From a virus (lineage: Duplodnaviria > Caudoviricetes): a DNA stretch of 64,000 bases. Made by a program: the position numbers and the translations under genes. Where the stretch lies: the IMG/VR virus record IMGVR_UViG_3300022555_000003, positions 160,001 through 224,000 of that record, one strand, 5' to 3'. Every line of letters begins with the position of its first letter. Position 1 is the stretch's first letter. Below are positions 1 through 64,000 of this stretch, piece by piece. The notes beneath the pieces were generated by a model, which had not been told where the DNA came from, made no database searches, and saw nothing but the letters and a program-made list of their open reading frames with translations.

Positions 1-188
1 TGTTCATTTTCAAAAGTTAATTCAGCATGACCTAATGCATCCCATTTAAATTTAAAATCACACACTATACTATTCTCATTTAGCCACGCTTTAACTTCTT
101 TGGTTAATACAGCTTTTAATATGAATTTACCAATATTAGGTTCGATGTCTATAATACCATCATAATATTCAATTTCTAAATTAGACAT
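1..188 (-). CDS. small paralog-array protein, copy 5 (3' end runs off window)
   Basis: Not in ORF track. Read manually as MSNLEIEYYDG...EVKAWLNEN...GHAELTFENE; its ATG overlaps the upstream TAA (TAATG). Confidence 0.8.
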   Translation of the reverse strand, partial: MSNLEIEYYDGIIDIEPNIGKFILKAVLTKEVKAWLNENSIVCDFKFKWDALGHAELTFENE

Positions 189-433
189 TACATCCATCTT
201 AAAATAAACAATATTTTATCTTGTTCATTTTCAAAAGTTAATTCAGCGTTTCCAACGCTTGTCTCTTGATTAGCATGTGCCCAATTAAATTGAAAATGAC
301 ATTTTATTTTATGTTGAGATAACCAATCTTTAACTTCTTTTGTTAAACCAGCTTCTAATATATCAGTATTGAAGTTAAGATTGATGGTTATAATATCTTC
401 TGAATAGTCAATTTCTAAAACATTATCTAGCAT
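188..433 (-). CDS. small paralog-array protein, copy 4
   Basis: Ends AELTFENEQDKILFILRWM. Likely start is the TAATG-coupled ATG at 433 (track start 442). Confidence 0.85.
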   Translation of the reverse strand: MLDNVLEIDYSEDIITINLNFNTDILEAGLTKEVKDWLSQHKIKCHFQFNWAHANQETSVGNAELTFENEQDKILFILRWM

Positions 434-681
434 TATATCCACCTCAACACAAATGTTGATATATCTTGTTCATTTTCAAACGTTAGTTCTGAATGAAAAG
501 GACCAAATTCAAATTGATTGCTTTTTGGATGCCAGATGGTTATAAATTTGTAATTAATATTTTCATCAACTAGCCAATCCTTAACTGAAGAAGTTAAGGA
601 AATATCTAACTTATCTCTATCACCAGCTGGAATACATAATGCTAATAAATCACTGCTATAGTTGAGTACTAATATATTCAT
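433..681 (-). CDS. small paralog-array protein, copy 3
   Basis: Contains VKDWL...SELTFENEQDISTFVLRWI; TAATG-coupled start at 681. Confidence 0.85.
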   Translation of the reverse strand: MNILVLNYSSDLLALCIPAGDRDKLDISLTSSVKDWLVDENINYKFITIWHPKSNQFEFGPFHSELTFENEQDISTFVLRWI

Positions 682-947
682 TACATCCATCGCAATATAA
701 ACGCAGACATATCTTGATTATTTTCAAAAGTTAATTCAGCATGGCCAGGACCAGGACCAAGTCTGTATGGAAAATTTTCTCTGTGCCAAGTAAATTGATA
801 TTCATACATAATATTATTTTCAACTAACCATTCTTCGACTTCATCAGATAAAATAACATCTGTGTTTTCATTTACGAAATTGTAGGGAACAGCTATGAGA
901 TCTAACAAGTTACTATCATAATTAATTTCTAATGTGTTATTTTCCAT
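681..947 (-). CDS. small paralog-array protein, copy 2
   Basis: MENNTLE...VEEWL...GHAELTFENNQDMSAFILRWM; TAATG-coupled start at 947. Confidence 0.85.
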   Translation of the reverse strand: MENNTLEINYDSNLLDLIAVPYNFVNENTDVILSDEVEEWLVENNIMYEYQFTWHRENFPYRLGPGPGHAELTFENNQDMSAFILRWM

Positions 948-1186
948 TACATCCATCGCAATATAAACGCAGACATATCTTGGTTGTTTTCGAAAACCAA
1001 CTCGCCGTGTCCTGGCCAAAGTTCGTATGGAGAACTATTTGGATTATATATCATTTTAAAATTACAGTCAGTTAACCAATTTCTTATAGCACAATTTAAT
1101 TTGATTACATATGCATTTTCATTTTTTAAATCTATATGTATATCAAATAAATCAATATTAAAAAAAATTTCTAAAGTGTTATTATG
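947..1186 (-). CDS. small paralog-array protein, copy 1 (start codon unclear or lost)
   Basis: NNTLE...IRNWL...GHGELVFENNQDMSAFILRWM. No in-frame ATG at the expected junction with the IMPDH-family stop. Confidence 0.65.
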   Translation of the reverse strand, partial: HNNTLEIFFNIDLFDIHIDLKNENAYVIKLNCAIRNWLTDCNFKMIYNPNSSPYELWPGHGELVFENNQDMSAFILRWM

Positions 1187-2207
1187 TACCGTGCGGAGAA
1201 CTTTCTTTAAAACCACTGTTTGATACCTGAACAAAATCTGCGTTTCGTCTGAGTTCACTTAAATTCTTAGCCCCACAATATGATAATCCCGATCTAACTC
1301 CTTCAACTAGTTGTCCAACAATTGTTTTAACATGTCCTTTATATGGAACTAGTGTTTCTTCACCTTCAACATATCTTGCTCTGCCAACTACTTCAAATTT
1401 TTGTCCGTATGATGCTGACCCACGATATACTTTGTATAAAGATCCTTTGTGCTTGATTACATTACCGGGGGCTTCTTTTGTTCCAGCTAACAAACTACCA
1501 AGCATAACAGCATCGGCGCCTGCTGCTAAAGCTTTAACAATGTCACCAGAATTTTTAATTCCACCATCAGCTATGATATTTATATCGTCACATCTACCTT
1601 TAATATCTACAATACTTTGGAAAGTCGGAAGACCACAACCAGTAACTACTCTTGTAGTACAAGCCGATCCGCCACCAATTCCGACTTTAAATGCTATATG
1701 AGAAGTATTACAATTTATCTTCTCATACAATCTCCATACTGCATCAGCAGTTGCATAATTTCCAATTATTAATGGAATATCTCCAAACTGATCTCTAATT
1801 TGTAATACAGCGTCAATAACTGTTGGTGAATCAGCATGAGCAACGTCAATACAAACTCCTGAAATATTGTTACCGACAACACTATTAAAAAGATATTTCA
1901 ATCTTGTAATGCCAAGAGAAGATCCTTCTATTGAGATCCAAACATCATATAGGCTTTTATTTAGAATAGACTCTTGTTCTTCAGGATTCATCATACGATG
2001 TAATATTCCAAATCCTCCTAATTCATACATTGCATTTAACATATCAGATTCTGTTACTGCTGACATATTAGCAGAAATAATTGGAATCTTATATGTCAAG
2101 CCACAAATTTGTGTACTTAAATCTGCTTCGTCTCTACTTCCACCAAATGTTTGTTTTGGAGTAAGTAACACATCGTCAAAACACAATGCCTGCTTAATAA
2201 TTTTCAT
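1182..2207 (-). CDS. IMP dehydrogenase / GMP reductase family (no CBS domains)
   Basis: FDDVLL, ISANM, GIGGGSACTTR (catalytic Cys), IIADGGI, GADAVMLGSLLAG, YRGSAS, VEG motifs. Confidence 0.9.
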   Translation of the reverse strand: MKIIKQALCFDDVLLTPKQTFGGSRDEADLSTQICGLTYKIPIISANMSAVTESDMLNAMYELGGFGILHRMMNPEEQESILNKSLYDVWISIEGSSLGITRLKYLFNSVVGNNISGVCIDVAHADSPTVIDAVLQIRDQFGDIPLIIGNYATADAVWRLYEKINCNTSHIAFKVGIGGGSACTTRVVTGCGLPTFQSIVDIKGRCDDINIIADGGIKNSGDIVKALAAGADAVMLGSLLAGTKEAPGNVIKHKGSLYKVYRGSASYGQKFEVVGRARYVEGEETLVPYKGHVKTIVGQLVEGVRSGLSYCGAKNLSELRRNADFVQVSNSGFKESSPHGT

Positions 2208-2932
2208 ACTTTTTCTATTATTATATCTCCTGTTGTAGTTTCAAGTAAAGCTACATGCTTCAGATTTGTATCGAGATTTAAATTCTTCCCATTATACATA
2301 GGCTCATCGATAATTGTGTGACCAACCACTTGATTAATTCCTTTTACATCTTTGAATTCTTCACGCCAATCTTGCCAAGTAATTCCACCATGCTTGTTAA
2401 ATCCCCATCTTGCCTGGCCTGCCATTAACAATGGATCTTTTACGTTGTTTGTAAATTTGAATGAAATATCTCTATTCAACGTTTCAAAATATGTTGGACT
2501 TAATTTTGCATATGGCTGTATAAAAGATGGATGAATTCCAGCATGAGAAAATACTATTAACTTATCATCAAATTTTTCAGCATGAACAAATTTAAGATTT
2601 TCATCTAACCAAGTAGATCCAAGAATTTTTGTTACTATGTGATGTTTATTTCTATCATACCCACTGCAACCATATCTATTGAATAAATCAAAATATTGTA
2701 CATCATGATTGCCAGTTAACATAATATTTTTAGGATCAGTTGCTAGTTCCTTTAGATAATAACAAAACTTTTCGTGATGTTCATACATTTGATTATATTC
2801 AAAACTATCAAGATAATCACCTAAAAAAATTCGCTTATCTACATGAGGATACTTATCAATAATATCTTGAACTTCATATAGTTTTTCGTGTATATCTGGT
2901 ATAATTAAATATTCCATATTGATAACTCCCAT
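2204..2932 (-). CDS. calcineurin-like metallophosphoesterase
   Basis: DIH, GDYLD, GNHD, SHAG, GHT motifs. Confidence 0.85.
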   Translation of the reverse strand: MGVINMEYLIIPDIHEKLYEVQDIIDKYPHVDKRIFLGDYLDSFEYNQMYEHHEKFCYYLKELATDPKNIMLTGNHDVQYFDLFNRYGCSGYDRNKHHIVTKILGSTWLDENLKFVHAEKFDDKLIVFSHAGIHPSFIQPYAKLSPTYFETLNRDISFKFTNNVKDPLLMAGQARWGFNKHGGITWQDWREEFKDVKGINQVVGHTIIDEPMYNGKNLNLDTNLKHVALLETTTGDIIIEKV

Positions 2933-3363
2933 GCATCTAAAAATTTATTTAGCTTCCCACCACACATTGCCATACAAACAGATTCTTCTTGACCTAATAC
3001 CCAAAATTCATCAATGAAATCATATACAACATTACAATACCAAGGACTTTTTAATTTGTCTAAAGATAATATCACTCGGCCTGTATATAACGTGTTAACT
3101 TGAAATGGTTTCACCCTAAGTTCATCTGGGGTATTTTTAAAAAACTGTTCATACCCCAAACTAGTTAATCTAAACGATTTAGTTGATGAGTGCTTCCACC
3201 ATAATTTATTAGCTTCTTTAAGTGTTTTTGGTGAATAAGCAACTACAACAGTTGTATTTTTTATATCAAAATACTGTTTAGTAATTTCATCGCGGTTCAT
3301 ATTTAGACACTTGTTCGATAGTTGGACAATTTTTCTTTTCCATATATGGACCAACATATCCAT
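2905..3363 (-). CDS. hypothetical protein (true start probably MNRDEI near 3300)
   Basis: ORF tiles the operon; no motif recognised. Confidence 0.6.
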   Translation of the reverse strand: MDMLVHIWKRKIVQLSNKCLNMNRDEITKQYFDIKNTTVVVAYSPKTLKEANKLWWKHSSTKSFRLTSLGYEQFFKNTPDELRVKPFQVNTLYTGRVILSLDKLKSPWYCNVVYDFIDEFWVLGQEESVCMAMCGGKLNKFLDAWELSIWNI

Positions 3364-3754
3364 ACTTATCTAGTGTTATCCGTTTTGGGCAGAACATATA
3401 AATCCAACCCTTCTTGCCATAATTTACAACATAGAATCCAGCTGCCCGCTTTGATTTAGAATTGGTTTCTGTTGTGTATAGTGGTAATCGCCTACAAACA
3501 TCAAACTCTCTATTGTATGGAAAAGTTTTTGTTGGATAACCAAATACATCATTCTTATTATCAATATTAATTTTAAATCTCTGCCAGTCTATTTCGTATG
3601 TTTTTTCAACAGACGATAAATCCTTAAATTTTTCAAGTAATTTACCTCTGTTAAACTCAACTCCATGTTGCTTAACATTTATATTTCCAATCTTCTTTTC
3701 ATTTTGTAAAATAATCCAAAAATCGTCTGAAATATTTTTAGCTGTTAATTTCAT
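3287..3754 (-). CDS. hypothetical protein
   Basis: 155-aa ORF overlapping both neighbours on the same strand. Confidence 0.7.
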   Translation of the reverse strand: MKLTAKNISDDFWIILQNEKKIGNINVKQHGVEFNRGKLLEKFKDLSSVEKTYEIDWQRFKINIDNKNDVFGYPTKTFPYNREFDVCRRLPLYTTETNSKSKRAAGFYVVNYGKKGWIYMFCPKRITLDKYGYVGPYMEKKNCPTIEQVSKYEPR

Positions 3755-3986
3755 CTATAACCCTTTTATCATTAAAGACAACAACTTCTTCAATCTGTTC
3801 TAATATAGCTTTATCTACGATTCCAACTTTCACATTATTTAGCACAATAATAACTGCTAGATACTTAGCATACAACTCAAGATAATTATTGTATTCTATT
3901 TCATTCCTAATAGATTTTCCAGCAAAAAATGATAGCGTCATTAATATTATCAATGGGACCGCAATAACAAAATATGTATATGTCAA
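3738..3986 (-). CDS. small membrane protein
   Basis: GGAG SD then TTG at 3986; hydrophobic N-terminal segment. Confidence 0.6.
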   Translation of the reverse strand: MTYTYFVIAVPLIILMTLSFFAGKSIRNEIEYNNYLELYAKYLAVIIVLNNVKVGIVDKAILEQIEEVVVFNDKRVIDEINS

Positions 3987-3996
3987 ATAAATCTCC

Positions 3997-4983
3997 TTAC
4001 TTGCATTGACCTGAAAGGATCCGACCAAATTCAGATGCCTGGTCACTTAACTTAACTAAATTGTGTTTGCCACAGAATTTTAAAAAATGTGTACCAATCA
4101 TTGCACGATCCAGAACTGAAATTTTTTCAATCGTTTCGTTTATTAATTGTCTAATTTCGGGAGGTTGAGCAGTTAGATCAATTAATGTCTTATTACGATT
4201 ATAATCATCTAAAACTTTGTGCTCAATATTATTGTGATCAACCCAACGTTGCATCATCAAATTAGTCCAAGCAAAACCTTGCTTGACATCATTAAATGCT
4301 TCCCGTAATCCAATTTTATTTTTAGAACTCTTTTCCCTTACTCCTGGATAAGCACTGAAAACGTGATCTGTTGAATCACCTCTAACAATTTTTTCAAACA
4401 ATGCAAACTTTGGATCGGGAATTTCTTTTGGCTGTTTCGTTTTCTTATCTAAAATCCTATTACCACGATAATCAAAGATGCCATCAACTGTAATTAATTC
4501 GCCAGTAATACCATTATACTGTTTTACATTTGATGCTAATAACTGAATAAAATCAGTATCGCTACTAATGATTACGTGATCATCATCTGGGTGAGTTTGA
4601 ACCCAGCCAGCAATTAAATCGTCTCCTTCCAATTGTTTATGCTGCAAAATAGTGCAGTTTGTTTTTTCATTCAAAAAATTTGTAAGTTGATCAAATCCTT
4701 CGAAAAATTGTTTAGATGTATCAACTTCTTCTTGCGTCTGAGCAGCCCTAGCTTCGATACGATGACGTTTATATGGAGGATAAAACTCTCTTCTCCAACT
4801 ACGACCTTCAAGACAAAATACAACATGATCGGCATTCTGTTCCCGCCAACATTTTGCAATGCTCGCTAAACTTGTATGAATAGAAAGACCTACTTGTTCT
4901 TCAATCGAGCTATTTTTATTACTGGCATGCATCATTCTAAAATACAGATTTGCCAAGTCCATTACAAGGTATGTCTTCTTCAT
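3997..4983 (-). CDS. rnh: T4-type RNase H / 5'-3' flap exonuclease
   Basis: N-terminal D (VMDLAN), YKRHR, LEGDDLIA, SSDTDFIQL, GDSTDHV (FEN/PIN acidic motifs). Confidence 0.88.
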   Translation of the reverse strand: MKKTYLVMDLANLYFRMMHASNKNSSIEEQVGLSIHTSLASIAKCWREQNADHVVFCLEGRSWRREFYPPYKRHRIEARAAQTQEEVDTSKQFFEGFDQLTNFLNEKTNCTILQHKQLEGDDLIAGWVQTHPDDDHVIISSDTDFIQLLASNVKQYNGITGELITVDGIFDYRGNRILDKKTKQPKEIPDPKFALFEKIVRGDSTDHVFSAYPGVREKSSKNKIGLREAFNDVKQGFAWTNLMMQRWVDHNNIEHKVLDDYNRNKTLIDLTAQPPEIRQLINETIEKISVLDRAMIGTHFLKFCGKHNLVKLSDQASEFGRILSGQCK

Positions 4984-5003
4984 ATATATAATAAGTATAA
5001 CAT

Positions 5004-5633
5004 CTATTCTACAGAAAACCTACCATCACCCAAATGTGTTTTGTTTCCAGGAAGTCTCAATCGTTTTTCTGGATCAGCAATATCTTGCTCATAATTTTCT
5101 GCAATAATATTACGACAAATATTTTGAAACCACTGATCCACAATTTTTTCTTCGGAATCACCTTTGTATCCAGCTGCTTTTAATTGTGCTAGAAAAATAT
5201 CGTTCCAGTCTAGTTCAAATGATCCAATATCAGTATTATCTGTGTTTAGTGAAAAACCTAAAACATTGACCCAAGGCTTGCCTTCCTTAGTTGCTAGTTC
5301 TTTTTCTGATAATGGTACAATATAATTTACTACAATAAATTTTTCAATTTTGTTACTTTTTGAATCAATTGCTGAAAAAACAATGGTATTTGTACCTTCA
5401 ACTAATGGAACTTCTATATTCCAACTAATCTTACTAATTTCTTCTAATTTATTAACTTGTACTAAACCACTGAATTTTTCAGTATTATAAGTCATTGCTA
5501 CAATATCATACTTACTATTTATGACACCACTACAACGAACTGGTTGTTCTGATGTTTGCTGCAATACCGGACCATCAAATACTATTTCAGATGGAGTTGA
5601 TGATAAACCTAATAGATTTCTAATAAAGCTCAT
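5004..5633 (-). CDS. hypothetical protein with putative Ig-like beta-sandwich N-terminal part
   Basis: GGAG SD before ATG 5633; WNIEVPLVEGTNTIVFSAID resembles bacterial Ig-like repeats. Confidence 0.6.
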   Translation of the reverse strand: MSFIRNLLGLSSTPSEIVFDGPVLQQTSEQPVRCSGVINSKYDIVAMTYNTEKFSGLVQVNKLEEISKISWNIEVPLVEGTNTIVFSAIDSKSNKIEKFIVVNYIVPLSEKELATKEGKPWVNVLGFSLNTDNTDIGSFELDWNDIFLAQLKAAGYKGDSEEKIVDQWFQNICRNIIAENYEQDIADPEKRLRLPGNKTHLGDGRFSVE

Positions 5634-5901
5634 TGTTTCTCCTTTGTAACTCGTCGACCTGTTTAGATAATTTTTCAATTTCTCTATTTTTTGTGTGAAT
5701 AATATCTAACCTAGTCAATGCTGTATCACGCCACAATAAACCAACAGCTGAATGAGTTAATGTATTTAGATAATTATTGTTAGATTCTAATAGACTTACT
5801 GTGCGCTTTAATTCATATAATTCTTTATTGCTAGTCTGTATAGTTTCAAATAATTCTTCTATCTTATCTTGTAACAAAACTAATCTTTCAATGTTGTTCA
5901 C
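5620..5901 (-). CDS. coiled-coil hypothetical protein
   Basis: GTG start just after the QueE stop; heptad-rich sequence. Confidence 0.55.
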   Translation of the reverse strand: MNNIERLVLLQDKIEELFETIQTSNKELYELKRTVSLLESNNNYLNTLTHSAVGLLWRDTALTRLDIIHTKNREIEKLSKQVDELQRRNNELY

Positions 5902-5902
5902 T

Positions 5903-6760
5903 TTAGGTTCCCCACTTGTTTCCAAATAATGATAATTGTAGCCTTGGACTAAAATGATAGCCACGTTTCATAGCTTCTGTAGCTACATTGAATTCGTTAC
6001 TTTCATAAACATTTGTTACGCCACCAACTGGCATTACATATACTGGTCCATTAAAGTCATGATGTCGATATTCTTTAACAGCTTCATCAACTTCATCAAA
6101 GTGAGCAGGACAATCAACTACAAACTTAAGATAAGTAAATCCATACTGTTCATAACTGCTAACAATACTTGGTTGGATCGCAGCTTCCTTTGTTTCGCCA
6201 CTTGCACTTAACTTTGGACTTACTGAAAAGGTAAAATTAAGATGTCTGGTAAATATGAAACGCGACAAATCATTTGAGATCCATTTTGTTCCGTTCGTTT
6301 CAAACGTAACATTTCTAAGCCCTTTACTTTGCAAAATATCTAATAGCTCTGGATAAGCATCTTGCCACCCTAGTAATGGTTCTCCACCAGTAATTACTAG
6401 ATGGATGTCATTTCCATTAGGTTGAATCCACTTTTTATTTGGACAAAGGTCAGTAAGTTGATCTGCTAATTTATCTACACTAATAGTTGGGCTCAAATGT
6501 TTAAACTCAGAATAGACTGCTGGGTACGAATCACATCCTGTTTTAACAAGTGGCAAATCTTCTAAAACTTTGAATTGATCAATATTCTTAATAACTTCAG
6601 CTACTTCAGCATTATATTTGCCAACTGTTGGTACTGTAAGTCCAAAATCTTTACATCTAAAATTACATCCAAATGTTCGAAGAAAAATTGATAAATAACC
6701 AACAAAACGTCCCTCTGATTGATAAGAGGTGAATGTCTCACTTACTTTAATTTTATGCAT
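5903..6760 (-). CDS. queE: 7-carboxy-7-deazaguanine synthase (radical SAM)
   Basis: SETFTSYQSEG, FLRTFGCNFRC...CDS, VITGGEPLL, FETNGT, SVSPKL, LKFVV, FSPRLQ. Confidence 0.9.
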   Translation of the reverse strand: MHKIKVSETFTSYQSEGRFVGYLSIFLRTFGCNFRCKDFGLTVPTVGKYNAEVAEVIKNIDQFKVLEDLPLVKTGCDSYPAVYSEFKHLSPTISVDKLADQLTDLCPNKKWIQPNGNDIHLVITGGEPLLGWQDAYPELLDILQSKGLRNVTFETNGTKWISNDLSRFIFTRHLNFTFSVSPKLSASGETKEAAIQPSIVSSYEQYGFTYLKFVVDCPAHFDEVDEAVKEYRHHDFNGPVYVMPVGGVTNVYESNEFNVATEAMKRGYHFSPRLQLSLFGNKWGT

Positions 6761-6766
6761 ACTTAT

Positions 6767-6795
6767 ATTATATAATATTTTTTGATTTATATCAA
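6767..6795 (-). promoter_or_regulatory. sigma70-like promoter, 6 nt upstream of queE ATG
   Basis: TTGATA-17 nt-TATAAT on minus strand. Confidence 0.75.
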
Positions 6796-7533
6796 GTGAA
6801 TAATATCCCACAATCCAGTATCATGCTCAACCAAAACTGTACAACTTTCAACAAAGTCTCCACTATTTAAATAATCTATTCCATTAATAGATTTAATTTC
6901 TGGTGAGTGAACATGACCAACTATAATTCCTGCATATCCCTTACTTTTGCAATATTCTGATAAGCAACTTTCAAACTTAACCAAGTGATTAGCTGCCCGC
7001 TTAATATTTTTTTTGACAAACTTGCTAAAGCTCCAATGTTTAAGTCCAATTTTGTGACGTGCAATATTCAACGCACTATTACATTCGATTAAGACATCAT
7101 ATCCAATTGAACCAAATTTTGATAACCAAGGAGCCACTCTTGTTATTCCATCAAACAAATCACCGTGTGTTACAATATAACTGTGACCGTCAACGCAAAT
7201 GTGTTCAACTTCATTACAAATTGTTATTCCACCAAAATTTACAGAATCTTTAATAATTGGTCTCAAAAATTCATCATGATTACCAGTTATATAAAAAACT
7301 TTTGTTCCTTGCTTACTTTTTTTAAGAATTTGTTTGATAACATCATTATATGATTCTTTCCAACGCCATTTACGTTTTAAAGCCCAACCATCTAATATAT
7401 CACCATTAAGATAAAGAAACTCACACGTACTATGTTTCAAAAAATCAGCAGCTTCATTTGGATGACAATGTTTTGAGCCCAAATGTAAGTCACTCATAAC
7501 TACAGTTTTATAATGTGTTTTTTCTTTGTGCAT
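6787..7533 (-). CDS. metallophosphoesterase, LpxH / UDP-2,3-diacylglucosamine hydrolase-like
   Basis: SDLHLG, LNGDILDGW, GNHDE, THGD, GHVH, NSGDFVESCT. Confidence 0.8.
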   Translation of the reverse strand: MHKEKTHYKTVVMSDLHLGSKHCHPNEAADFLKHSTCEFLYLNGDILDGWALKRKWRWKESYNDVIKQILKKSKQGTKVFYITGNHDEFLRPIIKDSVNFGGITICNEVEHICVDGHSYIVTHGDLFDGITRVAPWLSKFGSIGYDVLIECNSALNIARHKIGLKHWSFSKFVKKNIKRAANHLVKFESCLSEYCKSKGYAGIIVGHVHSPEIKSINGIDYLNSGDFVESCTVLVEHDTGLWDIIHLI

Positions 7534-7544
7534 TATGTTATTTA

Positions 7545-7769
7545 TCAGACTATTTTGAATAACAATCCAATTACGTAAATGACAACGAAAAAACTGTTCA
7601 ATAAAACCAGGCTACTTTGTCTCCATCTATAGCCAATCCAAGCCCAGCCAATGGAACCAAACAAGCCAATTATAATGTTCGCTGGAAAAACATTAAATGC
7701 ATTCAATACTACACTGACGGCAGTCATCAAACTTGCTGACCATTTAACAAAGTTTTCTAATTTATTCAT
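7545..7769 (-). CDS. small multi-pass membrane protein
   Basis: 74 aa with three hydrophobic segments. Confidence 0.7.
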   Translation of the reverse strand: MNKLENFVKWSASLMTAVSVVLNAFNVFPANIIIGLFGSIGWAWIGYRWRQSSLVLLNSFFVVIYVIGLLFKIV

Positions 7770-7890
7770 TTATATAGTACCATAACATTAAGATACACAA
7801 AAATACTACTAACAATGGAATATCAACCAAACAACAAATTGCTATTGTTAGCAATATGCTTATCAATATTTTATTTCTTAATTGTTTCAA
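7762..7890 (-). CDS. very small membrane protein (42 aa, TTG start)
   Basis: Manual translation MKQLRNKILISILLTIAICCLVDIPLLVVFLCILMLWYYINE fills the gap; not in track. Confidence 0.45.
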   Translation of the reverse strand: MKQLRNKILISILLTIAICCLVDIPLLVVFLCILMLWYYINE

Positions 7891-7893
7891 AAT

Positions 7894-8070
7894 TTACTCT
7901 TCATCAGTCTGATCAACTACTTTGTATACAACCGAAAATAATAACAATATAGTCAATACTATAGCCAATATTCCAGCTGTCATGGTTTCAAAGAATGTTG
8001 TGGACAATATCATAAAGAATAAAATCCAAATTATCCAACTTCGATATTTTACTATAACATGTTCTAGCAT
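7894..8070 (-). CDS. small membrane protein (58 aa)
   Basis: Manual translation MLEHVIVKYRSWIIWILFFMIL...VVDQTDEE; start overlaps the queD end. Confidence 0.55.
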   Translation of the reverse strand: MLEHVIVKYRSWIIWILFFMILSTTFFETMTAGILAIVLTILLLFSVVYKVVDQTDEE

Positions 8071-8615
8071 GAAAATTCACTTCGACTCTTAGTTGATTCC
8101 CACCAAGTAATATTTGATACCTTTACATTGAGGTCTTTCATCTTTTCTTGAACAATATCAGCTAGCCACTTGCTCAAATTTTCACTCGTTGGAACAAAGT
8201 CTACAATAAAGAAACTATCAAGTAATTCCTTTTCTTCTGTAGTATTTACAGTAGCCATATCTAAATATAACGTATCTGGTACACGACCAGCAGTCATTAA
8301 TCTACCTGGCACAATAACTGGCATAGTTGAAACTGATCCAACTAATCTATTATACAAAGGATCGTGACTATCGATAATAAACTTATGGTCAATATATGTG
8401 TTTAAGAATTCCTTTAACCAATTTAAATTATTAAAATCAACAACCATACCATTTGTTAAAGTATCTGATGTCATAGTGACTGTTACCTTAACTTCATGAC
8501 CGTGAATATGTCTACATTTACATACTGTAGTCTTAGCATATTCGGAAGATAGTGATTGACTCCAGACTCTATGCCCCATACAAAAATCAAAATCTTTAGA
8601 AATTGTATATCCCAT
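8064..8615 (-). CDS. queD: 6-carboxytetrahydropterin synthase
   Basis: FDFCMGHR, CRHIHGH, GMVVDF, IDHKF, PTSENL, WWESTKS (T-fold PTPS motifs). Confidence 0.88.
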   Translation of the reverse strand: MGYTISKDFDFCMGHRVWSQSLSSEYAKTTVCKCRHIHGHEVKVTVTMTSDTLTNGMVVDFNNLNWLKEFLNTYIDHKFIIDSHDPLYNRLVGSVSTMPVIVPGRLMTAGRVPDTLYLDMATVNTTEEKELLDSFFIVDFVPTSENLSKWLADIVQEKMKDLNVKVSNITWWESTKSRSEFSC

Positions 8616-8618
8616 TAT

Positions 8619-8837
8619 TTATCGAATCACCATAGCAAGTTTTGCTTCGCTTAATACCTTTTTTGGATTAACACCTAATACATATTTTATGCTAAATCCT
8701 GCACCACCAATATAGCTTGCTTTAATATCAGATACTTCGTTCCCTTCAGAATCTACATCAGCTATAGAAGCAAAAGGCAATAATGCTTGCTCCAATTCTT
8801 GAATTCGCTTTCTTAAAGTAAATACTTCGTTAGTCAT
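8619..8837 (-). CDS. hypothetical protein
   Basis: 72-aa ORF directly behind a consensus promoter. Confidence 0.65.
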   Translation of the reverse strand: MTNEVFTLRKRIQELEQALLPFASIADVDSEGNEVSDIKASYIGGAGFSIKYVLGVNPKKVLSEAKLAMVIR

Positions 8838-8842
8838 AATTA

Positions 8843-8871
8843 ATTATAGCACGTCCTACTAAAAAACTCAA
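8843..8871 (-). promoter_or_regulatory. sigma70-like promoter, 5 nt upstream of ATG
   Basis: TTGAGT-17 nt-TATAAT-TAATT-ATG. Confidence 0.75.
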
Positions 8872-8909
8872 ACTTGATTCAAATGTCATCTAACATTTTC
8901 TCTATATAA

Positions 8910-9299
8910 CTACTTTTTTGCCCAACCTATACCTTTTCCACTTGCAGCAGCACGTCTTAAAATTGAAGTTGGATAACATTGATAGTAGTTCGAAATCACA
9001 TCAGCCATCCGTTTTGCACCTACTGGATTGTGGCTATGAACAATTGGAACTTCTTCGGGCCAAATATCATTTTCTTCCATCCATAAAACTATGTCGTAGC
9101 CTGTTTTTTCAGTAAATGGATCATACATATTTCTATATTGTAAAAATGATAAATCATGATCAATAGAACATTGTCTAACTTTATTAGTCTTTAAAATTTC
9201 TATTGCTTCATCATAATTCTTTGCCCATACCCAACCAATGTATGGGCACTCTCTTACATCATCAATCCACAAGTCAACATAATTTTTTTCGTTATCCAT
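8910..9299 (-). CDS. stand-alone receiver-like domain (cyclic-phosphate-processing receiver type)
   Basis: LWIDDVR, SIDHDL, KTGYD, VHSHNPVGAKRM pattern. Confidence 0.7.
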   Translation of the reverse strand: MDNEKNYVDLWIDDVRECPYIGWVWAKNYDEAIEILKTNKVRQCSIDHDLSFLQYRNMYDPFTEKTGYDIVLWMEENDIWPEEVPIVHSHNPVGAKRMADVISNYYQCYPTSILRRAAASGKGIGWAKK

Positions 9300-9639
9300 T
9301 TTGCTCGTATAGTTCAACATTGTTAATACCCGTAATTATTTCAGGTTCAACAGGTTGATCACTTAACAATCTATCTGCATGAGTTTTTAATACTTTAGAT
9401 AATCTGATAGTTTCTTTTGGAGACAATAAAATTTCATCAAACGCACCATAACGACATTGATGTCCAAAAATATATTTGAGTGAAATCCAAAGTCTCTCAT
9501 ATATCGTTCGACTTTTTGTCAGATGAATACTTAAATAAACATATCTATCATCAACCAAATCTTCGTTATCATCAAAACTTTGAATAATAAATTGATGTTC
9601 AGTACAGCTACAATCACAAACAAATAAATCTCTACTCAT
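9292..9639 (-). CDS. hypothetical protein with CxCxxxxH motif
   Basis: CDCSCTEH near N-terminus; tiled ORF. Confidence 0.65.
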   Translation of the reverse strand: MSRDLFVCDCSCTEHQFIIQSFDDNEDLVDDRYVYLSIHLTKSRTIYERLWISLKYIFGHQCRYGAFDEILLSPKETIRLSKVLKTHADRLLSDQPVEPEIITGINNVELYEQNG

Positions 9640-10078
9640 TTTCGTCAGTATCCTTTACTTCTTGCCATCCTAAATTTTTGAGATCTTCTCTGATCTCATC
9701 TGTAACTGTTCCTTCGCCAACATATTCTGATACATGTGAGGAATTAATATGATCATAAGATGTTTTGAACATATCTGCACAATCATCTAGCATATCTGCA
9801 TCTACTGCCATTCCACTACAATACCAATCAATATATGTTTCATCTGCTGCACCAGGAGTTACTCCATTTCTAATTTGTGCAACTATTGATCCAGAATGTC
9901 TCCAAGAACATCCCCAGGTTTCACTTTTTAAGATGGATATAACTTCTATTGCTTGCCAAGTTGTATTGCACAATGCAGCATATAAATTCTGAGCATAAGA
10001 ATCAGAAACACATTTACCACATATTACCAAACTCGTTAGTAAATCTTTTTCTAAATCCTTGATTTGATCTACGTCCAT
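9632..10078 (-). CDS. hypothetical protein
   Basis: 148-aa tiled ORF (YAQNLYAALCN, SWRHSG, YIDWYCSG). Confidence 0.7.
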   Translation of the reverse strand: MDVDQIKDLEKDLLTSLVICGKCVSDSYAQNLYAALCNTTWQAIEVISILKSETWGCSWRHSGSIVAQIRNGVTPGAADETYIDWYCSGMAVDADMLDDCADMFKTSYDHINSSHVSEYVGEGTVTDEIREDLKNLGWQEVKDTDENE

Positions 10079-10905
10079 AGTTCACTCCGATGATCTATTA
10101 CTTCTTTAAGCCACTTAGTATCTTCATCAAAATATTGCTTTTCAATCTCGTTGACAAGTTCGTATAAAGCATGTTGCTCTTCTTTTTCTTCTTGGGTAAT
10201 CTTACTATTGAATTGCCACATACCATCGCCATATTTTTCTGTCAATCTTTTCGAAAAAGCAGTAATTCCAGATTTATCATAAGGATCAACACGAGATGGG
10301 CGTTCGATAGTCCACCACTTATATGCTGACAATAACCAAATAGCTGATTCAGCTTGTGGAGTTAGTTTTCCTAACAATGGATCGCTTTCTTCTATTCCAC
10401 AATCAGTATTATATACTAATCCTATTTCCAAATTTAAGTGATCAATGCCAGCTTCTGCACAACGCCATTCGCTCCACCGCAATGGCCAAAACTTATGCCA
10501 AAATGGATTAGAGTACTTTTTATTATCTTTACCACCACACCATACTTGCATATGAGCCTTTTCAATCTCAATAAAATCAACTAGCTCATTAAATACACCA
10601 TGAAGTAACTTAGTATCATATTCATGAAATTTACCTTTAGGTAAACCTGTTTTAAGCATATGCGAAGAAATAAACCTATTTCTTAAATAGTACTTAACTT
10701 CATATAATGGATCAATCAAAAGTTCAGCTGGCTTTTCTAAAAGATCAGGCAATGTTTCTGTTACCCAATATGCAAATGGTTTATTAACTTTGGCTGCGGC
10801 ATGATAAGTTTCCCATTCATCCCACGGTAATGCTTCAGGCTTATCAACACAAAGCTTTTTACGTAACCAAAGAAAAAACTTACTCTCAGAATAATATCTA
10901 TTCAC
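10069..10905 (-). CDS. hypothetical protein, Trp-rich
   Basis: 278-aa tiled ORF. Confidence 0.7.
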   Translation of the reverse strand: MNRYYSESKFFLWLRKKLCVDKPEALPWDEWETYHAAAKVNKPFAYWVTETLPDLLEKPAELLIDPLYEVKYYLRNRFISSHMLKTGLPKGKFHEYDTKLLHGVFNELVDFIEIEKAHMQVWCGGKDNKKYSNPFWHKFWPLRWSEWRCAEAGIDHLNLEIGLVYNTDCGIEESDPLLGKLTPQAESAIWLLSAYKWWTIERPSRVDPYDKSGITAFSKRLTEKYGDGMWQFNSKITQEEKEEQHALYELVNEIEKQYFDEDTKWLKEVIDHRSELWT

Positions 10906-11362
10906 TTGATTTCTCCCACGGAAAATGCGTATTTATTTTATTACAGTCTTTATTAATATAGTGAGCACAGAAGTCAATTTCTTTCCATTCACTTCGTTCA
11001 TTGTTGACAAGAACTGCAAACTTCACATTGTTATGCCAAACATTTTCCCATTCTTTACTATTTGGAGAACAAGATGATTTCCAATCTGAAACAATCCAAT
11101 TGAAAAAGTCACCTCTATTATTTAAATCCAGCATAACTAAAATGTTTGTTCGCTTTTCATATGCATCTTCTGCAAGCCAACAAACCGAAGCGTCCATTTT
11201 AATAACTTCAAGCTCGACATCTAATAGCTCACTCAACATTGTAGCTGGAATAACTCCTGTTGGAGACAATCCAACAATGTATTCTGGCATCCACCCACTC
11301 AGCGCAATATTAAGCGCCAATCCATGTACATCTTTCTCAACATCTGACCATGTATATTTCAT
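10898..11362 (-). CDS. purine phosphoribosyltransferase-like protein with degenerate PRPP loop
   Basis: YIVGLSPTGVIPATMLS, NILVMLDLNNRG (cf. VDDxxDTG), C-terminal FPWE. Confidence 0.65.
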   Translation of the reverse strand: MKYTWSDVEKDVHGLALNIALSGWMPEYIVGLSPTGVIPATMLSELLDVELEVIKMDASVCWLAEDAYEKRTNILVMLDLNNRGDFFNWIVSDWKSSCSPNSKEWENVWHNNVKFAVLVNNERSEWKEIDFCAHYINKDCNKINTHFPWEKSSE

Positions 11363-12040
11363 TTACGGCATCCTACTTATAATTGACATAAATTCTTGTT
11401 TCAAAGAATTATCTTCGCGTTTAAATACGCCTCTCATAACACTTGTTGTCATGGCTGAATCATGTTCCTTGACCCCCCGAGCTGTCATACAACCATGTTC
11501 AGCTTGAATTAATATTGCAACGCCTTCTGCTTTTGTTTCTGTTTCAATTGCATCAGCAATTTGAATAGTCATCTCTTCTTGAATCTGCGGCCTGCTTGCA
11601 ACCCAATTTACAATTCGATTAAACTTACTTAGCCCAATAACAGTTTTACCAGGAAAAATGCCAATATAGGCCTTACCAGTAATATTTTGCATATGATGAG
11701 CGCAAGTTGATCTAATAGATACAGGCCCTGCAACCATAATTCCTTCATATGAATTTATATTAGGAAAAGATGTTACTGCTGGCATTGGTTGATATCTACC
11801 AGAAAAGATTTCATTAACCATCATCTTTGCAACACGTCTAGCAGTATCTTGGGTATTATGATCCTTTTCGGTATCAATAACTAAACTCTTCAATACTTCT
11901 TCATACTTCTGAGTAACTTCACTAATTAGTAATTCTATTTCATCTTGATTAACATATTTACTAATGTTATGATTTGCAAGGTAAGAATCACCGCTTTCAA
12001 TAATTCTTCGTCTAATTACGTCGCTTATATTATCCATCAT
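11363..12040 (-). CDS. folE: GTP cyclohydrolase I
   Basis: DTARRVAKM, STCAHHM, GLSKFNR, QIQEE, AEHGCMTARG. Confidence 0.95.
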   Translation of the reverse strand: MMDNISDVIRRRIIESGDSYLANHNISKYVNQDEIELLISEVTQKYEEVLKSLVIDTEKDHNTQDTARRVAKMMVNEIFSGRYQPMPAVTSFPNINSYEGIMVAGPVSIRSTCAHHMQNITGKAYIGIFPGKTVIGLSKFNRIVNWVASRPQIQEEMTIQIADAIETETKAEGVAILIQAEHGCMTARGVKEHDSAMTTSVMRGVFKREDNSLKQEFMSIISRMP

Positions 12041-12063
12041 ATTATTGTAACATACTCCTTACC

Positions 12064-12399
12064 TTAAGTCAAATGAGACTTTCCAGATATTACATCATTA
12101 GTGCATGAAACTTGCAATGCTAATACAATTGGAATCATCCAACCACCCATGCACACAAAATATATCAACATGGCTATCCAATAGCAATTACTAAACCACA
12201 CATACGGAATCTGTTGAATAGATGAACATGCTGTGCCAAATGATACTATACAAATAGGAATATTACATAGCCAAATAAATAAATTTCCGCACCACATAAG
12301 TGCAAATGGCATGAAAGCCGCTAATGCTAATACAACTACTGTTAACCCGCAGTTAACGCTAAACAATATTCTGTTTGCTGTATTCAAAAATTCTTTCAT
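12064..12399 (-). CDS. membrane protein
   Basis: Predominantly hydrophobic, Cys/Trp-rich, 111 aa. Confidence 0.6.
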   Translation of the reverse strand: MKEFLNTANRILFSVNCGLTVVVLALAAFMPFALMWCGNLFIWLCNIPICIVSFGTACSSIQQIPYVWFSNCYWIAMLIYFVCMGGWMIPIVLALQVSCTNDVISGKSHLT

Positions 12400-13472
12400 T
12401 TTAGATTCTCCAATAATTTAAATGCGTGGAAAAACTTTTTATATGACGAATTCATATAACTACTAACATATGGTAAAAATGTGTCATAATATACAATACG
12501 TTCACGTATCATGCATTTGATAATTTCTCTGTTTTCCATATAAGATTCCCAGTTTGTTGTCCAATTTGATGGATACAAAAATTTAGGATGATTCTTAAAA
12601 ATTTCTGTATAGCTCAATCTATTTGGAGCAAAAGGAATTGCTTTAACAATTGGTCCTTCAGCACAAGTTGTGATACCTAGTGTTTCTTGCAGATTGGCAC
12701 TAAACAATACTTTCGATTCTCCAAGAATTTTATGATATTCTTTCTTAGACAATTGCTTATCTTGACAAATAACAAATTCATATTCTGGTAATTCTTTCGC
12801 TAGATCCCTAAAAATTTCTGGCTGTTTTTCTACTGAGACACGATGTGGAAATACAACTAAATTTCGTTTTGTAACTCCTTCAATATCATTCGAAATATCA
12901 CGTTTCAAATTTTCAAAAGGCCAACCAGTCTGGATAATCTTTTTAGTTTTTAGTACATGCTGTAATGTTGCTCCAGATCCGTACAATAGATTATCCCAAA
13001 ACATATTAATATGAAATTCTGTTGCAAAATAATTATGATCAATTGCATTATATAAACTTATTTCGAAGTTTGTTAACCAATCTTGTTTACCTAATCTACC
13101 CAACCCATCATTTTTATCGTAATTTCCGGCATGCCAAAGTCCATGGATCTTAACTGGGGTGTTTAAAAGGGAACTCATATACTTTAAACTAATGATTGTT
13201 GGATTCCAAGCATCAGTAAATAAGAATTGGTCGCCTTCTTTAATAATTTTATCAGAAAATAATTTTGCTATTTTTTTACATTGTTCGGCTTTAAAAGTGT
13301 TTGTTCCAGCAAAATCTAAGAACATTCCTGGTGTAGGAATAGTTCCAGTTAACAATTCTCCTTTGATTATCATATTCTCAATACCATTTTCTTTTAAAAG
13401 TTTAGGAATATGTGTTGCCCACTGACAAGTATAACGTGTTGGTATATTTTCAAGTTCTACAATATAAAGCAT
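12396..13472 (-). CDS. GT-B fold glycosyltransferase
   Basis: FPHRVSVEKQPEIF, ANLQETLGI (ExxG-type motif), APNRLSYTE. Confidence 0.75.
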   Translation of the reverse strand: MLYIVELENIPTRYTCQWATHIPKLLKENGIENMIIKGELLTGTIPTPGMFLDFAGTNTFKAEQCKKIAKLFSDKIIKEGDQFLFTDAWNPTIISLKYMSSLLNTPVKIHGLWHAGNYDKNDGLGRLGKQDWLTNFEISLYNAIDHNYFATEFHINMFWDNLLYGSGATLQHVLKTKKIIQTGWPFENLKRDISNDIEGVTKRNLVVFPHRVSVEKQPEIFRDLAKELPEYEFVICQDKQLSKKEYHKILGESKVLFSANLQETLGITTCAEGPIVKAIPFAPNRLSYTEIFKNHPKFLYPSNWTTNWESYMENREIIKCMIRERIVYYDTFLPYVSSYMNSSYKKFFHAFKLLENLK

Positions 13473-13477
13473 AATTA

Positions 13478-13506
13478 ATTATAACAAACTCTTATATTAA
13501 AGTCAA
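13478..13506 (-). promoter_or_regulatory. sigma70-like promoter, 5 nt upstream of glycosyltransferase ATG
   Basis: TTGACT-17 nt-TATAAT-TAATT-ATG. Confidence 0.8.
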
Positions 13507-13511
13507 ATTTA

Positions 13512-13589
13512 GATAAATAAAAATGCGTGATAAGACAGACCATTAATCTGTCTTATCACTAAACAGTTCAATCTACAAAGGAGATCGAC
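13512..13589 (+). promoter_or_regulatory. late promoter plus two hairpins ahead of the GIY-YIG gene
   Basis: GATAAATA at 13512; perfect 13-bp stem 13527-13559; ATCT/AGAT stem with ACAAAGG loop over the SD. Confidence 0.7.
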
Positions 13590-14516
13590 ATGTCTACTCG
13601 TATTTATTATACAGTATATAAAACTACAAATTTATTAAATGGAAAATATTATATTGGAAAACACAAAACAACCACCCCTAATGATTATTATTTAGGATCC
13701 GGTCTTGCATTAAAGAATGCAGTTAAAAAATATGGAAAGGATCAATTTGTTAAAAAAGTTATATGTATTTGTGAAACAGACGAATATGCTTATCTAATTG
13801 AAAGCAAATTAGTTACTAAATTAATAATAAAAGATGAAAATTGTTATAATATAGTATGTGGCGGGGGAGGGTTATATAATTCAGAAAAAGCGCACCAAAC
13901 TAGAATAGAAAAATATAACGGTAAATATTTTTCTGAAGACGGAACAAAATCAATGAAAAGCTTTACAAGTGCATATACTAAAGCTAATAACCCAATGCAT
14001 AAATTAATAGTACAGAAAAAATATTACGATTCAATAGCACAAAAGATTGGATATTCTGATCATCAAGAATATGTTATGGCAGTGAAACAAGCATTTGAAC
14101 AATGCAAAACTATAAAAACAACATCTGACTTTACTGGGCACCCACAACAAACCATTTTACATTTATTATTAAAACATTTTGGAAAAGACTATATTGATGA
14201 TATCAGAAAAGAAGGATTTAAAGAAGCTAGGCAAAGACAAACAAACAATTTTATATTGTCACAATTTTGTAGATCTAAAAAAGATGGAAAACTTAATCAT
14301 AATGCGTATATTTGGTTAGGAAAATCTCCCGAAAATAATATTTTTATTATATTTGGAAAACGTATTCAATTCTGCAGAGATAACAAAGTTAACACTTCGC
14401 TGGACCCAACTAAAGACCATTTAAGAAAAGGATGGACTTTTCAAAAAATATGCAAAGTGAAAGATTATTCACAACAACTTATCAGTAAATACGAGAATAT
14501 AACAATTTATGATTAA
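13590..14516 (+). CDS. free-standing GIY-YIG (Seg-like) homing endonuclease
   Basis: YTVYKTTNLLNGKYYIGKH, YLGSG, E...CYN; inserted antisense within the operon. Confidence 0.88.
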   Translation: MSTRIYYTVYKTTNLLNGKYYIGKHKTTTPNDYYLGSGLALKNAVKKYGKDQFVKKVICICETDEYAYLIESKLVTKLIIKDENCYNIVCGGGGLYNSEKAHQTRIEKYNGKYFSEDGTKSMKSFTSAYTKANNPMHKLIVQKKYYDSIAQKIGYSDHQEYVMAVKQAFEQCKTIKTTSDFTGHPQQTILHLLLKHFGKDYIDDIRKEGFKEARQRQTNNFILSQFCRSKKDGKLNHNAYIWLGKSPENNIFIIFGKRIQFCRDNKVNTSLDPTKDHLRKGWTFQKICKVKDYSQQLISKYENITIYD

Positions 14517-14917
14517 TACCATTTGTAAATAACCTCACACCCATTTTCATCATCCTCACTTACGTTAATGTGAACTTCTCGCTGTGGGTATCTTCCAGCT
14601 ATATTTAAGTATAGCATATCAGCAATCATTTCACAACTACTGTTATTTAGATTTAATATTCCTGTGGTATATAATTTTTCACACCACCGTTTAAATTGGA
14701 TAAATTCGATATCTCTATTGTCATGAAATACTTCAATCTTTACTTTAAAATGAAAAATATGTCTGTGCGGATGTTGTAAAAAACTTACGTCATCAAGATT
14801 TGGATCAAAACCAGCAGCTGGATAACAATGGATTCCTTCTTTTTGAAAAGTAATCCAAATGAATTTCTTAGAATTACAAATATTACTTTCTACTTTGATA
14901 CGTTCATCCATTGTCAT
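14513..14917 (-). CDS. QueD-like T-fold protein with LxxxHRHxF signature (DpdL-like)
   Basis: FLQHPHRHIFHFKV, RDIEFI, SCEMIA, VSEDDENG. Confidence 0.7.
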   Translation of the reverse strand: MTMDERIKVESNICNSKKFIWITFQKEGIHCYPAAGFDPNLDDVSFLQHPHRHIFHFKVKIEVFHDNRDIEFIQFKRWCEKLYTTGILNLNNSSCEMIADMLYLNIAGRYPQREVHINVSEDDENGCEVIYKWY

Positions 14918-15423
14918 TAAATTTTAGAGTCTCCCTTGTACATTTCCCAATGGGTGAAATTTGAGTATGATTTAAGATCACTTAATTGATGTACCCAAAC
15001 TCCAGCGTTCGTTGCTCCCCAAGAGGTATCATCTAATTTAATTGTTGTATTATAATTGAAATTTTTAATATTTGGCAACTTAACACTTAACATAAGTACA
15101 AACTTATCATGTCCAATTATTCCTTGATAAGCAGTGGAAAGTTCAGTTGCATATTTAACATCTGAGTCTAGTGTTACCCAAAAATTATTATCAAGAAGTA
15201 CTTTGATAGTATCAAGCCAGTCTAAAAATGAATTATTTACAGCCATGAAACTTTGATTTGCTCCAAGATAAATATGCTTGCACTTGTGCTTTTTTGCAGC
15301 ATCAATCATCTCTACGCTATCAATTAATCCAGTTACAAATAATGTCTTTTTTCCTAAACAAATTGTCCGCTCAACTTCTTCACCAATAAAAAATTTTGAA
15401 ACTTGCCGTTGATCTTTGTCCAT
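14917..15423 (-). CDS. hypothetical protein in deazaguanine cluster
   Basis: 168 aa, coupled to the DpdL-like gene, with its own promoter. Confidence 0.7.
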   Translation of the reverse strand: MDKDQRQVSKFFIGEEVERTICLGKKTLFVTGLIDSVEMIDAAKKHKCKHIYLGANQSFMAVNNSFLDWLDTIKVLLDNNFWVTLDSDVKYATELSTAYQGIIGHDKFVLMLSVKLPNIKNFNYNTTIKLDDTSWGATNAGVWVHQLSDLKSYSNFTHWEMYKGDSKI

Positions 15424-15428
15424 AACTA

Positions 15429-15457
15429 ATTATAACAAATATAGTTATTAAAGTCAA
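15429..15457 (-). promoter_or_regulatory. sigma70-like promoter, 5 nt upstream of ATG
   Basis: TTGACT-17 nt-TATAAT-TAGTT-ATG. Confidence 0.8.
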
Positions 15458-15458
15458 A

Positions 15459-16355
15459 TCACTCTGACCAAGTAATATATCCCCTATTGTAATTTGGTTG
15501 GCGATTCTTTCCGTCTTCAAATGCTAATTCCCATTCTGTATTACGATCATAACTTCTTGTCCAAAAAGCATTAACATTCAATCTACCTGATTCAATATAT
15601 TTTACTGCTTTGAGCATACAAGAATGAAATTTGCTAGATCTTGGACTTGGAAAAACAATTGTAGCTGCTTTCCATAATAAATTGCTAAAGTCAGTAGTTA
15701 CTTGCTTTTGAGATCCCATTACAACTAATGCATTGTCATTAAGAATATCTTTAGAAAATACATCGTCTCTTCCACTCAAATCAATAACAATATCGTACTT
15801 TCCTCTAGGATCTGACAATAATTTATTTCCCCAAAGTTGTTTATTTGACGTTCCAACTACATCAATCAATCCTCTAATATTGTCAAGAATAGTAGCATGA
15901 GCAACCCGTGCTAAAAATCCACTTCCAAGAATTAAAATTCTAGTTGTTAATTTATCACGTTTAATAAATTCATGATGGGATTGTAAAATTAAATTTATTC
16001 CACATGCAACTGGTTCAATAATATATTTTGGTTCAGCAGCAGGAACTTTAACAAAATTATCAACATTAACATTATAAAAATCTGCATATGCTGGCTCGCC
16101 TCTTGTAGCAACATAATCGCCAATTTTATACATGGATGGAATATTTACGCCAACTTCTATAATTTGTCCTAGACCTTCATGTCCTTGCATTGTTAATGGA
16201 AGTGTTTTGAATTTTCCAGTCATCATGTCGATATCACTTCTACAGACACCAGTCATGATGGACTTTACTTTTATCTCATCATATTTAATTTCTGGACAAC
16301 TCCAATCGGTTTTCTCAAAAAACTTGCCTGATCCATCAGTGTGCAATAATCTCAT
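15459..16355 (-). CDS. Zn-dependent medium-chain dehydrogenase (sugar/polyol type)
   Basis: GVCRSD, GHEGLG, EPVAC, ILGSGFLA. Confidence 0.8.
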   Translation of the reverse strand: MRLLHTDGSGKFFEKTDWSCPEIKYDEIKVKSIMTGVCRSDIDMMTGKFKTLPLTMQGHEGLGQIIEVGVNIPSMYKIGDYVATRGEPAYADFYNVNVDNFVKVPAAEPKYIIEPVACGINLILQSHHEFIKRDKLTTRILILGSGFLARVAHATILDNIRGLIDVVGTSNKQLWGNKLLSDPRGKYDIVIDLSGRDDVFSKDILNDNALVVMGSQKQVTTDFSNLLWKAATIVFPSPRSSKFHSCMLKAVKYIESGRLNVNAFWTRSYDRNTEWELAFEDGKNRQPNYNRGYITWSE

Positions 16356-17260
16356 TAGTTATCCCCTAACTGTATTTGGTCATGAATCCAAAGATCTTCA
16401 ATCAGATTATAATTCCAATATCTTTCTATATCTTTCAAACAATAGGTATGATTCACCATAGTTAAGTAGGCAGATTCTGGACACAAGCCAAACTCATACT
16501 TTATGACTTCGCCATTATCAAAAGTGAATACAATATTTAATTCAGATGGCTTTAATGTTCTCCAATTTGCAGTAAGTTTTATACTTTTATTAGCCCATGT
16601 ATAATGTAATACAGCTTCATCATCTACATCATACACTCCATCCTTTTTAACTGTACCATAATTTGTATTTGTAACATCAGATAATTGCCAATTTTGTTTA
16701 GTTCGTTTATATGATAAATCAGCATTACCAAAATGTGTCTTAGTTAAATTAGTAAACCAACTCAGTAAGTGAGGCATTAAATCTCTACTAACTCCACCCC
16801 ACGCCAACGAATTAGTTGTAAACCAAGATCCTGGGTTTGGAACTCTATCTGTATTACACCAATTAAATTCTACCCTGATTGCATTTGTAAATAAATGTTT
16901 GAGTAAATTTTTATCATTAATTACAATGTCTCGAAATTGATTATTCTTTACCATTGACCATCTAGTATTTGGAAAGTTAGTCACTAGTGAAGACCATTCT
17001 GTAGATGTTTTGAGACCAGGTTTTTCAATAAAAACAACATCAGGTTCATATTTTGCTACAGTTTTAGCAATATCACCATGAGTGTAATTTGGTGTACAAA
17101 TGTTTACAGTATCAAAATGATTAGATTCTAAAGCTTTTTCTAGATCATCAAAATCAGCTTTAACACATGGATCCACAGTTACAACAGTGTGTCCATATTC
17201 TGATAATACTTTTTTGTATAATTGACCAAATCCCATTCCAATAACTAAACAATTTAACAT
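16355..17260 (-). CDS. Gfo/Idh/MocA-family oxidoreductase
   Basis: VIGMGFG, ICTPNYTH, FIEKPG, GGVSRDLMPHLL. Confidence 0.82.
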   Translation of the reverse strand: MLNCLVIGMGFGQLYKKVLSEYGHTVVTVDPCVKADFDDLEKALESNHFDTVNICTPNYTHGDIAKTVAKYEPDVVFIEKPGLKTSTEWSSLVTNFPNTRWSMVKNNQFRDIVINDKNLLKHLFTNAIRVEFNWCNTDRVPNPGSWFTTNSLAWGGVSRDLMPHLLSWFTNLTKTHFGNADLSYKRTKQNWQLSDVTNTNYGTVKKDGVYDVDDEAVLHYTWANKSIKLTANWRTLKPSELNIVFTFDNGEVIKYEFGLCPESAYLTMVNHTYCLKDIERYWNYNLIEDLWIHDQIQLGDN

Positions 17261-17296
17261 AGCGGTTGTTCCTTATCCATATTTAATTATAACACA

Positions 17297-18748
17297 TTAT
17301 TTGAAAAATTTGTTGAATTGTGTAGTCGCGTTAAATGTTTTTTTTCCTATGTGACCAGACGGACCCATAATCTGTAAATAAAATTTGTCGTACTTATCGA
17401 TTATTGCTAACGCTGAAGTAAGCGATTTTGCTTCAAATGCTTTATTTACAATATCTCTCCATTTAATAATTTGATGTGATTCTTCCACTAACATCTTTGG
17501 AATAAACCCTTGATCATACATTTCGTTGGCTCGTTGCACTGCCGAAATATGAAGATAAACATTATGAGACATTAACAATGTGTATGCAAATGAATCCCAA
17601 CTTGTTTTACCTTCCTTACCATTCTTATTTAGGTCGCCTTTTGCATAGTAACAAATATCACTTATTTTTAATTTTGAACTAATGGGTGTTTCTTCAAAAT
17701 GCTTATAGATTTTATCTTGTAATACAGCATCTCTAAAACTTCTATTGTCAGTTGAATATTTTTTGTCGTCTGCGCTTGGTCCCATTTTATACGACCACTT
17801 GCCTCTATCTTTGAGACTAATTTCATAATATACTTGTCCATTAGCAGTAGCAAGAAATGGACTTGCACAATCATAACTTATAGTCAAATTTGGATTATGA
17901 TTTCTTCTAATTGCCCGTTGTAAGTCTGTAAACATTACAGAAAATTCAAGTTTAGAAGTACCAAGGAAATGAATCCAATCATGTATTCCTGGTTCAAGCA
18001 ATCCTTCCCATTTTAAATACATTAGTCTACGCAAAATTAGATGTGGATCAGCTCTATTCTGACCACCAAATGCATACCCATTAAAATGACCTGGATACTT
18101 AGATGGATTACAATAATCTTTTACTTCATCATACCAACTATCTGCTTCTGTATGATTTTCACCTTGTAAAACATTTAAAAATTTACAGTTACCATTTCTA
18201 TTATTTATGAAATAGTCGTTGTTAATTTTAGTTGCCGCTAATGCTCCAGCATAAGAAGTGATGCCGGTATTTTTCTTTCCTTCTTCGTTACGACATACCC
18301 ACGCTGGAATATCTAACGTAATAGAGTAATCAGCATTAGTATCCATCCAAGACAATACTTGGCTACGTTTCTTTTGCGCGATAGGACAATTAGGATTTGA
18401 CCAATCTGCTGGCCACTTACCACCTGCAATTTGGAATCCGCCTGAATCTGTTAAAATAAATGAATTCTGCCTGTCGCGGCGAGTAATCATTCTTTCTTTT
18501 GGATCATTTGCTGTAATATCGATATTAGCATGACCCGCTGAATATAATGACCACTTATATTGAAAATATCCTAATGCTGCATTTAGATAGTTCATACCTT
18601 CTACACCATTAAAAAATCCATTAGGAATTCTCGACTTTTCCACATACTCTTCAACTTGTTGTTTGCCAACGTAAGTTGAAAAGAATGTGGAAAGAGCTGG
18701 TGTAAAGATAGCAAAATCTTTTTGACTAGCTGTTAAGTTTGTGTTCAT
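17297..18748 (-). CDS. tRNA-guanine transglycosylase-like (TGT/DpdA family) enzyme
   Basis: ILTDSGGFQ, ITLDIP, LNVLQG, GYAFGG, IHFLG, ISYDCASP. Confidence 0.78.
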   Translation of the reverse strand: MNTNLTASQKDFAIFTPALSTFFSTYVGKQQVEEYVEKSRIPNGFFNGVEGMNYLNAALGYFQYKWSLYSAGHANIDITANDPKERMITRRDRQNSFILTDSGGFQIAGGKWPADWSNPNCPIAQKKRSQVLSWMDTNADYSITLDIPAWVCRNEEGKKNTGITSYAGALAATKINNDYFINNRNGNCKFLNVLQGENHTEADSWYDEVKDYCNPSKYPGHFNGYAFGGQNRADPHLILRRLMYLKWEGLLEPGIHDWIHFLGTSKLEFSVMFTDLQRAIRRNHNPNLTISYDCASPFLATANGQVYYEISLKDRGKWSYKMGPSADDKKYSTDNRSFRDAVLQDKIYKHFEETPISSKLKISDICYYAKGDLNKNGKEGKTSWDSFAYTLLMSHNVYLHISAVQRANEMYDQGFIPKMLVEESHQIIKWRDIVNKAFEAKSLTSALAIIDKYDKFYLQIMGPSGHIGKKTFNATTQFNKFFK

Positions 18749-19464
18749 TATTTGCTCAATGCCGGAATACGATAAATGTATGCTGCTTGGCCGCTATCAA
18801 CTTCAATTTCCATCATACCATCATTACTTAGACGTACAGTCTTGTCACCACTCAATGATAAAATAGATGAAATACGTTGAACTGGATAAGACCAAGCCGT
18901 GCGAAGTTTATCACTAGCAGGTTCATGAAAAATATATCGTCCAGTATGTGAACTTGGATCGCCAAATGTAACAACTAACTTACCCTTTTCAGTAACAAAC
19001 TGACAATTGTCAACGTCACTATTGGCACTGCTTTGGTACTTAAATCTCGTTGTAGAACTAGCTGAAGGTTCGAATTCTACTTCAAACTTTGCTCCAACAA
19101 ATTCAAGATCTGGAATTAATTGATTAGCAGTATCAGGCGACATCAAGCGATATGAATTATTATAATCACCAGATTCATTATTGAAAGAAATACTTTCAGC
19201 TTGATTCTTGCTGTTGTTAACTACTTTAATATTTGCATTTTCTTGATACTCAGGGCAGTTTAAAATTGTATTTAAACTATCAAGATTTGGAAATCCAATA
19301 GTTCCAGGAAGATCTGTAAGTTCAGTATGATACGTTCCTGATAAAACTACAGTCTTGTCATCTGAAATACCACTTACCTTGGTAACTCCATCTGTTGTTG
19401 AAATCTTGGTTCTCTTCATAAAACCAGATGTAAATTGAATAATCTCTTTTAGAGTGTTTTTCAT
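18748..19464 (-). CDS. sliding clamp (gp45-like)
   Basis: 238-aa beta-rich protein immediately downstream of PolB; size and position match T4-like clamps. Confidence 0.65.
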   Translation of the reverse strand: MKNTLKEIIQFTSGFMKRTKISTTDGVTKVSGISDDKTVVLSGTYHTELTDLPGTIGFPNLDSLNTILNCPEYQENANIKVVNNSKNQAESISFNNESGDYNNSYRLMSPDTANQLIPDLEFVGAKFEVEFEPSASSTTRFKYQSSANSDVDNCQFVTEKGKLVVTFGDPSSHTGRYIFHEPASDKLRTAWSYPVQRISSILSLSGDKTVRLSNDGMMEIEVDSGQAAYIYRIPALSK

Positions 19465-19472
19465 TGTTGCTC

Positions 19473-20684
19473 CTATTTAAAAAATTTTGAAAAATTACTT
19501 TTTGTCTGTCTACTTGTTTCTATATTTAGATTTAAAATACCAACTAAATTTTCAATCTTGTTATCAATTGCAGATGAAGACATTGCATCATCATCAAATG
19601 GCAATTCCTTAAACCATTGTGGAAGTCTGTGTTCGTCTATTGGATATGCAACACTTGTATAACCCATTGGATTATTTCTAAGTTTACATACAATAACTTT
19701 CATACCATCAAATATTTCTAATGCCATATTATCGTGATTGAGTTGCCGTAATACATTCCAATTCAATGAAGCCCTAACATGACCAGGTAAATTAGATTTC
19801 TTCTTTGCCTCAAGCTCTCTAAACTTTGTTAAATTATTAACACGTTTTGGCATACCTTTTTCCCAAGCTGGCAAATTTTGAAATACTTCTTTGAAGTTTA
19901 AAATCTTTTCTCGAACTAATGAAAAATCTACTTCAGTTAAGATATCCATTAAAATATCACGTAAGAAGTCTTGAACAATCTTTGGTGTATCTGCTCGCTT
20001 GAGATCTAATCCCATAGCTTTCATTTTACCAGGCGACCCATCTATATCAAGACGTTTGCCATCTTTATAATACATCAAAATAGCATAACGTTTCTTAGTG
20101 ATAAATAATCCAGTTTTGCCAACTAACTCAAGCCCACATCGAATTATTTTACCATTTTGTTCTGGAGAATGAAATGCATCAAAGCAAGCTTCTGGAAAAG
20201 TTTCATTAACCTGATTAGCTAATTCTTCGTATAACTTAATACAAGTCTCTTTATCCCATTCCATTTTATCATTTTCAACATCATCTTTTATTAATGGCCA
20301 AATTGAAAAAATATCTGAATCTGTATCTCCGTATATTACACCATCTCCAACATAGTCAAACTTTCCCGTCAAACAATTATTAATATAAGAAGCCATATGT
20401 CTAACAATAACACGTCCAGACAATGTCGTACTTTGTCCAACACGCTTATCATAAAATCGACAGCCAGGATTTAAAAAAGAACCATAAGCTGAATTTAAAC
20501 TATTCTTAGATACTAATTGTTTCTGATCATAACTAAAAATAGTTTGTTTAACTTCGTCTAGATTCTTATGAAAAATTTTGCCATCACGAATTTCAAGATC
20601 ATTTTCTAAAATAAACAACTTTAACTCTTCAACATTACCAGAGTCTATCAAATTTTGTAATTTCTGAAAGTCAATATTAATCAT
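19473..20684 (-). CDS. polB: family B DNA polymerase, C-terminal subunit
   Basis: KNSLNSAYG (motif B), YGDTDS (motif C), KKRYA, MGLDLKRADTP. Confidence 0.92.
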   Translation of the reverse strand: MINIDFQKLQNLIDSGNVEELKLFILENDLEIRDGKIFHKNLDEVKQTIFSYDQKQLVSKNSLNSAYGSFLNPGCRFYDKRVGQSTTLSGRVIVRHMASYINNCLTGKFDYVGDGVIYGDTDSDIFSIWPLIKDDVENDKMEWDKETCIKLYEELANQVNETFPEACFDAFHSPEQNGKIIRCGLELVGKTGLFITKKRYAILMYYKDGKRLDIDGSPGKMKAMGLDLKRADTPKIVQDFLRDILMDILTEVDFSLVREKILNFKEVFQNLPAWEKGMPKRVNNLTKFRELEAKKKSNLPGHVRASLNWNVLRQLNHDNMALEIFDGMKVIVCKLRNNPMGYTSVAYPIDEHRLPQWFKELPFDDDAMSSSAIDNKIENLVGILNLNIETSRQTKSNFSKFFK

Positions 20685-20709
20685 TAAGTCTTATTACTAT
20701 TATAGCAGG

Positions 20710-22362
20710 TCATACTAATTTATTCAACAGTTCCTTAGGAATTTTAATTCCATATTGTAAGTCGGAATATTGTCCCTTATATTTTTGATGTTCTTTTCTA
20801 CTTGTATACCATTTTCTAAATAACCCAGGAATAATTCCTTCTGCTGCTGTTGAAAAAATTGTTCCATTAGCACTTAACGTCCATGGTTTATTATTTGTCC
20901 ATATTAAGTTATACAGTTGGGCAGGTGACATTTCATCACTTTTACCAGTTTCCCAATCTACAATAATAACAGAACCAATATCTTGCTTCATCACTAATTG
21001 ATATTCTAGTGATCCAAACTGACCTTCCCAAGCATTGGCAAAAGTTAAACCTTCCTTCATTTTTTGTTTTATAAATGCATCTGTCATAACTGGTCTAATC
21101 TGTCCAATAATAGTTTCAGGACTCATATTTAACATTCTAAATGAGCTAGGATACAGACTATTAATATCAGTTACTCCTACATATTTATGAAACCCTTTCT
21201 TTGGATATGCAACATATGCACCTGCAACGCCATCGTGTTTTTCTACGCCATCTTCGTCTTCATCTTCAAGATCTTTGGGTTCATGTTTTCTGTTTGGAAC
21301 AACTAATTGTTTATCGTGACATTCATTAATTGCAGCTTGTTCTGTTTGTAAAACTGTTCCTTTAACTGTAGGAAGTAATACTGTATTAGTATGAGCAAGA
21401 TTGTTTGCTAATCCAATATAATGTAATTTTCTATCTAATAGGTCAAGAAGATTAACATCTTGTCTGTTATATTCAATAAACTTTTTGAAATCATTATTAT
21501 ATAACTGAGCCAATGTTCCATCATATTCAGTCTTAGATCCTAATTTTTCAAACTCTGCAATCGCATTTAAACTATAACTATGATGTTCACCAGGAGTAAA
21601 CTTTTTGTACAGTGCCATATAATCTAAATGAATTCGTCCTATTAGATCATATGATTCTTTTTCAACACCATATCTAGTATAAGAAAACTTCTTTGGATAC
21701 TGATTCCATAAACACAATCTACTTGTATCATTTTTTGATAATATCTTGCATATCCTATTCACTATATAGGGAATATCGTATCCCTCGCTGTTCCACCCGC
21801 TTAGAATATCACAATCATCTATCAAAGTTAAAAAAGTATTTAACAGATCAACTTCAGTCTCAAAAACAAAAGTATTACTAAACTGATTAGCGATTTCTTG
21901 ACCTTGCTCAAATGTTAAAGTTTTTGGAGGTAAAGCTAGAGTAACAAGTTCATCTAACCAATTCAAATAAACTGTAACCGCAGTTATTGGCATAAAAGCA
22001 TCTTCAGGACTGCTAAATCCACCTTTTGGGTCTGAGTCGACTTCTATATCAAAAAATCCAATATTCAACTTAGGAGAAGGTAAGTGCCTATAATTCTCGT
22101 ATAGGCACTGGAATGTCCAATTTAGATCACTTTCCCAAATAACTTTATTGCTGTGGATCCTAAGTTCTTTTTGAAACTCTTTAAAATTGTTGGTTTTAAA
22201 TTTACTTACAGAAGTATTATATATTGTTCTATACTTACCTTTATTATCAGTAAAATAAAATTCGTAATTAGCCAAATAATCTTTATAGATCCGCTGGCCA
22301 TTTACCCTCTCAACAACATATACTTTATTATCCTGCTTTGAAAATAATGCGTCCACATACAT
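20710..22362 (-). CDS. polB: family B DNA polymerase, N-terminal subunit (3'-5' exonuclease plus motif A)
   Basis: FFDIEV, GWNSEGYDIPY, YNRQD, GAYV, DINSLYPS. Confidence 0.92.
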   Translation of the reverse strand: MYVDALFSKQDNKVYVVERVNGQRIYKDYLANYEFYFTDNKGKYRTIYNTSVSKFKTNNFKEFQKELRIHSNKVIWESDLNWTFQCLYENYRHLPSPKLNIGFFDIEVDSDPKGGFSSPEDAFMPITAVTVYLNWLDELVTLALPPKTLTFEQGQEIANQFSNTFVFETEVDLLNTFLTLIDDCDILSGWNSEGYDIPYIVNRICKILSKNDTSRLCLWNQYPKKFSYTRYGVEKESYDLIGRIHLDYMALYKKFTPGEHHSYSLNAIAEFEKLGSKTEYDGTLAQLYNNDFKKFIEYNRQDVNLLDLLDRKLHYIGLANNLAHTNTVLLPTVKGTVLQTEQAAINECHDKQLVVPNRKHEPKDLEDEDEDGVEKHDGVAGAYVAYPKKGFHKYVGVTDINSLYPSSFRMLNMSPETIIGQIRPVMTDAFIKQKMKEGLTFANAWEGQFGSLEYQLVMKQDIGSVIIVDWETGKSDEMSPAQLYNLIWTNNKPWTLSANGTIFSTAAEGIIPGLFRKWYTSRKEHQKYKGQYSDLQYGIKIPKELLNKLV

Positions 22363-22394
22363 AGTTAATTTTACATCTCCTTTAGATGTGGGAA

Positions 22395-22670
22395 TTACTT
22401 CATTTTTACTGTGTCAAGAATGTTTGAAATTTGAGTATTATCCATTTCATTAACATCCCATGAATTCTTATATGCCATTTTTAATGCACGTTTCAAAACT
22501 GAAGGCTTAATTTCCCATTCTTTAGCTAGGTTATTAAGTGTATCTGCTAAACCCTCATTAAGTGTTTCAACTTCGTGCATCACACTTAATCCTTCCTTAA
22601 AAACTTGTTCTAATTTTACTTTTTCTTCACCATTAAAAATCTTTAACGTCTGAGTACTTGTATTTTCCAT
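22395..22670 (-). CDS. dsbA: DsbA-like double-stranded DNA-binding protein
   Basis: Size, helical pattern and LAKEWEIKPSVLKRALKMAYK resemble T4 DsbA/GapR-like proteins; likely start MENTST. Confidence 0.6.
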   Translation of the reverse strand: MENTSTQTLKIFNGEEKVKLEQVFKEGLSVMHEVETLNEGLADTLNNLAKEWEIKPSVLKRALKMAYKNSWDVNEMDNTQISNILDTVKMK

Positions 22671-22838
22671 ATTTACATTGTCCTTAGTATTAAGTTTAAC
22701 ATAACGTTCGGTACATGTCAACTGTCGTATTTAGTGGTGTTAAATTTGTACAAAATTTCTGTCACTAATATTTGTAGATGATAAATATTTGTGAAGTAGA
22801 AAATACTTCAATCAAACTAGTTTATGGAGAAGTAAAAT

Positions 22839-23126
22839 ATGAATATGGCACAATTTAGCACAGAAGAACAAGCTAAGGCAATGTTAGCTCTAATCGGTCC
22901 TATGGGCGGTGGTGGATCTTACTATGTACCTGAGTATGCTGGTCCGTTCAGTGTTGACTTAGGTCCGGATAGTGCAGTAAAGTTTTGGCATCTACGCCTT
23001 TTCAATGGCTTTGAATGCAACGTAGGCTTAAATCAAGCTAACGTAGACAAGTACGGCGTAGAACAAGCCAAGGCTCAGTCAAAGGCTGAAATGCAGGCTG
23101 CTGGACGTTGGACAATTAACGCTTAA
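22839..23126 (+). CDS. small late protein, probably highly expressed
   Basis: Upstream GATAAATA, GAAAA-loop hairpin and GGAG SD; rich in GCT/AAC/GGT/TAC codons; followed by a terminator. Confidence 0.75.
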   Translation: MNMAQFSTEEQAKAMLALIGPMGGGGSYYVPEYAGPFSVDLGPDSAVKFWHLRLFNGFECNVGLNQANVDKYGVEQAKAQSKAEMQAAGRWTINA

Positions 23127-23155
23127 CTAAAAGGGTAGGTGATCTTTAATTCTTG

Positions 23156-23188
23156 GAAATTGGAGCGTATAAATTACGCTCCATTTTC
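23156..23188. terminator. bidirectional intrinsic terminator between convergent genes
   Basis: GAAAT-TGGAGCGTA-TAAAT-TACGCTCCA-TTTTC. Confidence 0.75.
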
Positions 23189-23953
23189 ATGAGTGAGGAA
23201 ATATTTAAATATTTCTTGTTGATCTTTTCTTATTTTCAATAAATCGTCTGGTAAAGTAAACCACTTAGTATTACCAGTTTCAAAGTCTGTATTAGAAAAG
23301 TTATTAGGATCAAATATTTCACAAGCAAATACATGCAAATCGTATTGTTTATACTTAAAAATATTTATTGGCTCAACTTGTTTGACATTTGAAAGAACTA
23401 ATCCAACTTCTTCTTGTGCTTCTTTCAATGCATTATTTATTGGGCTGTAACTTGGTTCAATTCCACCTTTTGCTAATTGAAATTTTGTTCCACCAAATGA
23501 AGGATCAGACGGTTTCATTAGTAATACTTTTAATTTACCATTATCATAGTAATATGGAATCATCCCCGACTTATCTCTTTGTTTAGTTGAAATATCATGT
23601 AAAAACTTTATAGCTTGTAGCTTATTAGGAAATTCATGAAATAAATTAGTCTTTTCGTCTGTCAGATTGAAAGCATACCCACCACTAAGTGGATGCGAAG
23701 CAATATGTTTAATAATATTAAGAATATTTTTAGTAGTAGATTTAAATTCGTATTCAATTCTGGTTCCTGGAGTAAAGTTAACTCCACCCAAATAAGTAGC
23801 AAATCGTACCGCACCATTGTTCATTTCTAGATCAATATCTGGAACTAGATCTCTGTGTGCTGCTGGATAGTATCCTGAAAATCTTTCAATTAGTTTGCCG
23901 CTGGCTGTTATTAATCCAAAATATGTTTGATGTTCAACTTCATTTAATCTCAT
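23174..23953 (-). CDS. Nudix hydrolase with extra N-terminal domain and Glu-leader
   Basis: KGGIEPSYSPINNALKEAQEEVGL Nudix box; starts MRLNEVE. Confidence 0.82.
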   Translation of the reverse strand: MRLNEVEHQTYFGLITASGKLIERFSGYYPAAHRDLVPDIDLEMNNGAVRFATYLGGVNFTPGTRIEYEFKSTTKNILNIIKHIASHPLSGGYAFNLTDEKTNLFHEFPNKLQAIKFLHDISTKQRDKSGMIPYYYDNGKLKVLLMKPSDPSFGGTKFQLAKGGIEPSYSPINNALKEAQEEVGLVLSNVKQVEPINIFKYKQYDLHVFACEIFDPNNFSNTDFETGNTKWFTLPDDLLKIRKDQQEIFKYFLTHENGA

Positions 23954-25398
23954 TGTTTTAGGTTCCTAATCATATTTTTAGCCAATACTTCTGCATCATG
24001 TCTTGTAAAATTTGGATTCTTAAGAGTAGCATCAAGTATTTTATTTTTGATATCGCCAACTAGTCTACCTTTTGCACCCAACGCCATAATTTCATTACCA
24101 TCCAATATACTCTTAGTATTAAGGATTTGATTGATATCCATTTGTTGGATACGCTTTCTGATCATATTGATTTGTTCTGGCAATCCGTGACCTACAGCAT
24201 GAGAATTATTGTCTGCATTGATTACGTCCAACACATCCTCAAGATTGTGACTAACTCTGTAGATAAACTTTCTAAGAGTTGAATCCTTCATAAGTGTTCC
24301 ATCTGGACCAGCGCTCTTCAATCCCATATGATTACTGATAATAATACAAACTTTATCAATAACTTCAGTTGGGTATTTTAGTCTACGCAAAGCAACTTTT
24401 GCAATGTCTGCTCCAATACTTTCGTGACCAATAAATTGCACTTTTCCATCTTTTTCTGTTCTCGTTGAAGATTTTCCACAATCGTGAAATAGTGCCGCTA
24501 GTCTCTTAATAAGGTCTGGTGAACTATTGTCTAGAACTGTTAGAGTGTGTCCAAGTGCATCTTGGTTATGAAACTTGTTTTGCTTTAGCTTATCTAGTGC
24601 TTTAAGCTCAGGCAAAATTACGTCCATAATGCCAGTAATTCTAAATAGTTCAAATGCTTTACCAGGCTTATTAAGAACAAGAATTTTACTGATCTCATCA
24701 TTGATTCGTTCTGCACTGATACTCTTAAGAGAGGGAGCAGCTTTTTTAATTGATTTAATGACATTAAGTGGAAGAGTAAATCCATACTTAATTGCAAATC
24801 GAACAGCACGAAGAATACGAAGAGGATCTTCTGAAAATATTAGTTCTGGCTTTCCGGTTGTATTGAGTACTCCATTTTTAAGATCTTTCAAACCACGTCC
24901 ACTCAAATCAAGTATCTCACCAGTTTGTAGATTTTGAATTAGAGAATTTATTGTGAAATCTCTGCGTAGTACATCATCCTTCAACGTTCCAGCCACTACA
25001 GCTGGCTTACGACTTCCTGGAGTATATTTTTCTGTCCTGGGTGCTACAAACTCGACATCCATTGGTCCCGAATTTGTTTTGATTGCAAGTTTTGCAGTAA
25101 AATATGTTGGGAACAATACAGGATTGCTATCTTGCTTAAAAATACCAAGCTTTTTAGCAATAAATGTGGCTGCATCAAGCCCAGCAGTAGGTCCACCATC
25201 AACAACAATATCGATATCTTTTGAATTTTTACCCAAAAGTGTATCACGCACAAATCCTCCAGCAATAAATAGCCTTCCGTCGAATTCAGATCCTTCGATT
25301 GCATTTTTCAGAAGTTCAATTGTTTCGTCGGTTTGTGATGATTCCATTATCATACTACTATTATACACTCTTTGGTTGATAATTTCAAATATTTTCAT
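23950..25398 (-). CDS. cca: CCA-adding tRNA nucleotidyltransferase with HD domain
   Basis: AGGFVRD, KDIDI, DDVLRRDFTINS, EDPLRILRAVRF, ERINDE, HDCGK; starts MKIFEI. Confidence 0.92.
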   Translation of the reverse strand: MKIFEIINQRVYNSSMIMESSQTDETIELLKNAIEGSEFDGRLFIAGGFVRDTLLGKNSKDIDIVVDGGPTAGLDAATFIAKKLGIFKQDSNPVLFPTYFTAKLAIKTNSGPMDVEFVAPRTEKYTPGSRKPAVVAGTLKDDVLRRDFTINSLIQNLQTGEILDLSGRGLKDLKNGVLNTTGKPELIFSEDPLRILRAVRFAIKYGFTLPLNVIKSIKKAAPSLKSISAERINDEISKILVLNKPGKAFELFRITGIMDVILPELKALDKLKQNKFHNQDALGHTLTVLDNSSPDLIKRLAALFHDCGKSSTRTEKDGKVQFIGHESIGADIAKVALRRLKYPTEVIDKVCIIISNHMGLKSAGPDGTLMKDSTLRKFIYRVSHNLEDVLDVINADNNSHAVGHGLPEQINMIRKRIQQMDINQILNTKSILDGNEIMALGAKGRLVGDIKNKILDATLKNPNFTRHDAEVLAKNMIRNLKQ

Positions 25399-25407
25399 TA
25401 CTTTCCT

Positions 25408-25884
25408 TTATCCAATATACTTTTCTAATTTATTGCCGTCTGCTTGTTTTTTATATCCTAATCGTTCATAAAATGATTTGGCTGTTGAAGTTAACACTAT
25501 TTTCTTAACTCCTTTTATTTTAGCTTCTTTTTCTAACGCATTTATAACTTGTGATCCAGCGCCCCTTTCAATGGATCCAACATTCATAATTTCCGCTTCA
25601 GTTGATTTTCGTGGGATCCACATTGATCCAGCTGCTACAATCTTATTATTTAAAATAACAAATGCTGTCCTAATGTTAGCTCGCTGTGATAAAGGTGCAT
25701 TGATTTGTATTTCTAATACTGTACTAATATGACATAATGCAGCATATTCATGATTTTCTTCGCCGTTTTCTTCCAATTCAGCTATTCGTTCATCAACTTG
25801 TTTAATTGATTGACGTGCAATATTATCAGACAGATTAATGCCAGTTTGTACATTTTCTTTTAATATCATTTCTGTTATTTTCAT
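25408..25884 (-). CDS. GNAT acetyltransferase with Glu-leader
   Basis: ERGAGSQVINALEKEA (motif A), AKSFYERLGY; starts MKITEMILKE. Confidence 0.8.
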   Translation of the reverse strand: MKITEMILKENVQTGINLSDNIARQSIKQVDERIAELEENGEENHEYAALCHISTVLEIQINAPLSQRANIRTAFVILNNKIVAAGSMWIPRKSTEAEIMNVGSIERGAGSQVINALEKEAKIKGVKKIVLTSTAKSFYERLGYKKQADGNKLEKYIG

Positions 25885-26264
25885 TGCTTTTCTTTTTTCA
25901 CAAACGAATTTACAGGACTTCGTTTGTTTACTGTTGTCGATTCTTCACTTTTGGTTGTACTAATTTGCTTAATTGCACTTTTACCTGGCATCATTTTCAA
26001 AGCTAGTTTAATTGTTTCTTCATCTTCTGGACATTGTGTTGAGATAAACATATTCTCACCAAATATTGAGTCTTCTACATTAGTTTTTGGTAAAACTCCT
26101 GCTTGCAGAGCCCTTGCACGAGCAATAGCCATTCCCATCCTATATTGAAAATATGGGTCTTGATTGGTTAACTCAGGCAGAATAAATGCAGCAGGCAAAG
26201 CTCTTGCTACATCAATTTGAATACTACCTTCTCCACTTTCGTTTAATATTTCCTTAATAGTCAT
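25881..26264 (-). CDS. hypothetical protein with Glu-leader
   Basis: Starts MTIKEILNE; coupled to neighbours. Confidence 0.7.
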   Translation of the reverse strand: MTIKEILNESGEGSIQIDVARALPAAFILPELTNQDPYFQYRMGMAIARARALQAGVLPKTNVEDSIFGENMFISTQCPEDEETIKLALKMMPGKSAIKQISTTKSEESTTVNKRSPVNSFVKKEKQ

Positions 26265-26617
26265 TTAAAGTTTCCTGGATTCTTAGATTTATTGAAAAAG
26301 TCAGCAGTAACTTTATCACTTACATTAACTGGCTTATTCTCTTTTTTGTGAACTACATATGTTGGGTGTGGCAAATTTAATTGATGTGCTAATATTTTAC
26401 TTGGATTACCATAATATGATTGTTGTCCAATTCTAACGCTTATATCATTTATCCTTTGTATTGGAATATAAACTGATAGATTTCCTTTTGTATAAACATG
26501 CTCGTTATTTTGAACTCCATCATACATATATCCGTTGTCAACAAGCATATTATTCGAAATGACCTGATTGGCTGTCATCTTTCCAATTTTTTTGACACTA
26601 ACTTCACAAATTTGCAT
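26261..26617 (-). CDS. hypothetical protein with Glu-leader
   Basis: Starts MQICEV; GATAAATA (26624-26631) lies 6 nt upstream. Confidence 0.7.
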   Translation of the reverse strand: MQICEVSVKKIGKMTANQVISNNMLVDNGYMYDGVQNNEHVYTKGNLSVYIPIQRINDISVRIGQQSYYGNPSKILAHQLNLPHPTYVVHKKENKPVNVSDKVTADFFNKSKNPGNFK

Positions 26618-26626
26618 ATACTATAT

Positions 26627-27286
26627 TTATCTTATTTCTCGTTTTGCTTTTCGGGTTTCAGTTCGTTTTCTTATAGATTCGGCAGATTTTGGTTTGCCTT
26701 TAGATGCTTTTGATAAATTAGCTTTATGCTCATCAGATTTTGGTTTTGACATATTGGCTCTTGTTTCAGCAGATCGATTACTTTGCGCTTTTGACATATT
26801 GGCTCTTGTTTCAGCAGATCGATTACTTTGCGCTTTTGACATATTGGCTTTTGCTTCAGCAGATCTTGGTTTTGACATATTGGTTTTGACTTCATCTGTA
26901 TATTTTCTGCCTTTTTGTGCTTTTGACATAGCAACCGAATGTAAAATTCTAGCAGATTCATATTCTTCTGGAGTTGGAATATATCGACCCGTTTGATTTG
27001 GTCTTATAAAGCACATATTAAAAAATGCATGTGACATTTTATAATAATCAGGACCAATATATAACATCTGAGTTAATAACTGATGACATATAAAATGTTC
27101 TCGTCCAGTTAATACAACTAGATTATCGGGGTCATTTGGGTTGCCAGGTACCCATCCTGCTTTATAAAAACACCTTGGTATTATATGGTGCTTTTCGGTA
27201 TAAGTATCTGATGGAAGTGGAAACACTCTCGCCATCTCAATTATTTCATAATATCTTTTTGTTTGCGTGTTATTGATAAATATCAT
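26627..27286 (-). CDS. HNH homing endonuclease with NUMOD3-type repeats
   Basis: EKHHIIP...LVVLTGREHFICH; repeated SKPKSAETRANM units. Confidence 0.85.
   Translation of the reverse strand: MIFINNTQTKRYYEIIEMARVFPLPSDTYTEKHHIIPRCFYKAGWVPGNPNDPDNLVVLTGREHFICHQLLTQMLYIGPDYYKMSHAFFNMCFIRPNQTGRYIPTPEEYESARILHSVAMSKAQKGRKYTDEVKTNMSKPRSAEAKANMSKAQSNRSAETRANMSKAQSNRSAETRANMSKPKSDEHKANLSKASKGKPKSAESIRKRTETRKAKREIR
26744..26849. repeat. 45-bp tandem repeat encoding NUMOD3-type units
   Basis: Two perfect copies plus a partial copy (SKAQSNRSAETRANM). Confidence 0.85.
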
Positions 27287-27356
27287 TGCTGTTACTCCTT
27301 TTCAGTAATAGAGTAGTTGGGTGATTTCAACACCGCGAACTACATTATTATTTAGC
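27287..27356 (-). promoter_or_regulatory. late promoter plus conserved structured 5' leader (copy A)
   Basis: CTAAATA...GTAGTT-CGC-GGTG/CACC-C-AACTAC...TTACT-GAAAAGG-AGTAA; near-identical element at 61799-61869. Confidence 0.75.
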
Positions 27357-27362
27357 AAAAAT

Positions 27363-27391
27363 TTGACTTTAATACTGTAATTTGTTATAAT
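27363..27391 (+). promoter_or_regulatory. sigma70-like promoter, 6 nt upstream of ATG 27398
   Basis: TTGACT-17 nt-TATAAT with TG extension. Confidence 0.8.
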
Positions 27392-27397
27392 AAATAT

Positions 27398-28198
27398 ATG
27401 AACGTCATCAACATTTCAGTTTTACTTCCAACCCGCGGGCGCAAAGAACCGTTGTTAAAATGTTTAGATAGCTTACTTGAAAATGCTAAAGATAATACCA
27501 ATATTGAGGTATTATTAGGCGTAGACACTGATGATACTGAAGTAATAGAATACGTTGAAACTGTGATAATACCAAAATATTATCAAGTAACAATGTATTT
27601 GTTCAAGCAACTAGGCTATGAAAAATTAAATATGTATTATAATACTCTAGCTAATTTAGCTTACGGTAAGTGGCTATTTGTATTCAATGACGATGTTATA
27701 TTAGAAACACAAGACTGGGACAATGTTATTTACAAGTATGAATCTCATCCAATGCCACTGCTTCGTGTCAACGTTAGAAATATGGACCATCCATTTGCAC
27801 TATTTCCAATTATTAAAAAAGAAATGATTGAAGTTATGGGACAACTTAGCCCATATAGCCACATTGATCGATTTTTATATAACTGTGCAACAAATATTTG
27901 TAATGGAATTGTAATCGATATCCCTGTAGATGTAATCCACGATAGATTTGATATAACTGGTGCAAATAACGACGAAACATTTAAAAATAGTATTTCAACA
28001 TATGCTAAGACTGAAGGTAATCCGCTTGATCCAGCAAATGATGACTATCCAACTCAACACCAATATATGCTAATGTTAGTCAATCGTCTACGCCAGCATA
28101 TAAACAACAAATATAACTATGCTATCCCGCTTATTGATTTGAGTAAGCCAGTACAAGTGATTAAAAAAACTACTGCAAGTCACGGTTGTGCAAAATAA
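27398..28198 (+). CDS. GT-A (GT2-like) glycosyltransferase
   Basis: SVLLPTRGR, VDTDD, FNDD (DxD-type). Confidence 0.8.
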   Translation: MNVINISVLLPTRGRKEPLLKCLDSLLENAKDNTNIEVLLGVDTDDTEVIEYVETVIIPKYYQVTMYLFKQLGYEKLNMYYNTLANLAYGKWLFVFNDDVILETQDWDNVIYKYESHPMPLLRVNVRNMDHPFALFPIIKKEMIEVMGQLSPYSHIDRFLYNCATNICNGIVIDIPVDVIHDRFDITGANNDETFKNSISTYAKTEGNPLDPANDDYPTQHQYMLMLVNRLRQHINNKYNYAIPLIDLSKPVQVIKKTTASHGCAK

Positions 28199-28231
28199 TT
28201 GTGCTATAATAGTAGTATAAGGAAGTAATAA

Positions 28232-28999
28232 ATGAATATAGGCATTATAGGTAAGGGCGTTGTTGGGCAAGCTGTTTATACAGGCTTAGAGATGTTAGGG
28301 CACACGATGTCATATTATGATATCAAAGAAAAGAATACTTCGTTACTTGATGTAATAAATACCGATATTGTGTTTATATGTGTTCCCACATTGAATACGA
28401 TATTCAATGAATGTAACATAAGTATAGTTGATAAATGTTGTTACGATTTAGCAGTAAAAAATTATCGTGGGATCGTCGCAATTAAGAGTACTGTTATTCC
28501 AGGCACAACTGAAGCATTAGGCAAAAAGTATTCTAATTTACATATTTGCTTTGTTCCAGAATTTCTTCATGCAGCAAACGCATTAGGTGATTTCTGTAAC
28601 ATGGATGTATTAGTAATTGGATCAAATGATTTAACACATTTTACAACTATAAGTCAGTTACATGGACAATATCCTCAGTTAGTTAGATTTGTAAATCCAA
28701 CTGAAGCTGAATTAATAAAGTATTTTAACAATGTTCACAATGCAATGAATTGTACATTTGCTAATATTTTTCATGAAGTATGCAAAAAATTTGGTGTTAA
28801 CTATGATAATATATTACATGCAATTGCTGAACGTCCGAATATTAGTCCATTGTATCTAAAATCAGATTCTGAATATGGAGCATTTGGTGGTGAATGTTTA
28901 CCAAAAGATACTATTGCTTTTAACACTCTACTAAGTAAGTTGAAACTAAATTACAGTTTAATTGATTCAATCTTAATGGATAACGAGAAATTTAAATGA
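28232..28999 (+). CDS. UDP-glucose/GDP-mannose dehydrogenase family (short form)
   Basis: GKGVVG, FICVPT, KSTVIPGT, PEFL, ELIKY, GGECLPKD. Confidence 0.88.
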   Translation: MNIGIIGKGVVGQAVYTGLEMLGHTMSYYDIKEKNTSLLDVINTDIVFICVPTLNTIFNECNISIVDKCCYDLAVKNYRGIVAIKSTVIPGTTEALGKKYSNLHICFVPEFLHAANALGDFCNMDVLVIGSNDLTHFTTISQLHGQYPQLVRFVNPTEAELIKYFNNVHNAMNCTFANIFHEVCKKFGVNYDNILHAIAERPNISPLYLKSDSEYGAFGGECLPKDTIAFNTLLSKLKLNYSLIDSILMDNEKFK

Positions 29000-29244
29000 G
29001 ACAAAAGTTAATTAATACACTAAAACTATTAGAAAAGAAGGTTCCTCCTCCTAGAAAATGTCATCATTCATTGACGTATAATACATATGGTCCTGACAGA
29101 GATGAACTAGGATTACATGTTAATATAGATGGGTGTTTTGTTACATTATTTTTGCAAGATGATGATTTTGATAAAACTCCTGAAACGTTAGTAGATGATA
29201 TCATATTAGAGTTAGACAAATATTTTAAGAGATTATCAGAATGA
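28996..29244 (+). CDS. hypothetical protein
   Basis: 82 aa with ATGA overlaps on both sides. Confidence 0.65.
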   Translation: MRQKLINTLKLLEKKVPPPRKCHHSLTYNTYGPDRDELGLHVNIDGCFVTLFLQDDDFDKTPETLVDDIILELDKYFKRLSE

Positions 29245-30134
29245 GACAGAAAATATTAGTAACTGGTGCTAGTGGATTGCTTGGAACAGAATTATGTCTC
29301 CAGTTATCCACTCTAGGCGTTGAAGTTTGGGCGGTTGATAACCACAGTAGAAGTTCTAGTATTCCAGTATGCGATAAATTTATCAAATGTGATGTAAGTG
29401 ATCCAAATCAATACTATCATTTTGATTTTGATTTCGACTATATTTTTCATTATGCTGCTGTTAATGGAACTACTAACTTCTATTCAAATCCAAACAAAGT
29501 ATTATATAATAATACAATGGGCGATCTACTAATGTTTGAGTTTGCCAAGAAATGCAAAAATCTTAAAAAACTTATTTATGCTAGTAGTAGTGAAATAGTA
29601 TCTGATGATATAACTCCAACTGCTGAAGTATCAAATTCATCTATAGATGATATTCATAACCCACGTTGGTCTTATAGATTGTCTAAGATGAGTGCAGAAA
29701 ATTATCTAAGTAATAGTGATCTTCCATATTTAATTATTAGATATTTTAATGTATATGGTAACGAAACTTTCCCGGGACACTTTGTATTTGATCAAATTAC
29801 TAAAATTAAAAAAGGTATTTTTGAATTAATTGGTGCTTATGAAACACGTTCTTTTTGTCATGTTAGTGATGCCATAAAAGTTACAATTTGTGCAATACCT
29901 AGTTTTCCAACTAATGAAATTGTTAATATTGGTTCTGATGAAGAGATACTAATTATTGATGCAGCAAATGCATTGGCTAGTATGTTAGGCCACAACTGTC
30001 CAAATTGGAGACTATTAGATGGTATGGAAGGCAGTACTAAAACACGTAGGCCTGATTTATATAAACTATTAAGAGCTGTCCCAAGTTATAAGCCAATGAA
30101 GTTCATTGATGGAATAAAGCTTTTATCTTGTTGA
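29241..30134 (+). CDS. extended SDR, UDP-glucuronate decarboxylase (UXS/ArnA)-like
   Basis: TGASGLLG, ASSSE, PRWSYRLSK, RYFNVYG, TRSFCHVSD. Confidence 0.78.
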   Translation: MRQKILVTGASGLLGTELCLQLSTLGVEVWAVDNHSRSSSIPVCDKFIKCDVSDPNQYYHFDFDFDYIFHYAAVNGTTNFYSNPNKVLYNNTMGDLLMFEFAKKCKNLKKLIYASSSEIVSDDITPTAEVSNSSIDDIHNPRWSYRLSKMSAENYLSNSDLPYLIIRYFNVYGNETFPGHFVFDQITKIKKGIFELIGAYETRSFCHVSDAIKVTICAIPSFPTNEIVNIGSDEEILIIDAANALASMLGHNCPNWRLLDGMEGSTKTRRPDLYKLLRAVPSYKPMKFIDGIKLLSC

Positions 30135-30956
30135 CTGCCAACTCGGCTTAAATTCTTTTACTGAATCAGGTTCAACATCATTATAATGTGTTGTATTAAA
30201 AACTGTATCTGCTCTAGGACTTGTCATTGCGTCAGCTGAGGGTCTAGTAAGTCTACCTTTTTCAGGTTTCTTTTTAAACATGTCTAACAAGCTTTCATTG
30301 ATATCATATTGCTGGTAAAGATTTTCTAACTCTTTAGCATATAGTCTGTCAGAACTAAATTTCTTCATCTTTTCTGGAATCTTCTTAAATAATTTAACCC
30401 ACATATCAACAAATTTTACTGGAAGAGTTCGTTCACTCCAGTTAATTCCAATACCATCTGAATCAATACCGGGTCCATAAATTCTAAACCAAAATGTTTT
30501 ATTGTCAGGTTCAGACTCTGTCCATGCCTTAACTGTATATTGTCCATCTGAAGATTTAATGTCTGGTAAGTCTGATACTCCACCACCCATTGGCTTACTT
30601 CCTTGTGCTGTTGGTTCTGGCGCGTCAAAACTATCTTCTTGAACAGTTGTTTCGCTTACTTTATTATAGTCAGTTACTTCTAACCAACCATCATAATGTA
30701 ATGCTGCTCTAAGCTTATCTTCAAATGCTCTTATTGGTAACTTTTTTGTATTAGATGCAGCAATATTCCACATTGTGGATCCATCGCTATAACCACTATC
30801 AAAAATTGAAGATTTTCCTAATAACTGTCTAACTGCCTTAGTTATTGAGTCACGACCACCTTGAGGAATTTTAACTTTAAACGTTTCAGGAGCTTTAGTA
30901 ACTCCAGCTTCTTGCATACGGGTCATTGTTTCTAACAGTGTTCGAATATTACTCAT
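30123..30956 (-). CDS. hypothetical virion/core-type protein with Glu-leader
   Basis: Likely start MSNIRTLLETMTRMQEA (ATGA overlap); several internal [ILV]xE sites. Confidence 0.65.
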   Translation of the reverse strand: MSNIRTLLETMTRMQEAGVTKAPETFKVKIPQGGRDSITKAVRQLLGKSSIFDSGYSDGSTMWNIAASNTKKLPIRAFEDKLRAALHYDGWLEVTDYNKVSETTVQEDSFDAPEPTAQGSKPMGGGVSDLPDIKSSDGQYTVKAWTESEPDNKTFWFRIYGPGIDSDGIGINWSERTLPVKFVDMWVKLFKKIPEKMKKFSSDRLYAKELENLYQQYDINESLLDMFKKKPEKGRLTRPSADAMTSPRADTVFNTTHYNDVEPDSVKEFKPSWQSTR

Positions 30957-31405
30957 TTCTTTTTTCCTTTTGATTCCATACATCCACCACCAACTGCTTT
31001 TGATGTTTGTTTCTTTGGTTTTCCACCTAGTACTGGTGATTGATTAGGTATCTTTTCTTCTGCATCTAAATATTCTTTAAAAGAATAACTATCAATGGGT
31101 TTGTTTAATAATGCTTCTTCATCTGTTTGCTTTTTCTTATTTTTTGTCATAGCAAAGAAGCTCTTAGTACTTGACCCTGACTTTTTAATATCGCCTTTAG
31201 TGTATGTCCAACCATAATCATTAAGTGTCACTTTAGAATTCCCATAAGTATATATAGATTCGTCTTCTATACGGCCAGCATAGTGCCAATTTAAATTTTC
31301 AAGATATGATCCAATGGTGTCTGGACTCATTCCATATTCGTCATCGCCAGACCATTCTTTAATCATTTTGTCCATTGATTCTAATATTTTTTTAATGTTA
31401 GCCAT
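30953..31405 (-). CDS. hypothetical virion/core-type protein with Glu-leader
   Basis: Starts MANIKKILESMDKMIKE, similar to the adjacent gene's leader. Confidence 0.65.
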   Translation of the reverse strand: MANIKKILESMDKMIKEWSGDDEYGMSPDTIGSYLENLNWHYAGRIEDESIYTYGNSKVTLNDYGWTYTKGDIKKSGSSTKSFFAMTKNKKKQTDEEALLNKPIDSYSFKEYLDAEEKIPNQSPVLGGKPKKQTSKAVGGGCMESKGKKK

Positions 31406-31406
31406 A

Positions 31407-31571
31407 TTATTTTCCTGTAATCTGCTTCACTAAATTTGAAAACATACTTCCAATGGCAGAAAATATCTGTTTAAAATTTGCTTTGTTGCTTTGAAAGAAA
31501 ATAACAATTTGCTTTGATACAGCCACAATTGCATTTTTAATACCTACTAAAATCTTTTTAACTATTGTCAT
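31407..31571 (-). CDS. 54-aa cationic amphipathic peptide
   Basis: Manual translation MTIVKKILVGIKNAIVAVSKQIVIFFQSNKANFKQIFSAIGSMFSNLVKQITGK; ATGA-coupled and fills the gap exactly. Confidence 0.6.
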   Translation of the reverse strand: MTIVKKILVGIKNAIVAVSKQIVIFFQSNKANFKQIFSAIGSMFSNLVKQITGK

Positions 31572-32224
31572 TGTATATTCCTTGCAAAATCAGCAAATTG
31601 TTTTGTGATTTTCGCTACTTCATCTTCTTTGGGTGCTTCTTTAACTACTTTCTTTCGAGTAAGTTGTCTAGTAACTGTGCCTGGTCCGCCGTTTAAAAAT
31701 CCATTGCCTCCACCCATACTGCCAGCAATTCCACCGCTTGATGTTCCACCACTCCCTGCGTCTTCACTTAAAAATTTAGCATCTAAGAGTGATAATAAAC
31801 CACTTATAGTATTAGATACTACAGTCTTAGATAACATTCTAACTGGATCAACAACATCCATATAATACTTATTAATAATAATTTGCTCTTGCTCTGCTCC
31901 GTTTGCACCAGCTTTAGGTGAATAAAAGTGTCTAAAATTCTTACTATTAGTACATAACTTTTCGATTTGCTTTACACCTTTATAGATATATTTACGTGAA
32001 TCCGTTGTATACATACCTTCTAACCAAAGTTCGCTTTTAGCAATGTAAAATCTAATATCACCATGTTCTATACTAATTCCAAATTTTTGACTTATATCTT
32101 CATGAAATATTACATCGTTTGATCTAGAATCACTTAGTGAAGGAAGTTTAACTGCGCCAGATTTGGTAATCCAACCAAACATTGTATAGTTTAAATTTCT
32201 AGAAAATACTTCTTTAATTAGCAT
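31568..32224 (-). CDS. hypothetical protein with Glu-leader and Gly/Ser-rich tail
   Basis: True start MLIKEV, 5 nt after GATAAATA (32230-32237); GWITKSG...H.D...IRF domain; EDAGSGGTSSGGIAG. Confidence 0.7.
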   Translation of the reverse strand: MLIKEVFSRNLNYTMFGWITKSGAVKLPSLSDSRSNDVIFHEDISQKFGISIEHGDIRFYIAKSELWLEGMYTTDSRKYIYKGVKQIEKLCTNSKNFRHFYSPKAGANGAEQEQIIINKYYMDVVDPVRMLSKTVVSNTISGLLSLLDAKFLSEDAGSGGTSSGGIAGSMGGGNGFLNGGPGTVTRQLTRKKVVKEAPKEDEVAKITKQFADFARNIQ

Positions 32225-32228
32225 AATA

Positions 32229-32723
32229 TTATTTATCCAATTCTCCATATCCTTGTGCTTGCCCTTCATCACTGGTTGTAAAAATACTATTACTTCTTCT
32301 AGCTTCAATTCCAAGTAGTTTCAAATTCTTATCATAAGCAATTGTATTATCAATATCACTATCGACGGTCCGTCTTTTTTCAATACTAGCTGATTCAAAA
32401 ATTACTCCAGATGGTCTTGTGCCACGAAATAATACTTTTTTTATTGTATCAAAAATATTAAGATAGTTACTAGCTTCTTTTTGTATTTTCTTTATTACAT
32501 CTACTTCTTTCTTTATAACTTGTTTAACCTGAGATAATTCTTTCAAATAATGTCCTTTTGCAGTCTGATGAATGTTTTTAACGGCATCGTTTGTTGTTTG
32601 TTTAATGTTATAATCAGAATCTTTAATCCAATAATTCAGTTTTTCCAGATGTGATTCGTCTTCCCACTTGTTTATTAAAACAGTACGATGGCTCTTTGCT
32701 TCCATTAAGTCAATTATTTTCAT
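32229..32723 (-). pseudogene. ART-array copy 1, 3'-truncated (lacks catalytic-Glu segment)
   Basis: LFRG and RSNSIFTTS present; ends GYGELDK* inside the next gene's late promoter. Confidence 0.75.
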
Positions 32724-33568
32724 TTAGTGTATCCTAATTTTCTTCTAATTGTTTGAAATTCAAAAAAGTACTTTTCTAATATAGCAAAATATGCTCCATG
32801 TATTAGTACTTCATTTTCTGATTTTAAGGCGGCTGGAAAATTCTTATTAGTAACTCTAAATTTTTTCTGAAAGCTATCTAAATCTGGTTCTCTATTTAAT
32901 AATTCTCTAGTATATTTAAGTACTGGAGATTCGGGGAATTTCAATGATATCCATTTTAAATTATCTACTATAGTACTTTTTTCTGTAAAACCTAATATTT
33001 CATATAGTTTAAATTTATAGTCAATCAAAGTAGATTTTAATTTCCAAACAAGATTATTATATTCTTTATCAGCCCTTTCAATCTCGCTGTCAATTACATT
33101 TGTTATTTCTTTTGGATAATCTTTTACATAACTACCCATATGATCTAAAATCAAATCATTGTGTATTCTGCTCCAACTAAATACTGCTGTATTTTTTGGA
33201 ATGATGACATATGATATTTGTCCGTAGTCTGAAGAAGAATCCAAACTAGATGTGGTAAAAATACTATTACTTCTAAGAGCTTTAATACCAAGTAACGTCA
33301 TCAAATTATCATATCTTAGAGTATCCGATTTGCTACTATCCATTGGACGTCTATTTTCAATACTTTCACCTTCAAAAATTACTCCAGTTTTTTTAGTTCC
33401 TCTATATAATACTCTATGTGTTGCATCAAATACTTTAAGATATTTACTGCATTCTTTCTGTATTTTAATAGTAATGTCAGTATTTATTTGTGCGCCGTCT
33501 TCCCACTTGTTTATTAAAATTACACGGGTTGAATGTTTCTTTGCTTCCATTAAGTCAGTTATTTTCAT
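32720..33568 (-). CDS. putative R-S-E ADP-ribosyltransferase, copy 2 (ExE)
   Basis: LYRG, RSNSIFTTSS, SENEVLIHG; leader MKITDLMEA. Confidence 0.75.
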   Translation of the reverse strand: MKITDLMEAKKHSTRVILINKWEDGAQINTDITIKIQKECSKYLKVFDATHRVLYRGTKKTGVIFEGESIENRRPMDSSKSDTLRYDNLMTLLGIKALRSNSIFTTSSLDSSSDYGQISYVIIPKNTAVFSWSRIHNDLILDHMGSYVKDYPKEITNVIDSEIERADKEYNNLVWKLKSTLIDYKFKLYEILGFTEKSTIVDNLKWISLKFPESPVLKYTRELLNREPDLDSFQKKFRVTNKNFPAALKSENEVLIHGAYFAILEKYFFEFQTIRRKLGYTK

Positions 33569-34554
33569 TTAAGTAATCCTAACTTAGTTCTGAGTGGTTG
33601 AAGGTGTACGAAGAAGTCCTCTTCAGCTACAGCAAAATATTCTCCGTGTATTAATACTTCATGCTTGGATCTGATTGCTGCTGAAAAATAAGAATCATAA
33701 ACTCCATACTTTTTTTGAAATTCTTTAAGATTATATGTTGGATTTATTAGTTCTTCTGAATATTTAAGTATTGGAGATTTTGGTTTATTTTTAGAGATCC
33801 AACTAACTAACCCTTTGGCATCTTCGATAGTTTCTTGATACAACAAATCTCTCAATGAATTATTATATTCTGTCATTTCTTCAATTTTATTTTCGTCTTT
33901 TAGTTTCGATATAATAGCGTCACTTTTATCAAGCTCTTTTTTAATCACATCTTTTAATTTACTAGAATACCTAGGGCCTAATAATGCTCTTCTATGTGTA
34001 GAATCTAACACCAAATCAGAATATATAAAGCTCCAACTAAACACTGCTGTATTCTTAGGTATAATTACATATACTTTGCTTCCATAATCACTTGCCTGAT
34101 TTGAACTTCCTGTTGTAAATGTACTATTACAACGTAAGGCTTCAATACCAAGTAACTTCAATTTTTCATCATATTCTTTTGACAAAAGATTACTACTGTC
34201 CTTAGGATGACGATTTATTGGACTCGTTGCTTCAAATATAGATCCTCCGTTAGTAGTACCTCTGAATAAAAAATTGTTGATTTGATCATATACTTTAATG
34301 TAATTACTACATTCTTTTTGTATTCTCTTAGCAATAGCAGTCTCTGAATTAATAATTGGTTTTATTTTGGATAACTCTTTCTCACAATCTTTTAGTAGTT
34401 TTTTAAACTTTGTCTTTTCTTTTGGATCTTTTTCTTGTTTAATAAGAGATGTGATATCGACGATATCTTTATTTACATCTAATCCATCTACCCATTTAGT
34501 CAGTAAAGTTTTTCGTTTACTAACAGATTCTAATAGTAAGTCATTTATTTTCAT
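33565..34554 (-). CDS. putative R-S-E ADP-ribosyltransferase, copy 3
   Basis: LFRG, RCNSTFTTGS, SKHEVLIHG; leader MKINDLLLES. Confidence 0.75.
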   Translation of the reverse strand: MKINDLLLESVSKRKTLLTKWVDGLDVNKDIVDITSLIKQEKDPKEKTKFKKLLKDCEKELSKIKPIINSETAIAKRIQKECSNYIKVYDQINNFLFRGTTNGGSIFEATSPINRHPKDSSNLLSKEYDEKLKLLGIEALRCNSTFTTGSSNQASDYGSKVYVIIPKNTAVFSWSFIYSDLVLDSTHRRALLGPRYSSKLKDVIKKELDKSDAIISKLKDENKIEEMTEYNNSLRDLLYQETIEDAKGLVSWISKNKPKSPILKYSEELINPTYNLKEFQKKYGVYDSYFSAAIRSKHEVLIHGEYFAVAEEDFFVHLQPLRTKLGLLK

Positions 34555-35534
34555 AATAATTTTTTAACCATTGGCCAAAATAGATGATTAATGGCAATAT
34601 ATTTTCCGTGTATTAATACTTCGTTACGAGACTGTAATGCCGCTGGCATATCACTATTAGTGATCTGATATTTCTTTTGAAATTTATCTAAATTAATTGT
34701 AATTGTATATTCAATGAGATCATGAAGTATTGTCGAGTTTGGAAAGTTTTTCTCTATAAAATCTAAAGTGTAAAATCGTGTATCAACTTGTTTAAACTTA
34801 ATAATATCTTTTAAAATTAGAATATATCTATACATGACTCTGTGTTTGTCGGGGAGATAGTAATCATCGTCATTTATCAGGTGTTGATATTTTGATAATT
34901 CTAGTCTAGATTTGTTAATTAACTCAATTGGTAAATCATACAAATCATCAAACGAATTACTTGTTAGTACTATATCGTCGGACGTCAATGAGCATGAAAA
35001 GTCTGCTGAATCTTCAGGAATAATTATATATGTATTCCCATATATTTGTACAGCCTGTTTCGAACTACTAGTAAAAATACTATTCAATCGAAGCGCTTTA
35101 ATACCTAATTGTGTTGCACATCCATCAAACAACTTACTCATTATAGCACTACTATCAAGTGGTCTTCTTTCTGACAGAGATTCTGATTCAAATGCAGTTA
35201 AGTTTCCATTGATGCCACGATATAACCATCTTTGTTCTTGTTTAAAAATATTTACATACTTATTGCAACTAGATTTAACTATCTGTTGAACATTATTTAT
35301 AACATCCCTATAGTTAGTCATGTCATTAATTATTTTTTCTTCCTCATCAATGACATTCTCATAATATCCAATACTCTCTGTATCAATGGGTTCACTAGAC
35401 TTAATTAAATCTATTTTATTTCTGAGGCGGTCAATACGCTCTATACAAGATGTATAAACAATAATATCAAAATTACCAGTCAATGAGACTTTCTTAGGAG
35501 CTCCATCTTCATTGATAATCTCTGAGAAACGCAT
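34551..35534 (-). CDS. putative R-S-E ADP-ribosyltransferase, copy 4
   Basis: LYRG, RLNSIFTSSS, SRNEVLIHG; leader MRFSEIINE. Confidence 0.75.
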   Translation of the reverse strand: MRFSEIINEDGAPKKVSLTGNFDIIVYTSCIERIDRLRNKIDLIKSSEPIDTESIGYYENVIDEEEKIINDMTNYRDVINNVQQIVKSSCNKYVNIFKQEQRWLYRGINGNLTAFESESLSERRPLDSSAIMSKLFDGCATQLGIKALRLNSIFTSSSKQAVQIYGNTYIIIPEDSADFSCSLTSDDIVLTSNSFDDLYDLPIELINKSRLELSKYQHLINDDDYYLPDKHRVMYRYILILKDIIKFKQVDTRFYTLDFIEKNFPNSTILHDLIEYTITINLDKFQKKYQITNSDMPAALQSRNEVLIHGKYIAINHLFWPMVKKLL

Positions 35535-35537
35535 TAG

Positions 35538-35984
35538 TTAGGCCCTTGCTTTCTTAGTCATTGACCGCATTTTCCACGCCCATTTTTCGTGAGCAGCAAT
35601 ACGATCCTGTAAAAAGTTTTGTAGACCTAAATGATCACCAGCTTGAGCATAAGTTTCTTCTAATAGCTTAATCACAACATGATTGTTTTCTAATAGCTCT
35701 TCAATCATTAATTCAGCTCTAGGAACTAGTAATTGTTCACTAATTTCAGTTAGTTCAGCAAAACGTGCTAAACTTCCTGGAGCATATATGTCAAGTGCTC
35801 TGATATGTTCAGCAATATCATCACATGATTCAAACACATCCTGATATAATTCACCTAGGAATGCATGATAAGAATGAAAATGGGGACCTTCTAGGTTCCA
35901 ATGGAAGTATTGAGCTTTTAGTTGGAATACATAAGATGTAGCTAATAAACGTTTGATCTTTTCTTCGAGATGTAGGATAGTCAT
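35538..35984 (-). CDS. dps: Dps-family mini-ferritin
   Basis: KAQYFHWNLEGPHFHSYH...DDIAEHIRAL...HEKWAW; GATAAATA 5 nt upstream. Confidence 0.92.
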   Translation of the reverse strand: MTILHLEEKIKRLLATSYVFQLKAQYFHWNLEGPHFHSYHAFLGELYQDVFESCDDIAEHIRALDIYAPGSLARFAELTEISEQLLVPRAELMIEELLENNHVVIKLLEETYAQAGDHLGLQNFLQDRIAAHEKWAWKMRSMTKKARA

Positions 35985-36011
35985 ATAACTATTTATCTAC
36001 ATGTTAAAATA

Positions 36012-36786
36012 TCATTCACCAAATAATTTTATTTTAATATCTGGCCACACACTAATGTGAATACCATAATATTCGCCATGTATTAATATTTCATTGCCTG
36101 ATTTTAATGCACTAACGAAGTTTGTTGAATCAATTTGATATTTTGCTTGAAACTTATTAATATTTGCTGGAACGTCTTTGGCATCATCTAATATAATATC
36201 ATCGTGAGTTTTACTCCAACTAAAATCAGCGGAGTCTTTTGGTATAATTATATATCTTGTTCTAGTTGTATTCTGACCAAAATTTAAATAGGCAGAGATT
36301 TGGCTAGCATCTCCGCTAGTAAAAATACTATTTTTTCGTTGAGCTTTAACACCCAATTTATCTAACTGCCTGTCAAACAAAATAGACATATAATTATCAC
36401 TATCAACAGGAATTCTGTCAATGAGACTCCTGTCTTGATATAATGCTCCACGATTTTTTCTGGCACTATATAAACATTCGTCGGTTTGTTTAAACACACT
36501 TAAATATTTTTTACACTCAGCGTTAATTTGCGGAATAAAATTGTCAAATTGTGCTAAGTAATCAGTAAATTGCTTCATCAACATTGTATATTTTACTGTT
36601 TCTTCATCAATATAATCCTGTGTTGATTTATATTCGGGGTTACTTTTATCAATCTTAATAAGATATATTTTTAATTCTTTTATATTGTGATCAATTTGAA
36701 GAATTTTTTTTATTTAAACTAGCTTGTATTTTGGGAACTAAAATTTGTTGATGTTTAGTTTCAGTTAAAAATTCATGTGATCTCAT
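36012..36786 (-). pseudogene. ART-array copy 5, frameshifted in an A8 run (or sequencing error)
   Basis: MRSHEFLTE start at 36786 goes out of frame at the T8 tract near 36704-36711; removing one base joins it to the 190-aa ORF with LYSAR, RKNSIFTSG, GNEILIHG. Confidence 0.7.
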
Positions 36787-37781
36787 TTTAATAATTTACC
36801 TTTGAGTGCTTCCCAAACTGAACTATGCAAGCCATAAAACTCACCATGTATTAGTATTTCATTTCTGGTACTAAGTGCTTTATCAAAATTAGTTGTATCA
36901 ATTTTAAATATGTCTATAAACTTCTTTATATCAACAGTTGGTTTATATTTAAGAAGTTTTTTGGATATTTTCAGTATTGGCGAATTAGGAAATATTTGTT
37001 TAATACGTCTTAAATTAAAATCCATGTTTGTATAATTTTGCTTGTCAAGATTATATAATATCTTGTGATATTCATTACTGGTCCAGTAATGATCATCATC
37101 GTCATTATTATCAATATCATCTGTTACTTTTCCCAACTCATCGCTTATTATTTTTTTAAATGGACTATCTACATAAGTTGGAATTATTGATGAGTTGCTT
37201 AGTATTAGATCGTCGTTGGATTCACTCCAGCTAAAATCAGCTGTACTTTTAGGTATAATAACATACTTTGTTTGGCCATAGCCACCAGCATGTGATGAGT
37301 CAGACGAAGTAAAAATACTATTTCCTCTGCGTGCTTTAACACCCATTTCTTGTAATATTTTGTCAAATGATATAGTAATTCCTTGGTCGCTGTCTCTTAC
37401 TTGTCTATTTTCAACACTACGTCCAACATATAATCCACCATGCATTCTACGGCCACTAAACAAACACTTATCTGTACGTTTGTAAGCGTCTAGATAAGTT
37501 TTACAGTCGTTACGAATTTGAGGAATGAATGGTGTAAATAATTTTAAATAGTCTTGGCATCTCTTTTTAATTCTTGCATACTTAGCTTCTGCAGCATCTA
37601 ATTCAATTTTAACTTGTTCAGCTGATGAAGCATTAAAATCTTTACTGGTGTTGTTTACAAGATTATTATATCTTTTCTTTAAGTAATAAACAGTATGTCG
37701 GTTTAATGTAACATTATTTATTAACTCAGTATTTATAGGTGTTACTAAAACTTCCATATCTATTACTTCATTGATTTTCAT
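36783..37781 (-). CDS. putative ADP-ribosyltransferase, copy 6 (FSGR variant)
   Basis: LFSGRR, RGNSIFTSSDS, TRNEILIHG; leader MKINEVIDME. Confidence 0.7.
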   Translation of the reverse strand: MKINEVIDMEVLVTPINTELINNVTLNRHTVYYLKKRYNNLVNNTSKDFNASSAEQVKIELDAAEAKYARIKKRCQDYLKLFTPFIPQIRNDCKTYLDAYKRTDKCLFSGRRMHGGLYVGRSVENRQVRDSDQGITISFDKILQEMGVKARRGNSIFTSSDSSHAGGYGQTKYVIIPKSTADFSWSESNDDLILSNSSIIPTYVDSPFKKIISDELGKVTDDIDNNDDDDHYWTSNEYHKILYNLDKQNYTNMDFNLRRIKQIFPNSPILKISKKLLKYKPTVDIKKFIDIFKIDTTNFDKALSTRNEILIHGEFYGLHSSVWEALKGKLLK

Positions 37782-38752
37782 TGGAATAACTTCCCTTTAA
37801 CTATGTCCCATATACTGTTATGTATCCCATAATATTTACCATTTATTAGTATTTCGTGATTTGTGTTTAGTACCGCTTCCATTGAGGTTGTATTAATCTT
37901 GAACTTTTCTTGAAACTTGTTGAGATCAATTTTTGGTTTATATTTAAGTAATTGATCTGCTATACTATTAACTGGAGAGTCAGGATATTTATTTTTGACA
38001 TAAGCTAAATCAGTTTTAATGTTATAAAAATTTTGTCTATATAACCATTCTAAGATTTGTAAGTATTTGTAATGTTGTCCAATATCAGAATCACGTTCAA
38101 TTCTTTCTTTTTCATCTTTAAGAATCTTTTCCATATTATCTGGCAATGGTCTGTAAGTTAATTTCAATGAATAACTACTTAGTACTAGATCATCTCTTGT
38201 TTCGCTCCAACTAAAGTTAATGTCATTGAATGGAATTATTATGTATCTATCAGCGCCATATTCTGCAGCATGACATTCACTTGACGTTGTAAAAATACTA
38301 TTTCCTCTACGTGCTTTAACACCAAGTTTTTTTAATAAACTATCAAATTTGGTTGTAACAGAGGCCATACTGTCTTTTGGTCTTCGTTTTTCTAAGCTTT
38401 CATCCTGATACAATGCTCCATGAAATCTACGTCCACTGTATAATACTTGGCCTGTTCTGTTAAATAATTCTAGATAATGACTACAGTTATTTTGAATTAT
38501 TGGTCCGAATTTTGAAAATTCTTTCATTGAATCAGCAAATCTTTTTTGAGTTTTTATAACATTATCTTTAGCTTTTTGCAACTCTTTTTTAAATTTAGCA
38601 GCTTGTTCTGGAGTTGTACTTTCCAACTTGTTATGTTCAATACTTTTTACTTTGTTAATGCCTACTTGCAATGTAGCTTGTAACTCAAGCTGAACACTAT
38701 GTATTAAAACTTTTTCATTTGCGCTTTCAACAATAAATTCGTGTGACCGCAT
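37778..38752 (-). CDS. putative ADP-ribosyltransferase, copy 7 (YSGR variant)
   Basis: LYSGRR, RGNSIFTTSS, TNHEILING; leader MRSHEFIVES. Confidence 0.7.
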   Translation of the reverse strand: MRSHEFIVESANEKVLIHSVQLELQATLQVGINKVKSIEHNKLESTTPEQAAKFKKELQKAKDNVIKTQKRFADSMKEFSKFGPIIQNNCSHYLELFNRTGQVLYSGRRFHGALYQDESLEKRRPKDSMASVTTKFDSLLKKLGVKARRGNSIFTTSSECHAAEYGADRYIIIPFNDINFSWSETRDDLVLSSYSLKLTYRPLPDNMEKILKDEKERIERDSDIGQHYKYLQILEWLYRQNFYNIKTDLAYVKNKYPDSPVNSIADQLLKYKPKIDLNKFQEKFKINTTSMEAVLNTNHEILINGKYYGIHNSIWDIVKGKLFQ

Positions 38753-39801
38753 TACATATCTCCTTTAAACAAATCAAATAAATCAATTTGAACCGCAATG
38801 TATTTTCCATGTATTAGTACTTCGTGCTTTTTAATTATAGCAGTTTGTAAGTTGGTGTCCATTGGTTTATATTTTTTCTTAAATTTATTCAAATTGACTC
38901 GGCTATATTCAATACTGTTTAATGTAAGTAGTAATGATTCAGGAAAATAATAATTTAGAAATTTTCGACCAGTGAAAGAAATAATTCTGTTTCCAGTAGT
39001 TCGAACATCTAGTAGATATTTATAATAACATTGTAGAATTGATAATTTTTCATTATATTCATTATCGTTTGATTTTGATATTAACTCTTTCTCTTCTTCA
39101 ATTTTAGTCTGTATTTCATCTAATTCATTGTCTAAGGCGGCAATCACTTCGGGTGAAAAAGACATTAGTCCATTAAATGAATCACTATGTAATATTAGAT
39201 CCTTTCCAGCCTCTGACCAGGAATAATCAGCTGTATCTTCAGGAAAAATAACATAAATGTTATTACCATATGATTTAGCTTGGCTTATACTACTTGATGT
39301 AAAAATACTGTTAGAACGCAGAGCTTTAATACCTAATTCTTGTAAACAACTATCATATAATATAGTAGAATCTATATTGCTATCTTTTGGAGGTCGATTA
39401 TTAGGACTGTCGGATTCAAATGCAGGAAATGAATTTGACTGACCACGATATAACATTCCACTATGCTTGAAGATTCCAATATATTCACTACATCTTTTTT
39501 TAATTATTGATATCAATAATTTTATGTTTTCTTTTAAATTTTCTTCTTTGTATTGATTTTTTTGAAGTTCAGCAATTCTATCAGTTAATACTTTATATTC
39601 TTTTTTAATTTTAAAAGATTCGTCAGATGTAATTTCTGGATTAAACCATATTTTTTCATGACATTCTGCTTGTTTCTTTTTTAAATCAATAATTACATAA
39701 GTAACCAATGGATCAACAGAAATGTCTACCAATGGATCAACAGAAATGTCTACCAATGGAGTTTTAACTGGTTTTATGTTCTCTACTTCAAATAGTCTCA
39801 T
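38752..39801 (-). CDS. putative R-S-E ADP-ribosyltransferase, copy 8
   Basis: Likely start MRLFEVE at 39801; LYRG, RSNSIFTSSS, KKHEVLIHG. Confidence 0.75.
   Translation of the reverse strand: MRLFEVENIKPVKTPLVDISVDPLVDISVDPLVTYVIIDLKKKQAECHEKIWFNPEITSDESFKIKKEYKVLTDRIAELQKNQYKEENLKENIKLLISIIKKRCSEYIGIFKHSGMLYRGQSNSFPAFESDSPNNRPPKDSNIDSTILYDSCLQELGIKALRSNSIFTSSSISQAKSYGNNIYVIFPEDTADYSWSEAGKDLILHSDSFNGLMSFSPEVIAALDNELDEIQTKIEEEKELISKSNDNEYNEKLSILQCYYKYLLDVRTTGNRIISFTGRKFLNYYFPESLLLTLNSIEYSRVNLNKFKKKYKPMDTNLQTAIIKKHEVLIHGKYIAVQIDLFDLFKGDM
39704..39760. repeat. 24-bp perfect tandem duplication in ART copy 8 N-terminus
   Basis: ACCAATGGATCAACAGAAATGTCT twice plus a partial copy; encodes PLVDISVDPLVDISVDPLV. 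Confidence 0.9.
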
Positions 39802-39802
39802 A

Positions 39803-40816
39803 TTAGTTTTTCTTTTCTGATATAGTAAGTAACGGTTCAAAATTTGAATTAGGTACAAATTCGTGTTTACGTATAACTGTCTTAGCTAAAAGCTCAAGTT
39901 CATCTTTAAATTTGTTCCATACTAGCACGAATGGAGCATTAACATCAGTTTTTAAATCTTTTAATACTGCTTGAAAGCCTGGATCTTTCTTTTTCAATTT
40001 TGGTGCATATTTTCGATAAGTTTCAATGAATAATCTGGCAAGTTCATTGATTGTTATTGGTTTCTTATTACGTAAATCATTTACTCTATCTAAGAAGTGT
40101 GTTGAAAAATGAACATCCATTCCAGCTAGCTCCCAAAATTGATTTAAATACTTCTCCAGAGAATGCAATTCATCATTAGTAATTTCTTCCGTTATTTTCT
40201 TTTTGGTACCTGACGGGGCAACTGCCATAGCGTCCTTTAAGGTTTTGAAATAACTCATCCCATTAACTTTTAACTTTGATATTTGAACAGCTCTTTTTGG
40301 ATCACCAGCTGCTGCTGAAATATAAAATGCTTTTTTATCATCTTCTGCTGCTGCTTTTCTCAATGCTGAAGCACTTCCAAGTCTGGGACTTTGTACGTGA
40401 GTAATTGATTTAAATGTATACTTACGTCCTAACTTGTCTGGAACTCCATTATAATCTTTAAGAAGTTTACCACTCCACCCATTCCAATCTTCAATATCAG
40501 TTACATATATTAAATCAGTTACTTCAGGATGATGTTGATTAATATAAAAAGCTAATGTAATAACTAATACTTCAGGAATGATGTGTCCTTTAAGGGTTGG
40601 ATCAAATGCTTCCATCCAAGCTTTTTTAACTTCGTAAGTAAGTGGATTATCTTTATTATGAGTAGTAGGACTAGTACCAACAAACCATAAATTATTGTCA
40701 GCTGAATGTTTAACAACTTCAAATAATTTAACATGTCCCATATGTACTCCGTTAAATCGACCAAAGCACATAGCGGCTGTTGTATTACTTGCTTCAAATA
40801 ATTGTTTGAGGTTCAT
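39803..40816 (-). CDS. HIGH-superfamily nucleotidyltransferase (cytidylyltransferase-like) fused to a second domain
   Basis: CFGRFNGVHMGH, NPLTYEVK, SASALR; C-terminal domain after KITEE with FSTHFLDRVND...KTVIRK. Confidence 0.75.
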   Translation of the reverse strand: MNLKQLFEASNTTAAMCFGRFNGVHMGHVKLFEVVKHSADNNLWFVGTSPTTHNKDNPLTYEVKKAWMEAFDPTLKGHIIPEVLVITLAFYINQHHPEVTDLIYVTDIEDWNGWSGKLLKDYNGVPDKLGRKYTFKSITHVQSPRLGSASALRKAAAEDDKKAFYISAAAGDPKRAVQISKLKVNGMSYFKTLKDAMAVAPSGTKKKITEEITNDELHSLEKYLNQFWELAGMDVHFSTHFLDRVNDLRNKKPITINELARLFIETYRKYAPKLKKKDPGFQAVLKDLKTDVNAPFVLVWNKFKDELELLAKTVIRKHEFVPNSNFEPLLTISEKKN

Positions 40817-41929
40817 TTAATGTTTTCCTAAGTTTGCTGCTGAGAATTTAAATCTATCAACTAACTTTACTGGGCCTGTATTGGTATGTACAATGAATCC
40901 TTCTTGACCAGTTTCATCACCTATTCCAGCATGTAAATCAGTAGTTGATTTATCAAGTTCATTTATTATCTTAAATTTTGCAACTGTAAGTAAACTAAAC
41001 ACAGTCATTACAGCACTAAATGCACTTTGATTTTTTTTAATATGTTCTAATATTCTAGGAGTTGCTGGTCCAGATTGAGTTTCTAACCATTTAATAAACT
41101 GTTGATCTAAATTAATTAATGATTTACTATATATAACATGTTGATTAACGAATGTTTTCAATAATGTCAAAAATGATTTAATCTTTGCTTCAGCTAAATC
41201 AGACTGATTAAATAATTGATCAATTGATGGACCAAACTTAGCAACTAATTGTGTAGCTTTTTTAAGTTCATCAGGCTCAGTAATAGTTACATTAGGAGCT
41301 AATTGGTCTGACATTATTAATAAGCCATTTACTTGATTTCTTACAACACTTTGTAAATCAGTATCAGTAACGTGATGTCCTGAAGTTGCTCCAGCATCTA
41401 ACTTACTATGCACTATAATTCCAACTTTGCTACGTCCTATTAACTTACCGAGTTCAGTATCAACGTTAACTGAATAAGTAACTGTATTTGGAGTGAAGAC
41501 AAACTTATCGCCTTGTTTTGGAGGTTGAGCTGTATACATTAAGTCTCCAAAAAGATATCCCGAAAAGCTTGTCGGAATACTCTTTTCAAAAATTGGCCAC
41601 AGTGAAGAATATAAAGCAAGTAAATGTTGATTGGTGCCACCTTTTCTAGCTGATAATATTTGTTCAAGTTCTTGTATACTATGTGGAGGAGTACTGATCA
41701 TATACTTATCACCCATAGCAAAACCAACTTTATCTCGTCCCCAGAATATAGCAGGCTTTCCGTCTGGCTTTAAACTTACTGTTTGTGGTTGTTTAATAGC
41801 TTGTCGTAATGCATTGATAGAGTCTGTTATCGCTGCTGATCCAATGAATGCAGCGTCTTCAACATGTTCAATTCGAGCTTTTTTAAGATTATATGTCTCT
41901 TCTTCTGTAATAAATTCTGATGATCGCAT
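40817..41929 (-). CDS. polynucleotide-ligase-like nucleotidyltransferase with Glu-leader
   Basis: Motif I KPDG, motif III-like GDLMY, motif IV EGFIV, motif V VKLV; starts MRSSEFITEE; GATAAATA at 41935-41942. Confidence 0.65.
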   Translation of the reverse strand: MRSSEFITEEETYNLKKARIEHVEDAAFIGSAAITDSINALRQAIKQPQTVSLKPDGKPAIFWGRDKVGFAMGDKYMISTPPHSIQELEQILSARKGGTNQHLLALYSSLWPIFEKSIPTSFSGYLFGDLMYTAQPPKQGDKFVFTPNTVTYSVNVDTELGKLIGRSKVGIIVHSKLDAGATSGHHVTDTDLQSVVRNQVNGLLIMSDQLAPNVTITEPDELKKATQLVAKFGPSIDQLFNQSDLAEAKIKSFLTLLKTFVNQHVIYSKSLINLDQQFIKWLETQSGPATPRILEHIKKNQSAFSAVMTVFSLLTVAKFKIINELDKSTTDLHAGIGDETGQEGFIVHTNTGPVKLVDRFKFSAANLGKH

Positions 41930-41955
41930 ATCAGTATTTATCTGAATTAATAATA

Positions 41956-42687
41956 TTATATTAATCGTTCAGCAAGCATATCTTCGTATATTTCTTTTCT
42001 AATAGCAATATATGTTCCGTGTACTAGTATTTCATGGCCAGATTTTAATGCAGCATCCAGATCAGTCTGGTCAAGTTTAAATACTTGTTGAAATGCTTTC
42101 AGATCCAAAATATTTAAATTTGAACTAGGTTGTAATACTATATCCCGATGTGTTTGAGACCAACTAAAATCATCAGAATTAAACGGAAAGATAACATATA
42201 CTCTACCATATGAGATAGCTTGGCTTACACTAGTTGTAGTAAAAATACTATTTGATCTCAACGCTTTAATGCCTAGTTTGGTTGCAAATTCATCATATTC
42301 TTCTTGAATTACCATGTAACTGTCTTTTGGTTCTCTATCAAAAGGTGAATAAGCTTCGAATGCTGCTGGCTTCTTACTTCTAATTCCACGATATAATACT
42401 CTATCATTCTTTTTAAATGCATCATAAAATTTACTACATTCTGATTTAATTCTATTAGATATTTGTTCGTAAGTTTTTATTATGTCAGTATTTGAATTAA
42501 TCTTTTCTAATTCATCATTGGCGCGTGCAAGCTTCTCTTGAAATAATTTTTTTCGTGATTCACTAGTAGTCTGATTTATAATTCTAACAAAAAATTGTAT
42601 GTTAAGTTCGATATTTTCTTTAGCAATTGGATCGTAATCTGCTAGTAAAGTAACTACATTTGATTTTGATATTTCGTTTAGTCTCAT
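41956..42687 (-). CDS. putative R-S-E ADP-ribosyltransferase, copy 9 (short form)
   Basis: LYRG, RSNSIFTTTS, SGHEILVHG; leader MRLNEIS. Confidence 0.75.
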   Translation of the reverse strand: MRLNEISKSNVVTLLADYDPIAKENIELNIQFFVRIINQTTSESRKKLFQEKLARANDELEKINSNTDIIKTYEQISNRIKSECSKFYDAFKKNDRVLYRGIRSKKPAAFEAYSPFDREPKDSYMVIQEEYDEFATKLGIKALRSNSIFTTTSVSQAISYGRVYVIFPFNSDDFSWSQTHRDIVLQPSSNLNILDLKAFQQVFKLDQTDLDAALKSGHEILVHGTYIAIRKEIYEDMLAERLI

Positions 42688-43415
42688 AATAGTTTCTCAA
42701 TGATCATATCTTCATATAAATCATGCCTAACTGCAATATACTTACCATGTATTAGTACTTCATGTTCAGAAAATAATGCCTCAGGTAAATTAGTCTGATC
42801 AAGTTTATATGTCTGTTGAAACTCTTGTACGTCTTTAAAATGTAATGGCTTCTCAGCGAATAATACAAGATCCTTTTTTGCATGAGACCAGCTAAAATCA
42901 GCTGAACTCTTAGGAAATACGACGTATAGATCGCCATAAATTCTAGCTTGATCTTCGTCTGACGATGTGAAAATACTATTTGATCTTTGTGCTATAATAC
43001 CAAGTTGCTCAGCAAATCTATCAAATTTTAATGTATTAACTAATCCGCTGTCCTTAGGTCGTCTGTCAGTTGGACTATTCGATTCGAATGCTGCTGGTTT
43101 GTTATGTCTGATGCCTCTATATAATACAGCATTACTTCGTTTGAATATACTATAAAATTTACTACATTCATTTTTAATCTTATCAGCTAATTCTTTTAAT
43201 ATATCATTTGACTTATTATATTCTTCAATCTTTCTTAATTGTTCTTTGGCGTGGTCTAACTCAACCTGAAATATTGCTTTACGTTCAGGAGTAACATAAT
43301 CTCTATTTAATTGATCAGTATAATACTGAATGTCTAAATTTATGCTGTTAAGTTTAGTAGCGTTATACTTATCAATTAATGTCGTTATGTTAGTAGATAT
43401 TTCATTCAATCTCAT
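42684..43415 (-). CDS. putative R-S-E ADP-ribosyltransferase, copy 10 (short form, ExE)
   Basis: LYRG, RSNSIFTSSD, SEHEVLIHG; leader MRLNEIS. Confidence 0.75.
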   Translation of the reverse strand: MRLNEISTNITTLIDKYNATKLNSINLDIQYYTDQLNRDYVTPERKAIFQVELDHAKEQLRKIEEYNKSNDILKELADKIKNECSKFYSIFKRSNAVLYRGIRHNKPAAFESNSPTDRRPKDSGLVNTLKFDRFAEQLGIIAQRSNSIFTSSDEDQARIYGDLYVVFPKSSADFSWSHAKKDLVLFAEKPLHFKDVQEFQQTYKLDQTNLPEALFSEHEVLIHGKYIAVRHDLYEDMIIEKLL

Positions 43416-44140
43416 AATAGTTTCTCTTTTATCATATCTTCATATACTTGATATTTAATAGCAATATATCGTCCATGTATTAATACTTCATGTTCTGATT
43501 TTAATGCAGCATCCAGATCTGTTTTCTTTAATTTGTATATCTCTTGGAATGATTTTAAGTCCTTAAATCCAGCTTTATGTTCAAGATATAATATAATTTC
43601 TCGTCGAGATTCTGACCAGCTAAAATCAGCTGTATCTTTTGGGTATATGACAAATAGAATGCCATAATATCTAGCGTGACATTCACTCGAAATAGTGAAA
43701 ATACTATTTGATCTAAGTGCTTCAATTCCGAGTTCTTGAGCAAACTTATCAAATAATATTGTATTATTAACATCACTGTCCTTAGGTTCTCTATTTACTG
43801 GGCTCATTGATTCAAATGCTGGCGGATGTTTATATTTGTATCCTCTAAACAATACTTTATCACATTTCTTAAAGGCATTATAAAAGTCTCTACATTCAAC
43901 TTTAATTTTAGTAGCTAATTTTTCCAATGAACCTTCCGGAAGTGATTCCAGATATGTTAATTCTTCTAGTGCATCTTCTAAATATTGTTGAGTTATTTTT
44001 TTATGCTCTTCTGTTTGTGGCTGCCGCATAAGTTTTTTATAATATGATATTTGCGAATTAATTGAATTTCTCCTAATAGGATCAAAATTCGCCGGTAGTA
44101 ACAGTATTTTGTTTGAATCAATCATTTCATATAGACGCAT
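43412..44140 (-). CDS. putative R-S-E ADP-ribosyltransferase, copy 11 (short form, ExE)
   Basis: LFRG, RSNSIFTISS, SEHEVLIHG; leader MRLYEMI; GATAAATA at 44146-44153. Confidence 0.75.
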   Translation of the reverse strand: MRLYEMIDSNKILLLPANFDPIRRNSINSQISYYKKLMRQPQTEEHKKITQQYLEDALEELTYLESLPEGSLEKLATKIKVECRDFYNAFKKCDKVLFRGYKYKHPPAFESMSPVNREPKDSDVNNTILFDKFAQELGIEALRSNSIFTISSECHARYYGILFVIYPKDTADFSWSESRREIILYLEHKAGFKDLKSFQEIYKLKKTDLDAALKSEHEVLIHGRYIAIKYQVYEDMIKEKLL

Positions 44141-44158
44141 AGTAATATTTATCTAAGT

Positions 44159-44890
44159 TTATAGTAATTTTTTACTTACCATTTCGTTGTATATGTCGTC
44201 TATAATAGCAATATATCTACCATGAATTAATATTTCGTGACCTGATAATAAAGCTTTATCTAAACTAAGTTGATCAAGCATAAATTTTTGTTGAAATAAT
44301 TGGATTGATGTGCAACTATCTAACATGTAAGGAACTAATACTATATCAGAATATTTCATTGACCACGAAAAATCAGCTGTATCTTTTGGAAAGATATTAT
44401 ATAAATAATATCCATACTCTTTAGCTTGAGATTTTTGAGTAGTAGCGAAGATACTGTTTGACCTGAGTGCTCTAATTCCAAGCTGTTCAGCAAATGTATC
44501 AAATTTTATTGTGGCTATTTCATTACTATCCTTTGGCCGACGGCCTTCTATACTAGTTGATACAAATACTGGTGGTCTCTCATTTCTAATTCCTCTAAAT
44601 AATACCTTGTTTACTTTCTTACAAGCATTATAAAATTTACCACATTCATTTTTAACTTTATCGGCTATTTTTTTAATCTTTTCATCTATTTCTTTGGCAT
44701 CAATATCATTTAGAATATCTAGATTGTAGTCTATAGATTGTTGTAATGACTTTCTATCTTCTGGATCAGTTGAATCATTTTGTAATTTAATCAGATTAGC
44801 AATATTCTTCTCAGCACTCTCTTTTTCATCTAATCCTATTTCAGATAGTAACGAAATTATATTTTCATCAGACATTTCATATAGACGCAT
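44159..44890 (-). CDS. putative R-S-E ADP-ribosyltransferase, copy 12 (short form)
   Basis: LFRG, RSNSIFATT, SGHEILIHG; leader MRLYEMSDE; TATAAATA at 44896-44903. Confidence 0.75.
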   Translation of the reverse strand: MRLYEMSDENIISLLSEIGLDEKESAEKNIANLIKLQNDSTDPEDRKSLQQSIDYNLDILNDIDAKEIDEKIKKIADKVKNECGKFYNACKKVNKVLFRGIRNERPPVFVSTSIEGRRPKDSNEIATIKFDTFAEQLGIRALRSNSIFATTQKSQAKEYGYYLYNIFPKDTADFSWSMKYSDIVLVPYMLDSCTSIQLFQQKFMLDQLSLDKALLSGHEILIHGRYIAIIDDIYNEMVSKKLL

Positions 44891-44898
44891 AGTAATAT

Positions 44899-45662
44899 TT
44901 ATATAAGCCTATTATAATACCTGATCTAACAGCAATATATGTGCCTTTAATCCAAATTTCGTGTCCAGATAATAATGCTTCTTTTAAATTAGTATCTGAA
45001 TGTAATCCTAAAACCTTAACCATATTATTAATATTAAAATTAGTACGTAGTTTAAACTCTCCAAATTGCTTTTTAATTGGATGATTCAGGTAATCGACTC
45101 ATGTATATTTCTAGAAGATTACGTTGTTCAAGCACATTATTAATAATAGACAAATACATTCTATTAATAGTTCCATGGTAATTATCTTCAACTATTGAAG
45201 GATTACTTGTTGGATACTTATCTATATAATCTTTTAAAGCTTTAGTGAATTGACTAGTATAAGAGTATGCTCCATATTTAATTACTGAATCAAAATCAAA
45301 AACTAAGTCATCATCATTTTCACACCAAGTATAATGAAAACCATTTTTTGGATATATTTGAAATACTTCACCAAAATACTTTGCTAATTTATGTGAAGTA
45401 GTTGCATATATAGAATTTAGACGCCTAGCTTCAACACCAATACTATCAAGACCCCAATCTATTACTCTATATATTTCTGCATTAGATGTCTTTGGAATAC
45501 GATCAGTACTACTACTATCTATATAATAGTTATTCTCATCTCTGGAATGACCACGTGTTCCATGTAGTAATGGATGTTCAGGAACTTCTTTCAATACCTT
45601 AAGATAATCAGAACACTCAGTAGCTATTTTTTCTTCTAATGTGATATTTCAAATAAGCGCAT
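44899..45662 (-). pseudogene. ART-array copy 13, at least two frameshifts
   Basis: MRLFEI start at 45662 is out of frame with LEEKIATECSDY; a second shift near 45076-45100 separates the core (LLHG, RLNSIYATTS) from LLSGHEIWIKG. Confidence 0.7.
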
Positions 45663-45667
45663 AGCAG

Positions 45668-45722
45668 TATTTATCACATCTTAAATGACTATAGGTGGTA
45701 GAGTTTAATTCTACCACCTATA
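45668..45722 (-). promoter_or_regulatory. terminator hairpin followed by the late promoter opening the ART array
   Basis: 13-bp stem TATAGGTGGTAGA/TCTACCACCTATA (45690-45722); GATAAATA at 45668-45675. Confidence 0.7.
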
Positions 45723-45730
45723 TCAAAATA

Positions 45731-46570
45731 CTACTTCTTAAATGTTGATAAATCTGTATTTATTACATCAGCAATTGGAGGAGGAACCAACTTTTTCTGT
45801 TCAATCCCACCATTAGCTTGAGCAATCGATGCTGTTTGCGGAGTTCCTAAAATAGCAGATAACCGTTCAGGATCTCCTGGGAATCTAAATCTACCAATAT
45901 GATCTAGCTTAATAGAAATATCACCCCATACATCAATACCAATGCGCCTTGCTTGATCACAGAAGAACCAATCTTCGCTAAGTAATTCTTCATTAACAAC
46001 TGGACAAGCAAATAAAGCATACATAGCTTTGTCATACTTACTATCCATACCAATGTTGCCTGAATACTTTGTCTCTGGATAAGCTTCAAACATCTTCGTA
46101 AATACATTACGCTTGATTAGCATAAATCCAGTACCTAAACGTGTTAACGGGATTAGGTTATTTACTGTAGTAATTTCACCCTTTTCATTAACATTCTTAC
46201 CATCAATGTTTACAACATAATCGATTGGTAAGCTCTTCTTAGGATAGCATCCACCAACAATGTCTTTATCATGTAATAGCAATTGAAAGATATTCTCTGG
46301 TTGGAATCCAATATCTGCATCAATGAATAACAGATGTGTTGCATCTGCATTATCCATCATCTTAGCAACTAATGTATTCCTTCCTCGAGGAATTAGTGAC
46401 TCATTTGTAAGTGTATCAATTGAAAAGTTTGAACCTAACTTATTACAGAAAATAACAAACTTTAAGCATGATACGAATACTGCCTCTGACAACATGCCAT
46501 CATAGCATGGAATTGCTATGTGGACATGTTGTTTTCTTAGGAACTCAACTTCATCTGGAGTTAATTGCAT
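45731..46570 (-). CDS. GT-A fold glycosyltransferase-like protein
   Basis: IAIPCY, SLIPRGRN, HLLFIDADI (DxD), GTGFMLIKR, SEDWFFC. Confidence 0.75.
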   Translation of the reverse strand: MQLTPDEVEFLRKQHVHIAIPCYDGMLSEAVFVSCLKFVIFCNKLGSNFSIDTLTNESLIPRGRNTLVAKMMDNADATHLLFIDADIGFQPENIFQLLLHDKDIVGGCYPKKSLPIDYVVNIDGKNVNEKGEITTVNNLIPLTRLGTGFMLIKRNVFTKMFEAYPETKYSGNIGMDSKYDKAMYALFACPVVNEELLSEDWFFCDQARRIGIDVWGDISIKLDHIGRFRFPGDPERLSAILGTPQTASIAQANGGIEQKKLVPPPIADVINTDLSTFKK

Positions 46571-46571
46571 C

Positions 46572-46739
46572 TTAATCCTTTTCAGTAATAACCTCTACCA
46601 ATACGCCTTCTGGTGCAACTTTTGCTAATGCTCCCTCAATTTCTGCAATCAAGTTATTGTCGACTACTGATTCAACTTCAGAATCTCTGATTAATCTGCT
46701 GAAACGCACTACTACCATTTCTTCTACAACTTTAGCCAT
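46572..46739 (-). CDS. 55-aa hypothetical protein
   Basis: Manual translation MAKVVEEMVVVRFSRLIRDSE...VEVITEKD; not in track. Confidence 0.6.
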   Translation of the reverse strand: MAKVVEEMVVVRFSRLIRDSEVESVVDNNLIAEIEGALAKVAPEGVLVEVITEKD

Positions 46740-46770
46740 TATTTATAATCCTCTATAATATATATCTATT

Positions 46771-49050
46771 TTAATATTCAGTAACAAGTTCTTCAACTTG
46801 AATTTTACTGATATTGGATTGGACAGTGATCTTTAACTCTCCGTCCCAATCCAATAGTAACTTTGACTCATCAGCGACATTATCAAATAAGATCTTCTTG
46901 CTCAATGGAAGTTTGATTAACTTACTAACTTTGCGTGCTAATGGTCTCGCACCCATTTTATCATCAACACCAGTTTCAATAATGTAATCAATTAACTTTT
47001 CACTAGCAACAACCTGGAACTTCTTTGCTGATAGTAAATTATTGATATCGTTGATCAAGCTAACAACAATCTTACGATAACTCAAATTATCAAGCTTATT
47101 GAATGTGCAAATTGCACTTAGTCTATTTCTAAACTCTGGCTTGAAAAAGTCTTTAATTGCACTCTTATTGTTTTTCTTAGAACTTTGATCAAACCCAATT
47201 AAATTTTGTTCCATCTCTACAGATCCAAGATTGCTTGTTAAAACAATAATACTTTCTCTGCAATTTGCTTGCTTACCAACTCCATTGATATAACCTTCAT
47301 CCATCATTTGTAGTAGGATTAATGTAACATCAGGATGAGCCTTTTCAATCTCATCAAATAAAATAATGCTATTTGGATGAATTTCAATTTCATTAACAAG
47401 CTGGCCGCCACCCATTGTGCTATCATCAAAACCTACATACCCAGGAGGTGCTCCAATTAGTTTTGATACTGAATGCTTTTCTTGATATTCACTACAATCA
47501 ACTCTGATCAAGTGCATATTCAATTGTTTGCTCAACTCTTTACAAATCAATGTCTTGCCAACACCAGTTGGTCCAAGTAGCAAGAAGCTGCCAATTGGCT
47601 TATTAGGATCTTTCAACCCAGCCTTGCTGATAAGTAATTCATCAGTGATGATATCAACTGCTTCATCTTGACCATATACTACTTTCTTTACTTCAAAGCT
47701 TAGATCTTTGATTTTTTCAGTTTGAACTTCATCTAGCTGTTCAAGAGGAATCTTAGTTGCTTTACTAATTTCTAGCTGGATATCAGACTTATTAACTATC
47801 CAATCTGTTGCATCTAAAATTTTAAATTTTGCACAAGCACTATCAATTAGATCAATTGCCTTATCAGGTAACTTTAACTCTTTCTGATAGCGAATACTCA
47901 AATCAACTGCTTCATCAATGGCTTCGTCTGTAATAAATCCACCATGAAATGTTTCAAAGTAACTCTTAATTCCACGTAAGATTTGTTTTGCTTTGTTTGG
48001 AGTTGGCTCAGTTAACATTAACTTACGGAACCTTCGCATCAAAGCTTTATCTTTTTCAAATGACTTTTTGTACTCTTCCCAAGTTGTACTTGCAATAACT
48101 TTAATTCTGCCCTTTGAGATAGCAGGTTTGAGCATATTTGCTAAATCTGGACCACCAGAAGATCCTGATCCTGCACCAGACATTTGATGGGCTTCATCAA
48201 TGAATAAAATGCATTTTCCGGTTACCGAAAGAGCATCAATGATCTCTACAATCTTTTCTTCAAATTCGCCTCTGTACTTGGTACCAGCTAACAAGGTACC
48301 AATATCAAGATTCCAAACTGTCCAATCTTTTAAGTAATTTGGTACAAATCCTTTAGCAATATTTAATGCAAGACCTTCAATCAGACATGTTTTACCAATA
48401 CCACTATCACCAATCAATAGTACATTGGACTTATTTTTCTTTGCTAAAATTTGAGTGATATCAGTGAGCTCTTCTTCGCGACCAATAACAGGATCAATTT
48501 TACCATCGTTTGCAAGTGCGTTCAAATTGATACAATGCTTTTCTAGAAGTTCAAGAGCTTGATTGGTGTCCATCTTTCCTTTTTCAGCAGTTACTTTGTG
48601 TTCTTGATAATTATCTTCGTAAAATTTGATAAATTTTTCAGAATCTTCATTGGTAGAACCTAAATGCTTCTTCAGTATATATGCTGCATAGCTGGTTGTT
48701 TCTTGCGTAATGCTAACATAGATATCAATCAATCTAATATGATCACGACCTTGAAATACAACCAAATTAGCAGAACGTTCAATCACTCTTGATAACGTTG
48801 CTGTTTTAACTGGATTTGTTTGAGTCTGAGTATTCTGAGTAATAAGTTTTTGATCAGATACATACTTGTTGATTTCTGAATGCATCTGATTAGTATCAAC
48901 ACCATACTTAGATAATATATCTTTGAAATTCTTGTAGCATGTCAATGAATACAATAAATGTTCTAATGTCAAATATTGGTGATTCAAAGACTTGGCATAT
49001 TCAACAGTCTTCTGAAGTACTAAACTAAGTTCTGGATTTTCTCTTAACAA
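46771..49050 (-). CDS. clpA: ClpA-like Hsp100 AAA+ ATPase with IGF loop
   Basis: Clp N-domain (LEHLL), DPVIGREEE, GDSGIGKT, FIDEAH, GPTGVGKT, LFDEIEKAHP, NLIGF, FKPEFRNRL, GARPL. Confidence 0.92.
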   Translation of the reverse strand: MLRENPELSLVLQKTVEYAKSLNHQYLTLEHLLYSLTCYKNFKDILSKYGVDTNQMHSEINKYVSDQKLITQNTQTQTNPVKTATLSRVIERSANLVVFQGRDHIRLIDIYVSITQETTSYAAYILKKHLGSTNEDSEKFIKFYEDNYQEHKVTAEKGKMDTNQALELLEKHCINLNALANDGKIDPVIGREEELTDITQILAKKNKSNVLLIGDSGIGKTCLIEGLALNIAKGFVPNYLKDWTVWNLDIGTLLAGTKYRGEFEEKIVEIIDALSVTGKCILFIDEAHQMSGAGSGSSGGPDLANMLKPAISKGRIKVIASTTWEEYKKSFEKDKALMRRFRKLMLTEPTPNKAKQILRGIKSYFETFHGGFITDEAIDEAVDLSIRYQKELKLPDKAIDLIDSACAKFKILDATDWIVNKSDIQLEISKATKIPLEQLDEVQTEKIKDLSFEVKKVVYGQDEAVDIITDELLISKAGLKDPNKPIGSFLLLGPTGVGKTLICKELSKQLNMHLIRVDCSEYQEKHSVSKLIGAPPGYVGFDDSTMGGGQLVNEIEIHPNSIILFDEIEKAHPDVTLILLQMMDEGYINGVGKQANCRESIIVLTSNLGSVEMEQNLIGFDQSSKKNNKSAIKDFFKPEFRNRLSAICTFNKLDNLSYRKIVVSLINDINNLLSAKKFQVVASEKLIDYIIETGVDDKMGARPLARKVSKLIKLPLSKKILFDNVADESKLLLDWDGELKITVQSNISKIQVEELVTEY

Positions 49051-49088
49051 ATTATTTTCTCCTACAATATAAGTATAGCAGGTATATC

Positions 49089-49829
49089 TTACTTAATCAA
49101 ATTAATGATTTTAAATTTTTGATCTTGAGTTAATTTTGGAATACTCACAGTGATATTTATTAACAAGTCTGAGCGAGACTTATTTGCCCTACTATATCCT
49201 CCACATTGTGGAATACGTAAAATAGTATTTGGTTGAGTGCTTTCAGGAACTGTAACATTAACATTTATCCCCAATGGATCTTTTATAGTCAATACAGTAC
49301 CGAGCATTGCATCCCAAATCGAAATTGTTCTTTCACATAACAAATCTACACCTTTCCAAACGAAATCAGTTGGAGGCTGGATTATAATATGAACAAACAA
49401 ATTTCCAGGTGACATATCTTTACCAGAATTTATTATGTTTGCATACTTTATAACGTCTCCATTTTGACACCCAGGAGGAATAGTTAAATCGATTGTCTTA
49501 TCAAAAGTTTGTGCAGAACGAGAACAACCATTTATACTTTCTGCAATAGAAATATTGATTTGCACTTCATGATTGATATTTCTAAACTGCTGATGAAAGC
49601 CTCCGCCCATATTTTTGAAAAACTGTTCAAAAGGATTGAATTGGCTATTATGATTATTTGATTGTTGTGGTGCAGTCAACGTTTCGTATGCTTGTTTTAT
49701 TTCTAAAAATTTATCGTGATCTCCACCAACATCTGGATGATTGTCTTTTGCCAACTTTCTGTAAGCGGCTTTTATTTCTTCAGGAGTAGCCGATTGAGGA
49801 ATTTCTAATATTTCCCAGGGAGTCTTCAT
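49089..49829 (-). CDS. dnaJ: DnaJ/CbpA-type co-chaperone (no Zn finger)
   Basis: J-domain with HPD, IKQAYETL; C-terminal GNLFV, ISIWDAMLG. Confidence 0.9.
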   Translation of the reverse strand: MKTPWEILEIPQSATPEEIKAAYRKLAKDNHPDVGGDHDKFLEIKQAYETLTAPQQSNNHNSQFNPFEQFFKNMGGGFHQQFRNINHEVQINISIAESINGCSRSAQTFDKTIDLTIPPGCQNGDVIKYANIINSGKDMSPGNLFVHIIIQPPTDFVWKGVDLLCERTISIWDAMLGTVLTIKDPLGINVNVTVPESTQPNTILRIPQCGGYSRANKSRSDLLINITVSIPKLTQDQKFKIINLIK

Positions 49830-49857
49830 ATTAAATATTTATCGGGTATTATACAGC

Positions 49858-50250
49858 TTAGAACTTTTTAGCTTTTGGCATTACTTCAGTGTCAACATGC
49901 GGGACTGCAATTTCTGCTGGCGGTTCATTAAACGGTCCCTGTTGGTTAATATCATTTGGATGTTCAAATCTATTATTATATACTCCACCTAATTTTTCTT
50001 GACTCTTCCCCCAAGATGTAACTCCTAATACAGCGCCCATTGCCAAATGAAATATTCCACCACCTTGAACTGTTAATGGTTGCCAAGGAATATATGATTG
50101 TTTGGTGTGAAAAGTATATATGGATAATAATATAGGAGCAGCTAAAAAATCAAACAGATTAATAAAAACATAGATCCAAGCTAATGCTGGACGCCATGCA
50201 TCATGAAAATGCATTTCAAATAAATGATTATGTTGTTTGTTTTTCTTCAT
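49858..50250 (-). CDS. holin (3TM-holin-like)
   Basis: WRPALAW, WQPLTVQGGGIFHLAMGAVLG, two to three TM segments. Confidence 0.65.
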   Translation of the reverse strand: MKKNKQHNHLFEMHFHDAWRPALAWIYVFINLFDFLAAPILLSIYTFHTKQSYIPWQPLTVQGGGIFHLAMGAVLGVTSWGKSQEKLGGVYNNRFEHPNDINQQGPFNEPPAEIAVPHVDTEVMPKAKKF

Positions 50251-50251
50251 T

Positions 50252-51040
50252 TTAGTCCTCCGGAAGTATAATATTATATTTATATCTTTCTAATGCTGAT
50301 AAAAATCGAGATAATCCATGAGACTCAGTGAATTTACGAGGAGACATAAAATATGTTTTTAGTCTATCTAAATTAATTTCAAATTGATTATATTGTACTA
50401 CATTGCCAAATCTATTAATATAATATGGTTCAGAATGATGAGCATACCCAAATATCAAACTTGGAGAAGAAGATACAATATCAATATTATTGACCCATCT
50501 TGTCAATGAAATGTCTTCAAAATTTAGATTATTTAAAATGAAAATAATACGTGGAGATCCATAAGTAAATACATTAGGTTTTTTTTGTATAGATAATTCT
50601 GAAACTGCTTTAAATGCTAACAGTTTAGAAATAGAACCTCCCATGCTATGTCCAGTAAACCATATTTTTTTGTTGCCATGTAATAATAAAATAACTTTAA
50701 TTATAGGCCAAATAATGTCTGTATACTTACCAAAGCCCGAATGAACTAATGCTTTGTTTAATTCACTGTGATACCAAATTTTTAAGCATGAAATACTTGG
50801 TATAGAATTGTTGTCAGAAACACCTCTAATAGAAACTATGATGTCATCTTCTAATTCAATAACAAATCCTACAGTATTTTTTTCTATTGGAAGTATAGGA
50901 GTAATAGAAACAAAATTATACTCATGTAAATTATTCTGGATGTGATCTATCTCGTTGTAACAGATTTTATTGATGTGAGCAAAAAACCATGAATTATACG
51001 CAAATGAGTTATTAGATAAATTTTTCATAAAACATACCAC
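50252..51040 (-). CDS. class 3 lipase / alpha-beta hydrolase
   Basis: SIRG, VHSGF, FTGHSMGG (GxSxG), TYGSPR, NNIDIV, C-terminal His. Confidence 0.85.
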   Translation of the reverse strand: MVCFMKNLSNNSFAYNSWFFAHINKICYNEIDHIQNNLHEYNFVSITPILPIEKNTVGFVIELEDDIIVSIRGVSDNNSIPSISCLKIWYHSELNKALVHSGFGKYTDIIWPIIKVILLLHGNKKIWFTGHSMGGSISKLLAFKAVSELSIQKKPNVFTYGSPRIIFILNNLNFEDISLTRWVNNIDIVSSSPSLIFGYAHHSEPYYINRFGNVVQYNQFEINLDRLKTYFMSPRKFTESHGLSRFLSALERYKYNIILPED

Positions 51041-51092
51041 GATATGTATTAGTATTTATCTTAGAAAAATTAAAATATTGGTAGTACTACCA

Positions 51093-51593
51093 TTACTTTA
51101 GAAAGGGAATAAGAGTTCTTGCCAGCCCTTTCTTAGGAACTTCGGGTTGTTTTGTTGGTACAGGTACTTCTTTCTTATCAGTTACAACTTTAACTGGAGG
51201 CACAGGTTTAAGCACACTAGGTACAATTAATTGTGGATCATCTGAAATATTATAATATGATTTCAATGCAGCAATTACAGCTTTTTGTTGAGCCATATGA
51301 CCTCTGATCTTAGTCATATTAATACTTAACTTTTCATACCCTGCTTCATTTAATGAAAATAAAATTGGTTGATATCCTTGATCTTTTAACTTTGCAAATA
51401 TTTCTTTGTAGTTATTTTCAGTTATAATAGACCATTGAACTCCATCTAATTGTAATGGTGTAAGTAATGGTAAATCTAATGTCGGCCTTGGTGCCTGAAC
51501 TACTTTGATTTCAGTAGGGCGTTTAGCGCAACTACTTAGTAATGCTGTACTTAAAAAAAGTATCTGGGCAAATTGTATTAGTTTGCTGTCCAT
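51093..51593 (-). CDS. putative o-spanin (lipoprotein)
   Basis: Lipobox LLSSC; Pro-rich; overlaps the upstream TM/coiled-coil gene. Confidence 0.65.
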   Translation of the reverse strand: MDSKLIQFAQILFLSTALLSSCAKRPTEIKVVQAPRPTLDLPLLTPLQLDGVQWSIITENNYKEIFAKLKDQGYQPILFSLNEAGYEKLSINMTKIRGHMAQQKAVIAALKSYYNISDDPQLIVPSVLKPVPPVKVVTDKKEVPVPTKQPEVPKKGLARTLIPFLK

Positions 51594-52026
51594 TTTGTTC
51601 CTCTGGAGTTAATTCACTACCTGATAATATTTCAAAACATCTAAATTGATCTTTTGTACCAACATTTATTGCATGTTCAATGACTGTTGGTTGAGCCAAC
51701 GCAGCTTTACTTAATGTGGTTACTTCTCCAGTTACTTCATCTGTATGTGAGGAAAACTGTCTACGAACTGCATCAATATTAAGTTGTGTTTGAGAAATTG
51801 TCTTGTTGACTTGCTGACGTAAGATATTTTGTTTACTTATGTCATTATTTATTTGATCTGTGATTGCTTGCTGTTGCTTAATTATTATTTCTTGTTTGGC
51901 AAGTCTATCAGCATTTTCAACTAACTTCTTTTGTGTATCTTTATAATAAAAATATCCGCCAAAAACTATAGTAGAAATGATAATACTAACAATGCCGATG
52001 AGTATCCATTTAGGTGTGAGTAACAT
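51532..52026 (-). CDS. putative i-spanin
   Basis: Single N-terminal TM followed by coiled coil, with C-terminal Cys residues. Confidence 0.65.
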   Translation of the reverse strand: MLLTPKWILIGIVSIIISTIVFGGYFYYKDTQKKLVENADRLAKQEIIIKQQQAITDQINNDISKQNILRQQVNKTISQTQLNIDAVRRQFSSHTDEVTGEVTTLSKAALAQPTVIEHAINVGTKDQFRCFEILSGSELTPEEQNGQQTNTICPDTFFKYSITK

Positions 52027-52037
52027 AACAGTATTAT

Positions 52038-52583
52038 TTATACTAATCCAGCAAGCTTCTGTAAATCTTTACTACCTTGATCTTCAACTTTTGGAGTAGT
52101 AATATTTAATCCAGCTGCTGTTTTTAGATCCTTTATTGGCTTTTCATATAGTCTACGATATTTTAGAGGACTAAGTGGTACTAACTTATTAAAATTTTCT
52201 TGAGTAAAAGGAACATAATTCTTTTCTTTCATAAACTTAAAAGTCCATTTAGAAAAATTAATACCTGTTGCTCCTTTAAGATCTTTTAGTATATGTGATA
52301 TTTGATCAAATAATGTTGTTCGTCTTTGAAATTCTATAAAAACTAAAAAATTATCAATTCCTGAATCATCTTGTATAAAGTCTGTGTCATTGACATAGCT
52401 ATAACCACTCTTAACAAATTCTACTAAATCTTTAGATGCTTGTTTATCACGCACTCCAATACTTACAACACAGTTCTTATCATCTCGACCTGCACTACTT
52501 CGATACATATCTACTTCAAATTTTGGCTTGATAATATCGACTAAATCGTCTAATTCAAATCCTTCAAATAAGTTGTTTGCCAT
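52038..52583 (-). CDS. hypothetical protein
   Basis: 181-aa coupled ORF. Confidence 0.7.
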   Translation of the reverse strand: MANNLFEGFELDDLVDIIKPKFEVDMYRSSAGRDDKNCVVSIGVRDKQASKDLVEFVKSGYSYVNDTDFIQDDSGIDNFLVFIEFQRRTTLFDQISHILKDLKGATGINFSKWTFKFMKEKNYVPFTQENFNKLVPLSPLKYRRLYEKPIKDLKTAAGLNITTPKVEDQGSKDLQKLAGLV

Positions 52584-53125
52584 TAAAAATTATCCATTTC
52601 TTCTGATTCGTTTGATTCTTCTTCTGTATCAACTATACCTTGTTTATCGAGCCCTTGCTCATACGCTTTGTCGATATCAGATAAATCTATAGTACTATTT
52701 AATATATCTTGTGTACCAGTTTGAATATCCTTGATTAATGATTTTGGTAAATTAATAGTTACTAACCAAACTTGCTTTTGTGCTAATTTAGGCTTTTTAT
52801 TGTTTGGTCTAAAATCGCTTTGATCTTTAATTTTAACTGGATAAATTAACCAATCCTTTTTAAATGAAATCTTTGCGTTATAGTTTAATAGACGTTCAGC
52901 TGCTGCTGGATCAGGCATCATTGAAACCGGCCACATAAAAGTACATATTACTCTATATTTCTTAACTATTGGCCCTTCAACTAGCTCTCCTAACTTCCAG
53001 TTTTGAAAAGCATAAGTTCCCATTTCATCAATAACTCTTTCAAAATCAAGTAATATGTCCATAGAACTTTTTGACATTGAAACTTGTTTAATGTTGGTTA
53101 TAATATCTTTAAGCTGTTGACCCAT
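52583..53125 (-). CDS. hypothetical late protein
   Basis: 180 aa; GATAAATA upstream near 53147. Confidence 0.7.
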   Translation of the reverse strand: MGQQLKDIITNIKQVSMSKSSMDILLDFERVIDEMGTYAFQNWKLGELVEGPIVKKYRVICTFMWPVSMMPDPAAAERLLNYNAKISFKKDWLIYPVKIKDQSDFRPNNKKPKLAQKQVWLVTINLPKSLIKDIQTGTQDILNSTIDLSDIDKAYEQGLDKQGIVDTEEESNESEEMDNF

Positions 53126-53261
53126 AGTGTTTGTTCTCTTCTATAGTATTTATCTAATCACTCGTACAAAATATTTATGCATTTTTTCTTAAAATTTAAA
53201 GTAAGAATACACGAAAACAAAAACAAATAAATACTAGTGACACAAGGAGTCTAAAAACTAC

Positions 53262-53981
53262 ATGTCCAAGAAGCAACAACAACAACAAAAACAATCAAAA
53301 CCAGTAACTGATAATACAATACAATTTGAACGTATCCAAAAACGTACTAGCATTGTACCCAGAAATTTAGTACAAGAAGAGTACTTAGATATGTTAATGG
53401 ATACTCAAAAAGTAATTGTATTTGCAGTTGGCCCAGCTGGAACTGGTAAAACACTTTTATCCATGATGGCTGGTGTAAGAGCACTTAAAGAAGGCATTGT
53501 TAAAAAATTAATTTTAACTAGGCCAGCTATTGGAGTTGATGGAGAAGAGCACGGATTTTTGCCTGGCGATATAAATGCTAAAATGGCACCGTGGACTTTA
53601 CCACTTATGGATATTATAAACGAATGTTATGATCATACTCAAGTTGAAAAAATGTTACTTGAGCAAACAATCGAACTAGCTCCACTTTCTTTTATGAGAG
53701 GAAGAAATTTTGCTAATGCTTGGATTGTGTTTGATGAAGCACAAAATTCTACAGTTAATCAAATGAAGATGGTATTAACACGTATTAGTACAAATAGCAA
53801 AGCTATTATAACTGGTGATCTTGAACAAGTTGATAGACAGTTTGCTAAAATTAATGGGTTAAAAGATATTTTAACTAGACTTCCTGACGATGATAAAATG
53901 ATTGGAAAAGTTACATTTGGGCGTGAACATATTGAACGTCATCCGATTGTGTCGAAAGTGCTCAGTCTATACGGAGAATAA
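53262..53981 (+). CDS. phoH: PhoH-family ATPase
   Basis: GPAGTGKT, LTRPA, GFLPGD, PLSFMRGR, DEAQN, TGDLEQVD, RHPIV. Confidence 0.95.
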   Translation: MSKKQQQQQKQSKPVTDNTIQFERIQKRTSIVPRNLVQEEYLDMLMDTQKVIVFAVGPAGTGKTLLSMMAGVRALKEGIVKKLILTRPAIGVDGEEHGFLPGDINAKMAPWTLPLMDIINECYDHTQVEKMLLEQTIELAPLSFMRGRNFANAWIVFDEAQNSTVNQMKMVLTRISTNSKAIITGDLEQVDRQFAKINGLKDILTRLPDDDKMIGKVTFGREHIERHPIVSKVLSLYGE

Positions 53982-53987
53982 TCACAA

Positions 53988-54019
53988 GTGTAGGGCTGAG
54001 TTTTAATTCAGCCCTACAC
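53988..54019. terminator. intrinsic terminator-like hairpin between convergent genes
   Basis: GTGTAGGGCTGAG / TTCAGCCCTACAC. Confidence 0.7.
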
Positions 54020-54027
54020 AAAAGTTA

Positions 54028-54405
54028 CTAATTATTTTCTTTACAACTGATTACTATTGCTAGTGTTGTTATCCTTTGCTCTATTGTAGCATGTAAGAAT
54101 ACCCAGGCATCTTCGTAAAATTTGCCTTTGAGACCATTTATACTTGCTACATGGCTTATATAATGTTCTCGTTGATTGTCAGTAAGACGATTTTCTACTT
54201 CGTGAATACAATCTAATGTTAACTCTCTCGGAATCCACTTCATCCCGCCGCCATAAATAGCTATTAATATCCACCAACCGTCCTTAGAATTCTCTTTTCC
54301 ATACCAGCACAACGGAAGTTCGGGTTTTTCTTCCATTAGATTACAGATTATTTTTTTGTTATTTAAAACTTCTCTGTAATCTACATAATCTAATTTGTCA
54401 TTCAT
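54028..54405 (-). CDS. hypothetical protein
   Basis: 125-aa ORF. Confidence 0.6.
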   Translation of the reverse strand: MNDKLDYVDYREVLNNKKIICNLMEEKPELPLCWYGKENSKDGWWILIAIYGGGMKWIPRELTLDCIHEVENRLTDNQREHYISHVASINGLKGKFYEDAWVFLHATIEQRITTLAIVISCKENN

Positions 54406-54413
54406 ATTTTATA

Positions 54414-54785
54414 TTAAGCTACAATTTCATCGGCTGTAATATTAATTACATTAGGTACAACTACATCACCCTTTGCATCTTCGGTGTTTACACCCATTGC
54501 TTTGAAAAGTCTATCAAAATATCCAGTATAATTCTTATAAAAATAAGAAAAAATCTGTTCGTAGTTTTGTCCTTTGAGTTCACCTAAGCTGCATTTAATA
54601 ACTTCTTGGTTGATGACATCAATAATGACATTACAATTTCTCATATCCTTCTTAGAAACTGTTCGTACGAAGTTAACAGTTTCTTCTAGTTGATAGTTCC
54701 CTTCTGTTTTCATATAACCAACTTCAGATGTTTTCTTAGCATCTAGCGGTGTACGAAAGTATGTTGCTGTGAGATATATATTCAT
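54414..54785 (-). CDS. hypothetical protein
   Basis: 123-aa ORF. Confidence 0.65.
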   Translation of the reverse strand: MNIYLTATYFRTPLDAKKTSEVGYMKTEGNYQLEETVNFVRTVSKKDMRNCNVIIDVINQEVIKCSLGELKGQNYEQIFSYFYKNYTGYFDRLFKAMGVNTEDAKGDVVVPNVINITADEIVA

Positions 54786-54964
54786 TTTATCCTTTTTTCT
54801 AATTCTGTAATTCGTTCACGTAATACCTGGTTAACATCATCTGCATCAACTTTATAATCCAATAGATAAACGATATGATTTACGCCATAAGTTTTATGAT
54901 GTTCTAAAATTTTATCTCGTATTTCAATGGGTAATGGTCCAATATTTTTCATATTATTTCTCAA
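54782..54964 (-). CDS. small hypothetical protein
   Basis: 60-aa ORF overlapping both neighbours. Confidence 0.5.
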   Translation of the reverse strand: MRNNMKNIGPLPIEIRDKILEHHKTYGVNHIVYLLDYKVDADDVNQVLRERITELEKRIK

Positions 54965-55688
54965 GAGCTGATAATTCTACAAATAATGCGGCAACATTTA
55001 TTTCTGGATCACAAACCAAACTTGCATTTACAGCCGCTTTTCTGATAATCAAGATTGCTTCATCTTTACCTTCTTCTGTATTAGCAAATAAATCCAAATT
55101 TTGATAAGTCCATGTAATTAACGAATCGATTTCATCTGGTCTAATTTGTGAGCAAATTAAAGTCCTTGCTTCTCTAAATTTTCCTTGCTTAAATAAATTT
55201 ACTGCTTCAACTTTGTAATCATTGGCATCTACTTCTTCAGATTCGCTAATAGTTAATTTCTTATCAATAGAATTCAATTGGCAAATATTAATGCATTTTC
55301 GTAAATCTGGATATGTAGCTTTTACATAAGTATCAATTGTATCAAGATCAAAATCAATATTTTCAGCAATTAATATTTCAGCTATTCTTGTTGTAAACGA
55401 AGTTAGATCTAACTTATCAATATGTAGGCATTGGCATCTACCTTTAACAGCTGGAATGATCTTATGAGCATAGTTGCATGTTAGAATAAATCTAGACGTC
55501 AAAGCATATTCTTCCATAAGCCCACGTAAGATACCTTGAGCACCTGGGGAGAGAAAATCACAATTATGAGTTAAAAAATTCCCGTTGTTGATAAAGAAGT
55601 TATGGGTTCCTGGTACCGATATATCAAAAACTTTAGCTTTTTTTTCAATTACCTTAATTGATTTTATTTTTAATTCGACCATTTTCAA
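54954..55688 (-). CDS. clamp loader small subunit C-extein preceded by split-intein C-fragment
   Basis: IntC ...VFDISVPGTHNFFINNGNFLTHN (55688-55563) then C-extein CDFLSPGAQGILRGLME...FILTCNYAHKIIPAVKGRC. Confidence 0.9.
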   Translation of the reverse strand: MKMVELKIKSIKVIEKKAKVFDISVPGTHNFFINNGNFLTHNCDFLSPGAQGILRGLMEEYALTSRFILTCNYAHKIIPAVKGRCQCLHIDKLDLTSFTTRIAEILIAENIDFDLDTIDTYVKATYPDLRKCINICQLNSIDKKLTISESEEVDANDYKVEAVNLFKQGKFREARTLICSQIRPDEIDSLITWTYQNLDLFANTEEGKDEAILIIRKAAVNASLVCDPEINVAALFVELSALEK

Positions 55689-56676
55689 TACCTTTTAACA
55701 TTTTATCTAACTGTTTCTTATTATTTTCGTTAGCAGAAAACTGTTCTTTGTTAATATAAGTCAATATGTTATTTTCATTTACCCAAATAAACTTAATATC
55801 ATTTGATATACAATATTCTATCACTTTACTTATTTTGTAATTACATTCTTTCATTGTGTTTGTTGGTTTAATTTCATATAAAATCTTATTATATGGATCA
55901 TAAAAATCTGCTATATATGTTCTGCCATTATTACTTTCATCAATATATGGTATCCTAAATTTTTCATATAATAGATCTGAATTACAAATAGCAAAACATG
56001 CTTCCCAGCTACTTCTATACTTTCTTTCTTCATTATTAATTATAGCAAAAGCTGACCAATGAGTCCACGAATTTGTAATACACGGAACAAATAAACCATT
56101 TGCAATTTTTCTTTTCATTATAACTGAATTTTTTTCAGCTGTAGATTTTAAATTACTTTTACCTTTTTCAGTCAGATTAAACGCTTTCATTTTTTCGGAA
56201 TTTATATTACCAACTTTTTTGGCACATATCTTTCCTTCTTCGGTTTGAAACCATATTTTTTTAGAATTAGAAATTTTAAGTCCAGCATTTGGATGTTTTT
56301 TTTGTTTCCATCTTTTTAATTTAGTACATGATCGGCATCGCTTCAATTGGTTAATTTGATATTGTTCTATACTATGTTCGATACTGCATTCTATACATTT
56401 TTTCAAAGTCTTTGAAAAAAAATCGATATAATAATATAATTTATATCTACAATCTTTAATTACTTTAGCACCCACTTCTTGTTTCCATGCATTTTCGGTT
56501 TTATGTATTTTGGCTGGAAATAACACAGATGTTAATTTATTTTGTGTTTTTGAATAATTAATGGCTAATTCTTGTAATTGCTGATCAGTATAATATTCAG
56601 CAATTCTGTTTTTTCCTCCTAAACCATTTTTAATTGCTAATTCTCTAAATTTTTGTTTTTGCTCTTCTGAAAACAT
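55654..56676 (-). CDS. free-standing PD-(D/E)xK (TnsA-N-like) endonuclease between intein halves
   Basis: YRSSWE...IPY...TYIADF...LYEIKP; basic N-terminus with CxxC pairs. Confidence 0.78.
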   Translation of the reverse strand: MFSEEQKQKFRELAIKNGLGGKNRIAEYYTDQQLQELAINYSKTQNKLTSVLFPAKIHKTENAWKQEVGAKVIKDCRYKLYYYIDFFSKTLKKCIECSIEHSIEQYQINQLKRCRSCTKLKRWKQKKHPNAGLKISNSKKIWFQTEEGKICAKKVGNINSEKMKAFNLTEKGKSNLKSTAEKNSVIMKRKIANGLFVPCITNSWTHWSAFAIINNEERKYRSSWEACFAICNSDLLYEKFRIPYIDESNNGRTYIADFYDPYNKILYEIKPTNTMKECNYKISKVIEYCISNDIKFIWVNENNILTYINKEQFSANENNKKQLDKMLKGIENGRIKNKIN

Positions 56677-56679
56677 ATG

Positions 56680-56706
56680 CTTGCGAGTTCCTTCACAAGT
56701 ATTTAG
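56680..56706 (-). promoter_or_regulatory. late promoter abutting an SD-sequestering hairpin
   Basis: CTAAATA-CTTGTGA-AGGAAC-TCGCAAG-CAT-ATG. Confidence 0.7.
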
Positions 56707-56707
56707 C

Positions 56708-57337
56708 TTATGTTGTTAAAATATGATTATATTTATATAAGTCTTTAGCTTTAACAACAATGGTATTTCCGTTTTCATCTTTTACATACCATTTATGAGT
56801 TGGGGTACATAAAACTTTCTCATTATTTTCAAATTCAATTTCTAATAAATCTTGAATACCTTTATAGAATAAAGAAAATGGTTTCCATAATATTGTATTT
56901 GTTTTAATGCAAAAAGTTTTTACTAAATCTGTATCATCTTTCAAATCCTTTATTGGAATATGCTGAACTGTTCCATCTCTAAGAATAGTTACTGTGGTAT
57001 TTTCTTCTAAACACTCATCAAGTAATACAATTTTCATATCACCAAATGGCATAGTGCTGATAAAATTTGTAATCTTATTACGCATATCATCAACACTATT
57101 CTCACGGCTTGCATTAATCTCGAGTAGATCATACTTATGAATATTCAGTGCTTTAATAAGAATCTTAGCTAGAGTTGTTTTTCCAGTTCCAGTTGGACCT
57201 TCTAATAGAATATGATTAATTTGTTTTTCATTAATCCATTTTTCAATTTGAGATTGTTGCTGTAGACTTGAAAATACATAGCCTGACAGAGTGTCAGGCC
57301 TGTATAATTCTGTCCAAATTGTTTGAACCGTTGCCAT
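56708..57337 (-). CDS. clamp loader small subunit (RFC/gp44-like) N-extein plus split-intein N-fragment
   Basis: WTELYRP, GPTGTGKT, EINASREN, IVLLDE, then IntN from Cys109 (57013): CLEENTTV...CTPTHKWYV (block B TxxH). Confidence 0.9.
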   Translation of the reverse strand: MATVQTIWTELYRPDTLSGYVFSSLQQQSQIEKWINEKQINHILLEGPTGTGKTTLAKILIKALNIHKYDLLEINASRENSVDDMRNKITNFISTMPFGDMKIVLLDECLEENTTVTILRDGTVQHIPIKDLKDDTDLVKTFCIKTNTILWKPFSLFYKGIQDLLEIEFENNEKVLCTPTHKWYVKDENGNTIVVKAKDLYKYNHILTT

Positions 57338-57385
57338 ATGTTAATTATATTTCCTTAGTAATTAAGTATAACATAGTTACAAATA

Positions 57386-57715
57386 TTATGCAACTCCTAC
57401 AGCATCATCTTCGTTAGGAAATACATCAGATACAGCAAGAATTGCTTTTGTGTCTACTAATCGAATAACATCATCACTAATTTTAACACCACGAGACCAT
57501 CGTCCGTGTTCAATTAATAAGTATTGACCTACGCTAATATCTTCTTGCTTTGGTCCAATTGCATAAACCCTTCCCCATCGTGGTCTAATGCCGGTAGATT
57601 TTGCATCATCAGACAGCAAAATGATACCCGCTTTAGTTTTTCGTTCGCTAAAGTTCATCTCTTTAACTAAGACATTATCTCGTAATGGTACTACTGTTCC
57701 ATCATACTGTTGCAT
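57386..57715 (-). CDS. groES: GroES-like co-chaperonin
   Basis: PLRDNVLV, TKAGIIL mobile loop, GRVYAIGP, ISVGQ. Confidence 0.88.
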   Translation of the reverse strand: MQQYDGTVVPLRDNVLVKEMNFSERKTKAGIILLSDDAKSTGIRPRWGRVYAIGPKQEDISVGQYLLIEHGRWSRGVKISDDVIRLVDTKAILAVSDVFPNEDDAVGVA

Positions 57716-57745
57716 TGTTATTTCATCTATCCTTTTATTTTCTAA

Positions 57746-58078
57746 CTATTGTATTACGACTATTTTGAGTATAATCAAAAGAGCCCAAATTGCTTTAAAT
57801 GATATATGTATGTACTGATCTTCATTTAATGAAATTTTACCTTCAGATTTTGTATAATCAGTTATTGCATGAGCTATTGTTTCAAGTACACCTAATAATA
57901 CAGATCCAGTAATTAAAGCTACCATTCCACCTTGTATTAGTGAATGCCAAAATAAGCATTGATACCAAGGAATCCCAGGAATTGGAGACTTGTGATTCTT
58001 CCCACGTGCTAAAAAATCTCCTTGTAATGGATAATCAGCAAGACCATGTCCAACAAGTAACCAGAAGAAGAGTTCCAT
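57746..58078 (-). CDS. membrane protein, DUF3307-like
   Basis: GHGLADYPLQ, HSLIQ, HAITD, DQYIH. Confidence 0.75.
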   Translation of the reverse strand: MELFFWLLVGHGLADYPLQGDFLARGKNHKSPIPGIPWYQCLFWHSLIQGGMVALITGSVLLGVLETIAHAITDYTKSEGKISLNEDQYIHISFKAIWALLIILKIVVIQ

Positions 58079-58338
58079 TATTCACTTTCTGTTGGTGGTA
58101 CTTCCACTAACGCATTTTGTTTCTTAACACGTGGTTTCTTTGTTGGAATTACAGAATGTAACTTGTAATATTCTGTCATCTGTTCTTTTCTTGTTCTTGG
58201 TACTTCTACCATTGGAGCAATTTCGTCTCCCCGAGCATTCACATTCATATTACCTAATGCGACAACTGTTTCATTTTTAAATCTAATCGCATCCATATCT
58301 ATAATCTGACCGTTCGCTGTTTTTGTAATATTTGGCAT
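58078..58338 (-). CDS. hypothetical protein
   Basis: SD GGAG before MPNITKTANGQIIDM; NMNVNARGD. Confidence 0.65.
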   Translation of the reverse strand: MPNITKTANGQIIDMDAIRFKNETVVALGNMNVNARGDEIAPMVEVPRTRKEQMTEYYKLHSVIPTKKPRVKKQNALVEVPPTESE

Positions 58339-58346
58339 ATCTTCTC

Positions 58347-58856
58347 CTATTTCAAAAAATCTTTGTAATTTAATTCCCACTTAATGGAATTAATTTTGTG
58401 TACTCCTAATTTATAAAGTACAAAACTCGAAACGCTACTCCCTCTTCCAATACCAAGTACAATATTATTTTCTTTAAGTGTTGTAACCATATAATGTAAG
58501 TACCTAAGTAAATCTATTAAATTAAATTCTTCATATAGTATTAGCTCTTGTGCAATTCGTGTAAGTTCTACGTCATCTTTGCACGAATCTACTAAAATTT
58601 TAATTATGTCTATTTGTTTATACTTATCTGGCATCAGCCAAATTGATTGTAATTGTGTATGAAAATCTTCAGCAACTTCACATTGTGACCATTGCGGTAA
58701 TAGTGCAAAATCGCTATACAATTCTCTGATGGCATCATTATATTTTGATAATCCAACAATGCTAGTAATAGATATGTTTGCATCAGGATTAGTTTTAATA
58801 ATATCTATTAACTCTTCTTCTGTGCGACCTACTAAACCACAATCACTAATTTTCAT
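58347..58856 (-). CDS. stand-alone fragment resembling DNA polymerase III alpha (DnaE)
   Basis: IVLGIGRGSSVSSFVLYKLGVHKIN matches the DnaE GxGRGS..GS.V.Y.LGIT motif. Confidence 0.65.
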   Translation of the reverse strand: MKISDCGLVGRTEEELIDIIKTNPDANISITSIVGLSKYNDAIRELYSDFALLPQWSQCEVAEDFHTQLQSIWLMPDKYKQIDIIKILVDSCKDDVELTRIAQELILYEEFNLIDLLRYLHYMVTTLKENNIVLGIGRGSSVSSFVLYKLGVHKINSIKWELNYKDFLK

Positions 58857-59553
58857 TCGTACTTTTGCCACCATCAACAACTTCTACTTTAAATTTATTA
58901 CTCTTTGGCTTTCTCTTATTCTTAGGTTTCGGAACTTTCATCTCAATAATGTCAGCTAATTTTTCAGGAATAAATTCTATATCTAATTCTTCATCAGTAT
59001 CTTCAACAAAATTTAAACCTAAATCATCCCATGTTAGAAATTCATCTTCTGAATCATTAACATCAATATCAACTAACAAAGCATCGTTTTTATGCCACCA
59101 CGGCCAAAATTGTTTCTTTTTTCCTGTTGGCTTTTCTAAAGCAAATGGTCCTAGTGCATCACCAGCAGTGTAATCATACCATACATTGTCACCAAATGTA
59201 CTACTAATTCGAACGCGATTACAAATTAGAGTGTCCTCCATAACAGCATTTATTTTGCAGAATATAGCCAAGCCAATAATCTGATCAAATGCTTCATCAG
59301 GAAATAGTACCATCTTTCCTGGATATAAATTAGCCAATGATTCAAAATTTGTGTTATTAGCAGATATAAAAATACTGTTGTTAAACAGTGTTGTAATAAC
59401 AAACTTCATACGTTCAAAAGCTATATTTTGAAACTTGGAACTTTCTGTATTTGTCACCATTTGCAATTCGACAAAGAAATGATTAGGAAAAATCTTATCA
59501 TCAAAAACGCAAATACCTAAAAAATTACAATTCCAATCCAGTTTAACGTTCAT
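58846..59553 (-). CDS. hypothetical protein with acidic/basic tail
   Basis: 235-aa ORF. Confidence 0.65.
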   Translation of the reverse strand: MNVKLDWNCNFLGICVFDDKIFPNHFFVELQMVTNTESSKFQNIAFERMKFVITTLFNNSIFISANNTNFESLANLYPGKMVLFPDEAFDQIIGLAIFCKINAVMEDTLICNRVRISSTFGDNVWYDYTAGDALGPFALEKPTGKKKQFWPWWHKNDALLVDIDVNDSEDEFLTWDDLGLNFVEDTDEELDIEFIPEKLADIIEMKVPKPKNKRKPKSNKFKVEVVDGGKSTNEN

Positions 59554-59563
59554 TTATATATCC

Positions 59564-59794
59564 TCAACTGATATCTATAATATCAGACAGCTTTCCATTT
59601 TTATTAGATTTTTCCAAAAATTCCATATTACGACGGGTTTGTTCTTCCATCAATGAATTAAAAATCATTGATACTTGATTGTATAAGTCTGGATCGGACG
59701 CAAATCGAAATATACCACTTATTTTAGTAATTTTTTCAGACAATTCGTTTTCTGTTAGTTTTGTATAATCTTCTATTAATGGATGCATCATCAC
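59564..59794 (-). CDS. small hypothetical protein
   Basis: GGAGG SD; TTGAAT-18 nt-TATAAT upstream. Confidence 0.65.
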   Translation of the reverse strand: MMMHPLIEDYTKLTENELSEKITKISGIFRFASDPDLYNQVSMIFNSLMEEQTRRNMEFLEKSNKNGKLSDIIDIS

Positions 59795-59839
59795 CTCCTT
59801 GCTATTTAATTATAGCATAGGAATAACTTAAAATTCAAA

Positions 59840-60889
59840 TTAAATTAAAGGAGTTGCTGTAACACAAGCTCCAGCTATAACTGTTAAATTTCCACCATTG
59901 GTTGATCCAGTTATAGTAACAATATCATTATAAGTATTAAAATATGTTCCATTAATTTTTGCCATCCGTAATGTTGAACTAGCTGTAATTACATTGCTGT
60001 AAATATTGCTTGCATTACTAGTTAATACAGTGAAGTCGCTTCCTGGAGCATTTTGTTGCTCAACCGAGTAAACACTAACCGCAGAAGCATTACCAAACTG
60101 AACACTAAAACTGTGAACATTTGTTGCAGATAAGCTATGAGTGAATGGTATTGTTGCTGTAAATTGATATGGTGTTCCTGCATTTGTATAAAATGATAGT
60201 CCAGTTGTTGTTAATGCTCTACTAGTTGTAGTTGCATTAATAACAACATTTGAAGTTGCAACACTCATTAATGCTCTAGAACTTTTTTCAACTACTGAAA
60301 TTGTTAAACCAGCATCAACCGATCCAAATATAAATTCATATATTCCAGTATGTGAAAATGTTATAACATTAGTTGTTTGATTGTACCCAGCAATATTTTC
60401 TGTATAAAGTAAATTTGGATTACCTGCATTAGAATATATAGCTAAGGTATGTGTAATATTAGCAACTGTTACAAGTACGGTAGCTTCTGCAAATTGCCCA
60501 GCAAGTGGCCAGTTTGCAAATACAAGCTGTGAGGAAACTCTAGTTCCACTTAAAGCAATTGTTTTATAATTACCGTTGTTGAAATCAATAGTTACATTAC
60601 CACTAGTTACCTGATTGCCAAGATCTTCACTAGTCAAACTTACATCTTTAAGTACCGCAGAAATAATCTGATTATTATTAAAATTATTACTCGTAATTGT
60701 AGGAGTTGAACCATAAGTCAATGGCGCCTTGACAACTACTTTATCCTGGAGATCTTCTATTTCACGTTTTAAAATAGTAAGATTATTTTTTACTCCAGTA
60801 AAATTGTCACGGAAGCCCTGACTGTTATTGTCTACACCAGCTACGGGAAAATTTTGATTTATACTATTTGGGGTTACCTGACTGGGCAT
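59840..60889 (-). CDS. virion structural protein (tail/baseplate-associated)
   Basis: NFPVAGVDNNSQGFRDNF N-terminus, Thr/Asn/Ser-rich beta content, CTAAATA and GGAGGA upstream. Confidence 0.65.
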   Translation of the reverse strand: MPSQVTPNSINQNFPVAGVDNNSQGFRDNFTGVKNNLTILKREIEDLQDKVVVKAPLTYGSTPTITSNNFNNNQIISAVLKDVSLTSEDLGNQVTSGNVTIDFNNGNYKTIALSGTRVSSQLVFANWPLAGQFAEATVLVTVANITHTLAIYSNAGNPNLLYTENIAGYNQTTNVITFSHTGIYEFIFGSVDAGLTISVVEKSSRALMSVATSNVVINATTTSRALTTTGLSFYTNAGTPYQFTATIPFTHSLSATNVHSFSVQFGNASAVSVYSVEQQNAPGSDFTVLTSNASNIYSNVITASSTLRMAKINGTYFNTYNDIVTITGSTNGGNLTVIAGACVTATPLI

Positions 60890-60931
60890 CGATAATCTCC
60901 TCCATATATATATTTAGCAAATTTATATCTT

Positions 60932-61798
60932 TTACTCAACATTATCAGACAATTTTCTACCTTTATGTGCTTTTGACATATTAGCTCTGTGTTCATCAGA
61001 TTTTGGTTTACCTTTAGATGCTTTTGACATTTTAGCTCTTGTTTCAGCAGATTTTGGTTTAGACATTTTGAGTTTGGTTTCATCAGACAATTTTCTACCT
61101 TTATGTGCTTTTGACATATTAGCTCTGTGTTCATCAGATTTTGGTTTACCTTTAGATGCTTTTGACATTTTAGCTCTTGTTTCAGCAGATTTTGGTTTTG
61201 ACATATTGGCTTTTGCTTCAGCAGAAAATAGTTTCCGTTTTTTGCATGTAAACGATTTTGACACATTAGATATAACTTTAGGTGATGGAGTTTTACCTAA
61301 CATTGCTTTTGATATTTTATTTTTTGTTTCTTGAGTAGGAGGTTTTCTTTCTAATGCCGCTTTTGACATATTGGCCCTTGCTTCATCTGAATGTTTACGA
61401 CCTAATAGTAATTTTGATGTAGCATTAGAATTTAAAATTTTAGCTTCTTCATATTCTTCTGGAGTTGGAATATATAGACTATTATTTGACTTACTTTTTC
61501 GAAACATATTAAAAAATGCATGTGACATTTTATAATAACTAGTACCAACGGGCAACATATGAGTTAATAATTGATGACATATAAAATGTTCTTTACCAGT
61601 TAAAATAACTAAATTGGTTGGATCATTTGGATTACCATCTAGCCAACCAGTTTTACTTCTTTTATTATTTTTATAAAATGATGCAGGAATTATATGATGT
61701 TTCTCGGTATATCCATAAGGTGGAAACAATATGGCCATTTCAATTATTTCATAATATCTTTTTGTTGATTGGTTATCTAGAAATTCACTAAATGTCAT
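60932..61798 (-). CDS. HNH homing endonuclease with NUMOD3-type repeats
   Basis: EKHHIIP...LVILTGKEHFICH; paralog of 26627-27286. Confidence 0.85.
   Translation of the reverse strand: MTFSEFLDNQSTKRYYEIIEMAILFPPYGYTEKHHIIPASFYKNNKRSKTGWLDGNPNDPTNLVILTGKEHFICHQLLTHMLPVGTSYYKMSHAFFNMFRKSKSNNSLYIPTPEEYEEAKILNSNATSKLLLGRKHSDEARANMSKAALERKPPTQETKNKISKAMLGKTPSPKVISNVSKSFTCKKRKLFSAEAKANMSKPKSAETRAKMSKASKGKPKSDEHRANMSKAHKGRKLSDETKLKMSKPKSAETRAKMSKASKGKPKSDEHRANMSKAHKGRKLSDNVE
60944..61200. repeat. 138-bp near-perfect tandem duplication encoding NUMOD3-type units
   Basis: KPKSAETRAKMSKASKGKPKSDEHRANMSKAHKGRKLSD twice. Confidence 0.85.
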
Positions 61799-61869
61799 TG
61801 AGCTGTTACTCCTTATTAGTAATAGAGTAGTTGGATATTCAAGTACCGCTAACTACAATTATATTTACT
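61799..61869 (-). promoter_or_regulatory. late promoter plus conserved structured 5' leader (copy B)
   Basis: GTAAATA...GTAGTT-AGC-GGTA/TATC-C-AACTAC...TTACT-AATAAGG-AGTAA. Confidence 0.75.
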
Positions 61870-64000
61870 AAACTGATACAATTCCTGATTCAATAAAATA
61901 TTTACGTTTAAATACTGTATATTTTGATCCAACATCTTTTTTGAGATATTCATCGGTACTATTCGAAAAGAATTTAGTAGTATTATCATCAAATGTTGTT
62001 TTGAGTTCTGCTGATACTATTTCTTTATCAATAAATCCTGGAACTGTATAAGCTGATCCTAGTGTTTCCGGAGCTACCAAACTTACTACAGTGCCGCCGT
62101 GTTTCACACCACTCGTAACTCCAACGCTAGTATATGGTGAACTATTTATATACTGTAATGGACTTACAAAGTCTAACGTAACTATTCCATTGGATCCAAT
62201 TAAAATTCTCCAAATTCCAGCTCGTTGATAATCAATTGTTGGATTAATAAAATGTTCCTGAAATCCTGGAATAACTGTAAATGGTTCGTAATTTTCTCCA
62301 TATATTTGTTCTTCATATGGAGTTACTCTTACCCAACCATCATACAATTCATCAGACATATTAAAATCTATAGGTGATCCATCTGGATTTGTATATAATT
62401 CTTGCTTGAAAAACACTAATAATTTATTATTTAAATCACCTCTATATCCGTCTATCAAGCCAAGCGCACCTAAATCATATGCATTGGCATTGTTAATTTG
62501 ATAGAATGGAGTTTCAACTGCAAAATCAACAATTGAAACAATATTTTCAACACTTATTATTTGATCAAATGTTGTTAACTTATTCAAATAATATTGATTC
62601 AATGATTTATCAAAGTTTAAAGCCAATCCATCATCCCAGAGGTATCTATCTGTAATAGCATTTATATTTGTTAACTGTAATGATAATTGTAATTTGTATA
62701 ATATTTTCTTACCAAATCCTGGCTTCACATATAATAATGGAACTGCATCTATACATTTTCCGTCTTGATCAATTAACCAATTTGCTAGTAATCTCTTTGT
62801 ATTTCGGCTTAACTTATTTTTAATTTGCTCACGCATGTTTGGCAAACTAGCTGGATACAATTCCATAATCTTACTATCACTAACATATGTTAGATCATCA
62901 TCTGCTGTTATATAAGAGTTATCAGCTGTTATTGGAATATTAATTTGACTAGTAGATATACTTCCCGATAATTGAGTTCCGTTTTCTGTAGTAAATCTAT
63001 CTACTGGATTAATATATATTACTTCATATTCAACTTCTCCAGTTGAAGTTAAGCTTTGTGCCCATCTTAAATCAGTAAATAGATATTGTTTGGTGTGATG
63101 ATATGCTGCTATAGCACCTATTAAGTCGCTATCAGTTGCTGTATTAATTCCATATGCAACTAACATTCGATAAGTATTCTGTCTGCCAAACCAATGATCA
63201 CTAAGTCTGTAAATGTGTTCATCTGGTACTATTTTATCATTGAAAATTGCTGTTCTAATTTTGTCTCTATCTACACCATTAAGTAAGAATTCTAAGTATA
63301 AATTTGAACTTGGTTTGCGTTTGTAATCTGCTATATAGAATGTAAAGCTTCTGTCCTTATAAATTTCACGACGTATTGGATCGTTTAAATGTAAACTAGC
63401 TCTAACAGATACTACATATTTTCTATCAAATGTAGTTATATCTTTGTCAAATGTTGTTCCATCATTTAATAATAAATGTTGATGACTTGCTCTTCCTTCA
63501 AAATTTCCAAAATTAGTAAATTCTAATCCACGTGGTAAATCGTCTGAAGTAAATCGTAATACTGTATTATTTGGCAATGTTTGTAGACTGCTAAGTTTAA
63601 TTATATTATTAACTTCATCCACTGAAACAACAACTGTAGATAGTGGAATATCAACCTGAGTTGATATCACTGGCATGCCAACTAAAATTCCATCAACGCT
63701 ATCTAATTGTATAATATTTTGATTAATAGCAGAACTTAACATTGTGTGTTCTATATATGGTATAATAGAATAAGATATTTCAGTATCAGAAGAATTAGTC
63801 GCATGAACTGAAAGCGTGCTTGGTACTCCACTAGTTACAACTCCTAAGTCAGGTTGTGTAATCCAAGTTATTAAATAATTATTACTATTTGTTACTGTTA
63901 ATATTCTCTTCCATAAACTACTAAAAGGATTGTCTACATTTCTAGTATAATGAGGAACTGTTTGAGGGCTTAAAAAAGTTAATATTTCTGTTGCAACCAA
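61868..64000 (-). CDS. large baseplate/wedge-type structural protein (5' end outside window)
   Basis: Over 710 aa open to the window edge; repeated TTFD motifs, YEVIY, PASLPNMR; located among structural genes. Confidence 0.6.
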   Translation of the reverse strand: MVATEILTFLSPQTVPHYTRNVDNPFSSLWKRILTVTNSNNYLITWITQPDLGVVTSGVPSTLSVHATNSSDTEISYSIIPYIEHTMLSSAINQNIIQLDSVDGILVGMPVISTQVDIPLSTVVVSVDEVNNIIKLSSLQTLPNNTVLRFTSDDLPRGLEFTNFGNFEGRASHQHLLLNDGTTFDKDITTFDRKYVVSVRASLHLNDPIRREIYKDRSFTFYIADYKRKPSSNLYLEFLLNGVDRDKIRTAIFNDKIVPDEHIYRLSDHWFGRQNTYRMLVAYGINTATDSDLIGAIAAYHHTKQYLFTDLRWAQSLTSTGEVEYEVIYINPVDRFTTENGTQLSGSISTSQINIPITADNSYITADDDLTYVSDSKIMELYPASLPNMREQIKNKLSRNTKRLLANWLIDQDGKCIDAVPLLYVKPGFGKKILYKLQLSLQLTNINAITDRYLWDDGLALNFDKSLNQYYLNKLTTFDQIISVENIVSIVDFAVETPFYQINNANAYDLGALGLIDGYRGDLNNKLLVFFKQELYTNPDGSPIDFNMSDELYDGWVRVTPYEEQIYGENYEPFTVIPGFQEHFINPTIDYQRAGIWRILIGSNGIVTLDFVSPLQYINSSPYTSVGVTSGVKHGGTVVSLVAPETLGSAYTVPGFIDKEIVSAELKTTFDDNTTKFFSNSTDEYLKKDVGSKYTVFKRKYFIESGIVSV

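Follow-up and report, generated by a model that had tools for sequence, protein, structure and literature searches.

A deazaguanine gene set in a freshwater jumbo phage (IMG/VR record IMGVR_UViG_3300022555_000003, 242 kb) encloses a glycosyltransferase (GT) and two sugar-type oxidoreductases, raising the question of whether the phage could place a remodelled sugar on a deazaguanine base, as the original prediction had proposed. The window analysed here is 64,000 nucleotides long (positions 160,001 to 224,000 of the record). The ORFs and gene order described earlier for the region 12396-17260 were recovered: on the minus strand the TGT-like, Gfo/Idh/MocA, Zn-MDR, 168-aa, DpdL, GT, membrane protein and FolE genes follow one another, with the PRT-like, QueD and QueE genes coming after FolE, and all are co-oriented save for an inserted endonuclease on the plus strand. 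The module is placed between DNA polymerase/clamp genes and nucleotide-metabolism genes, and the recurrence of its arrangement, both in many relatives and in lineages that are unrelated, makes chance a very poor explanation.

Table. Coordinates within the window of the module genes and of the candidate sugar-donor genes.
Feature	Position	Strand	Basis
QueE-like radical SAM enzyme (CDG synthase)	5903..6811	-	weak Radical_SAM match
QueD (CPH4 synthase)	8064..8615	-	PF01242 at 2e-26
Phosphoribosyltransferase (PRT)-like protein, 154 aa	10898..11362	-	phrog_8995 at 1e-7
FolE, GTP cyclohydrolase I	11363..12040	-	PF01227 at 6e-50
Very hydrophobic membrane protein, 111 aa	12064..12399	-	three to four hydrophobic stretches in translation
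GT-B (GT4-like) glycosyltransferase, 358 aa	12396..13472	-	AF2 model, structure matches
GIY-YIG homing endonuclease	13590..14516	+	phrog_314 at 1e-30; IYY..YYIG motif
DpdL, 134 aa, QueD paralogue, proposed CDG decarboxylase	14513..14917	-	phrog_17812 at 3e-34
168-aa protein, function unassigned, conserved with the module in the clade	14917..15423	-	ORF
Zn-dependent medium-chain dehydrogenase (Zn-MDR), 298 aa	15459..16355	-	ADH_N at 3e-9
Gfo/Idh/MocA NAD(P) oxidoreductase, 301 aa	16355..17260	-	PF01408 at 2e-8
TGT/DpdA-superfamily protein, 483 aa, presumed DNA guanine transglycosylase	17297..18748	-	TGT-like motifs, structure neighbours
Short UGDH-like nucleotide-sugar dehydrogenase, candidate sugar-donor enzyme (link inferred)	28232..28999	+	PF00984 at 3e-19, PF03721 at 3e-15
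SDR nucleotide-sugar epimerase/dehydratase beside the UGDH-like gene (link inferred)	29241..30134	+	PF01370 at 2e-39

Judging from established family functions, FolE, QueD and QueE would convert GTP to 7-carboxy-7-deazaguanine (CDG), and since no QueC was found in the 242-kb record, the pathway cannot continue from CDG to preQ0. FolE is found in 54 of the 80 related IMG/VR loci and the QueE-like protein, 31% identical to the annotated QueE of the PA5oct family, in 51; the PRT-like gene, with a degenerate PRPP motif, occurs in 39 of them and also in the PA5oct-family and BUCT-ZZ01 modules. DpdL, which carries the published signature LxxxHRHxF as LQHPHRHIF, is 34% identical to phiST gp040 and 56-61% identical to its counterparts in ACP17 and Phosso. 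It is a T-fold enzyme that lacks the catalytic Cys of QueD and is thought to use the free base; according to the published, as yet unvalidated proposal of a CDG decarboxylase role, it would turn CDG into 7-deazaguanine. The TGT-like protein has neither a Pfam match nor a CxCxxC zinc site, and Pfam TGT has no match anywhere in the 242-kb record. Its D101 (DSGGFQ), D146 (LDIP) and D293 (YDCASP..ANG) are invariant within TGT-like motifs; hhalign aligns these residues with FDCVMPTRNARNG of E. coli Tgt and also with ACP17 DpdA, in both cases at low probability. The ESM Atlas structure search led to a viral TGT-like cluster (TM 0.81 by row, 0.56 by query) and the features search to DpdA PF23859 at 0.89. 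Under the same kind of published but unvalidated proposal, this protein would swap guanine in the phage DNA for 7-deazaguanine.

The GT looks like an active enzyme, given a confident GT-B/GT4 fold (AF2 mean pLDDT 92.5) and predicted donor-binding residues, R211-x4-K216 and E263...E272, that are invariant. Foldseek returned GT4 enzymes at E 6e-9 to 1e-7, and the protein is 27% identical (E 9e-27) to a relative called Glycos_transf_1 by Pfam. The best structural match is sucrose-phosphate synthase 6kih (Z 24.3), with BshA at Z 23.1. Such nearest neighbours are small-molecule enzymes (sucrose-phosphate synthase, BshA and PimA; Z 21-24), which counts against a DNA base as the substrate, and the DNA-base transferases rank lower (T4 alpha-GT Z 18.1, phage HY126 enzyme Z 18.4).

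The GT is real and very strongly tied to the deazaguanine genes. A clear GT match was obtained in 18 cultured-phage records; all of these contain DpdL, mostly 0-4 kb away, and they represent six lineages (Phosso, ACP17, the PA5oct family, BUDD/X1, BCSR5 and BUCT-ZZ01). Of 80 GT-bearing IMG/VR loci, which are close relatives of one another and not independent samples, 72 contain DpdL and 67 the TGT-like gene, in fixed order. The TGT-like gene adjoins the GT in 18/18 alphaproteobacterial chromosomal loci, one of which, on inspection, proved to be a prophage-like element whose TGT-x-DpdL-GT operon is compact, and in bacterial prophages it is the tightest partner of the GT, while FolE, QueD and QueE are not nearby. 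This co-location is kept at 24-50% identity across the six cultured lineages, metagenomic phages and prophages whose neighbours are otherwise unrelated, and no clear member of the GT family was found away from TGT-like/DpdL genes in cultured phages, IMG/VR loci or prophages. The prediction would have fallen had the GT and oxidoreductases been unlinked to dpd genes in relatives; the linkage of the GT survives this comparison. DpdL does occur without the GT, in RHph_I1_18 and in phiST, for which plain 2'-deoxy-7-deazaguanosine (dDG) is proven, suggesting that the GT is a downstream addition.

Taken together, these features are best explained by a DpdL-type module for 7-deazaguanine DNA modification to which a glycosylation layer has been added. 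The best reading of its product is a 7-deazaguanine-type DNA base carrying a sugar whose tailoring varies with the lineage, and to this we assign a probability of roughly 0.55. The GT4-type enzyme could move a sugar from a nucleotide sugar, for which UDP-GlcNAc, UDP-glucose or a uronic acid are candidate donors, onto the deazaguanine base; transfer could precede insertion, with the free base as acceptor, or follow it, on DNA. As 7-deazaguanine has no hydroxyl, the acceptor atom is not obvious, which weighs against a glycosylated base; the exocyclic 2-amino group may serve, with huimycin and the dapiramicins as precedent. Virion DNA would then contain a purine analogue with a sugar attached, possibly shielding G-containing sites from host nucleases. 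If so, it would be a sugar-bearing purine in DNA, a kind not found described in the literature, where we likewise found no description of a glycosylated deazaguanine in DNA.

Sugar enzymes also occupy the same place in other lineages, namely a UGDH-like dehydrogenase, a second GT (BUCT-ZZ01) or an LmbE/PIG-L-type deacetylase (BCSR5). ORF clustering detects UGDH-like homologues in 28 of the 80 loci and tblastn in 29; in ten the gene lies directly downstream of the GT. Of 38 long forms of DpdL, 17 are fusions with an LmbE/PIG-L-type domain, and the GT was carried in both of the two contexts of such fusions that were examined. With DpdL thought to act on the free base, these fusions hint at sugar chemistry on a soluble intermediate. 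The GT might accordingly glycosylate a pterin, CDG or free deazaguanine that never enters DNA as a glycoside, the sugar being a transient handle or part of a separate metabolite and the DNA containing plain dDG or dCDG. The GT's structural neighbours, among them small-molecule GT4 enzymes and also tetrahydrobiopterin glucosyltransferases (5zer at Z 19.4; 9v0l by Foldseek), would fit such a role, and mycothiol and bacillithiol synthesis likewise uses a GT4 enzyme and then an LmbE-type deacetylase. This is nevertheless an improbable account, although the best placed of the alternatives: the prophage partnership with the TGT-like gene, away from FolE, QueD and QueE, suggests a role at the DNA stage of the pathway, the catalytic Cys of QueD is missing from DpdL, and a soluble glycoside would bring the phage little gain.

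Slightly less probable still is that the DNA contains plain 7-deazaguanine as in phiST, which reaches 100% dDG without any GT, and that the GT acts elsewhere, on another DNA base, a virion or host protein or a host envelope glycan, sharing the operon for its expression timing. A separate GT2-UGDH-SDR sugar operon in the window (27.4-30.1 kb) does indicate other glycan chemistry in this phage. Against this stand the breadth of the GT's co-location and the failure to find a clear family member apart from TGT-like/DpdL genes. Furthermore, no thymidylate-synthase-type hydroxymethylase was found in the record, which leaves the phage without the usual hydroxymethyl-pyrimidine acceptor.

For the preferred reading, a glycosylated deazaguanine, the oxidoreductases of this phage, and of about one quarter of its relatives, might then oxidise and reduce a sugar hydroxyl, yielding a variant that is an epimer or a keto-sugar. 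Both family matches exceed their cut-offs (PF01408, 35.2 bits vs 24; ADH_N, 37.4 vs 23.5). GxGxG, EKP and SRDLxPH of the Gfo enzyme are conserved in 14 relatives; in the Zn-MDR, Cys38, His59-Glu60, Cys118 and GSGF are conserved. The best PDB matches of the former by sequence, at E about 5e-3, are the sugar C3 dehydrogenases DgpA (7xr9) and levoglucosan dehydrogenase (6a3f), and the latter has weak NCBIfam matches including IolM and threonine dehydrogenase. The predicted sugar-type pair stands as to its cofactor and catalytic motifs and its weak nearest relatives, which are sugar or cyclitol dehydrogenases, but it is not part of the conserved core. Gfo occurs in 20 of the 80 loci, always with the MDR adjacent, and the two were found in 19 of 67 loci (about 28% of close relatives), always paired and directly upstream of the 168-aa gene. 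The pair is therefore optional, and a remodelled sugar would be an accessory addition to the system and not what defines it.

The 168-aa gene itself is shared by 69 of the 80 related loci, and both ACP17 and the PA5oct family have it. Its product (AF2 mean pLDDT 85.7) has invariant E16, E18, D86, K129, D131 and D132 and no clear match among PDB structures (best Z 6.7); QueE chains score Z 5.5-6.2, QueE clusters of the Atlas reach TM 0.55-0.61, and profile comparison with QueE gave no similarity. That the pair always abuts this faintly QueE-like protein, together with the aldehyde/alcohol interconversion common for Zn-MDR enzymes, could suggest that the two oxidoreductases act on a deazapurine or pterin side chain, such as a C7 carbonyl or alcohol, instead of a sugar. 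We consider this doubtful, since reduction of the CDG carboxylate needs an activating enzyme and none was seen in the module, the Gfo enzyme's nearest solved relatives and NCBIfam matches are sugar/cyclitol dehydrogenases, and plainly sugar-related enzymes lie at the same place in other lineages. The GIY-YIG endonuclease is a mobile insert outside the pathway, with homologues at the same position in three loci (L006, L025 and L105), and it fills a slot held by an 82-aa basic protein in 57 of 80 relatives. The 111-aa membrane protein has no match in any of the 80 related loci and is not conserved with the module.

It is highly improbable that the TGT-like protein and the GT modify tRNA instead of DNA and so produce a queuosine-like base with a sugar, comparable to eukaryotic manQ/galQ: although TGT enzymes classically act on tRNA, and eukaryotic tRNA queuosine is glycosylated with one of its transferases in GT4, the module sits among replication and nucleotide-metabolism genes, PA5oct DNA is itself resistant at G-containing sites and the DNA of DpdL-type phages is fully substituted.

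Among known systems, mycothiol and bacillithiol synthesis (MshA/MshB, BshA/BshB) is similar in the likeness of the GT to BshA and in the LmbE/PIG-L-like domain, free (BCSR5) or DpdL-fused, of module relatives, but the window has no LmbE-like gene and the GT4 acceptors of those pathways are malate or inositol phosphate. The T4 alpha-/beta-glucosyltransferases act on 5-hydroxymethylcytosine, and HY126, RB69 and DLP3 arabinosyltransferase on 5-hydroxycytosine (PMC13326640). Like the present GT, these are lytic-phage GT-B enzymes for a non-canonical base, and T4 alpha-GT (1y6f) and HY126 GT (9iqz) do match its model; however, their substrates are hydroxyl-bearing pyrimidines, the hydroxymethylase is absent here, generic GT4 enzymes match better, and no sequence similarity of the GT to T4/HY126-type DNA-base GTs was found. 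For huimycin, HuiG uses UDP-GlcNAc to attach GlcNAc to the 2-amino nitrogen of a 7-deazapurine (PMC7439116). Huimycin and the dapiramicins thus share a sugar on a base that derives from 7-deazaguanine and is built by homologues of FolE, QueD and QueE, and they indicate that the 2-amino group can accept a sugar, whereas they are soluble actinomycete secondary metabolites from preQ0 (QueC present), involve no transglycosylase and are not found in nucleic acid.

The Cellulophaga phage phiST DpdL/DpdA3 system makes 2'-deoxy-7-deazaguanosine (Cui, Hutinet et al., NAR 2023, PMC10516641) and resembles the window module in having FolE, QueD and QueE without QueC, DpdL with LxxxHRHxF, and a distant TGT-like transglycosylase, beside replication genes. 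It lacks the GT, the 168-aa protein and the oxidoreductases, the window module adding PRT-like and sugar enzymes, and its DpdA3 is 259 aa long as against 483 here (hhalign probability 18%). In the PA5oct family, the Gfo-MDR-168aa trio lies 26 kb from the TGT-GT-DpdL block, and the Gfo and MDR copies have lost GxGxG/EKP and Cys38, respectively. The two modules nevertheless have PRT and QueE in common and share the TGT-like protein (35% identity, to a 540-aa protein), GT (43%), DpdL (53%), 168-aa protein (43%), Gfo (29%) and MDR (37%), and the DNA of PA5oct, a Pseudomonas jumbo phage (Wroclawvirus), resists enzymes that cut at G-containing sites and is reported to be modified at G (PMC12191111).

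The window derives from a 242-kb IMG/VR virus record with a G+C content of about 31%. The phage is seen again in freshwater and lake metagenomes of four studies, in ten sequencing runs available as contigs, nine of which may themselves be the source of this DNA and none of which is listed as RNA. The ORFs found in the window coincide exactly with the positions given in the original prediction, and they are arranged in the following table in their order along the minus strand, with the GIY-YIG gene shown at its place between its neighbors and a separate plus-strand operon at the end.

Features of the modification module and its surroundings (window coordinates)
Feature	Position	Strand	Remark
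CCA-adding/poly(A) polymerase-type enzyme with HD domain, and neighboring NUDIX protein	23174-25398	-	just upstream of the polymerase region
Family-B DNA polymerase	19473-22362	-	two ORFs (550 aa and 403 aa), 25 bases apart
Clamp-like protein		-	238 aa
TGT-like protein	17297-18748	-	483 aa
Gfo/Idh/MocA oxidoreductase (Gfo)	16355-17260	-	
Zn-MDR dehydrogenase (MDR)	15459-16355	-	
168-aa protein	14917-15423	-	unknown
DpdL	14513-14917	-	134 aa; phrog_17812
GIY-YIG homing endonuclease	13590-14516	+	between the 134-aa and 358-aa genes
Glycosyltransferase (GT)	12396-13472	-	358 aa
Hydrophobic protein	12064-12399	-	111 aa
FolE	11363-12040	-	
PRT-like protein	10898-11362	-	
cREC_REC (cyclic-phosphate processing receiver) protein	8910-9320	-	between the PRT-like and QueE genes
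QueD	8064-8615	-	
Metallophosphoesterase	6787-7533	-	between the PRT-like and QueE genes
QueE-like radical SAM enzyme	5903-6811	-	
Small sugar operon	27398-30134	+	GT2, short UGDH-like protein, 82-aa ORF, SDR epimerase/dehydratase
UGDH-like dehydrogenase	28232-28999	+	adjoins the SDR epimerase/dehydratase and GT2

Several features of this layout vary among relatives. Relatives encode the family-B DNA polymerase in a single ORF of about 887 aa; in the PA5oct family, a homing endonuclease interrupts the gene. The two-ORF form in the window may reflect a genuine split, a frameshift or faulty assembly. The gap between DpdL and the GT is occupied here by the GIY-YIG gene, and in 57 of 80 relatives by a basic protein of 82 aa (median pI 9.4) that the window lacks. 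Three other loci (L006, L025 and L105) have homologous endonucleases at the corresponding position, as expected for homing. Half of the loci have the PRT-like protein alongside the module, as do the PA5oct family and BUCT-ZZ01; its PRPP motif is degenerate, and it might recycle guanine displaced from DNA or make a deazapurine nucleotide. The searches of the 80 related loci gave no match to either the cREC_REC protein or the metallophosphoesterase.

The 134-aa protein is, judged by its sequence, DpdL. It matches phrog_17812 at 3e-34 and carries the motif LxxxHRHxF as LQHPHRHIF at residues 47-55, which stands in DpdL where QueD has CxxxHGH (PMC10516641). Its tblastn alignment to the DpdL of the Cellulophaga phage phiST (gp040/CGPG_00067) covers 81% of the query at 34% identity (E 5e-7), and the match to the DpdL of ACP17 is stronger, at 56% identity. 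The DNA of phiST has been proven to be fully substituted with 2′-deoxy-7-deazaguanosine (dDG), whereas the role of DpdL as the decarboxylase of 7-carboxy-7-deazaguanine (CDG) is a proposal whose activity was never reconstituted by its authors (Cui et al. 2023, PMC10516641). FolE, QueD, QueE and a putative DpdA-type gene accompany DpdL, and neither QueC nor a canonical TGT was found in the whole 242-kb record.

That DpdA-type gene encodes the 483-aa protein, which had no profile match in Pfam, NCBIfam or PDB profile searches, the families considered being Pfam TGT PF01702 and DpdA PF23859. The superfamily has its catalytic aspartates in DSGGFQ and (F/Y)DC motifs, besides an Asp for the substrate; here, D101 (in DSGGFQ), D146 (in LDIP) and D293 (in YDCASP...ANG) do not vary across 22 sequences. 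With hhalign, whose probabilities against single sequences were low (2-18%), these aspartates align with ACP17 DpdA and with the FDCVMPTRNARNG stretch of E. coli Tgt. The ESM Atlas features search returned a score of 0.89 to a DpdA cluster (PF23859), and the structure search gave a viral TGT-like cluster as neighbor, with a TM of 0.81 by row and 0.56 by query. The structural zinc site CxCxxC...H is absent from the sequence, and the 22-sequence alignment has no invariant Cys cluster. Because of the invariant Asp motifs, the hhalign placement and the Atlas neighbors, we accept the protein as a putative member of the TGT/DpdA superfamily, with no assignment to DpdA3: the hhalign probability against phiST DpdA3 (259 aa) was 18% over 78 columns, and tblastn gave no phiST or Campylobacter phage match.

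The GT of the window has no Pfam match, including Glycos_transf_1, although a relative with 27% identity carries PF00534 (Glycos_transf_1) in a precomputed table, and sequence profile searches against solved structures found nothing for it, the TGT-like or the 168-aa protein. Its AF2 model (mean pLDDT 92.5) nevertheless adopts a GT-B fold of two Rossmann-like domains. The best structural match was sucrose-phosphate synthase 6kih (Z 24.3 over 317 residues, rmsd 3.5), and the GT4 members BshA (Z 23.1), PimA (Z 21.5) and MshA were also among the matches, with the DNA-base transferases ranked lower (phage HY126 DNA arabinosyltransferase, Z 18.4; T4 alpha-glucosyltransferase, Z 18.1). GT4 enzymes likewise headed the 356 Foldseek matches at E <= 1e-3. 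The donor site in the C-terminal domain of GT4 enzymes combines an R/K pair with paired glutamates in an EX7E motif; the 34 homologues show no variation at R211 and K216 (R211-x4-K216) or at E263 and E272, with eight residues between the two glutamates instead of seven. The family is large, spanning more than 6,695 metagenome sequence clusters at E <= 1e-5 and at least 590 confirmed stretches in IMG/VR. No GT fusion protein longer than 628 aa emerged from the search, which is weak evidence, and the apparent DpdL-GT fusion P0160 resembles a read-through on a short contig and was left uncounted. The isoelectric points of the GT and the TGT-like protein gave no usable hint of DNA binding, since both are basic in this phage and acidic in their relatives.

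For the original prediction, a lack of linkage of the GT and oxidoreductases to dpd genes in relatives would have counted as a refutation, and the linkage of the GT holds in phages, metagenomes and bacterial chromosomes. The 80 best GT-bearing IMG/VR loci, searched by tblastn with the window proteins, contained DpdL in 72, the 168-aa protein in 69, the TGT-like protein in 67, FolE in 54, QueE in 51, PRT in 39, and Gfo and MDR in 20 each, with many of the absences due to contig ends. Most often the genes run PolB, clamp, TGT-like, [Gfo, MDR], 168-aa, DpdL, (82-aa) and GT, then FolE, PRT and QueE. These loci are close relatives of one another, and the independent evidence therefore comes from cultured phages, a further metagenomic type and bacterial genomes.

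All 18 cultured-phage records with a clear GT match, from six lineages, also contain DpdL, and the gene order differs among them: 168aa-TGT-GT-DpdL-QueE in ACP17, DpdL-GT-x-FolE in Phosso, TGT-GT-DpdL in the PA5oct family and GT-TGT-DpdL-QueE in BUDD. DpdL lies 1.5 kb from the GT in X1, and both genes are present in BCSR5 and the cyanophage BUCT-ZZ01. A further metagenomic type combines FolE, TGT-like, PAPS-reductase-like, DpdL and small-protein genes with a GT that is 27% identical to that of the window and matches Pfam Glycos_transf_1. On alphaproteobacterial chromosomes, the GT adjoins a TGT-like gene in 18 loci, nine of which include DpdL too, in hosts such as Methylobacterium, Pelagibacterium, Devosia, Ochrobactrum, Sulfitobacter, Shimia and others; the 9-kb flanks of these operons (L098-L119) contain no FolE, QueD or QueE. 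The single Methylobacterium locus examined (L111:6587-10065) is a bare TGT-x-DpdL-GT operon within a prophage-like element with capsid, serine recombinase, VapE and endonuclease I genes, and the 201-aa gene in its 168-aa slot bears no relation to the 168-aa protein. The reverse dependence fails, as phiST and RHph_I1_18 contain DpdL without a GT. The dependence of the GT on DpdL is thus one-way, which is the pattern expected of a tailoring step on the pathway product.

The two oxidoreductases were part of the same prediction; they always occur as a pair. Gfo scored 35.2 against PF01408 (cut-off 24), with its C-terminal domain below the cut-off (23.1 versus 27), and conserves GxGxG (GMGxGQ), EKP (EKPG) and SRDLxPH; MDR scored 37.4 against ADH_N (GroES-like; cut-off 23.5) and conserves Cys38, His59-Glu60, Cys118 and GSGF, which cover the catalytic zinc ligands and a glycine motif for nucleotide binding, with no cofactor domain detected by Pfam. 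From these residues, both look like active enzymes. The pair lies directly upstream of the 168-aa gene and occurs in 19 of the 67 loci that span this interval. In the PA5oct family, the Gfo-MDR-168aa trio is located 26 kb from the GT block, and the Gfo/MDR copies (PAC2, L004:6001-7769) have lost the Rossmann glycines GxGxG, EKP and Cys38 and kept SRDxxPH and the C-terminal motifs, so that they may have lost their activity or taken on another use. Among solved structures, Gfo comes closest to DgpA and levoglucosan dehydrogenase, both sugar C3 dehydrogenases, at an E of only ~5e-3. Taking together the limited occurrence, the distance and motif loss in the PA5oct family and these weak sugar-dehydrogenase relatives, Gfo and MDR form an accessory layer rather than the core of the system, plausibly with a sugar as substrate. 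The neighboring 168-aa protein gave a good model (pLDDT 85.7) with no convincing match and no usable ESM Atlas feature match; it was not retained as a QueE relative, its shape likeness being just Z ~6 and TM ~0.6 with no profile similarity to QueE.

Other sugar enzymes appear at the locus in a lineage-dependent manner. ORF clustering places a short UGDH-like dehydrogenase in 28 of the 80 loci (tblastn, in 29), and in ten of them it directly follows the GT. The small sugar operon of the window might provide the GT-B enzyme with its donor sugar or serve another glycan. Short UGDH-like proteins that lack the C-terminal UDP-binding domain also occur in cyanophages, the Campylobacter CP220 group and Bacillus phage SP-15, the last having hypermodified DNA. 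The DNA of the CP220 group carries dADG (PMC10516641). Their repeated presence in phages with known DNA hypermodification suggests that these proteins may take part more broadly in DNA-modification chemistry. ORFs of 170-200 aa resembling DegT beside the GT in 10 loci were not used, since only 77 positions of the aminotransferase profile matched.

An LmbE/PIG-L-like N-terminal domain with both zinc motifs is found in 17 proteins (within P0126-P0159; L091:9001-9819) among the 38 long DpdL forms. PF02585 was the top match in eight of the ten fusion domains tested, with the cut-off exceeded by only one, and the best PDB match was TT1542 at a non-significant E of 0.22. The modules that contain these fusions also encode the GT, a TGT-like protein and a PP-loop protein resembling PAPS reductase. 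In BCSR5, a PIG-L-like gene stands on its own between DpdL and the GT; BUCT-ZZ01 encodes a second GT. Enzymes of the LmbE/PIG-L family mostly deacetylate GlcNAc conjugates, and BshA and MshA transfer GlcNAc. The presence of such domains, together with BshA and MshA among the structural matches of the GT, makes an N-acetylhexosamine-type sugar a reasonable guess for some lineages.

According to the above results, GTP would be converted into CDG by FolE, QueD and QueE, as established for these families, and CDG into 7-deazaguanine by DpdL, as proposed in the literature, after which the TGT-like enzyme would exchange the base into DNA. The last of these steps is backed by the resistance of PA5oct DNA to enzymes cutting at G-containing sites (PMC12191111). 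The GT would then transfer a sugar, as its linkage suggests, and Gfo and MDR could oxidize and reduce this sugar in the window phage. A weak point of the mechanism is that 7-deazaguanine offers no hydroxyl for sugar attachment. The 2-amino group is a possible acceptor, by analogy with huimycin and the dapiramicins, which bear a sugar at that position (PMC7439116). Since DpdL is a T-fold enzyme that occurs fused to a deacetylase-like domain, the sugar chemistry may also take place on the free base before insertion.

We propose, with a probability of about one half, that the virion DNA of the window phage and of the PA5oct family, ACP17, BUDD/X1, BCSR5, BUCT-ZZ01 and Phosso carries a glycosylated 7-deazaguanine, the sugar of which is diversified by lineage-specific, interchangeable tailoring enzymes. 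These would be Gfo and MDR, the UGDH-like dehydrogenase, the LmbE-like deacetylase or the second GT, depending on the lineage, a pattern expected from an arms race with modification-dependent nucleases and DNA glycosylases. If so, a widespread and unrecognized DNA chemistry of environmental jumbo phages would affect DNA sequencing, resistance to restriction enzymes and CRISPR, and visibility to host defenses such as END nucleases and deazaguanine-specific glycosylases, and the enzymes could become DNA-labelling tools. The prediction is testable at once in cultured phages, because PA5oct, a candidate therapeutic phage under study, is a studied phage with a chemically undefined modified G.

Deazaguanine modification of DNA is already known, and the glycosylation layer would be the new part. 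Among open-access papers and preprints, we found no report of a deazaguanine bearing glucose or another sugar in phage DNA, nor any follow-up on DpdL, the sole DpdL paper found containing no discussion of a GT (PMC10516641). In T4-type hydroxymethylcytosine glucosyltransferase systems, a hydroxymethyl-pyrimidine acceptor is made, whereas the 242-kb record, 74% complete by CheckV, has no match to a dCMP/dUMP hydroxymethylase (thymidylate synthase family, PF00303), and classical pyrimidine acceptors are therefore unlikely. To our knowledge, the glycosylated DNA bases described to date are pyrimidines, none of the eight 7-deazaguanine derivatives of phage DNA bears a sugar, and no sugar-bearing purine-type base is known in any DNA, so that a glycosylated deazapurine would represent a new chemical class of DNA.

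Follow-up and report, generated by a model that had tools for sequence, protein, structure and literature searches.

An uncultured jumbo phage probably injects a ready-made enzyme kit marked by a T4-like leader peptide

Many otherwise unrelated proteins of an uncultured freshwater T4-like jumbo phage begin with the same kind of short peptide. Because this tag closely resembles the peptide that loads T4 proteins into the head and is then cut off, the phage probably injects a ready-made enzyme kit together with its DNA. We analyzed a window of 64,000 nucleotides (positions 160,001 to 224,000 of IMG/VR record IMGVR_UViG_3300022555_000003) within the 242-kb record, a genome fragment with 31% GC. 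The tagged genes form three clusters in the record. The largest is the window block, with only about half of the phage's roughly 40 tagged genes (Table 1).

The initial annotation had claimed that about 23 proteins of the block have a common leader, and all 23 quoted N-termini (23/23) were located on the minus strand at 23174-45662. Intact ORFs lie behind 21 of these leaders and broken paralogues behind two; MSNIRTLLE, MLIKEV and MRLFEVE are operon-packed internal ATG starts rather than starts of the longest ORF. Two leader forms occur among the tagged genes, one minimal (M-[KR]-[IL]-x-E) and one longer, with 8-10 residues and hydrophobic-x-E at its end, and the five-residue minimal form (MRLNE-type) is the commonest. 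We scored a strict pattern, M-[KRTQ]-[ILF]-x-[ED]-[ILVMF], on N-termini across the record. It was observed at 22 first-ATG starts, against an expectation of about 0.6 to 2 among 400 N-termini, and followed an internal Met in 10/1,387 cases. After correction of starts, it opened 24/50 ORFs in the three clusters versus 1/350 elsewhere (Fisher p = 1.3e-23), the sole outside match being a homing-endonuclease paralogue; for the window block alone, the figures were 14/30 versus 11/370 remaining ORFs (p = 1.7e-11). This genome-wide enrichment (p ~1e-23), a kind of check proposed with the annotation, bears out its remark that most genes outside the block lack the pattern. An equal frequency in early genes would have refuted the annotation, but the stretches outside the three clusters, putative early genes included, otherwise lack the motif. 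The tag is specific to three gene clusters, as these counts support. An [LIFMV]-x-E site ends at residues 5-12 in 20/21 intact tagged genes (at residue 5 in MLIKEV), and this loose form is weak by itself because 38/350 unrelated ORFs also have it within residues 5-12.

The block had been described as a single 22.5-kb cassette. A tagged block does exist, but not as a single unit: it comprises a number of late operons into which untagged genes are inserted, and the record has two more clusters besides. A homing-endonuclease-like gene (26627-27286) and, on the plus strand, a sugar-nucleotide cassette (27398-30134) break up the block, and two further genes within it, a 54-aa ORF and the Dps/ferritin-like gene, are untagged. 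Elsewhere in the record, cluster A adjoins head-completion and terminase genes. The tagged genes had also been assigned to late promoters and, judged by sequence only, they do share a late-promoter-like box with structural genes. In front of tail, tube and fibre genes, the box GATAAATA stands at a distance of 6-22 nt, and (G/T)ATAAATA boxes precede the tail and fibre operons, the tagged operons and the head operon, which lies on contig G006. Many late-type boxes are only 6 nt from the ATG. ClpA-like and J-domain-like genes are co-oriented with the block and directly upstream of it, the latter with a GATAAATA box 7 nt before its start.

Table 1. Features of the tagged block and its surroundings (window coordinates unless marked genome).
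Feature	Position	Strand	Evidence or remark
Two other tagged clusters	genome 17997-25451 and 123703-130491		same record, outside window
NUDIX-domain protein, 259 aa, leader MRLNEV	23174..23953	-	Pfam NUDIX 36 bits, residues 138-250
CCA-adding/poly(A) polymerase-family enzyme, 482 aa, leader MKIFEI	23950..25398	-	Pfam PolyA_pol, PolyA_pol_RNAbd, HD
GNAT acetyltransferase-like, 158 aa, leader MKITEMILKE	25408..25884	-	Pfam Acetyltransf_1 23.5 bits, above cut-off
Tagged protein, 127 aa, leader MTIKEILNE	25881..26264	-	homologues in relative G001 begin MRAREFITE, MRAREFVTE
Tagged protein, 118 aa, leader MQICEV	26261..26617	-	first gene of 26617-23174 operon
Late-promoter-like box GATAAATA	26624..26631	-	7 nt upstream of MQICEV gene
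Tagged protein, 277 aa, leader MSNIRTLLE	30123..30956	-	N-terminus read from sequence
Tagged protein, 150 aa, leader MANIKKILE	30953..31405	-	N-terminus read from sequence
Tagged protein, 218 aa, leader MLIKEV	31568..32224	-	N-terminus read from sequence
Four R...SNS...HE paralogues, one truncated; MKIIDLME, MKITDLME, MKINDLLLE, MRFSEIINE	32229..35534	-	alignment; phrog_11975
Untagged Dps/ferritin-like gene	35538-35984		Pfam Ferritin 66 bits
Late-promoter-like box GATAAATA	35990..35997	-	ahead of Dps/ferritin-like gene
Broken paralogue, leader MRSHEFLTE at 36786	36012..36786	-	stop and frameshift, then 190-aa remainder (three-frame translation)
Three tagged paralogues; MKINEV, MRSHEFIVE, MRLFEV	36783..39801	-	alignment
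HxGH nucleotidyltransferase, 337 aa, leader MNLKQLFE, extra C-terminal domain	39803..40816	-	Pfam CTP_transf_like 33.5 bits
DUF6267 protein with KxDG ligase-type motif, 370 aa, leader MRSSEFITE	40817..41929	-	Pfam DUF6267 117 bits
Late-promoter-like box GATAAATA	41935..41942	-	
Four 242-243-aa paralogues; MRLNEI (x2), MRLYEM (x2)	41956..44890	-	alignment
(G/T)ATAAATA boxes of the four-paralogue group	44146-44153 and 44896-44903	-	
Broken paralogue, leader MRLFEI at 45662	45073..45662	-	stop after leader; remainder in different frame
ClpA-like double-AAA+ ATPase and J-domain-like protein	46771..49829	-	Pfam Clp_N, AAA, AAA_2, ClpB_D2-small

A portable tag on otherwise unrelated enzymes had been proposed, and such portability is seen in two ways: at least nine unrelated protein families carry the tag, and tagless homologues exist in S-PM2, in CBB and among metagenomic CCA enzymes. 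An [LIFMV]-x-E site lies within the first 14 residues in 97/115 metagenomic homologues of the CCA enzyme, with L or I at P3 in 87/97 and S or G at P1' in 64/97; the Glu is exactly 28 residues ahead of the GG motif in 72 cases, and about ten homologues begin directly past the leader site. Homologues of the DUF6267 protein have variable leaders ahead of a conserved core, and that of cyanophage S-PM2 has no tag. The nucleotidyltransferase homologue of Melnitz starts with MKKFSEIIE and that of phage CBB is tagless. As read from these comparisons, the tag is a discrete add-on.

No gp21-family prohead protease was found within the 242-kb record. The head module sits on a separate contig, G006 (61 kb, same GC), which is tied to the record by overlaps only: 1,092 nt at the record's end recur in G006 with 100% identity, and contig L012 links G006 to the opposite end. 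G006 holds a T4-type head module, including Peptidase_S77 (gp21-family prohead protease, 92 bits) and Gp23 (327 bits). In the protease, the positions of T4 His85 and Ser140 and an N-terminal L-x-E are conserved, and the core proteins start with MSRNFERLINFIIE and MILNEIFE. The 99%-complete relative G001 also encodes a Peptidase_S77 prohead protease. By these matches, the phage lineage has a gp21-family prohead protease, encoded on the linked contig.

According to Mullaney and Black (1996), T4 IPI-III and Alt reportedly carry a capsid targeting sequence (CTS) plus a gp21-cleaved propeptide. The T4 record (AF158101) reads MKTYQEFIAE for IPII and IPIII, MELITE for Alt, MAKINELLRE for gp24, MLKEQLIAE for gp22 and ...LLIE for gp21; published processing sites are ITE-6 in Alt (PMC5694885) and LIE-9 in gp21 (PMC9026906). 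Near copies of MKTYQEFIAE here are MRSSEFITE and MKTFTQYLSE (cluster A, on a 199-aa protein matching phrog_14802, annotated 'virion structural protein'); MRSHEFIVE and, in G001, MKTFAEYLTE are close to it, and MKINDLLLE invites comparison with these T4 N-termini. The MRLNE-type leaders resemble Alt's six-residue peptide and are too short for comparison with the ten-residue CTS; ten residues suffice for targeting in T4, and the five-residue leaders here are shorter. Because the T4 CTS proper is conserved only among internal proteins (PMC9958956), a cleavage site alone is no proof of targeting.

The likeness to T4 IPI-III and Alt comprises a short N-terminal peptide ending in hydrophobic-x-Glu on otherwise unrelated proteins (PMC3012670, PMC9026906), a gp21-family protease, a T4-like virion module and late expression, which is predicted here from the boxes. 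The differences are about 40 tagged genes versus 4-5 in T4, sizeable enzymes and a 13-member paralogue family in place of small basic proteins, and a five-residue minimal form as the commonest leader, in a system known here only from its sequence. By analogy, we regard the finding as an enlarged version of T4's capsid-targeting/propeptide system. The hypervariable IP loci of T-even phages likewise conserve only the leader, with exchangeable bodies (PMC3012670, reference 23 therein), but differ from the 22-kb scale, enzyme content and three clusters per genome seen here. The jumbo phages phiKZ, 201phi2-1 and SPN3US also pack many proteins, including paralogue families, that a gp21-related protease cuts after Glu (PMC5694885, PMC7411985), although at S/A/G-x-E or A-x-E and often behind propeptides of >100 residues; with L, I or F at P3 and leaders of 5-10 residues, the present system is of T4 type and does not belong to the phiKZ-type inner-body/ejection class. 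We found no published description of such leader-tagged enzyme clusters in the literature.

We consider it likely that the short peptide is a T4-type head-loading propeptide and that the enzymes are loaded, cut and ejected with the DNA. Tagged genes would be transcribed late from (G/T)ATAAATA promoters, alongside the head genes, and their products would enter the scaffolding core of the prohead. The gp21-family serine protease would then cut after Glu, freeing mature enzymes inside the capsid, and these would exit with the DNA at the next infection. We infer loading, cleavage, ejection and the cargo roles by analogy with T4. Cargo from the block would comprise the NUDIX protein, the CCA-adding enzyme, the GNAT protein, the HxGH nucleotidyltransferase, the ligase-like DUF6267 protein, the 13 paralogues and several further proteins, among them the 277-aa MSNIRTLLE protein, for which Pfam and PHROG searches gave no match. 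Such cargo could plausibly serve as a pre-made host-takeover or counter-defence kit (tRNA repair, NAD-related chemistry, protein or nucleic-acid modification). One indirect lead is the detection of a cytidylyltransferase in purified virions of cyanophage S-CREM2 (PMC10665884). Counting against head loading, part of the paralogue family's homologues in another phage are tagless, and the enzymes' homologues in Melnitz and S-PM2 are located among replication genes.

The leader might instead be a prohead-protease substrate or regulatory propeptide on internal head or assembly components that stay in the capsid or are degraded rather than delivered as effectors. T4 gp22, gp67, gp68 and gp21, which have similar N-termini, are degraded scaffold/core proteins (PMC9026906), the G006 core proteins bear the same kind of leader, and the position of cluster A points the same way. 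We regard this alternative as unlikely, however, because the cargo includes folded enzymes (CCA-adding, NUDIX, GNAT, nucleotidyltransferase, ligase-like) for which a part in assembly is not apparent, and because Alt and IPI, the precedents in T4 whose bodies are enzymatic or inhibitory, are ejected (PMC5694885, PMC3012670). That the leader addresses a non-prohead target, such as the ClpA-like unfoldase and J-protein that the phage itself encodes, or is a stability/degradation signal, is quite improbable. We know of no Clp tag of this form, and both the T4 propeptides and the N-terminal ends of this phage's protease and core proteins match the leader more closely. Consistent with a Clp address are the directly upstream, same-orientation ClpA-like and J-domain-like genes with their late-type box, the exposure of I, V, M, L or F by a cut after Glu-5, and the proposal of Iyer et al. 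that the ClpA/ClpX proteins of phages may act as translocases of unfolded proteins or help the virion to assemble (PMC7824862); such an address would be compatible with head loading as well.

A by-product of nucleotide-level start constraints, imposed on late mRNAs whose 5' leaders are very short in a genome rich in A and T, would fit the 6-nt spacing of many boxes and the low GC, but is very improbable: the motif is missing from late structural genes that share box and spacing, and what separates tagged from tagless homologues is a cleanly bounded N-terminal module. Moreover, leader codons vary (AGA, CGT, CGG and CGA for Arg; eight codons at position 3), and the strict pattern opens 81/1,118 neighbouring ORFs in relatives with 34-56% GC, persisting at 45-56% GC. 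Because codons vary and these relatives keep the tag, it acts at the peptide level, and selection at that level is supported. Mere descent of duplicated genes, with functionless common N-termini, deserves hardly any credence although 13/23 tagged genes are one family, as it is already contradicted by the nine or more unrelated tagged families, by paralogues that keep the leader pattern while the following 60-80 residues diverge freely, and by hundreds of distant homologues that retain the pattern with different residues.

Of the enzyme kit originally proposed, the CCA, NUDIX, GNAT and nucleotidyltransferase members were recovered by Pfam and a ligase-like KxDG motif was present; the ADP-ribosyltransferase (ART) call is unproven. 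The 13 paralogues, whose YRG, RSNS and HE motifs are conserved in the alignment, are possibly ART-like; they were compared with the R-S-E class (Alt/ModA/ModB-like), which has catalytic R, S-x-S and E. They gave no ART match in a Pfam search and no match among PDB profiles, and hhalign against Alt returned a probability of 0.8%. In the AlphaFold model of a 242-243-aa paralogue, residues 1-8 are disordered; next come a helical hairpin and an alpha/beta domain. Foldseek against the PDB yielded nothing significant (OspC3, PARP1 and Arr among weak rows), Atlas structural neighbours were DUF3841 (TM 0.56), Arr (0.44) and ART-PolyVal (0.41), and AFDB matches were uncharacterised proteins only.

Should the tag mark head-loaded proteins, the genome alone would suffice to list what many uncultured T4-like phages inject. 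CCA-adding enzyme, ligase-like protein, NUDIX and nucleotidyltransferase would then be virion passengers not yet known as such, and the T4 IP/Alt model, built on a few small proteins, would come to cover a large arsenal of rapidly evolving enzymes. The set would also be a source of candidate counter-defence factors and of naturally occurring leaders with which foreign proteins could be loaded into T4-type capsids. More tentatively, and with less than even confidence, we suggest that a 5-10-residue tag may predict the injected set in a large group of uncultured T4-like jumbo phages and that about 40 proteins would be pre-loaded here, a counter-defence arsenal reaching the host ahead of all phage gene expression. 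It would contain a tRNA-repair pair (CCA-adding enzyme and KxDG ligase-like protein), NAD/nucleotide enzymes and 13 diversifying paralogues, with the adjacent ClpA-like and J-protein chaperones possibly assisting its loading.

Polyvalent proteins (Iyer et al. 2017, PMC5512222) present similar batteries of ART, GNAT, NUDIX and peptidase domains with proposed DNA co-delivery, but there the domains are fused in a giant polypeptide, whereas here each has one gene and its own tag. In G001, a 1,675-aa protein starting with MDIYEL includes a domain that is a separate tagged gene in the present phage.

The 23 leaders listed by the initial annotation, short N-terminal peptides ending hydrophobic-x-Glu, were all encoded on the minus strand within the block, and 21 of them head intact ORFs. 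Two broken paralogues and a truncated one suggest rapid turnover of the 13-member R...SNS...HE family in the block (see table). Among 400 ORF starts, the strict pattern M-[KRTQ]-[ILF]-x-[ED]-[ILVMF] was observed 22 times at first-ATG starts, against 0.6 expected from amino-acid composition and 2.0 expected if position-specific frequencies were independent. After correction of a few obviously over-extended ORFs, it headed 24 of the 50 ORFs in three clusters versus 1 of 350 elsewhere (p = 1.3e-23), the single exception being a homing-endonuclease paralogue. The scarcity of the pattern outside the block, as originally noted, was thus borne out beyond the three clusters. The proposed single cassette of about 22.5 kb consists of several putatively late operons; about half of the tagged genes lie outside it, and it is interrupted by a homing-endonuclease-like gene and by a cassette encoding a GT2 glycosyltransferase, a UDP-glucose dehydrogenase-like protein and an epimerase. 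A Dps/ferritin-like gene in the block is untagged.

A looser rule, [LIFMV]-x-E in residues 5-12, was dropped as a lone detector, as 11% of unrelated ORFs also satisfy it. Homing-endonuclease paralogues with the starts MTFSEF and MIFSEF are not counted as tag bearers, since this N-terminus belongs to the conserved family core. The homing-endonuclease-like family has five copies with a common N-terminal '...KRYYEIIE', one of which splits the tagged block.

Coordinates of features in the window, the whole record (G000) and related records
Feature	Record	Coordinates	Strand
Largest tagged cluster (block)	window	23174-45662	-
Other tagged clusters	G000	17997-25451; 123703-130491	
Broken paralogue, MRSHEFLTE; stop/frameshift directly after intact leader	window	36012-36786	-
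Broken paralogue, MRLFEI; stop/frameshift directly after intact leader	window	45073-45662	-
Truncated paralogue	window	32229-32723	-
Homing-endonuclease-like gene interrupting block	window	26627-27286	
Other homing-endonuclease-like copies	window	60932-61798	
	G000	20592-21305; 80356-80835	
	G006	38823-39191	
Sugar-gene cassette interrupting block	window	27398-30134	+
Late-type boxes ahead of tagged operons	window	26624; 35990; 41935; 44146; 44896	
ClpA-like and J-domain-like genes	window	46771-49829	-
Record ends with inverted repeats	G000	1-372; 240920-242080	
Tagged protein starting MRIKELLMEGGNVF	G000	128322-129026	
Scaffold protein	G006	18000-19091	
Peptidase_S77 protease	G006	19096-19734	
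Portal homologue	G006	31764-34952	
Laminin-G-like protein	G006	39192-55400	
1,675-aa protein	G001	127274-132301	
Paralogue array	L118	4686-13054	

We compared the leaders with T4 N-termini read from record AF158101. T4 IPII and IPIII start MKTYQEFIAE (next residue A), gp24 MAKINELLRE (next residue S), Alt MELITE (next residue L), gp22 MLKEQLIAE, gp21 MNEPQLLIE and gp67 MEGLIE. The first 10 residues of IPIII are enough for head targeting, and propeptides of 10-19 residues are subsequently cut off (PMC9026906); Alt is shortened by six residues, at ITE-6 (PMC5694885), and self-cleavage of gp21, the prohead protease, is thought to occur at LIE-9 (PMC9026906, PMC9958956). The window leaders MRSSEFITE, MRSHEFIVE, MKINDLLLE and MNLKQLFE match these forms, as do MKTFTQYLSE in cluster A, one of the other two clusters, and MKTFAEYLTE, MKTLREYITE and MRAREFITE in a syntenic cluster of G001, a 45%-GC relative. 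The commoner form, M-[KR]-[IL]-x-E, resembles that of Alt. No match in named phages was found for the block by megablast or for a 199-aa cluster-A protein by tblastn.

The peptide is probably a T4-type head-loading and cleavage propeptide carried by an unusually large enzyme set. Tagged proteins would bind the core, be cut after the Glu and be ejected as cargo. The tag, its specificity, its modularity, a protease gene and a promoter-like box common to the operons are direct observations, and every prediction that was tested at the sequence level agreed with the data. The loading principle is already established for T4, and reviews have suggested the capsid targeting sequence as a means for T4-like phages to load varied proteins (PMC3012670, PMC9026906); our literature search turned up no account of tagged enzyme sets on this scale. 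According to jumbo-phage surveys, T4-related groups encode CCA enzymes, ARTs and ClpA; no leader common to these proteins was found in the text consulted (PMC7824862). A cytidylyltransferase and other enzymes have been detected in the virion proteome of cyanophage S-CREM2 (PMC10665884).

Family scans identify the source phage as a distant T4-like myovirus. The window spans bases 160001-224000 of its IMG/VR record (242,080 bp; GC about 31%; 74% complete by CheckV). The record encodes a tail sheath, a tube, head-completion proteins of the gp15-like and gp4-like kinds, gp32, UvsX and a large terminase in split form; a DsbA-like protein and a family-B DNA polymerase, likewise split, are encoded within the window. 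Four studies of freshwater and lake metagenomes contain identical DNA, and none of the listed data sets with this DNA is recorded as RNA. Portal, protease, scaffold and capsid genes are absent from the 242-kb record, and gp20, gp21, gp22, gp23 and gp24 were not found in it with Pfam families or with phmmer and tblastn using T4 proteins, because the record is fragmentary. Walking off its left end led through contig L012 to a 61-kb contig, IMG/VR record G006, with the same GC content (31.4%). L012 connects the end of G006 (99.9% over 1,870 nt) with the left end of G000 (99.5%), whose right end is 100% identical to the final 1,092 nt of G006. The true genome is at least about 300 kb. Assemblies differ in where they join the 61-kb contig, in reversed orientation at the right end or else at the left end (loci L012, L121 and G006 [L127-L130]); inverted repeats lie at the G000 ends, inside and beside tail-fibre genes. 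The two joins are due either to a segment that can invert or to a break in the assembly at repeats.

G006 carries the head module, with Peptidase_S77 (92 bits), Gp23 (327 bits), a scaffold protein and a portal; the first two are also present in the complete relative G001. Aligned with T4 gp21, the G006 protease retains His85, Ser140 and the N-terminal L-x-E. Two G006 core proteins start MSRNFERLINFIIE and, from the second Met, MILNEIFE. Less probably, the tagged proteins are core components rather than effectors; against this stand the folded enzymes of the cargo, for which an assembly role is not apparent. The portal homologue has 1,062 aa, versus 593 aa in G001, and may contain an insertion or an intein. 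Behind the baseplate genes lies a gene for a 5,402-aa protein that has laminin-G-like domains.

The box GATAAATA, the commonest of four NATAAATA variants (65 of 175), was located 6-22 nt upstream of gp15-like, tube, fibre and other virion genes, and also upstream of the first genes of tagged operons; TATAAATA precedes the G006 head operon. Of the late promoters originally proposed, what holds is a promoter-like box common to virion genes and tagged operons, known from sequence alone. Genome-wide, the late-type box is mostly GATAAATA, whereas that of T4 is TATAAATA. It is often only 6 nt from the ATG, implying nearly leaderless late mRNAs. Immediately upstream of the tagged block lie genes for a J-domain-like protein, preceded by a late-type box, and for a ClpA-like double-AAA+ ATPase; both proteins may act as chaperones in assembling the head or loading the cargo. 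It is less probable that the tag is another address, for example for this neighbouring ATPase, since the leaders match T4 propeptides more closely.

As a peptide module, the tag is under selection and, as the initial annotation had supposed, portable: the same leader type stands on unrelated folds, and tagless homologues exist. Tagged folds comprise NUDIX and GNAT proteins, an HD-domain CCA-adding enzyme, an HxGH nucleotidyltransferase, DUF6267, in which a KxDG motif is invariant, several function-unknown proteins and the paralogue family. Arg-2 codons vary (AGA, CGT, CGG, CGA), and eight different codons specify the I, L or F at position 3. Metagenomic DUF6267 homologues retain the pattern with other residues (MRFREIITE, MKVTELLVE, MRATEFLTE) ahead of a conserved core, and the strict pattern heads 81 of 1,118 ORFs around 80 such loci (GC 34 to 56%). 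Among 115 evaluable CCA-enzyme homologues, 97 have [LIFMV]-x-E in the first 14 residues; in these 97, the Glu lies exactly 28 residues ahead of the GG motif in 72, P3 is Leu or Ile in 87, and Ser or Gly occupies P1' in 64. About ten CCA homologues start directly after the Glu site and represent naturally tagless versions. The DUF6267 homologue of cyanophage S-PM2 and the cytidyltransferase of phage CBB lack the tag, and both homologues in the marine T4-like phage Melnitz have it. These data contradict the pattern being a by-product of nucleotide bias or the N-termini being shared through paralogy only. In the AlphaFold model of a 243-aa paralogue, residues 1-8 are disordered and a helical hairpin follows; we speculate that, for five-residue leaders, the targeting determinant lies partly in this variable hairpin.

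The roles of the cargo are inferred. Of the enzymes named originally, NUDIX, CCA-adding/HD, GNAT (weak) and the nucleotidyltransferase (CTP_transf_like) scored above curated Pfam cut-offs, as did DUF6267, whose invariant KxDG motif suggests a ligase-like protein. The conserved YRG, RSNS and HE motifs of the paralogues fit ART, and hhalign against Alt, a PDB profile search and relaxed-threshold Pfam gave no link to ARTs. Foldseek against PDB and the Atlas search each returned ART-fold families as weak neighbours only, a VIA wide search was swamped by the helical hairpin, and the hits in AFDB clusters were all uncharacterised proteins. Because none of these sequence and fold tests was conclusive, we do not call the paralogues ARTs, an assignment that stays unproven. 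Other large phages encode DUF6267 as the rear part of a fusion with a nucleotidyltransferase-like domain (620-640 aa; proteins P0033-P0120). The fusions begin with M-x-L-x-E-GGNVFKD, and the G000 phage has a separate tagged protein that starts MRIKELLMEGGNVF. The 1,675-aa protein of G001, starting MDIYEL, contains the domain of a 119-aa metallopeptidase-like protein encoded here by a separate tagged gene, so fused and split cargo coexist in the group. Locus L118, from another AT-rich phage, has a homologous paralogue array without the G000-type leader. The motif L-x-P-G-[QE] is common to the members of that array and lies 10-25 residues in from their N-termini.

Follow-up and report, generated by a model that had tools for sequence, protein, structure and literature searches.

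A tandem array of predicted ADP-ribosyltransferase-fold proteins with a capsid-targeting-like leader in a jumbo phage genome

A 242-kb virus record (IMG/VR IMGVR_UViG_3300022555_000003) contains an array of 13 paralogous genes whose products are predicted to adopt the fold of the ADP-ribosyltransferase (ART) superfamily and mostly begin with a short leader resembling the capsid-targeting sequence (CTS) of T4. Homologues of these proteins are present in purified virions of Agrobacterium phage Atu_ph07. The array is best explained as a lineage-specific expansion within a family of jumbo-phage virion proteins that is very large and carries no annotation. On balance, we lean towards the view that the array proteins are packaged and injected NAD+-using effectors, with targets differing from paralog to paralog.

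Results

Organization of the array

The array lies at positions 32229–45662 of the window, the 64,000-nucleotide stretch analysed here (positions 160,001 to 224,000 of the record). An earlier note on this DNA had described 13 tandem copies with a set of common motifs. The open reading frame (ORF) listing and an alignment of the copies confirmed 13 paralogs, all on the minus strand. The motifs (I..EC..Y, [LV][YF]RG, R.P.DS, LG..A.R.NSIF, YG..Y.I.P, FSWS..D..L and [HN]E[IV]L[IV]HG.Y.A) proved real, with the Arg of strand 1 replaced in w5–w7 and w13. However, not all copies are intact: ten are, while w5 is without its N-terminal part, w1 ends before the catalytic half and w13 is a pseudogene. The array is also broken up by three non-family genes, as seen in the following list.

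32229–32723, minus strand: w1, 164 aa; leader, helices and strands 1–2; PHROG 11975 match at E 8e-16
32720–33568, minus strand: w2, intact long-form copy of 282 aa whose N-terminal region is short; R / TTS / E at the triad positions
33565–34554, minus strand: w3, intact long-form copy of 329 aa; strands 4 and 5 separated by a 103-aa insert
34551–35534, minus strand: w4, intact long-form copy, 327 aa; identified by ORF, PHROG 11975 and alignment
35538–35984, minus strand: Dps/ferritin-like protein, non-family (Pfam PF00210, E 3.5e-18); GATAAATA-N5-ATG in front
36012–36584, minus strand: w5, core-only short-form copy, 190 aa; Ser for Arg on strand 1
36783–37781, minus strand: w6, intact long-form copy, 332 aa; Ser on strand 1 (LFSGR)
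37778–38752, minus strand: w7, intact long-form copy, 324 aa; Ser on strand 1; leader MRSHEFIVES
38752–39801, minus strand: w8, intact long-form copy, 349 aa, counted from the ATG at 39801
39803–40816, minus strand: HIGH-motif (cytidylyltransferase-like) nucleotidyltransferase, non-family, from profile search
40817–41929, minus strand: DUF6267 protein, non-family; leader MRSSEFITEE, KPDG motif; GATAAATA-N5-ATG in front
41956–42687, minus strand: w9, intact short-form copy, 243 aa; the protein modelled (full length; core, residues 66–243)
42684–43415, minus strand: w10, intact short-form copy, 243 aa; catalytic Glu reads E-H-E
43412–44140, minus strand: w11, intact short-form copy, 242 aa; GATAAATA-N5-ATG in front
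44159–44890, minus strand: w12, intact short-form copy, 243 aa; TATAAATA-N5-ATG in front
44919–45662, minus strand: w13, decayed copy, broken into three or more pieces in different frames

A profile built from the array copies recovered 13 of 13 in a search of the genome, and an independent profile, PHROG 11975, matched all ten copies scanned (E 8e-16 to 2e-32). Four further copies were located beyond the window (genome positions 123703–127845), which brings the family to 17 members plus fragments in this genome. The array is adjoined by DNA-metabolism genes, not by head genes. Many genes of the array region have the promoter-like GATAAATA motif 5 nt upstream. Judged by its sequence the motif is T4-late-like, and the array genes may be transcribed as operons, several of them behind it. 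The HIGH-motif nucleotidyltransferase matched NMN adenylyltransferase only weakly, far below the curated cut-off and in its N-terminal part.

A large family without sequence-level relatives

The array family corresponds to PHROG 11975, which is annotated as being of unknown function. In metagenomes, 4,613 cluster representatives match the family (E ≤ 1e-3); column identity averages 21% among 82 family sequences. In other phages family members are fused to a P-loop kinase, GNAT or sigma-70 region 1.1 domain, and a polynucleotide-kinase-like P-loop kinase fusion also occurs in the studied genome (123703–125181).

Pfam scans of ten copies at E ≤ 1 and of 82 family members at E ≤ 0.1 gave no ART family, and the family had no sequence match in Pfam, NCBIfam or PDB. 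No ART was found by a PDB profile search with the family, and PF18760, PF12952 and PF03496 had zero matches in the genome at E ≤ 10.

Predicted fold and active-site pattern

Template-free AlphaFold2 modelling of w9 yielded pLDDT values of 95.8 for the core and 92.2 for the full-length protein. A structure search with the core model returned almost only ART-superfamily structures, and the model has the split beta-sheet by which this superfamily is defined (SCOP d.166.1; Pfam ADP-ribosyl clan), in agreement with the fold proposed in the earlier note. The nearest structures were BC2332-like proteins and Arr, with KptA and DarT also among the closest, and not C3, iota or cholera toxin. BC2332-like proteins form SCOP d.166.1.6, inside the ADP-ribosylation superfamily (PMC3000352). 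Like the family core, both BC2332-like proteins and Arr are compact, minimal ART domains. They differ from the family in sequence (6–11% identity, no profile match), and Arr is a bacterial antibiotic-resistance enzyme (rifampin ADP-ribosyltransferase). Neighbours in the ESM Atlas were DUF3841 (TM 0.52), ART-PolyVal, Arr-ms and ART; BC2332-like (PDB 2aua) probably corresponds to Pfam DUF3841. Protein language-model features gave no more than a weak lead, to DUF2441 and DUF3841.

Active-site positions were mapped by strand order in the model and by conservation, not by superposition; the comparison is one of order, not of residue-level distances. [R/H/S]100-G101 falls on strand 1; strand 2 closes with [TS]151, after which a helix follows, and strand 5 opens with E219. 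In the model, the conserved residues on strands 1, 2 and 5 resemble in their order the R/[ST]/E triad expected of an ART. Of the 82 sequences, 70 have Arg at position 100, nine Ser and two His. ARTs use Arg or His on strand 1 (Arr has His where most array copies have Arg), and since both occur at position 100, this counts for an ART active-site pattern. Within the studied genome w5–w7 have Ser, and w13 has His, as do two copies outside the window; in the family as a whole, Ser at this position arises in several independent lineages. G101 is kept in 78 of 82 sequences and E219 in 77, as is the middle Ser/Thr of the motif at the S-T-S site, which here reads [TVAC]-[TS]-[SGT]. Strictly invariant are R144, N146 and S147, and nearly so R118 and S123, none of which belongs to a canonical ART motif; the invariant residues by the S-T-S site are those of a preceding, non-canonical R-x-N-S.

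The 82 sequences do not share the ExE or QxE on strand 5 that defines the R-S-E clade: the residue two before E219 varies (Gly 41, Arg 11, Glu 10, Lys 9), and within the window only w2, w10 and w11 have E-x-E. With no Pfam ART match, no conserved ExE, a replaceable strand-1 Arg and BC2332-like proteins and Arr as the nearest structures, the earlier assignment to the cholera-toxin-like R-S-E clade is not supported. The proposed kinship with Alt and Mod fared no better. An hhalign comparison of the family alignment with one of T4 ModA, ModB and Alt gave a probability of 1.5%, with low sensitivity as the T4 side held only three sequences, and a search of the T4 genome with the family profile gave no hit at E ≤ 1. 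We therefore describe the family as having a predicted ART fold, Alt/Mod-like membership not being supported. The family shares this predicted fold with the T4 enzymes and has short motifs that look similar to theirs: LYRG, as in ModB, [DN]S.FTTS (DSFTTS in ModB) and, after the Glu, E-[VI]-[LM]-I..G. Unlike these enzymes, the family has no ExE and no detectable sequence or profile homology to them, its strand-1 Arg can be replaced by Ser or His, and it has the extra invariant R/N/S residues.

Variable regions

A full-length copy consists of a leader of about 5–10 residues, a hypervariable helical hairpin, a conserved core, about 170 residues long, that is predicted to have the ART fold, and a variable segment of 20–110 residues right before the catalytic-type Glu. 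Identity between copies is 16% in the hairpin versus 45–49% in the core, and the pre-Glu insert comprises either 20–21 or 96–110 residues. The target-recognition (ARTT) loop of known ARTs sits directly before the catalytic Glu. As it is chiefly the hairpin and the pre-Glu insert that set the paralogs apart, we infer that their targets probably differ, too.

The leader and its likeness to T4 head-packaging signals

The leader of the family, M-[RK]-[LIF]-x-E-[IFLVM] and in many cases a second [IL]-x-E after it, is kept on family members of other phages. The pattern M[KR][ILFSW].[ED][ILFVM] starts 23 of 271 ORFs, compared with 0.34% of internal Met positions. Eleven of the 13 window copies carry it, and family members make up 12 of the 23 tagged ORFs. 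Among the products of the other tagged ORFs are a CCA-adding enzyme and a ligase-like KxDG protein.

In sequence, the leader resembles both the T4 CTS and the cleavage sites of the T4 prohead protease, and it has the short, [LI]-x-E-ending form typical of T4-type CTS-tagged internal head proteins. T4 IPII and IPIII start with MKTYQEFIAE, as read from the T4 record; this leader of about ten residues is most closely approached in the array by MRSHEFIVES of w7, and MRSSEFITEE of the DUF6267 protein is of the same kind. T4 Alt, too, has an N-terminal [IL]xE site (MELITELFDE). The role of the CTS has been described for the T4 internal proteins, a diverse set with the CTS as its sole common part (PMC3012670). 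The cargo here is likewise diverse, with the leader alone in common, but differs in that one enzyme-like fold has been duplicated many times. A further difference from T4 is that no gp21-type protease was found in the partial record: searches with PF03420 and T4 gp21 gave no match, nor were homologues of gp20 and gp23 found in the 242 kb. The record is estimated to be 74% complete, so the head genes may simply be missing from it.

Homologues in virions of Atu_ph07

The family profile that found nothing in T4 gave 13 matches in Agrobacterium phage Atu_ph07, 11 of them in tandem, with E values down to 1e-41. Family members include gp53–gp63, all annotated as hypothetical proteins. The earlier note knew of no described ART array of this size; given the Atu_ph07 array this is true only in part, as its members had not been annotated as more than hypothetical. 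All of gp53–gp63 were detected in purified virions by ESI-MS/MS, with 3–31 unique peptides each and 12–46% coverage (PMC6102473, Table S5); we matched these virion proteins to family members using their coordinates and predicted masses. Neither paralogy nor a fold or function is given for them in that paper (PMC6102473), which lists a T4 gp21 homologue, gp204 (Tables S3 and S5). Like the array copies, gp53–gp63 have a leader of the same kind (MRWEQLTE), and one Atu_ph07 family member is fused to a zeta-toxin-like kinase; their identity to the array copies is about 25–33%. The CTS-like leader and the presence of homologues in virions both support the head packaging assumed in the earlier note. 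Virion presence, seen for the homologues in Atu_ph07, demonstrates packaging and not injection.

Discussion

In the reading that we favour, the leader would direct the family proteins into the prohead and would be cleaved there; the proteins would then enter the cell together with the phage DNA and, as NAD+-dependent transferases, modify various host components. T4 Alt, a phage ADP-ribosyltransferase, is packaged into the head and injected, and such injected ARTs are a classic means of host takeover at DNA entry. Packaging is supported for our family by the proteomics of its homologues, and T4 packages only one ART as opposed to 17 family copies in the studied genome. A second parallel is ART-PolyVal (PF18760), which is among the structural neighbours of the family; such ART domains of polyvalent proteins are delivered along with phage DNA (PMC7824862). 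The array proteins differ in being small and stand-alone instead of domains of giant polyvalent proteins, and show no sequence match to ART-PolyVal.

Tentatively, and with considerable doubt, this reading may be extended. The family might be a new clade of the ART superfamily with an active-site layout of its own: strand 1 would supply [R/H/S]-G and strand 5 a single Glu, and an invariant R-x-N-S would precede strand 2. It might be the largest known set of phage-injected enzymes, widespread in jumbo phages with T4-like heads, each paralog having, via hairpin and pre-Glu insert, its own target in the host, for instance RNA polymerase, the machinery of translation or a particular defence system.

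The proteins could instead be ART-fold, NAD+-using enzymes that act not on host proteins but on nucleic acids, small molecules or NAD+/NAD-derived signals, for example by modifying DNA or RNA or by blunting NAD-based defences. DarT and Tpt1/KptA act on nucleic acids and Arr on small molecules, and the closest structures are of these kinds or BC2332-like, not those of the protein-targeting C3, iota and cholera toxins. The single conserved Glu in place of ExE/QxE, the polynucleotide-kinase-like fusions such as that at 123703–125181, and the occurrence of the same leader on the CCA-adding enzyme and the KxDG ligase-like protein point the same way; the additional conserved arginines R118 and R144 could bind phosphates. 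We nevertheless consider this unlikely, as 17 diverged paralogs with variable recognition-type modules fit better with many macromolecular targets, and the one sigma-70 region 1.1 fusion points to RNA polymerase.

Loss of catalysis would fit the replacement of the canonical strand-1 Arg in several lineages and the failure of profile methods to detect any known ART sequence motif. The proteins would then be internal head proteins on a degenerate ART scaffold, their conserved residues serving folding or ligand binding only. They might act as packaged and injected binders or decoys (compare the anti-restriction IPI* of T4) or as DNA-condensing core components. The diversity of T4 internal proteins around a common CTS (PMC3012670) agrees with this, as does ‘Paralog family B’ of phage SPN3US, which has 20 head-protein members of unknown function (PMC5694885) and parallels our family in that a jumbo phage has many paralogs among its head or ejection proteins. 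But the SPN3US family is a different one, without sequence match to ours, and our profile finds nothing in SPN3US. Moreover, R118, D122, S123, R144, N146, S147, D182 and E219 are invariant or nearly so in the 82 sequences, as is typical of active sites, and the Glu is placed exactly as in ARTs, which makes a non-catalytic role rather improbable. It is very improbable that the proteins are ordinary cytoplasmic enzymes, unpackaged in this phage, with a shared N-terminus that is a translational or other signal and not a CTS. T4-type prohead protease, portal and capsid genes were indeed not found, and many genes start 5 nt downstream of the promoter-like motif; if this is a promoter, they would give leaderless mRNAs, and constraint on the first codons could act on the RNA. 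Against this, the incomplete record may just lack the head genes, the leader is conserved as amino acids across distant phages that use different codons and residues (for example MRWEQLTE in Atu_ph07), and the Atu_ph07 homologues are found in virions.

The family comprises at least 4,600 sequence clusters, has no annotation in Pfam, NCBIfam or PHROGs, and appears to pair an ART fold with a head-packaging leader; two or more distant jumbo phages have it amplified to 13–17 copies each. If active, these proteins would make up a large group of new NAD+-dependent effectors and, probably, of counter-defence enzymes, and a block of ‘hypothetical’ Atu_ph07 virion proteins would gain a function.

Details of individual copies

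The start of w8 is most likely the ATG at 39801 (leader MRLFEV) rather than the TTG at 39858. This copy contains a tandem micro-duplication (DISVDPLV twice) that is absent from the near-identical database protein P0006. Three copies are damaged. w1 ends just past the YG motif, and strands 3–6 with the catalytic Glu are missing. In w5 the leader and the N-terminal helices have decayed, stops breaking the upstream frame. The pieces of w13 are the leader MRLFEISH at 45636–45662, followed by a stop; the core ORF with His on strand 1, in another frame at 45073–45594; and, in a third frame, the C-terminal GHEIWIKGTYIAV piece within 44919–45128, a stretch that contains stops.

A tandem array of one protein family

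According to the ORF listing and the alignment of the copies (A1), a single protein family has 13 members on the minus strand at window positions 32229–45662, which confirms the tandem paralog array described in the earlier note. The ten copies scanned matched PHROG 11975 (‘unknown function’) with E values of 8e-16 to 2e-32. A profile derived from the copies recovered, in a search of the genome, all 13 together with one C-terminal fragment and four extra copies elsewhere. The virus record (242,080 bp) has inverted terminal repeats and an estimated completeness of 74%; the window, with a G+C content of ~31%, corresponds to its positions 160001–224000.

Window 32229–45662, minus strand: array of 13 paralogs (w1–w13)
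Window 35538–35984: Dps/ferritin-like gene inside the array
Window 38752–39801: copy w8
Window 39803–40816: nucleotidyltransferase with a HIGH motif
Window 46771–49050: ClpB/Hsp100-type double AAA+ chaperone adjoining the array
Genome 123703–127845: four outside copies of the family

Ten copies are intact (w2–w4, w6–w8 and w9–w12). Copy w5 consists of the core only, the frame upstream of it being full of stops, and the sequence of w1 stops past strand 2. The pseudogene w13 has a stop after the leader, the core in a different frame and the C-terminal motif in a third, stop-containing piece. Adjoining genes of the array commonly share 4 nt (ATGA), and the series is broken up by three genes unrelated to the family: Dps/ferritin, the HIGH-motif nucleotidyltransferase and DUF6267. 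The N-terminal 50 residues of the nucleotidyltransferase weakly resemble NMN adenylyltransferases (25 bits versus a cut-off of 127), too low a score to argue for a function in supplying NAD+.

Predicted fold and active site

Searches of Pfam, NCBIfam and PDB sequences with the family gave nothing relevant. Models were computed by AlphaFold2 without templates from an alignment of 82 sequences, for w9 at full length (pLDDT 92.2) and for its core, residues 66–243 (pLDDT 95.8). The core was modelled alone because helical-hairpin matches dominated the fold search with the full-length model, for which all Foldseek rows had low probability. With the core, Foldseek on PDB agreed with an ADP-ribosyltransferase (ART)-type fold, at low probability, and the Atlas search returned DUF3841 (TM 0.52), ART-PolyVal, Arr-ms and ART/ADPrib_exo_Tox. 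Protein language-model features gave a weak pointer to DUF2441 and DUF3841. The Pfam ART clan includes DUF2441 (PMC7955679), and SCOP places BC2332-like in its ADP-ribosylation superfamily, as family d.166.1.6 (PMC3000352). There was no significant match in AFDB Swiss-Prot, and the Pfam ART models had none in the virus genome. The fold-search scores are individually modest; no non-ART fold recurs. We accept a predicted ART-superfamily fold for the family, so that this claim of the earlier note, for which a Foldseek comparison with known structures had been proposed, is supported. The nearest structures to the predicted fold are BC2332-like and Arr.

Catalytic triads of ARTs are supplied by strands 1, 2 and 5 (PMC7955679), and the triad positions of the family were assigned from the strand order of the model. 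Strand 1 carries L-[YF]-[R]-G, in which position 100 is Arg in 70, Ser in nine and His in two of the 82 sequences, the Gly being present in 78. The end of strand 2 reads [TVAC]-[TS]-[SGT] and is followed by a helix. Glu-219, found in 77 of the 82 sequences, lies at the start of strand 5, with [VI]-L-I-x-G-x-Y and a hairpin following. As modelled, this order matches an R-[ST]-E layout. The family departs from the canonical clade in three respects. ExE/QxE is not present. Arg-100 gives way to Ser in three or more separate lineages, and w13 and two outside copies have His there. The strictly invariant residues are R144, N146 and S147, just ahead of strand 2, R118 and S123 in the preceding loop being nearly so. 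The best functional reading is that the family putatively works like an ART.

The likeness to the T4 enzymes is confined to short strings: the family motifs resemble LYRG and DSFTTS of ModB and E-V-[LM]-I..G of Alt and ModA. Comparison of the family with a profile of T4 ModA/ModB/Alt by hhalign gave a probability of 1.5%, and the family profile found no match in the T4 genome. Membership among the Alt/Mod or cholera-toxin-like enzymes is therefore not established; the earlier assignment to an R-S-E, Alt/Mod-like group was not borne out, the missing ExE/QxE and the replaceable Arg-100 also speaking against it. Identity with head paralog family B of phage SPN3US was ruled out, as the profile had no match in SPN3US.

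N-terminal leader and probable virion packaging

Eleven of the 13 window copies start with M-[KR]-[LIFS]-x-[ED]-[IFLVM] (for example MRSHEFIVES and MKINEVIDME), often with a second [IL]-x-E next. Of the 271 ORFs in the genome with at least 100 residues, 23 start in this way, versus 0.34% of internal Met positions. Family proteins of unrelated contigs and of Atu_ph07 (MRWEQLTE), an Agrobacterium jumbo phage with a comparable array, carry the same type of leader. These leaders resemble the N-terminus of T4 IPII and IPIII (MKTYQEFIAE); that of T4 Alt, which is annotated as capsid-borne and injected, is MELITELFDE. The IPII and IPIII N-terminus is the T4 capsid-targeting sequence (CTS), by which a variety of internal proteins enter the prohead (PMC3012670).

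The virion proteome of Atu_ph07 lists all proteins from gp53 to gp65, with 3–31 unique peptides and 12–46% coverage, and identifies gp204 as a homologue of T4 gp21 (PMC6102473, Tables S3 and S5). Matching of coordinates and predicted masses showed that gp53–gp63 are the family array. Together with the leader, this decisive though indirect evidence supports packaging at the level of the family, and the earlier interpretation is partly supported, in its ART fold and in packaging; for the present phage, packaging is extrapolated from the Atu_ph07 homologues. Counterparts of T4 gp21, gp20 and gp23 were not detected in this ~74% complete 242,080-bp record. By analogy with T4, we infer injection of the proteins. 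Among known systems, the nearest in function is T4 Alt taken together with the CTS-tagged internal proteins of T4. What we rate as new is an unrecognised ART-like family serving as multi-paralog virion cargo, its activity and target diversity being putative.

Twelve of the 23 leader-bearing ORFs belong to the family. The others include a CCA-adding tRNA nucleotidyltransferase, two DUF6267 proteins, both of 370 residues and bearing a ligase-like KxDG motif, and several proteins with no assigned function. The packaged enzymes may thus be a larger group than the family itself.

Window 23174–25884 and 40817–41929: non-family proteins with CTS-like leaders
Window 23950–25398: CCA-adding tRNA nucleotidyltransferase with a CTS-like leader
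Genome 18470–24954 and 128322–130491: non-family proteins with CTS-like leaders
Genome C1:228105–228548, outside the window: 147-residue ORF with the leader MKAFEIS, then YYHGS

Judged by its sequence, the last of these could be a candidate small His-type (Arr-like or PolyVal-like) ART.

Distribution and age of the expansion

Among representatives of 50%-identity clusters, the family has 4,613 matches at E ≤ 1e-3 and 2,292 at E ≤ 1e-10, and its Atlas clusters are 96–100% viral. Cultured phages with the family are Agrobacterium phage Atu_ph07, Ralstonia phage RsoM2USA, Salicola phage SCTP-2 and Achromobacter phage Motura, in all of which the proteins are annotated as hypothetical or uncharacterised. 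Of the 13 matches in Atu_ph07, 11 lie in tandem at 41.8–50.2 kb. A search for related loci with the 13 window paralogs gave only three, on viral contigs with one to four family matches apiece, and the array had no megablast match among GenBank phages. Large arrays of the family are recurrent. No description of the family or its arrays was found in the literature, although the survey PMC7824862, judged without its supplements, could count them among its ARTs. The statement that no array of this size had been described is only partly right, given the 11-member block of the Atu_ph07 genome. Conserved synteny with the ligase-like and nucleotidyltransferase genes of Atu_ph07 was ruled out, there being no similarity. 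The family B DNA polymerase (window 19473–22362) is split over two adjacent ORFs of 550 and 403 residues; the same split is also reported for Atu_ph07 (gp276/gp277) and SPN3US.

Pairwise core identity of the intact copies is 28–54%, that of the N-terminal helices only 16%. The segment from strand 4 (FSWS..D) to the Glu motif falls into two size classes, 20–21 residues (w5, w9–w12) and 96–110 residues (w2–w4, w6–w8). Maximum-likelihood analysis places the window copies in four subclades, each of which also contains proteins of other contigs (P0026; P0027, P0029 and P0035; P0032 and P0034; P0036). The subfamilies are therefore older than this phage lineage, and w9–w12 and w5–w7 look like later local duplications. 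Copies w2, w3 and w8 differ from database variants by truncation or micro-duplication. In w8 the peptide DISVDPLV is tandemly micro-duplicated, a duplication absent from the near-identical database protein P0006, and w2 and w3 have truncated counterparts in the database, P0012 and P0031; variation at the population level is thus still ongoing.

Domain fusions and a recurrent upstream motif

Fusion partners of the family domain in other phages are AAA_33/zeta-toxin-like kinases, a pair of GNAT acetyltransferase domains (metagenomic protein P0135) and, in one case, sigma-70 region 1.1 (P0126, also metagenomic). The metagenomic protein P0016 (2,645 residues) contains the domain five times. The first outside copy (genome C1:123703–125181, 492 residues) combines an N-terminal P-loop kinase (GAPGSGKSS) with an ART-like domain that has His in strand 1, an architecture also found in Atu_ph07 gp53 (‘Zeta toxin domain’, present in virions) and in metagenomic P0043 and P0046. 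The fusions fit a host-modifying effector, possibly directed at RNA polymerase.

The motif GATAAATA-N5-ATG, which resembles the T4 late promoter TATAAATA, stands immediately before 28 ORFs genome-wide, 5 nt upstream of the start codon. It occurs 35 times, versus 13.5 in shuffled sequence. The exact T4 form is not enriched (11 found versus 16.5 expected). ORFs with the motif include w11, w12 (preceded by the form TATAAATA), DUF6267, Dps and the gene that opens the second array.

Window 44896–44903: motif site
Window ~44146: motif site
Window ~41935: motif site
Window ~35990: motif site

Should the motif be a promoter, the mRNAs may, given its spacing, be leaderless.
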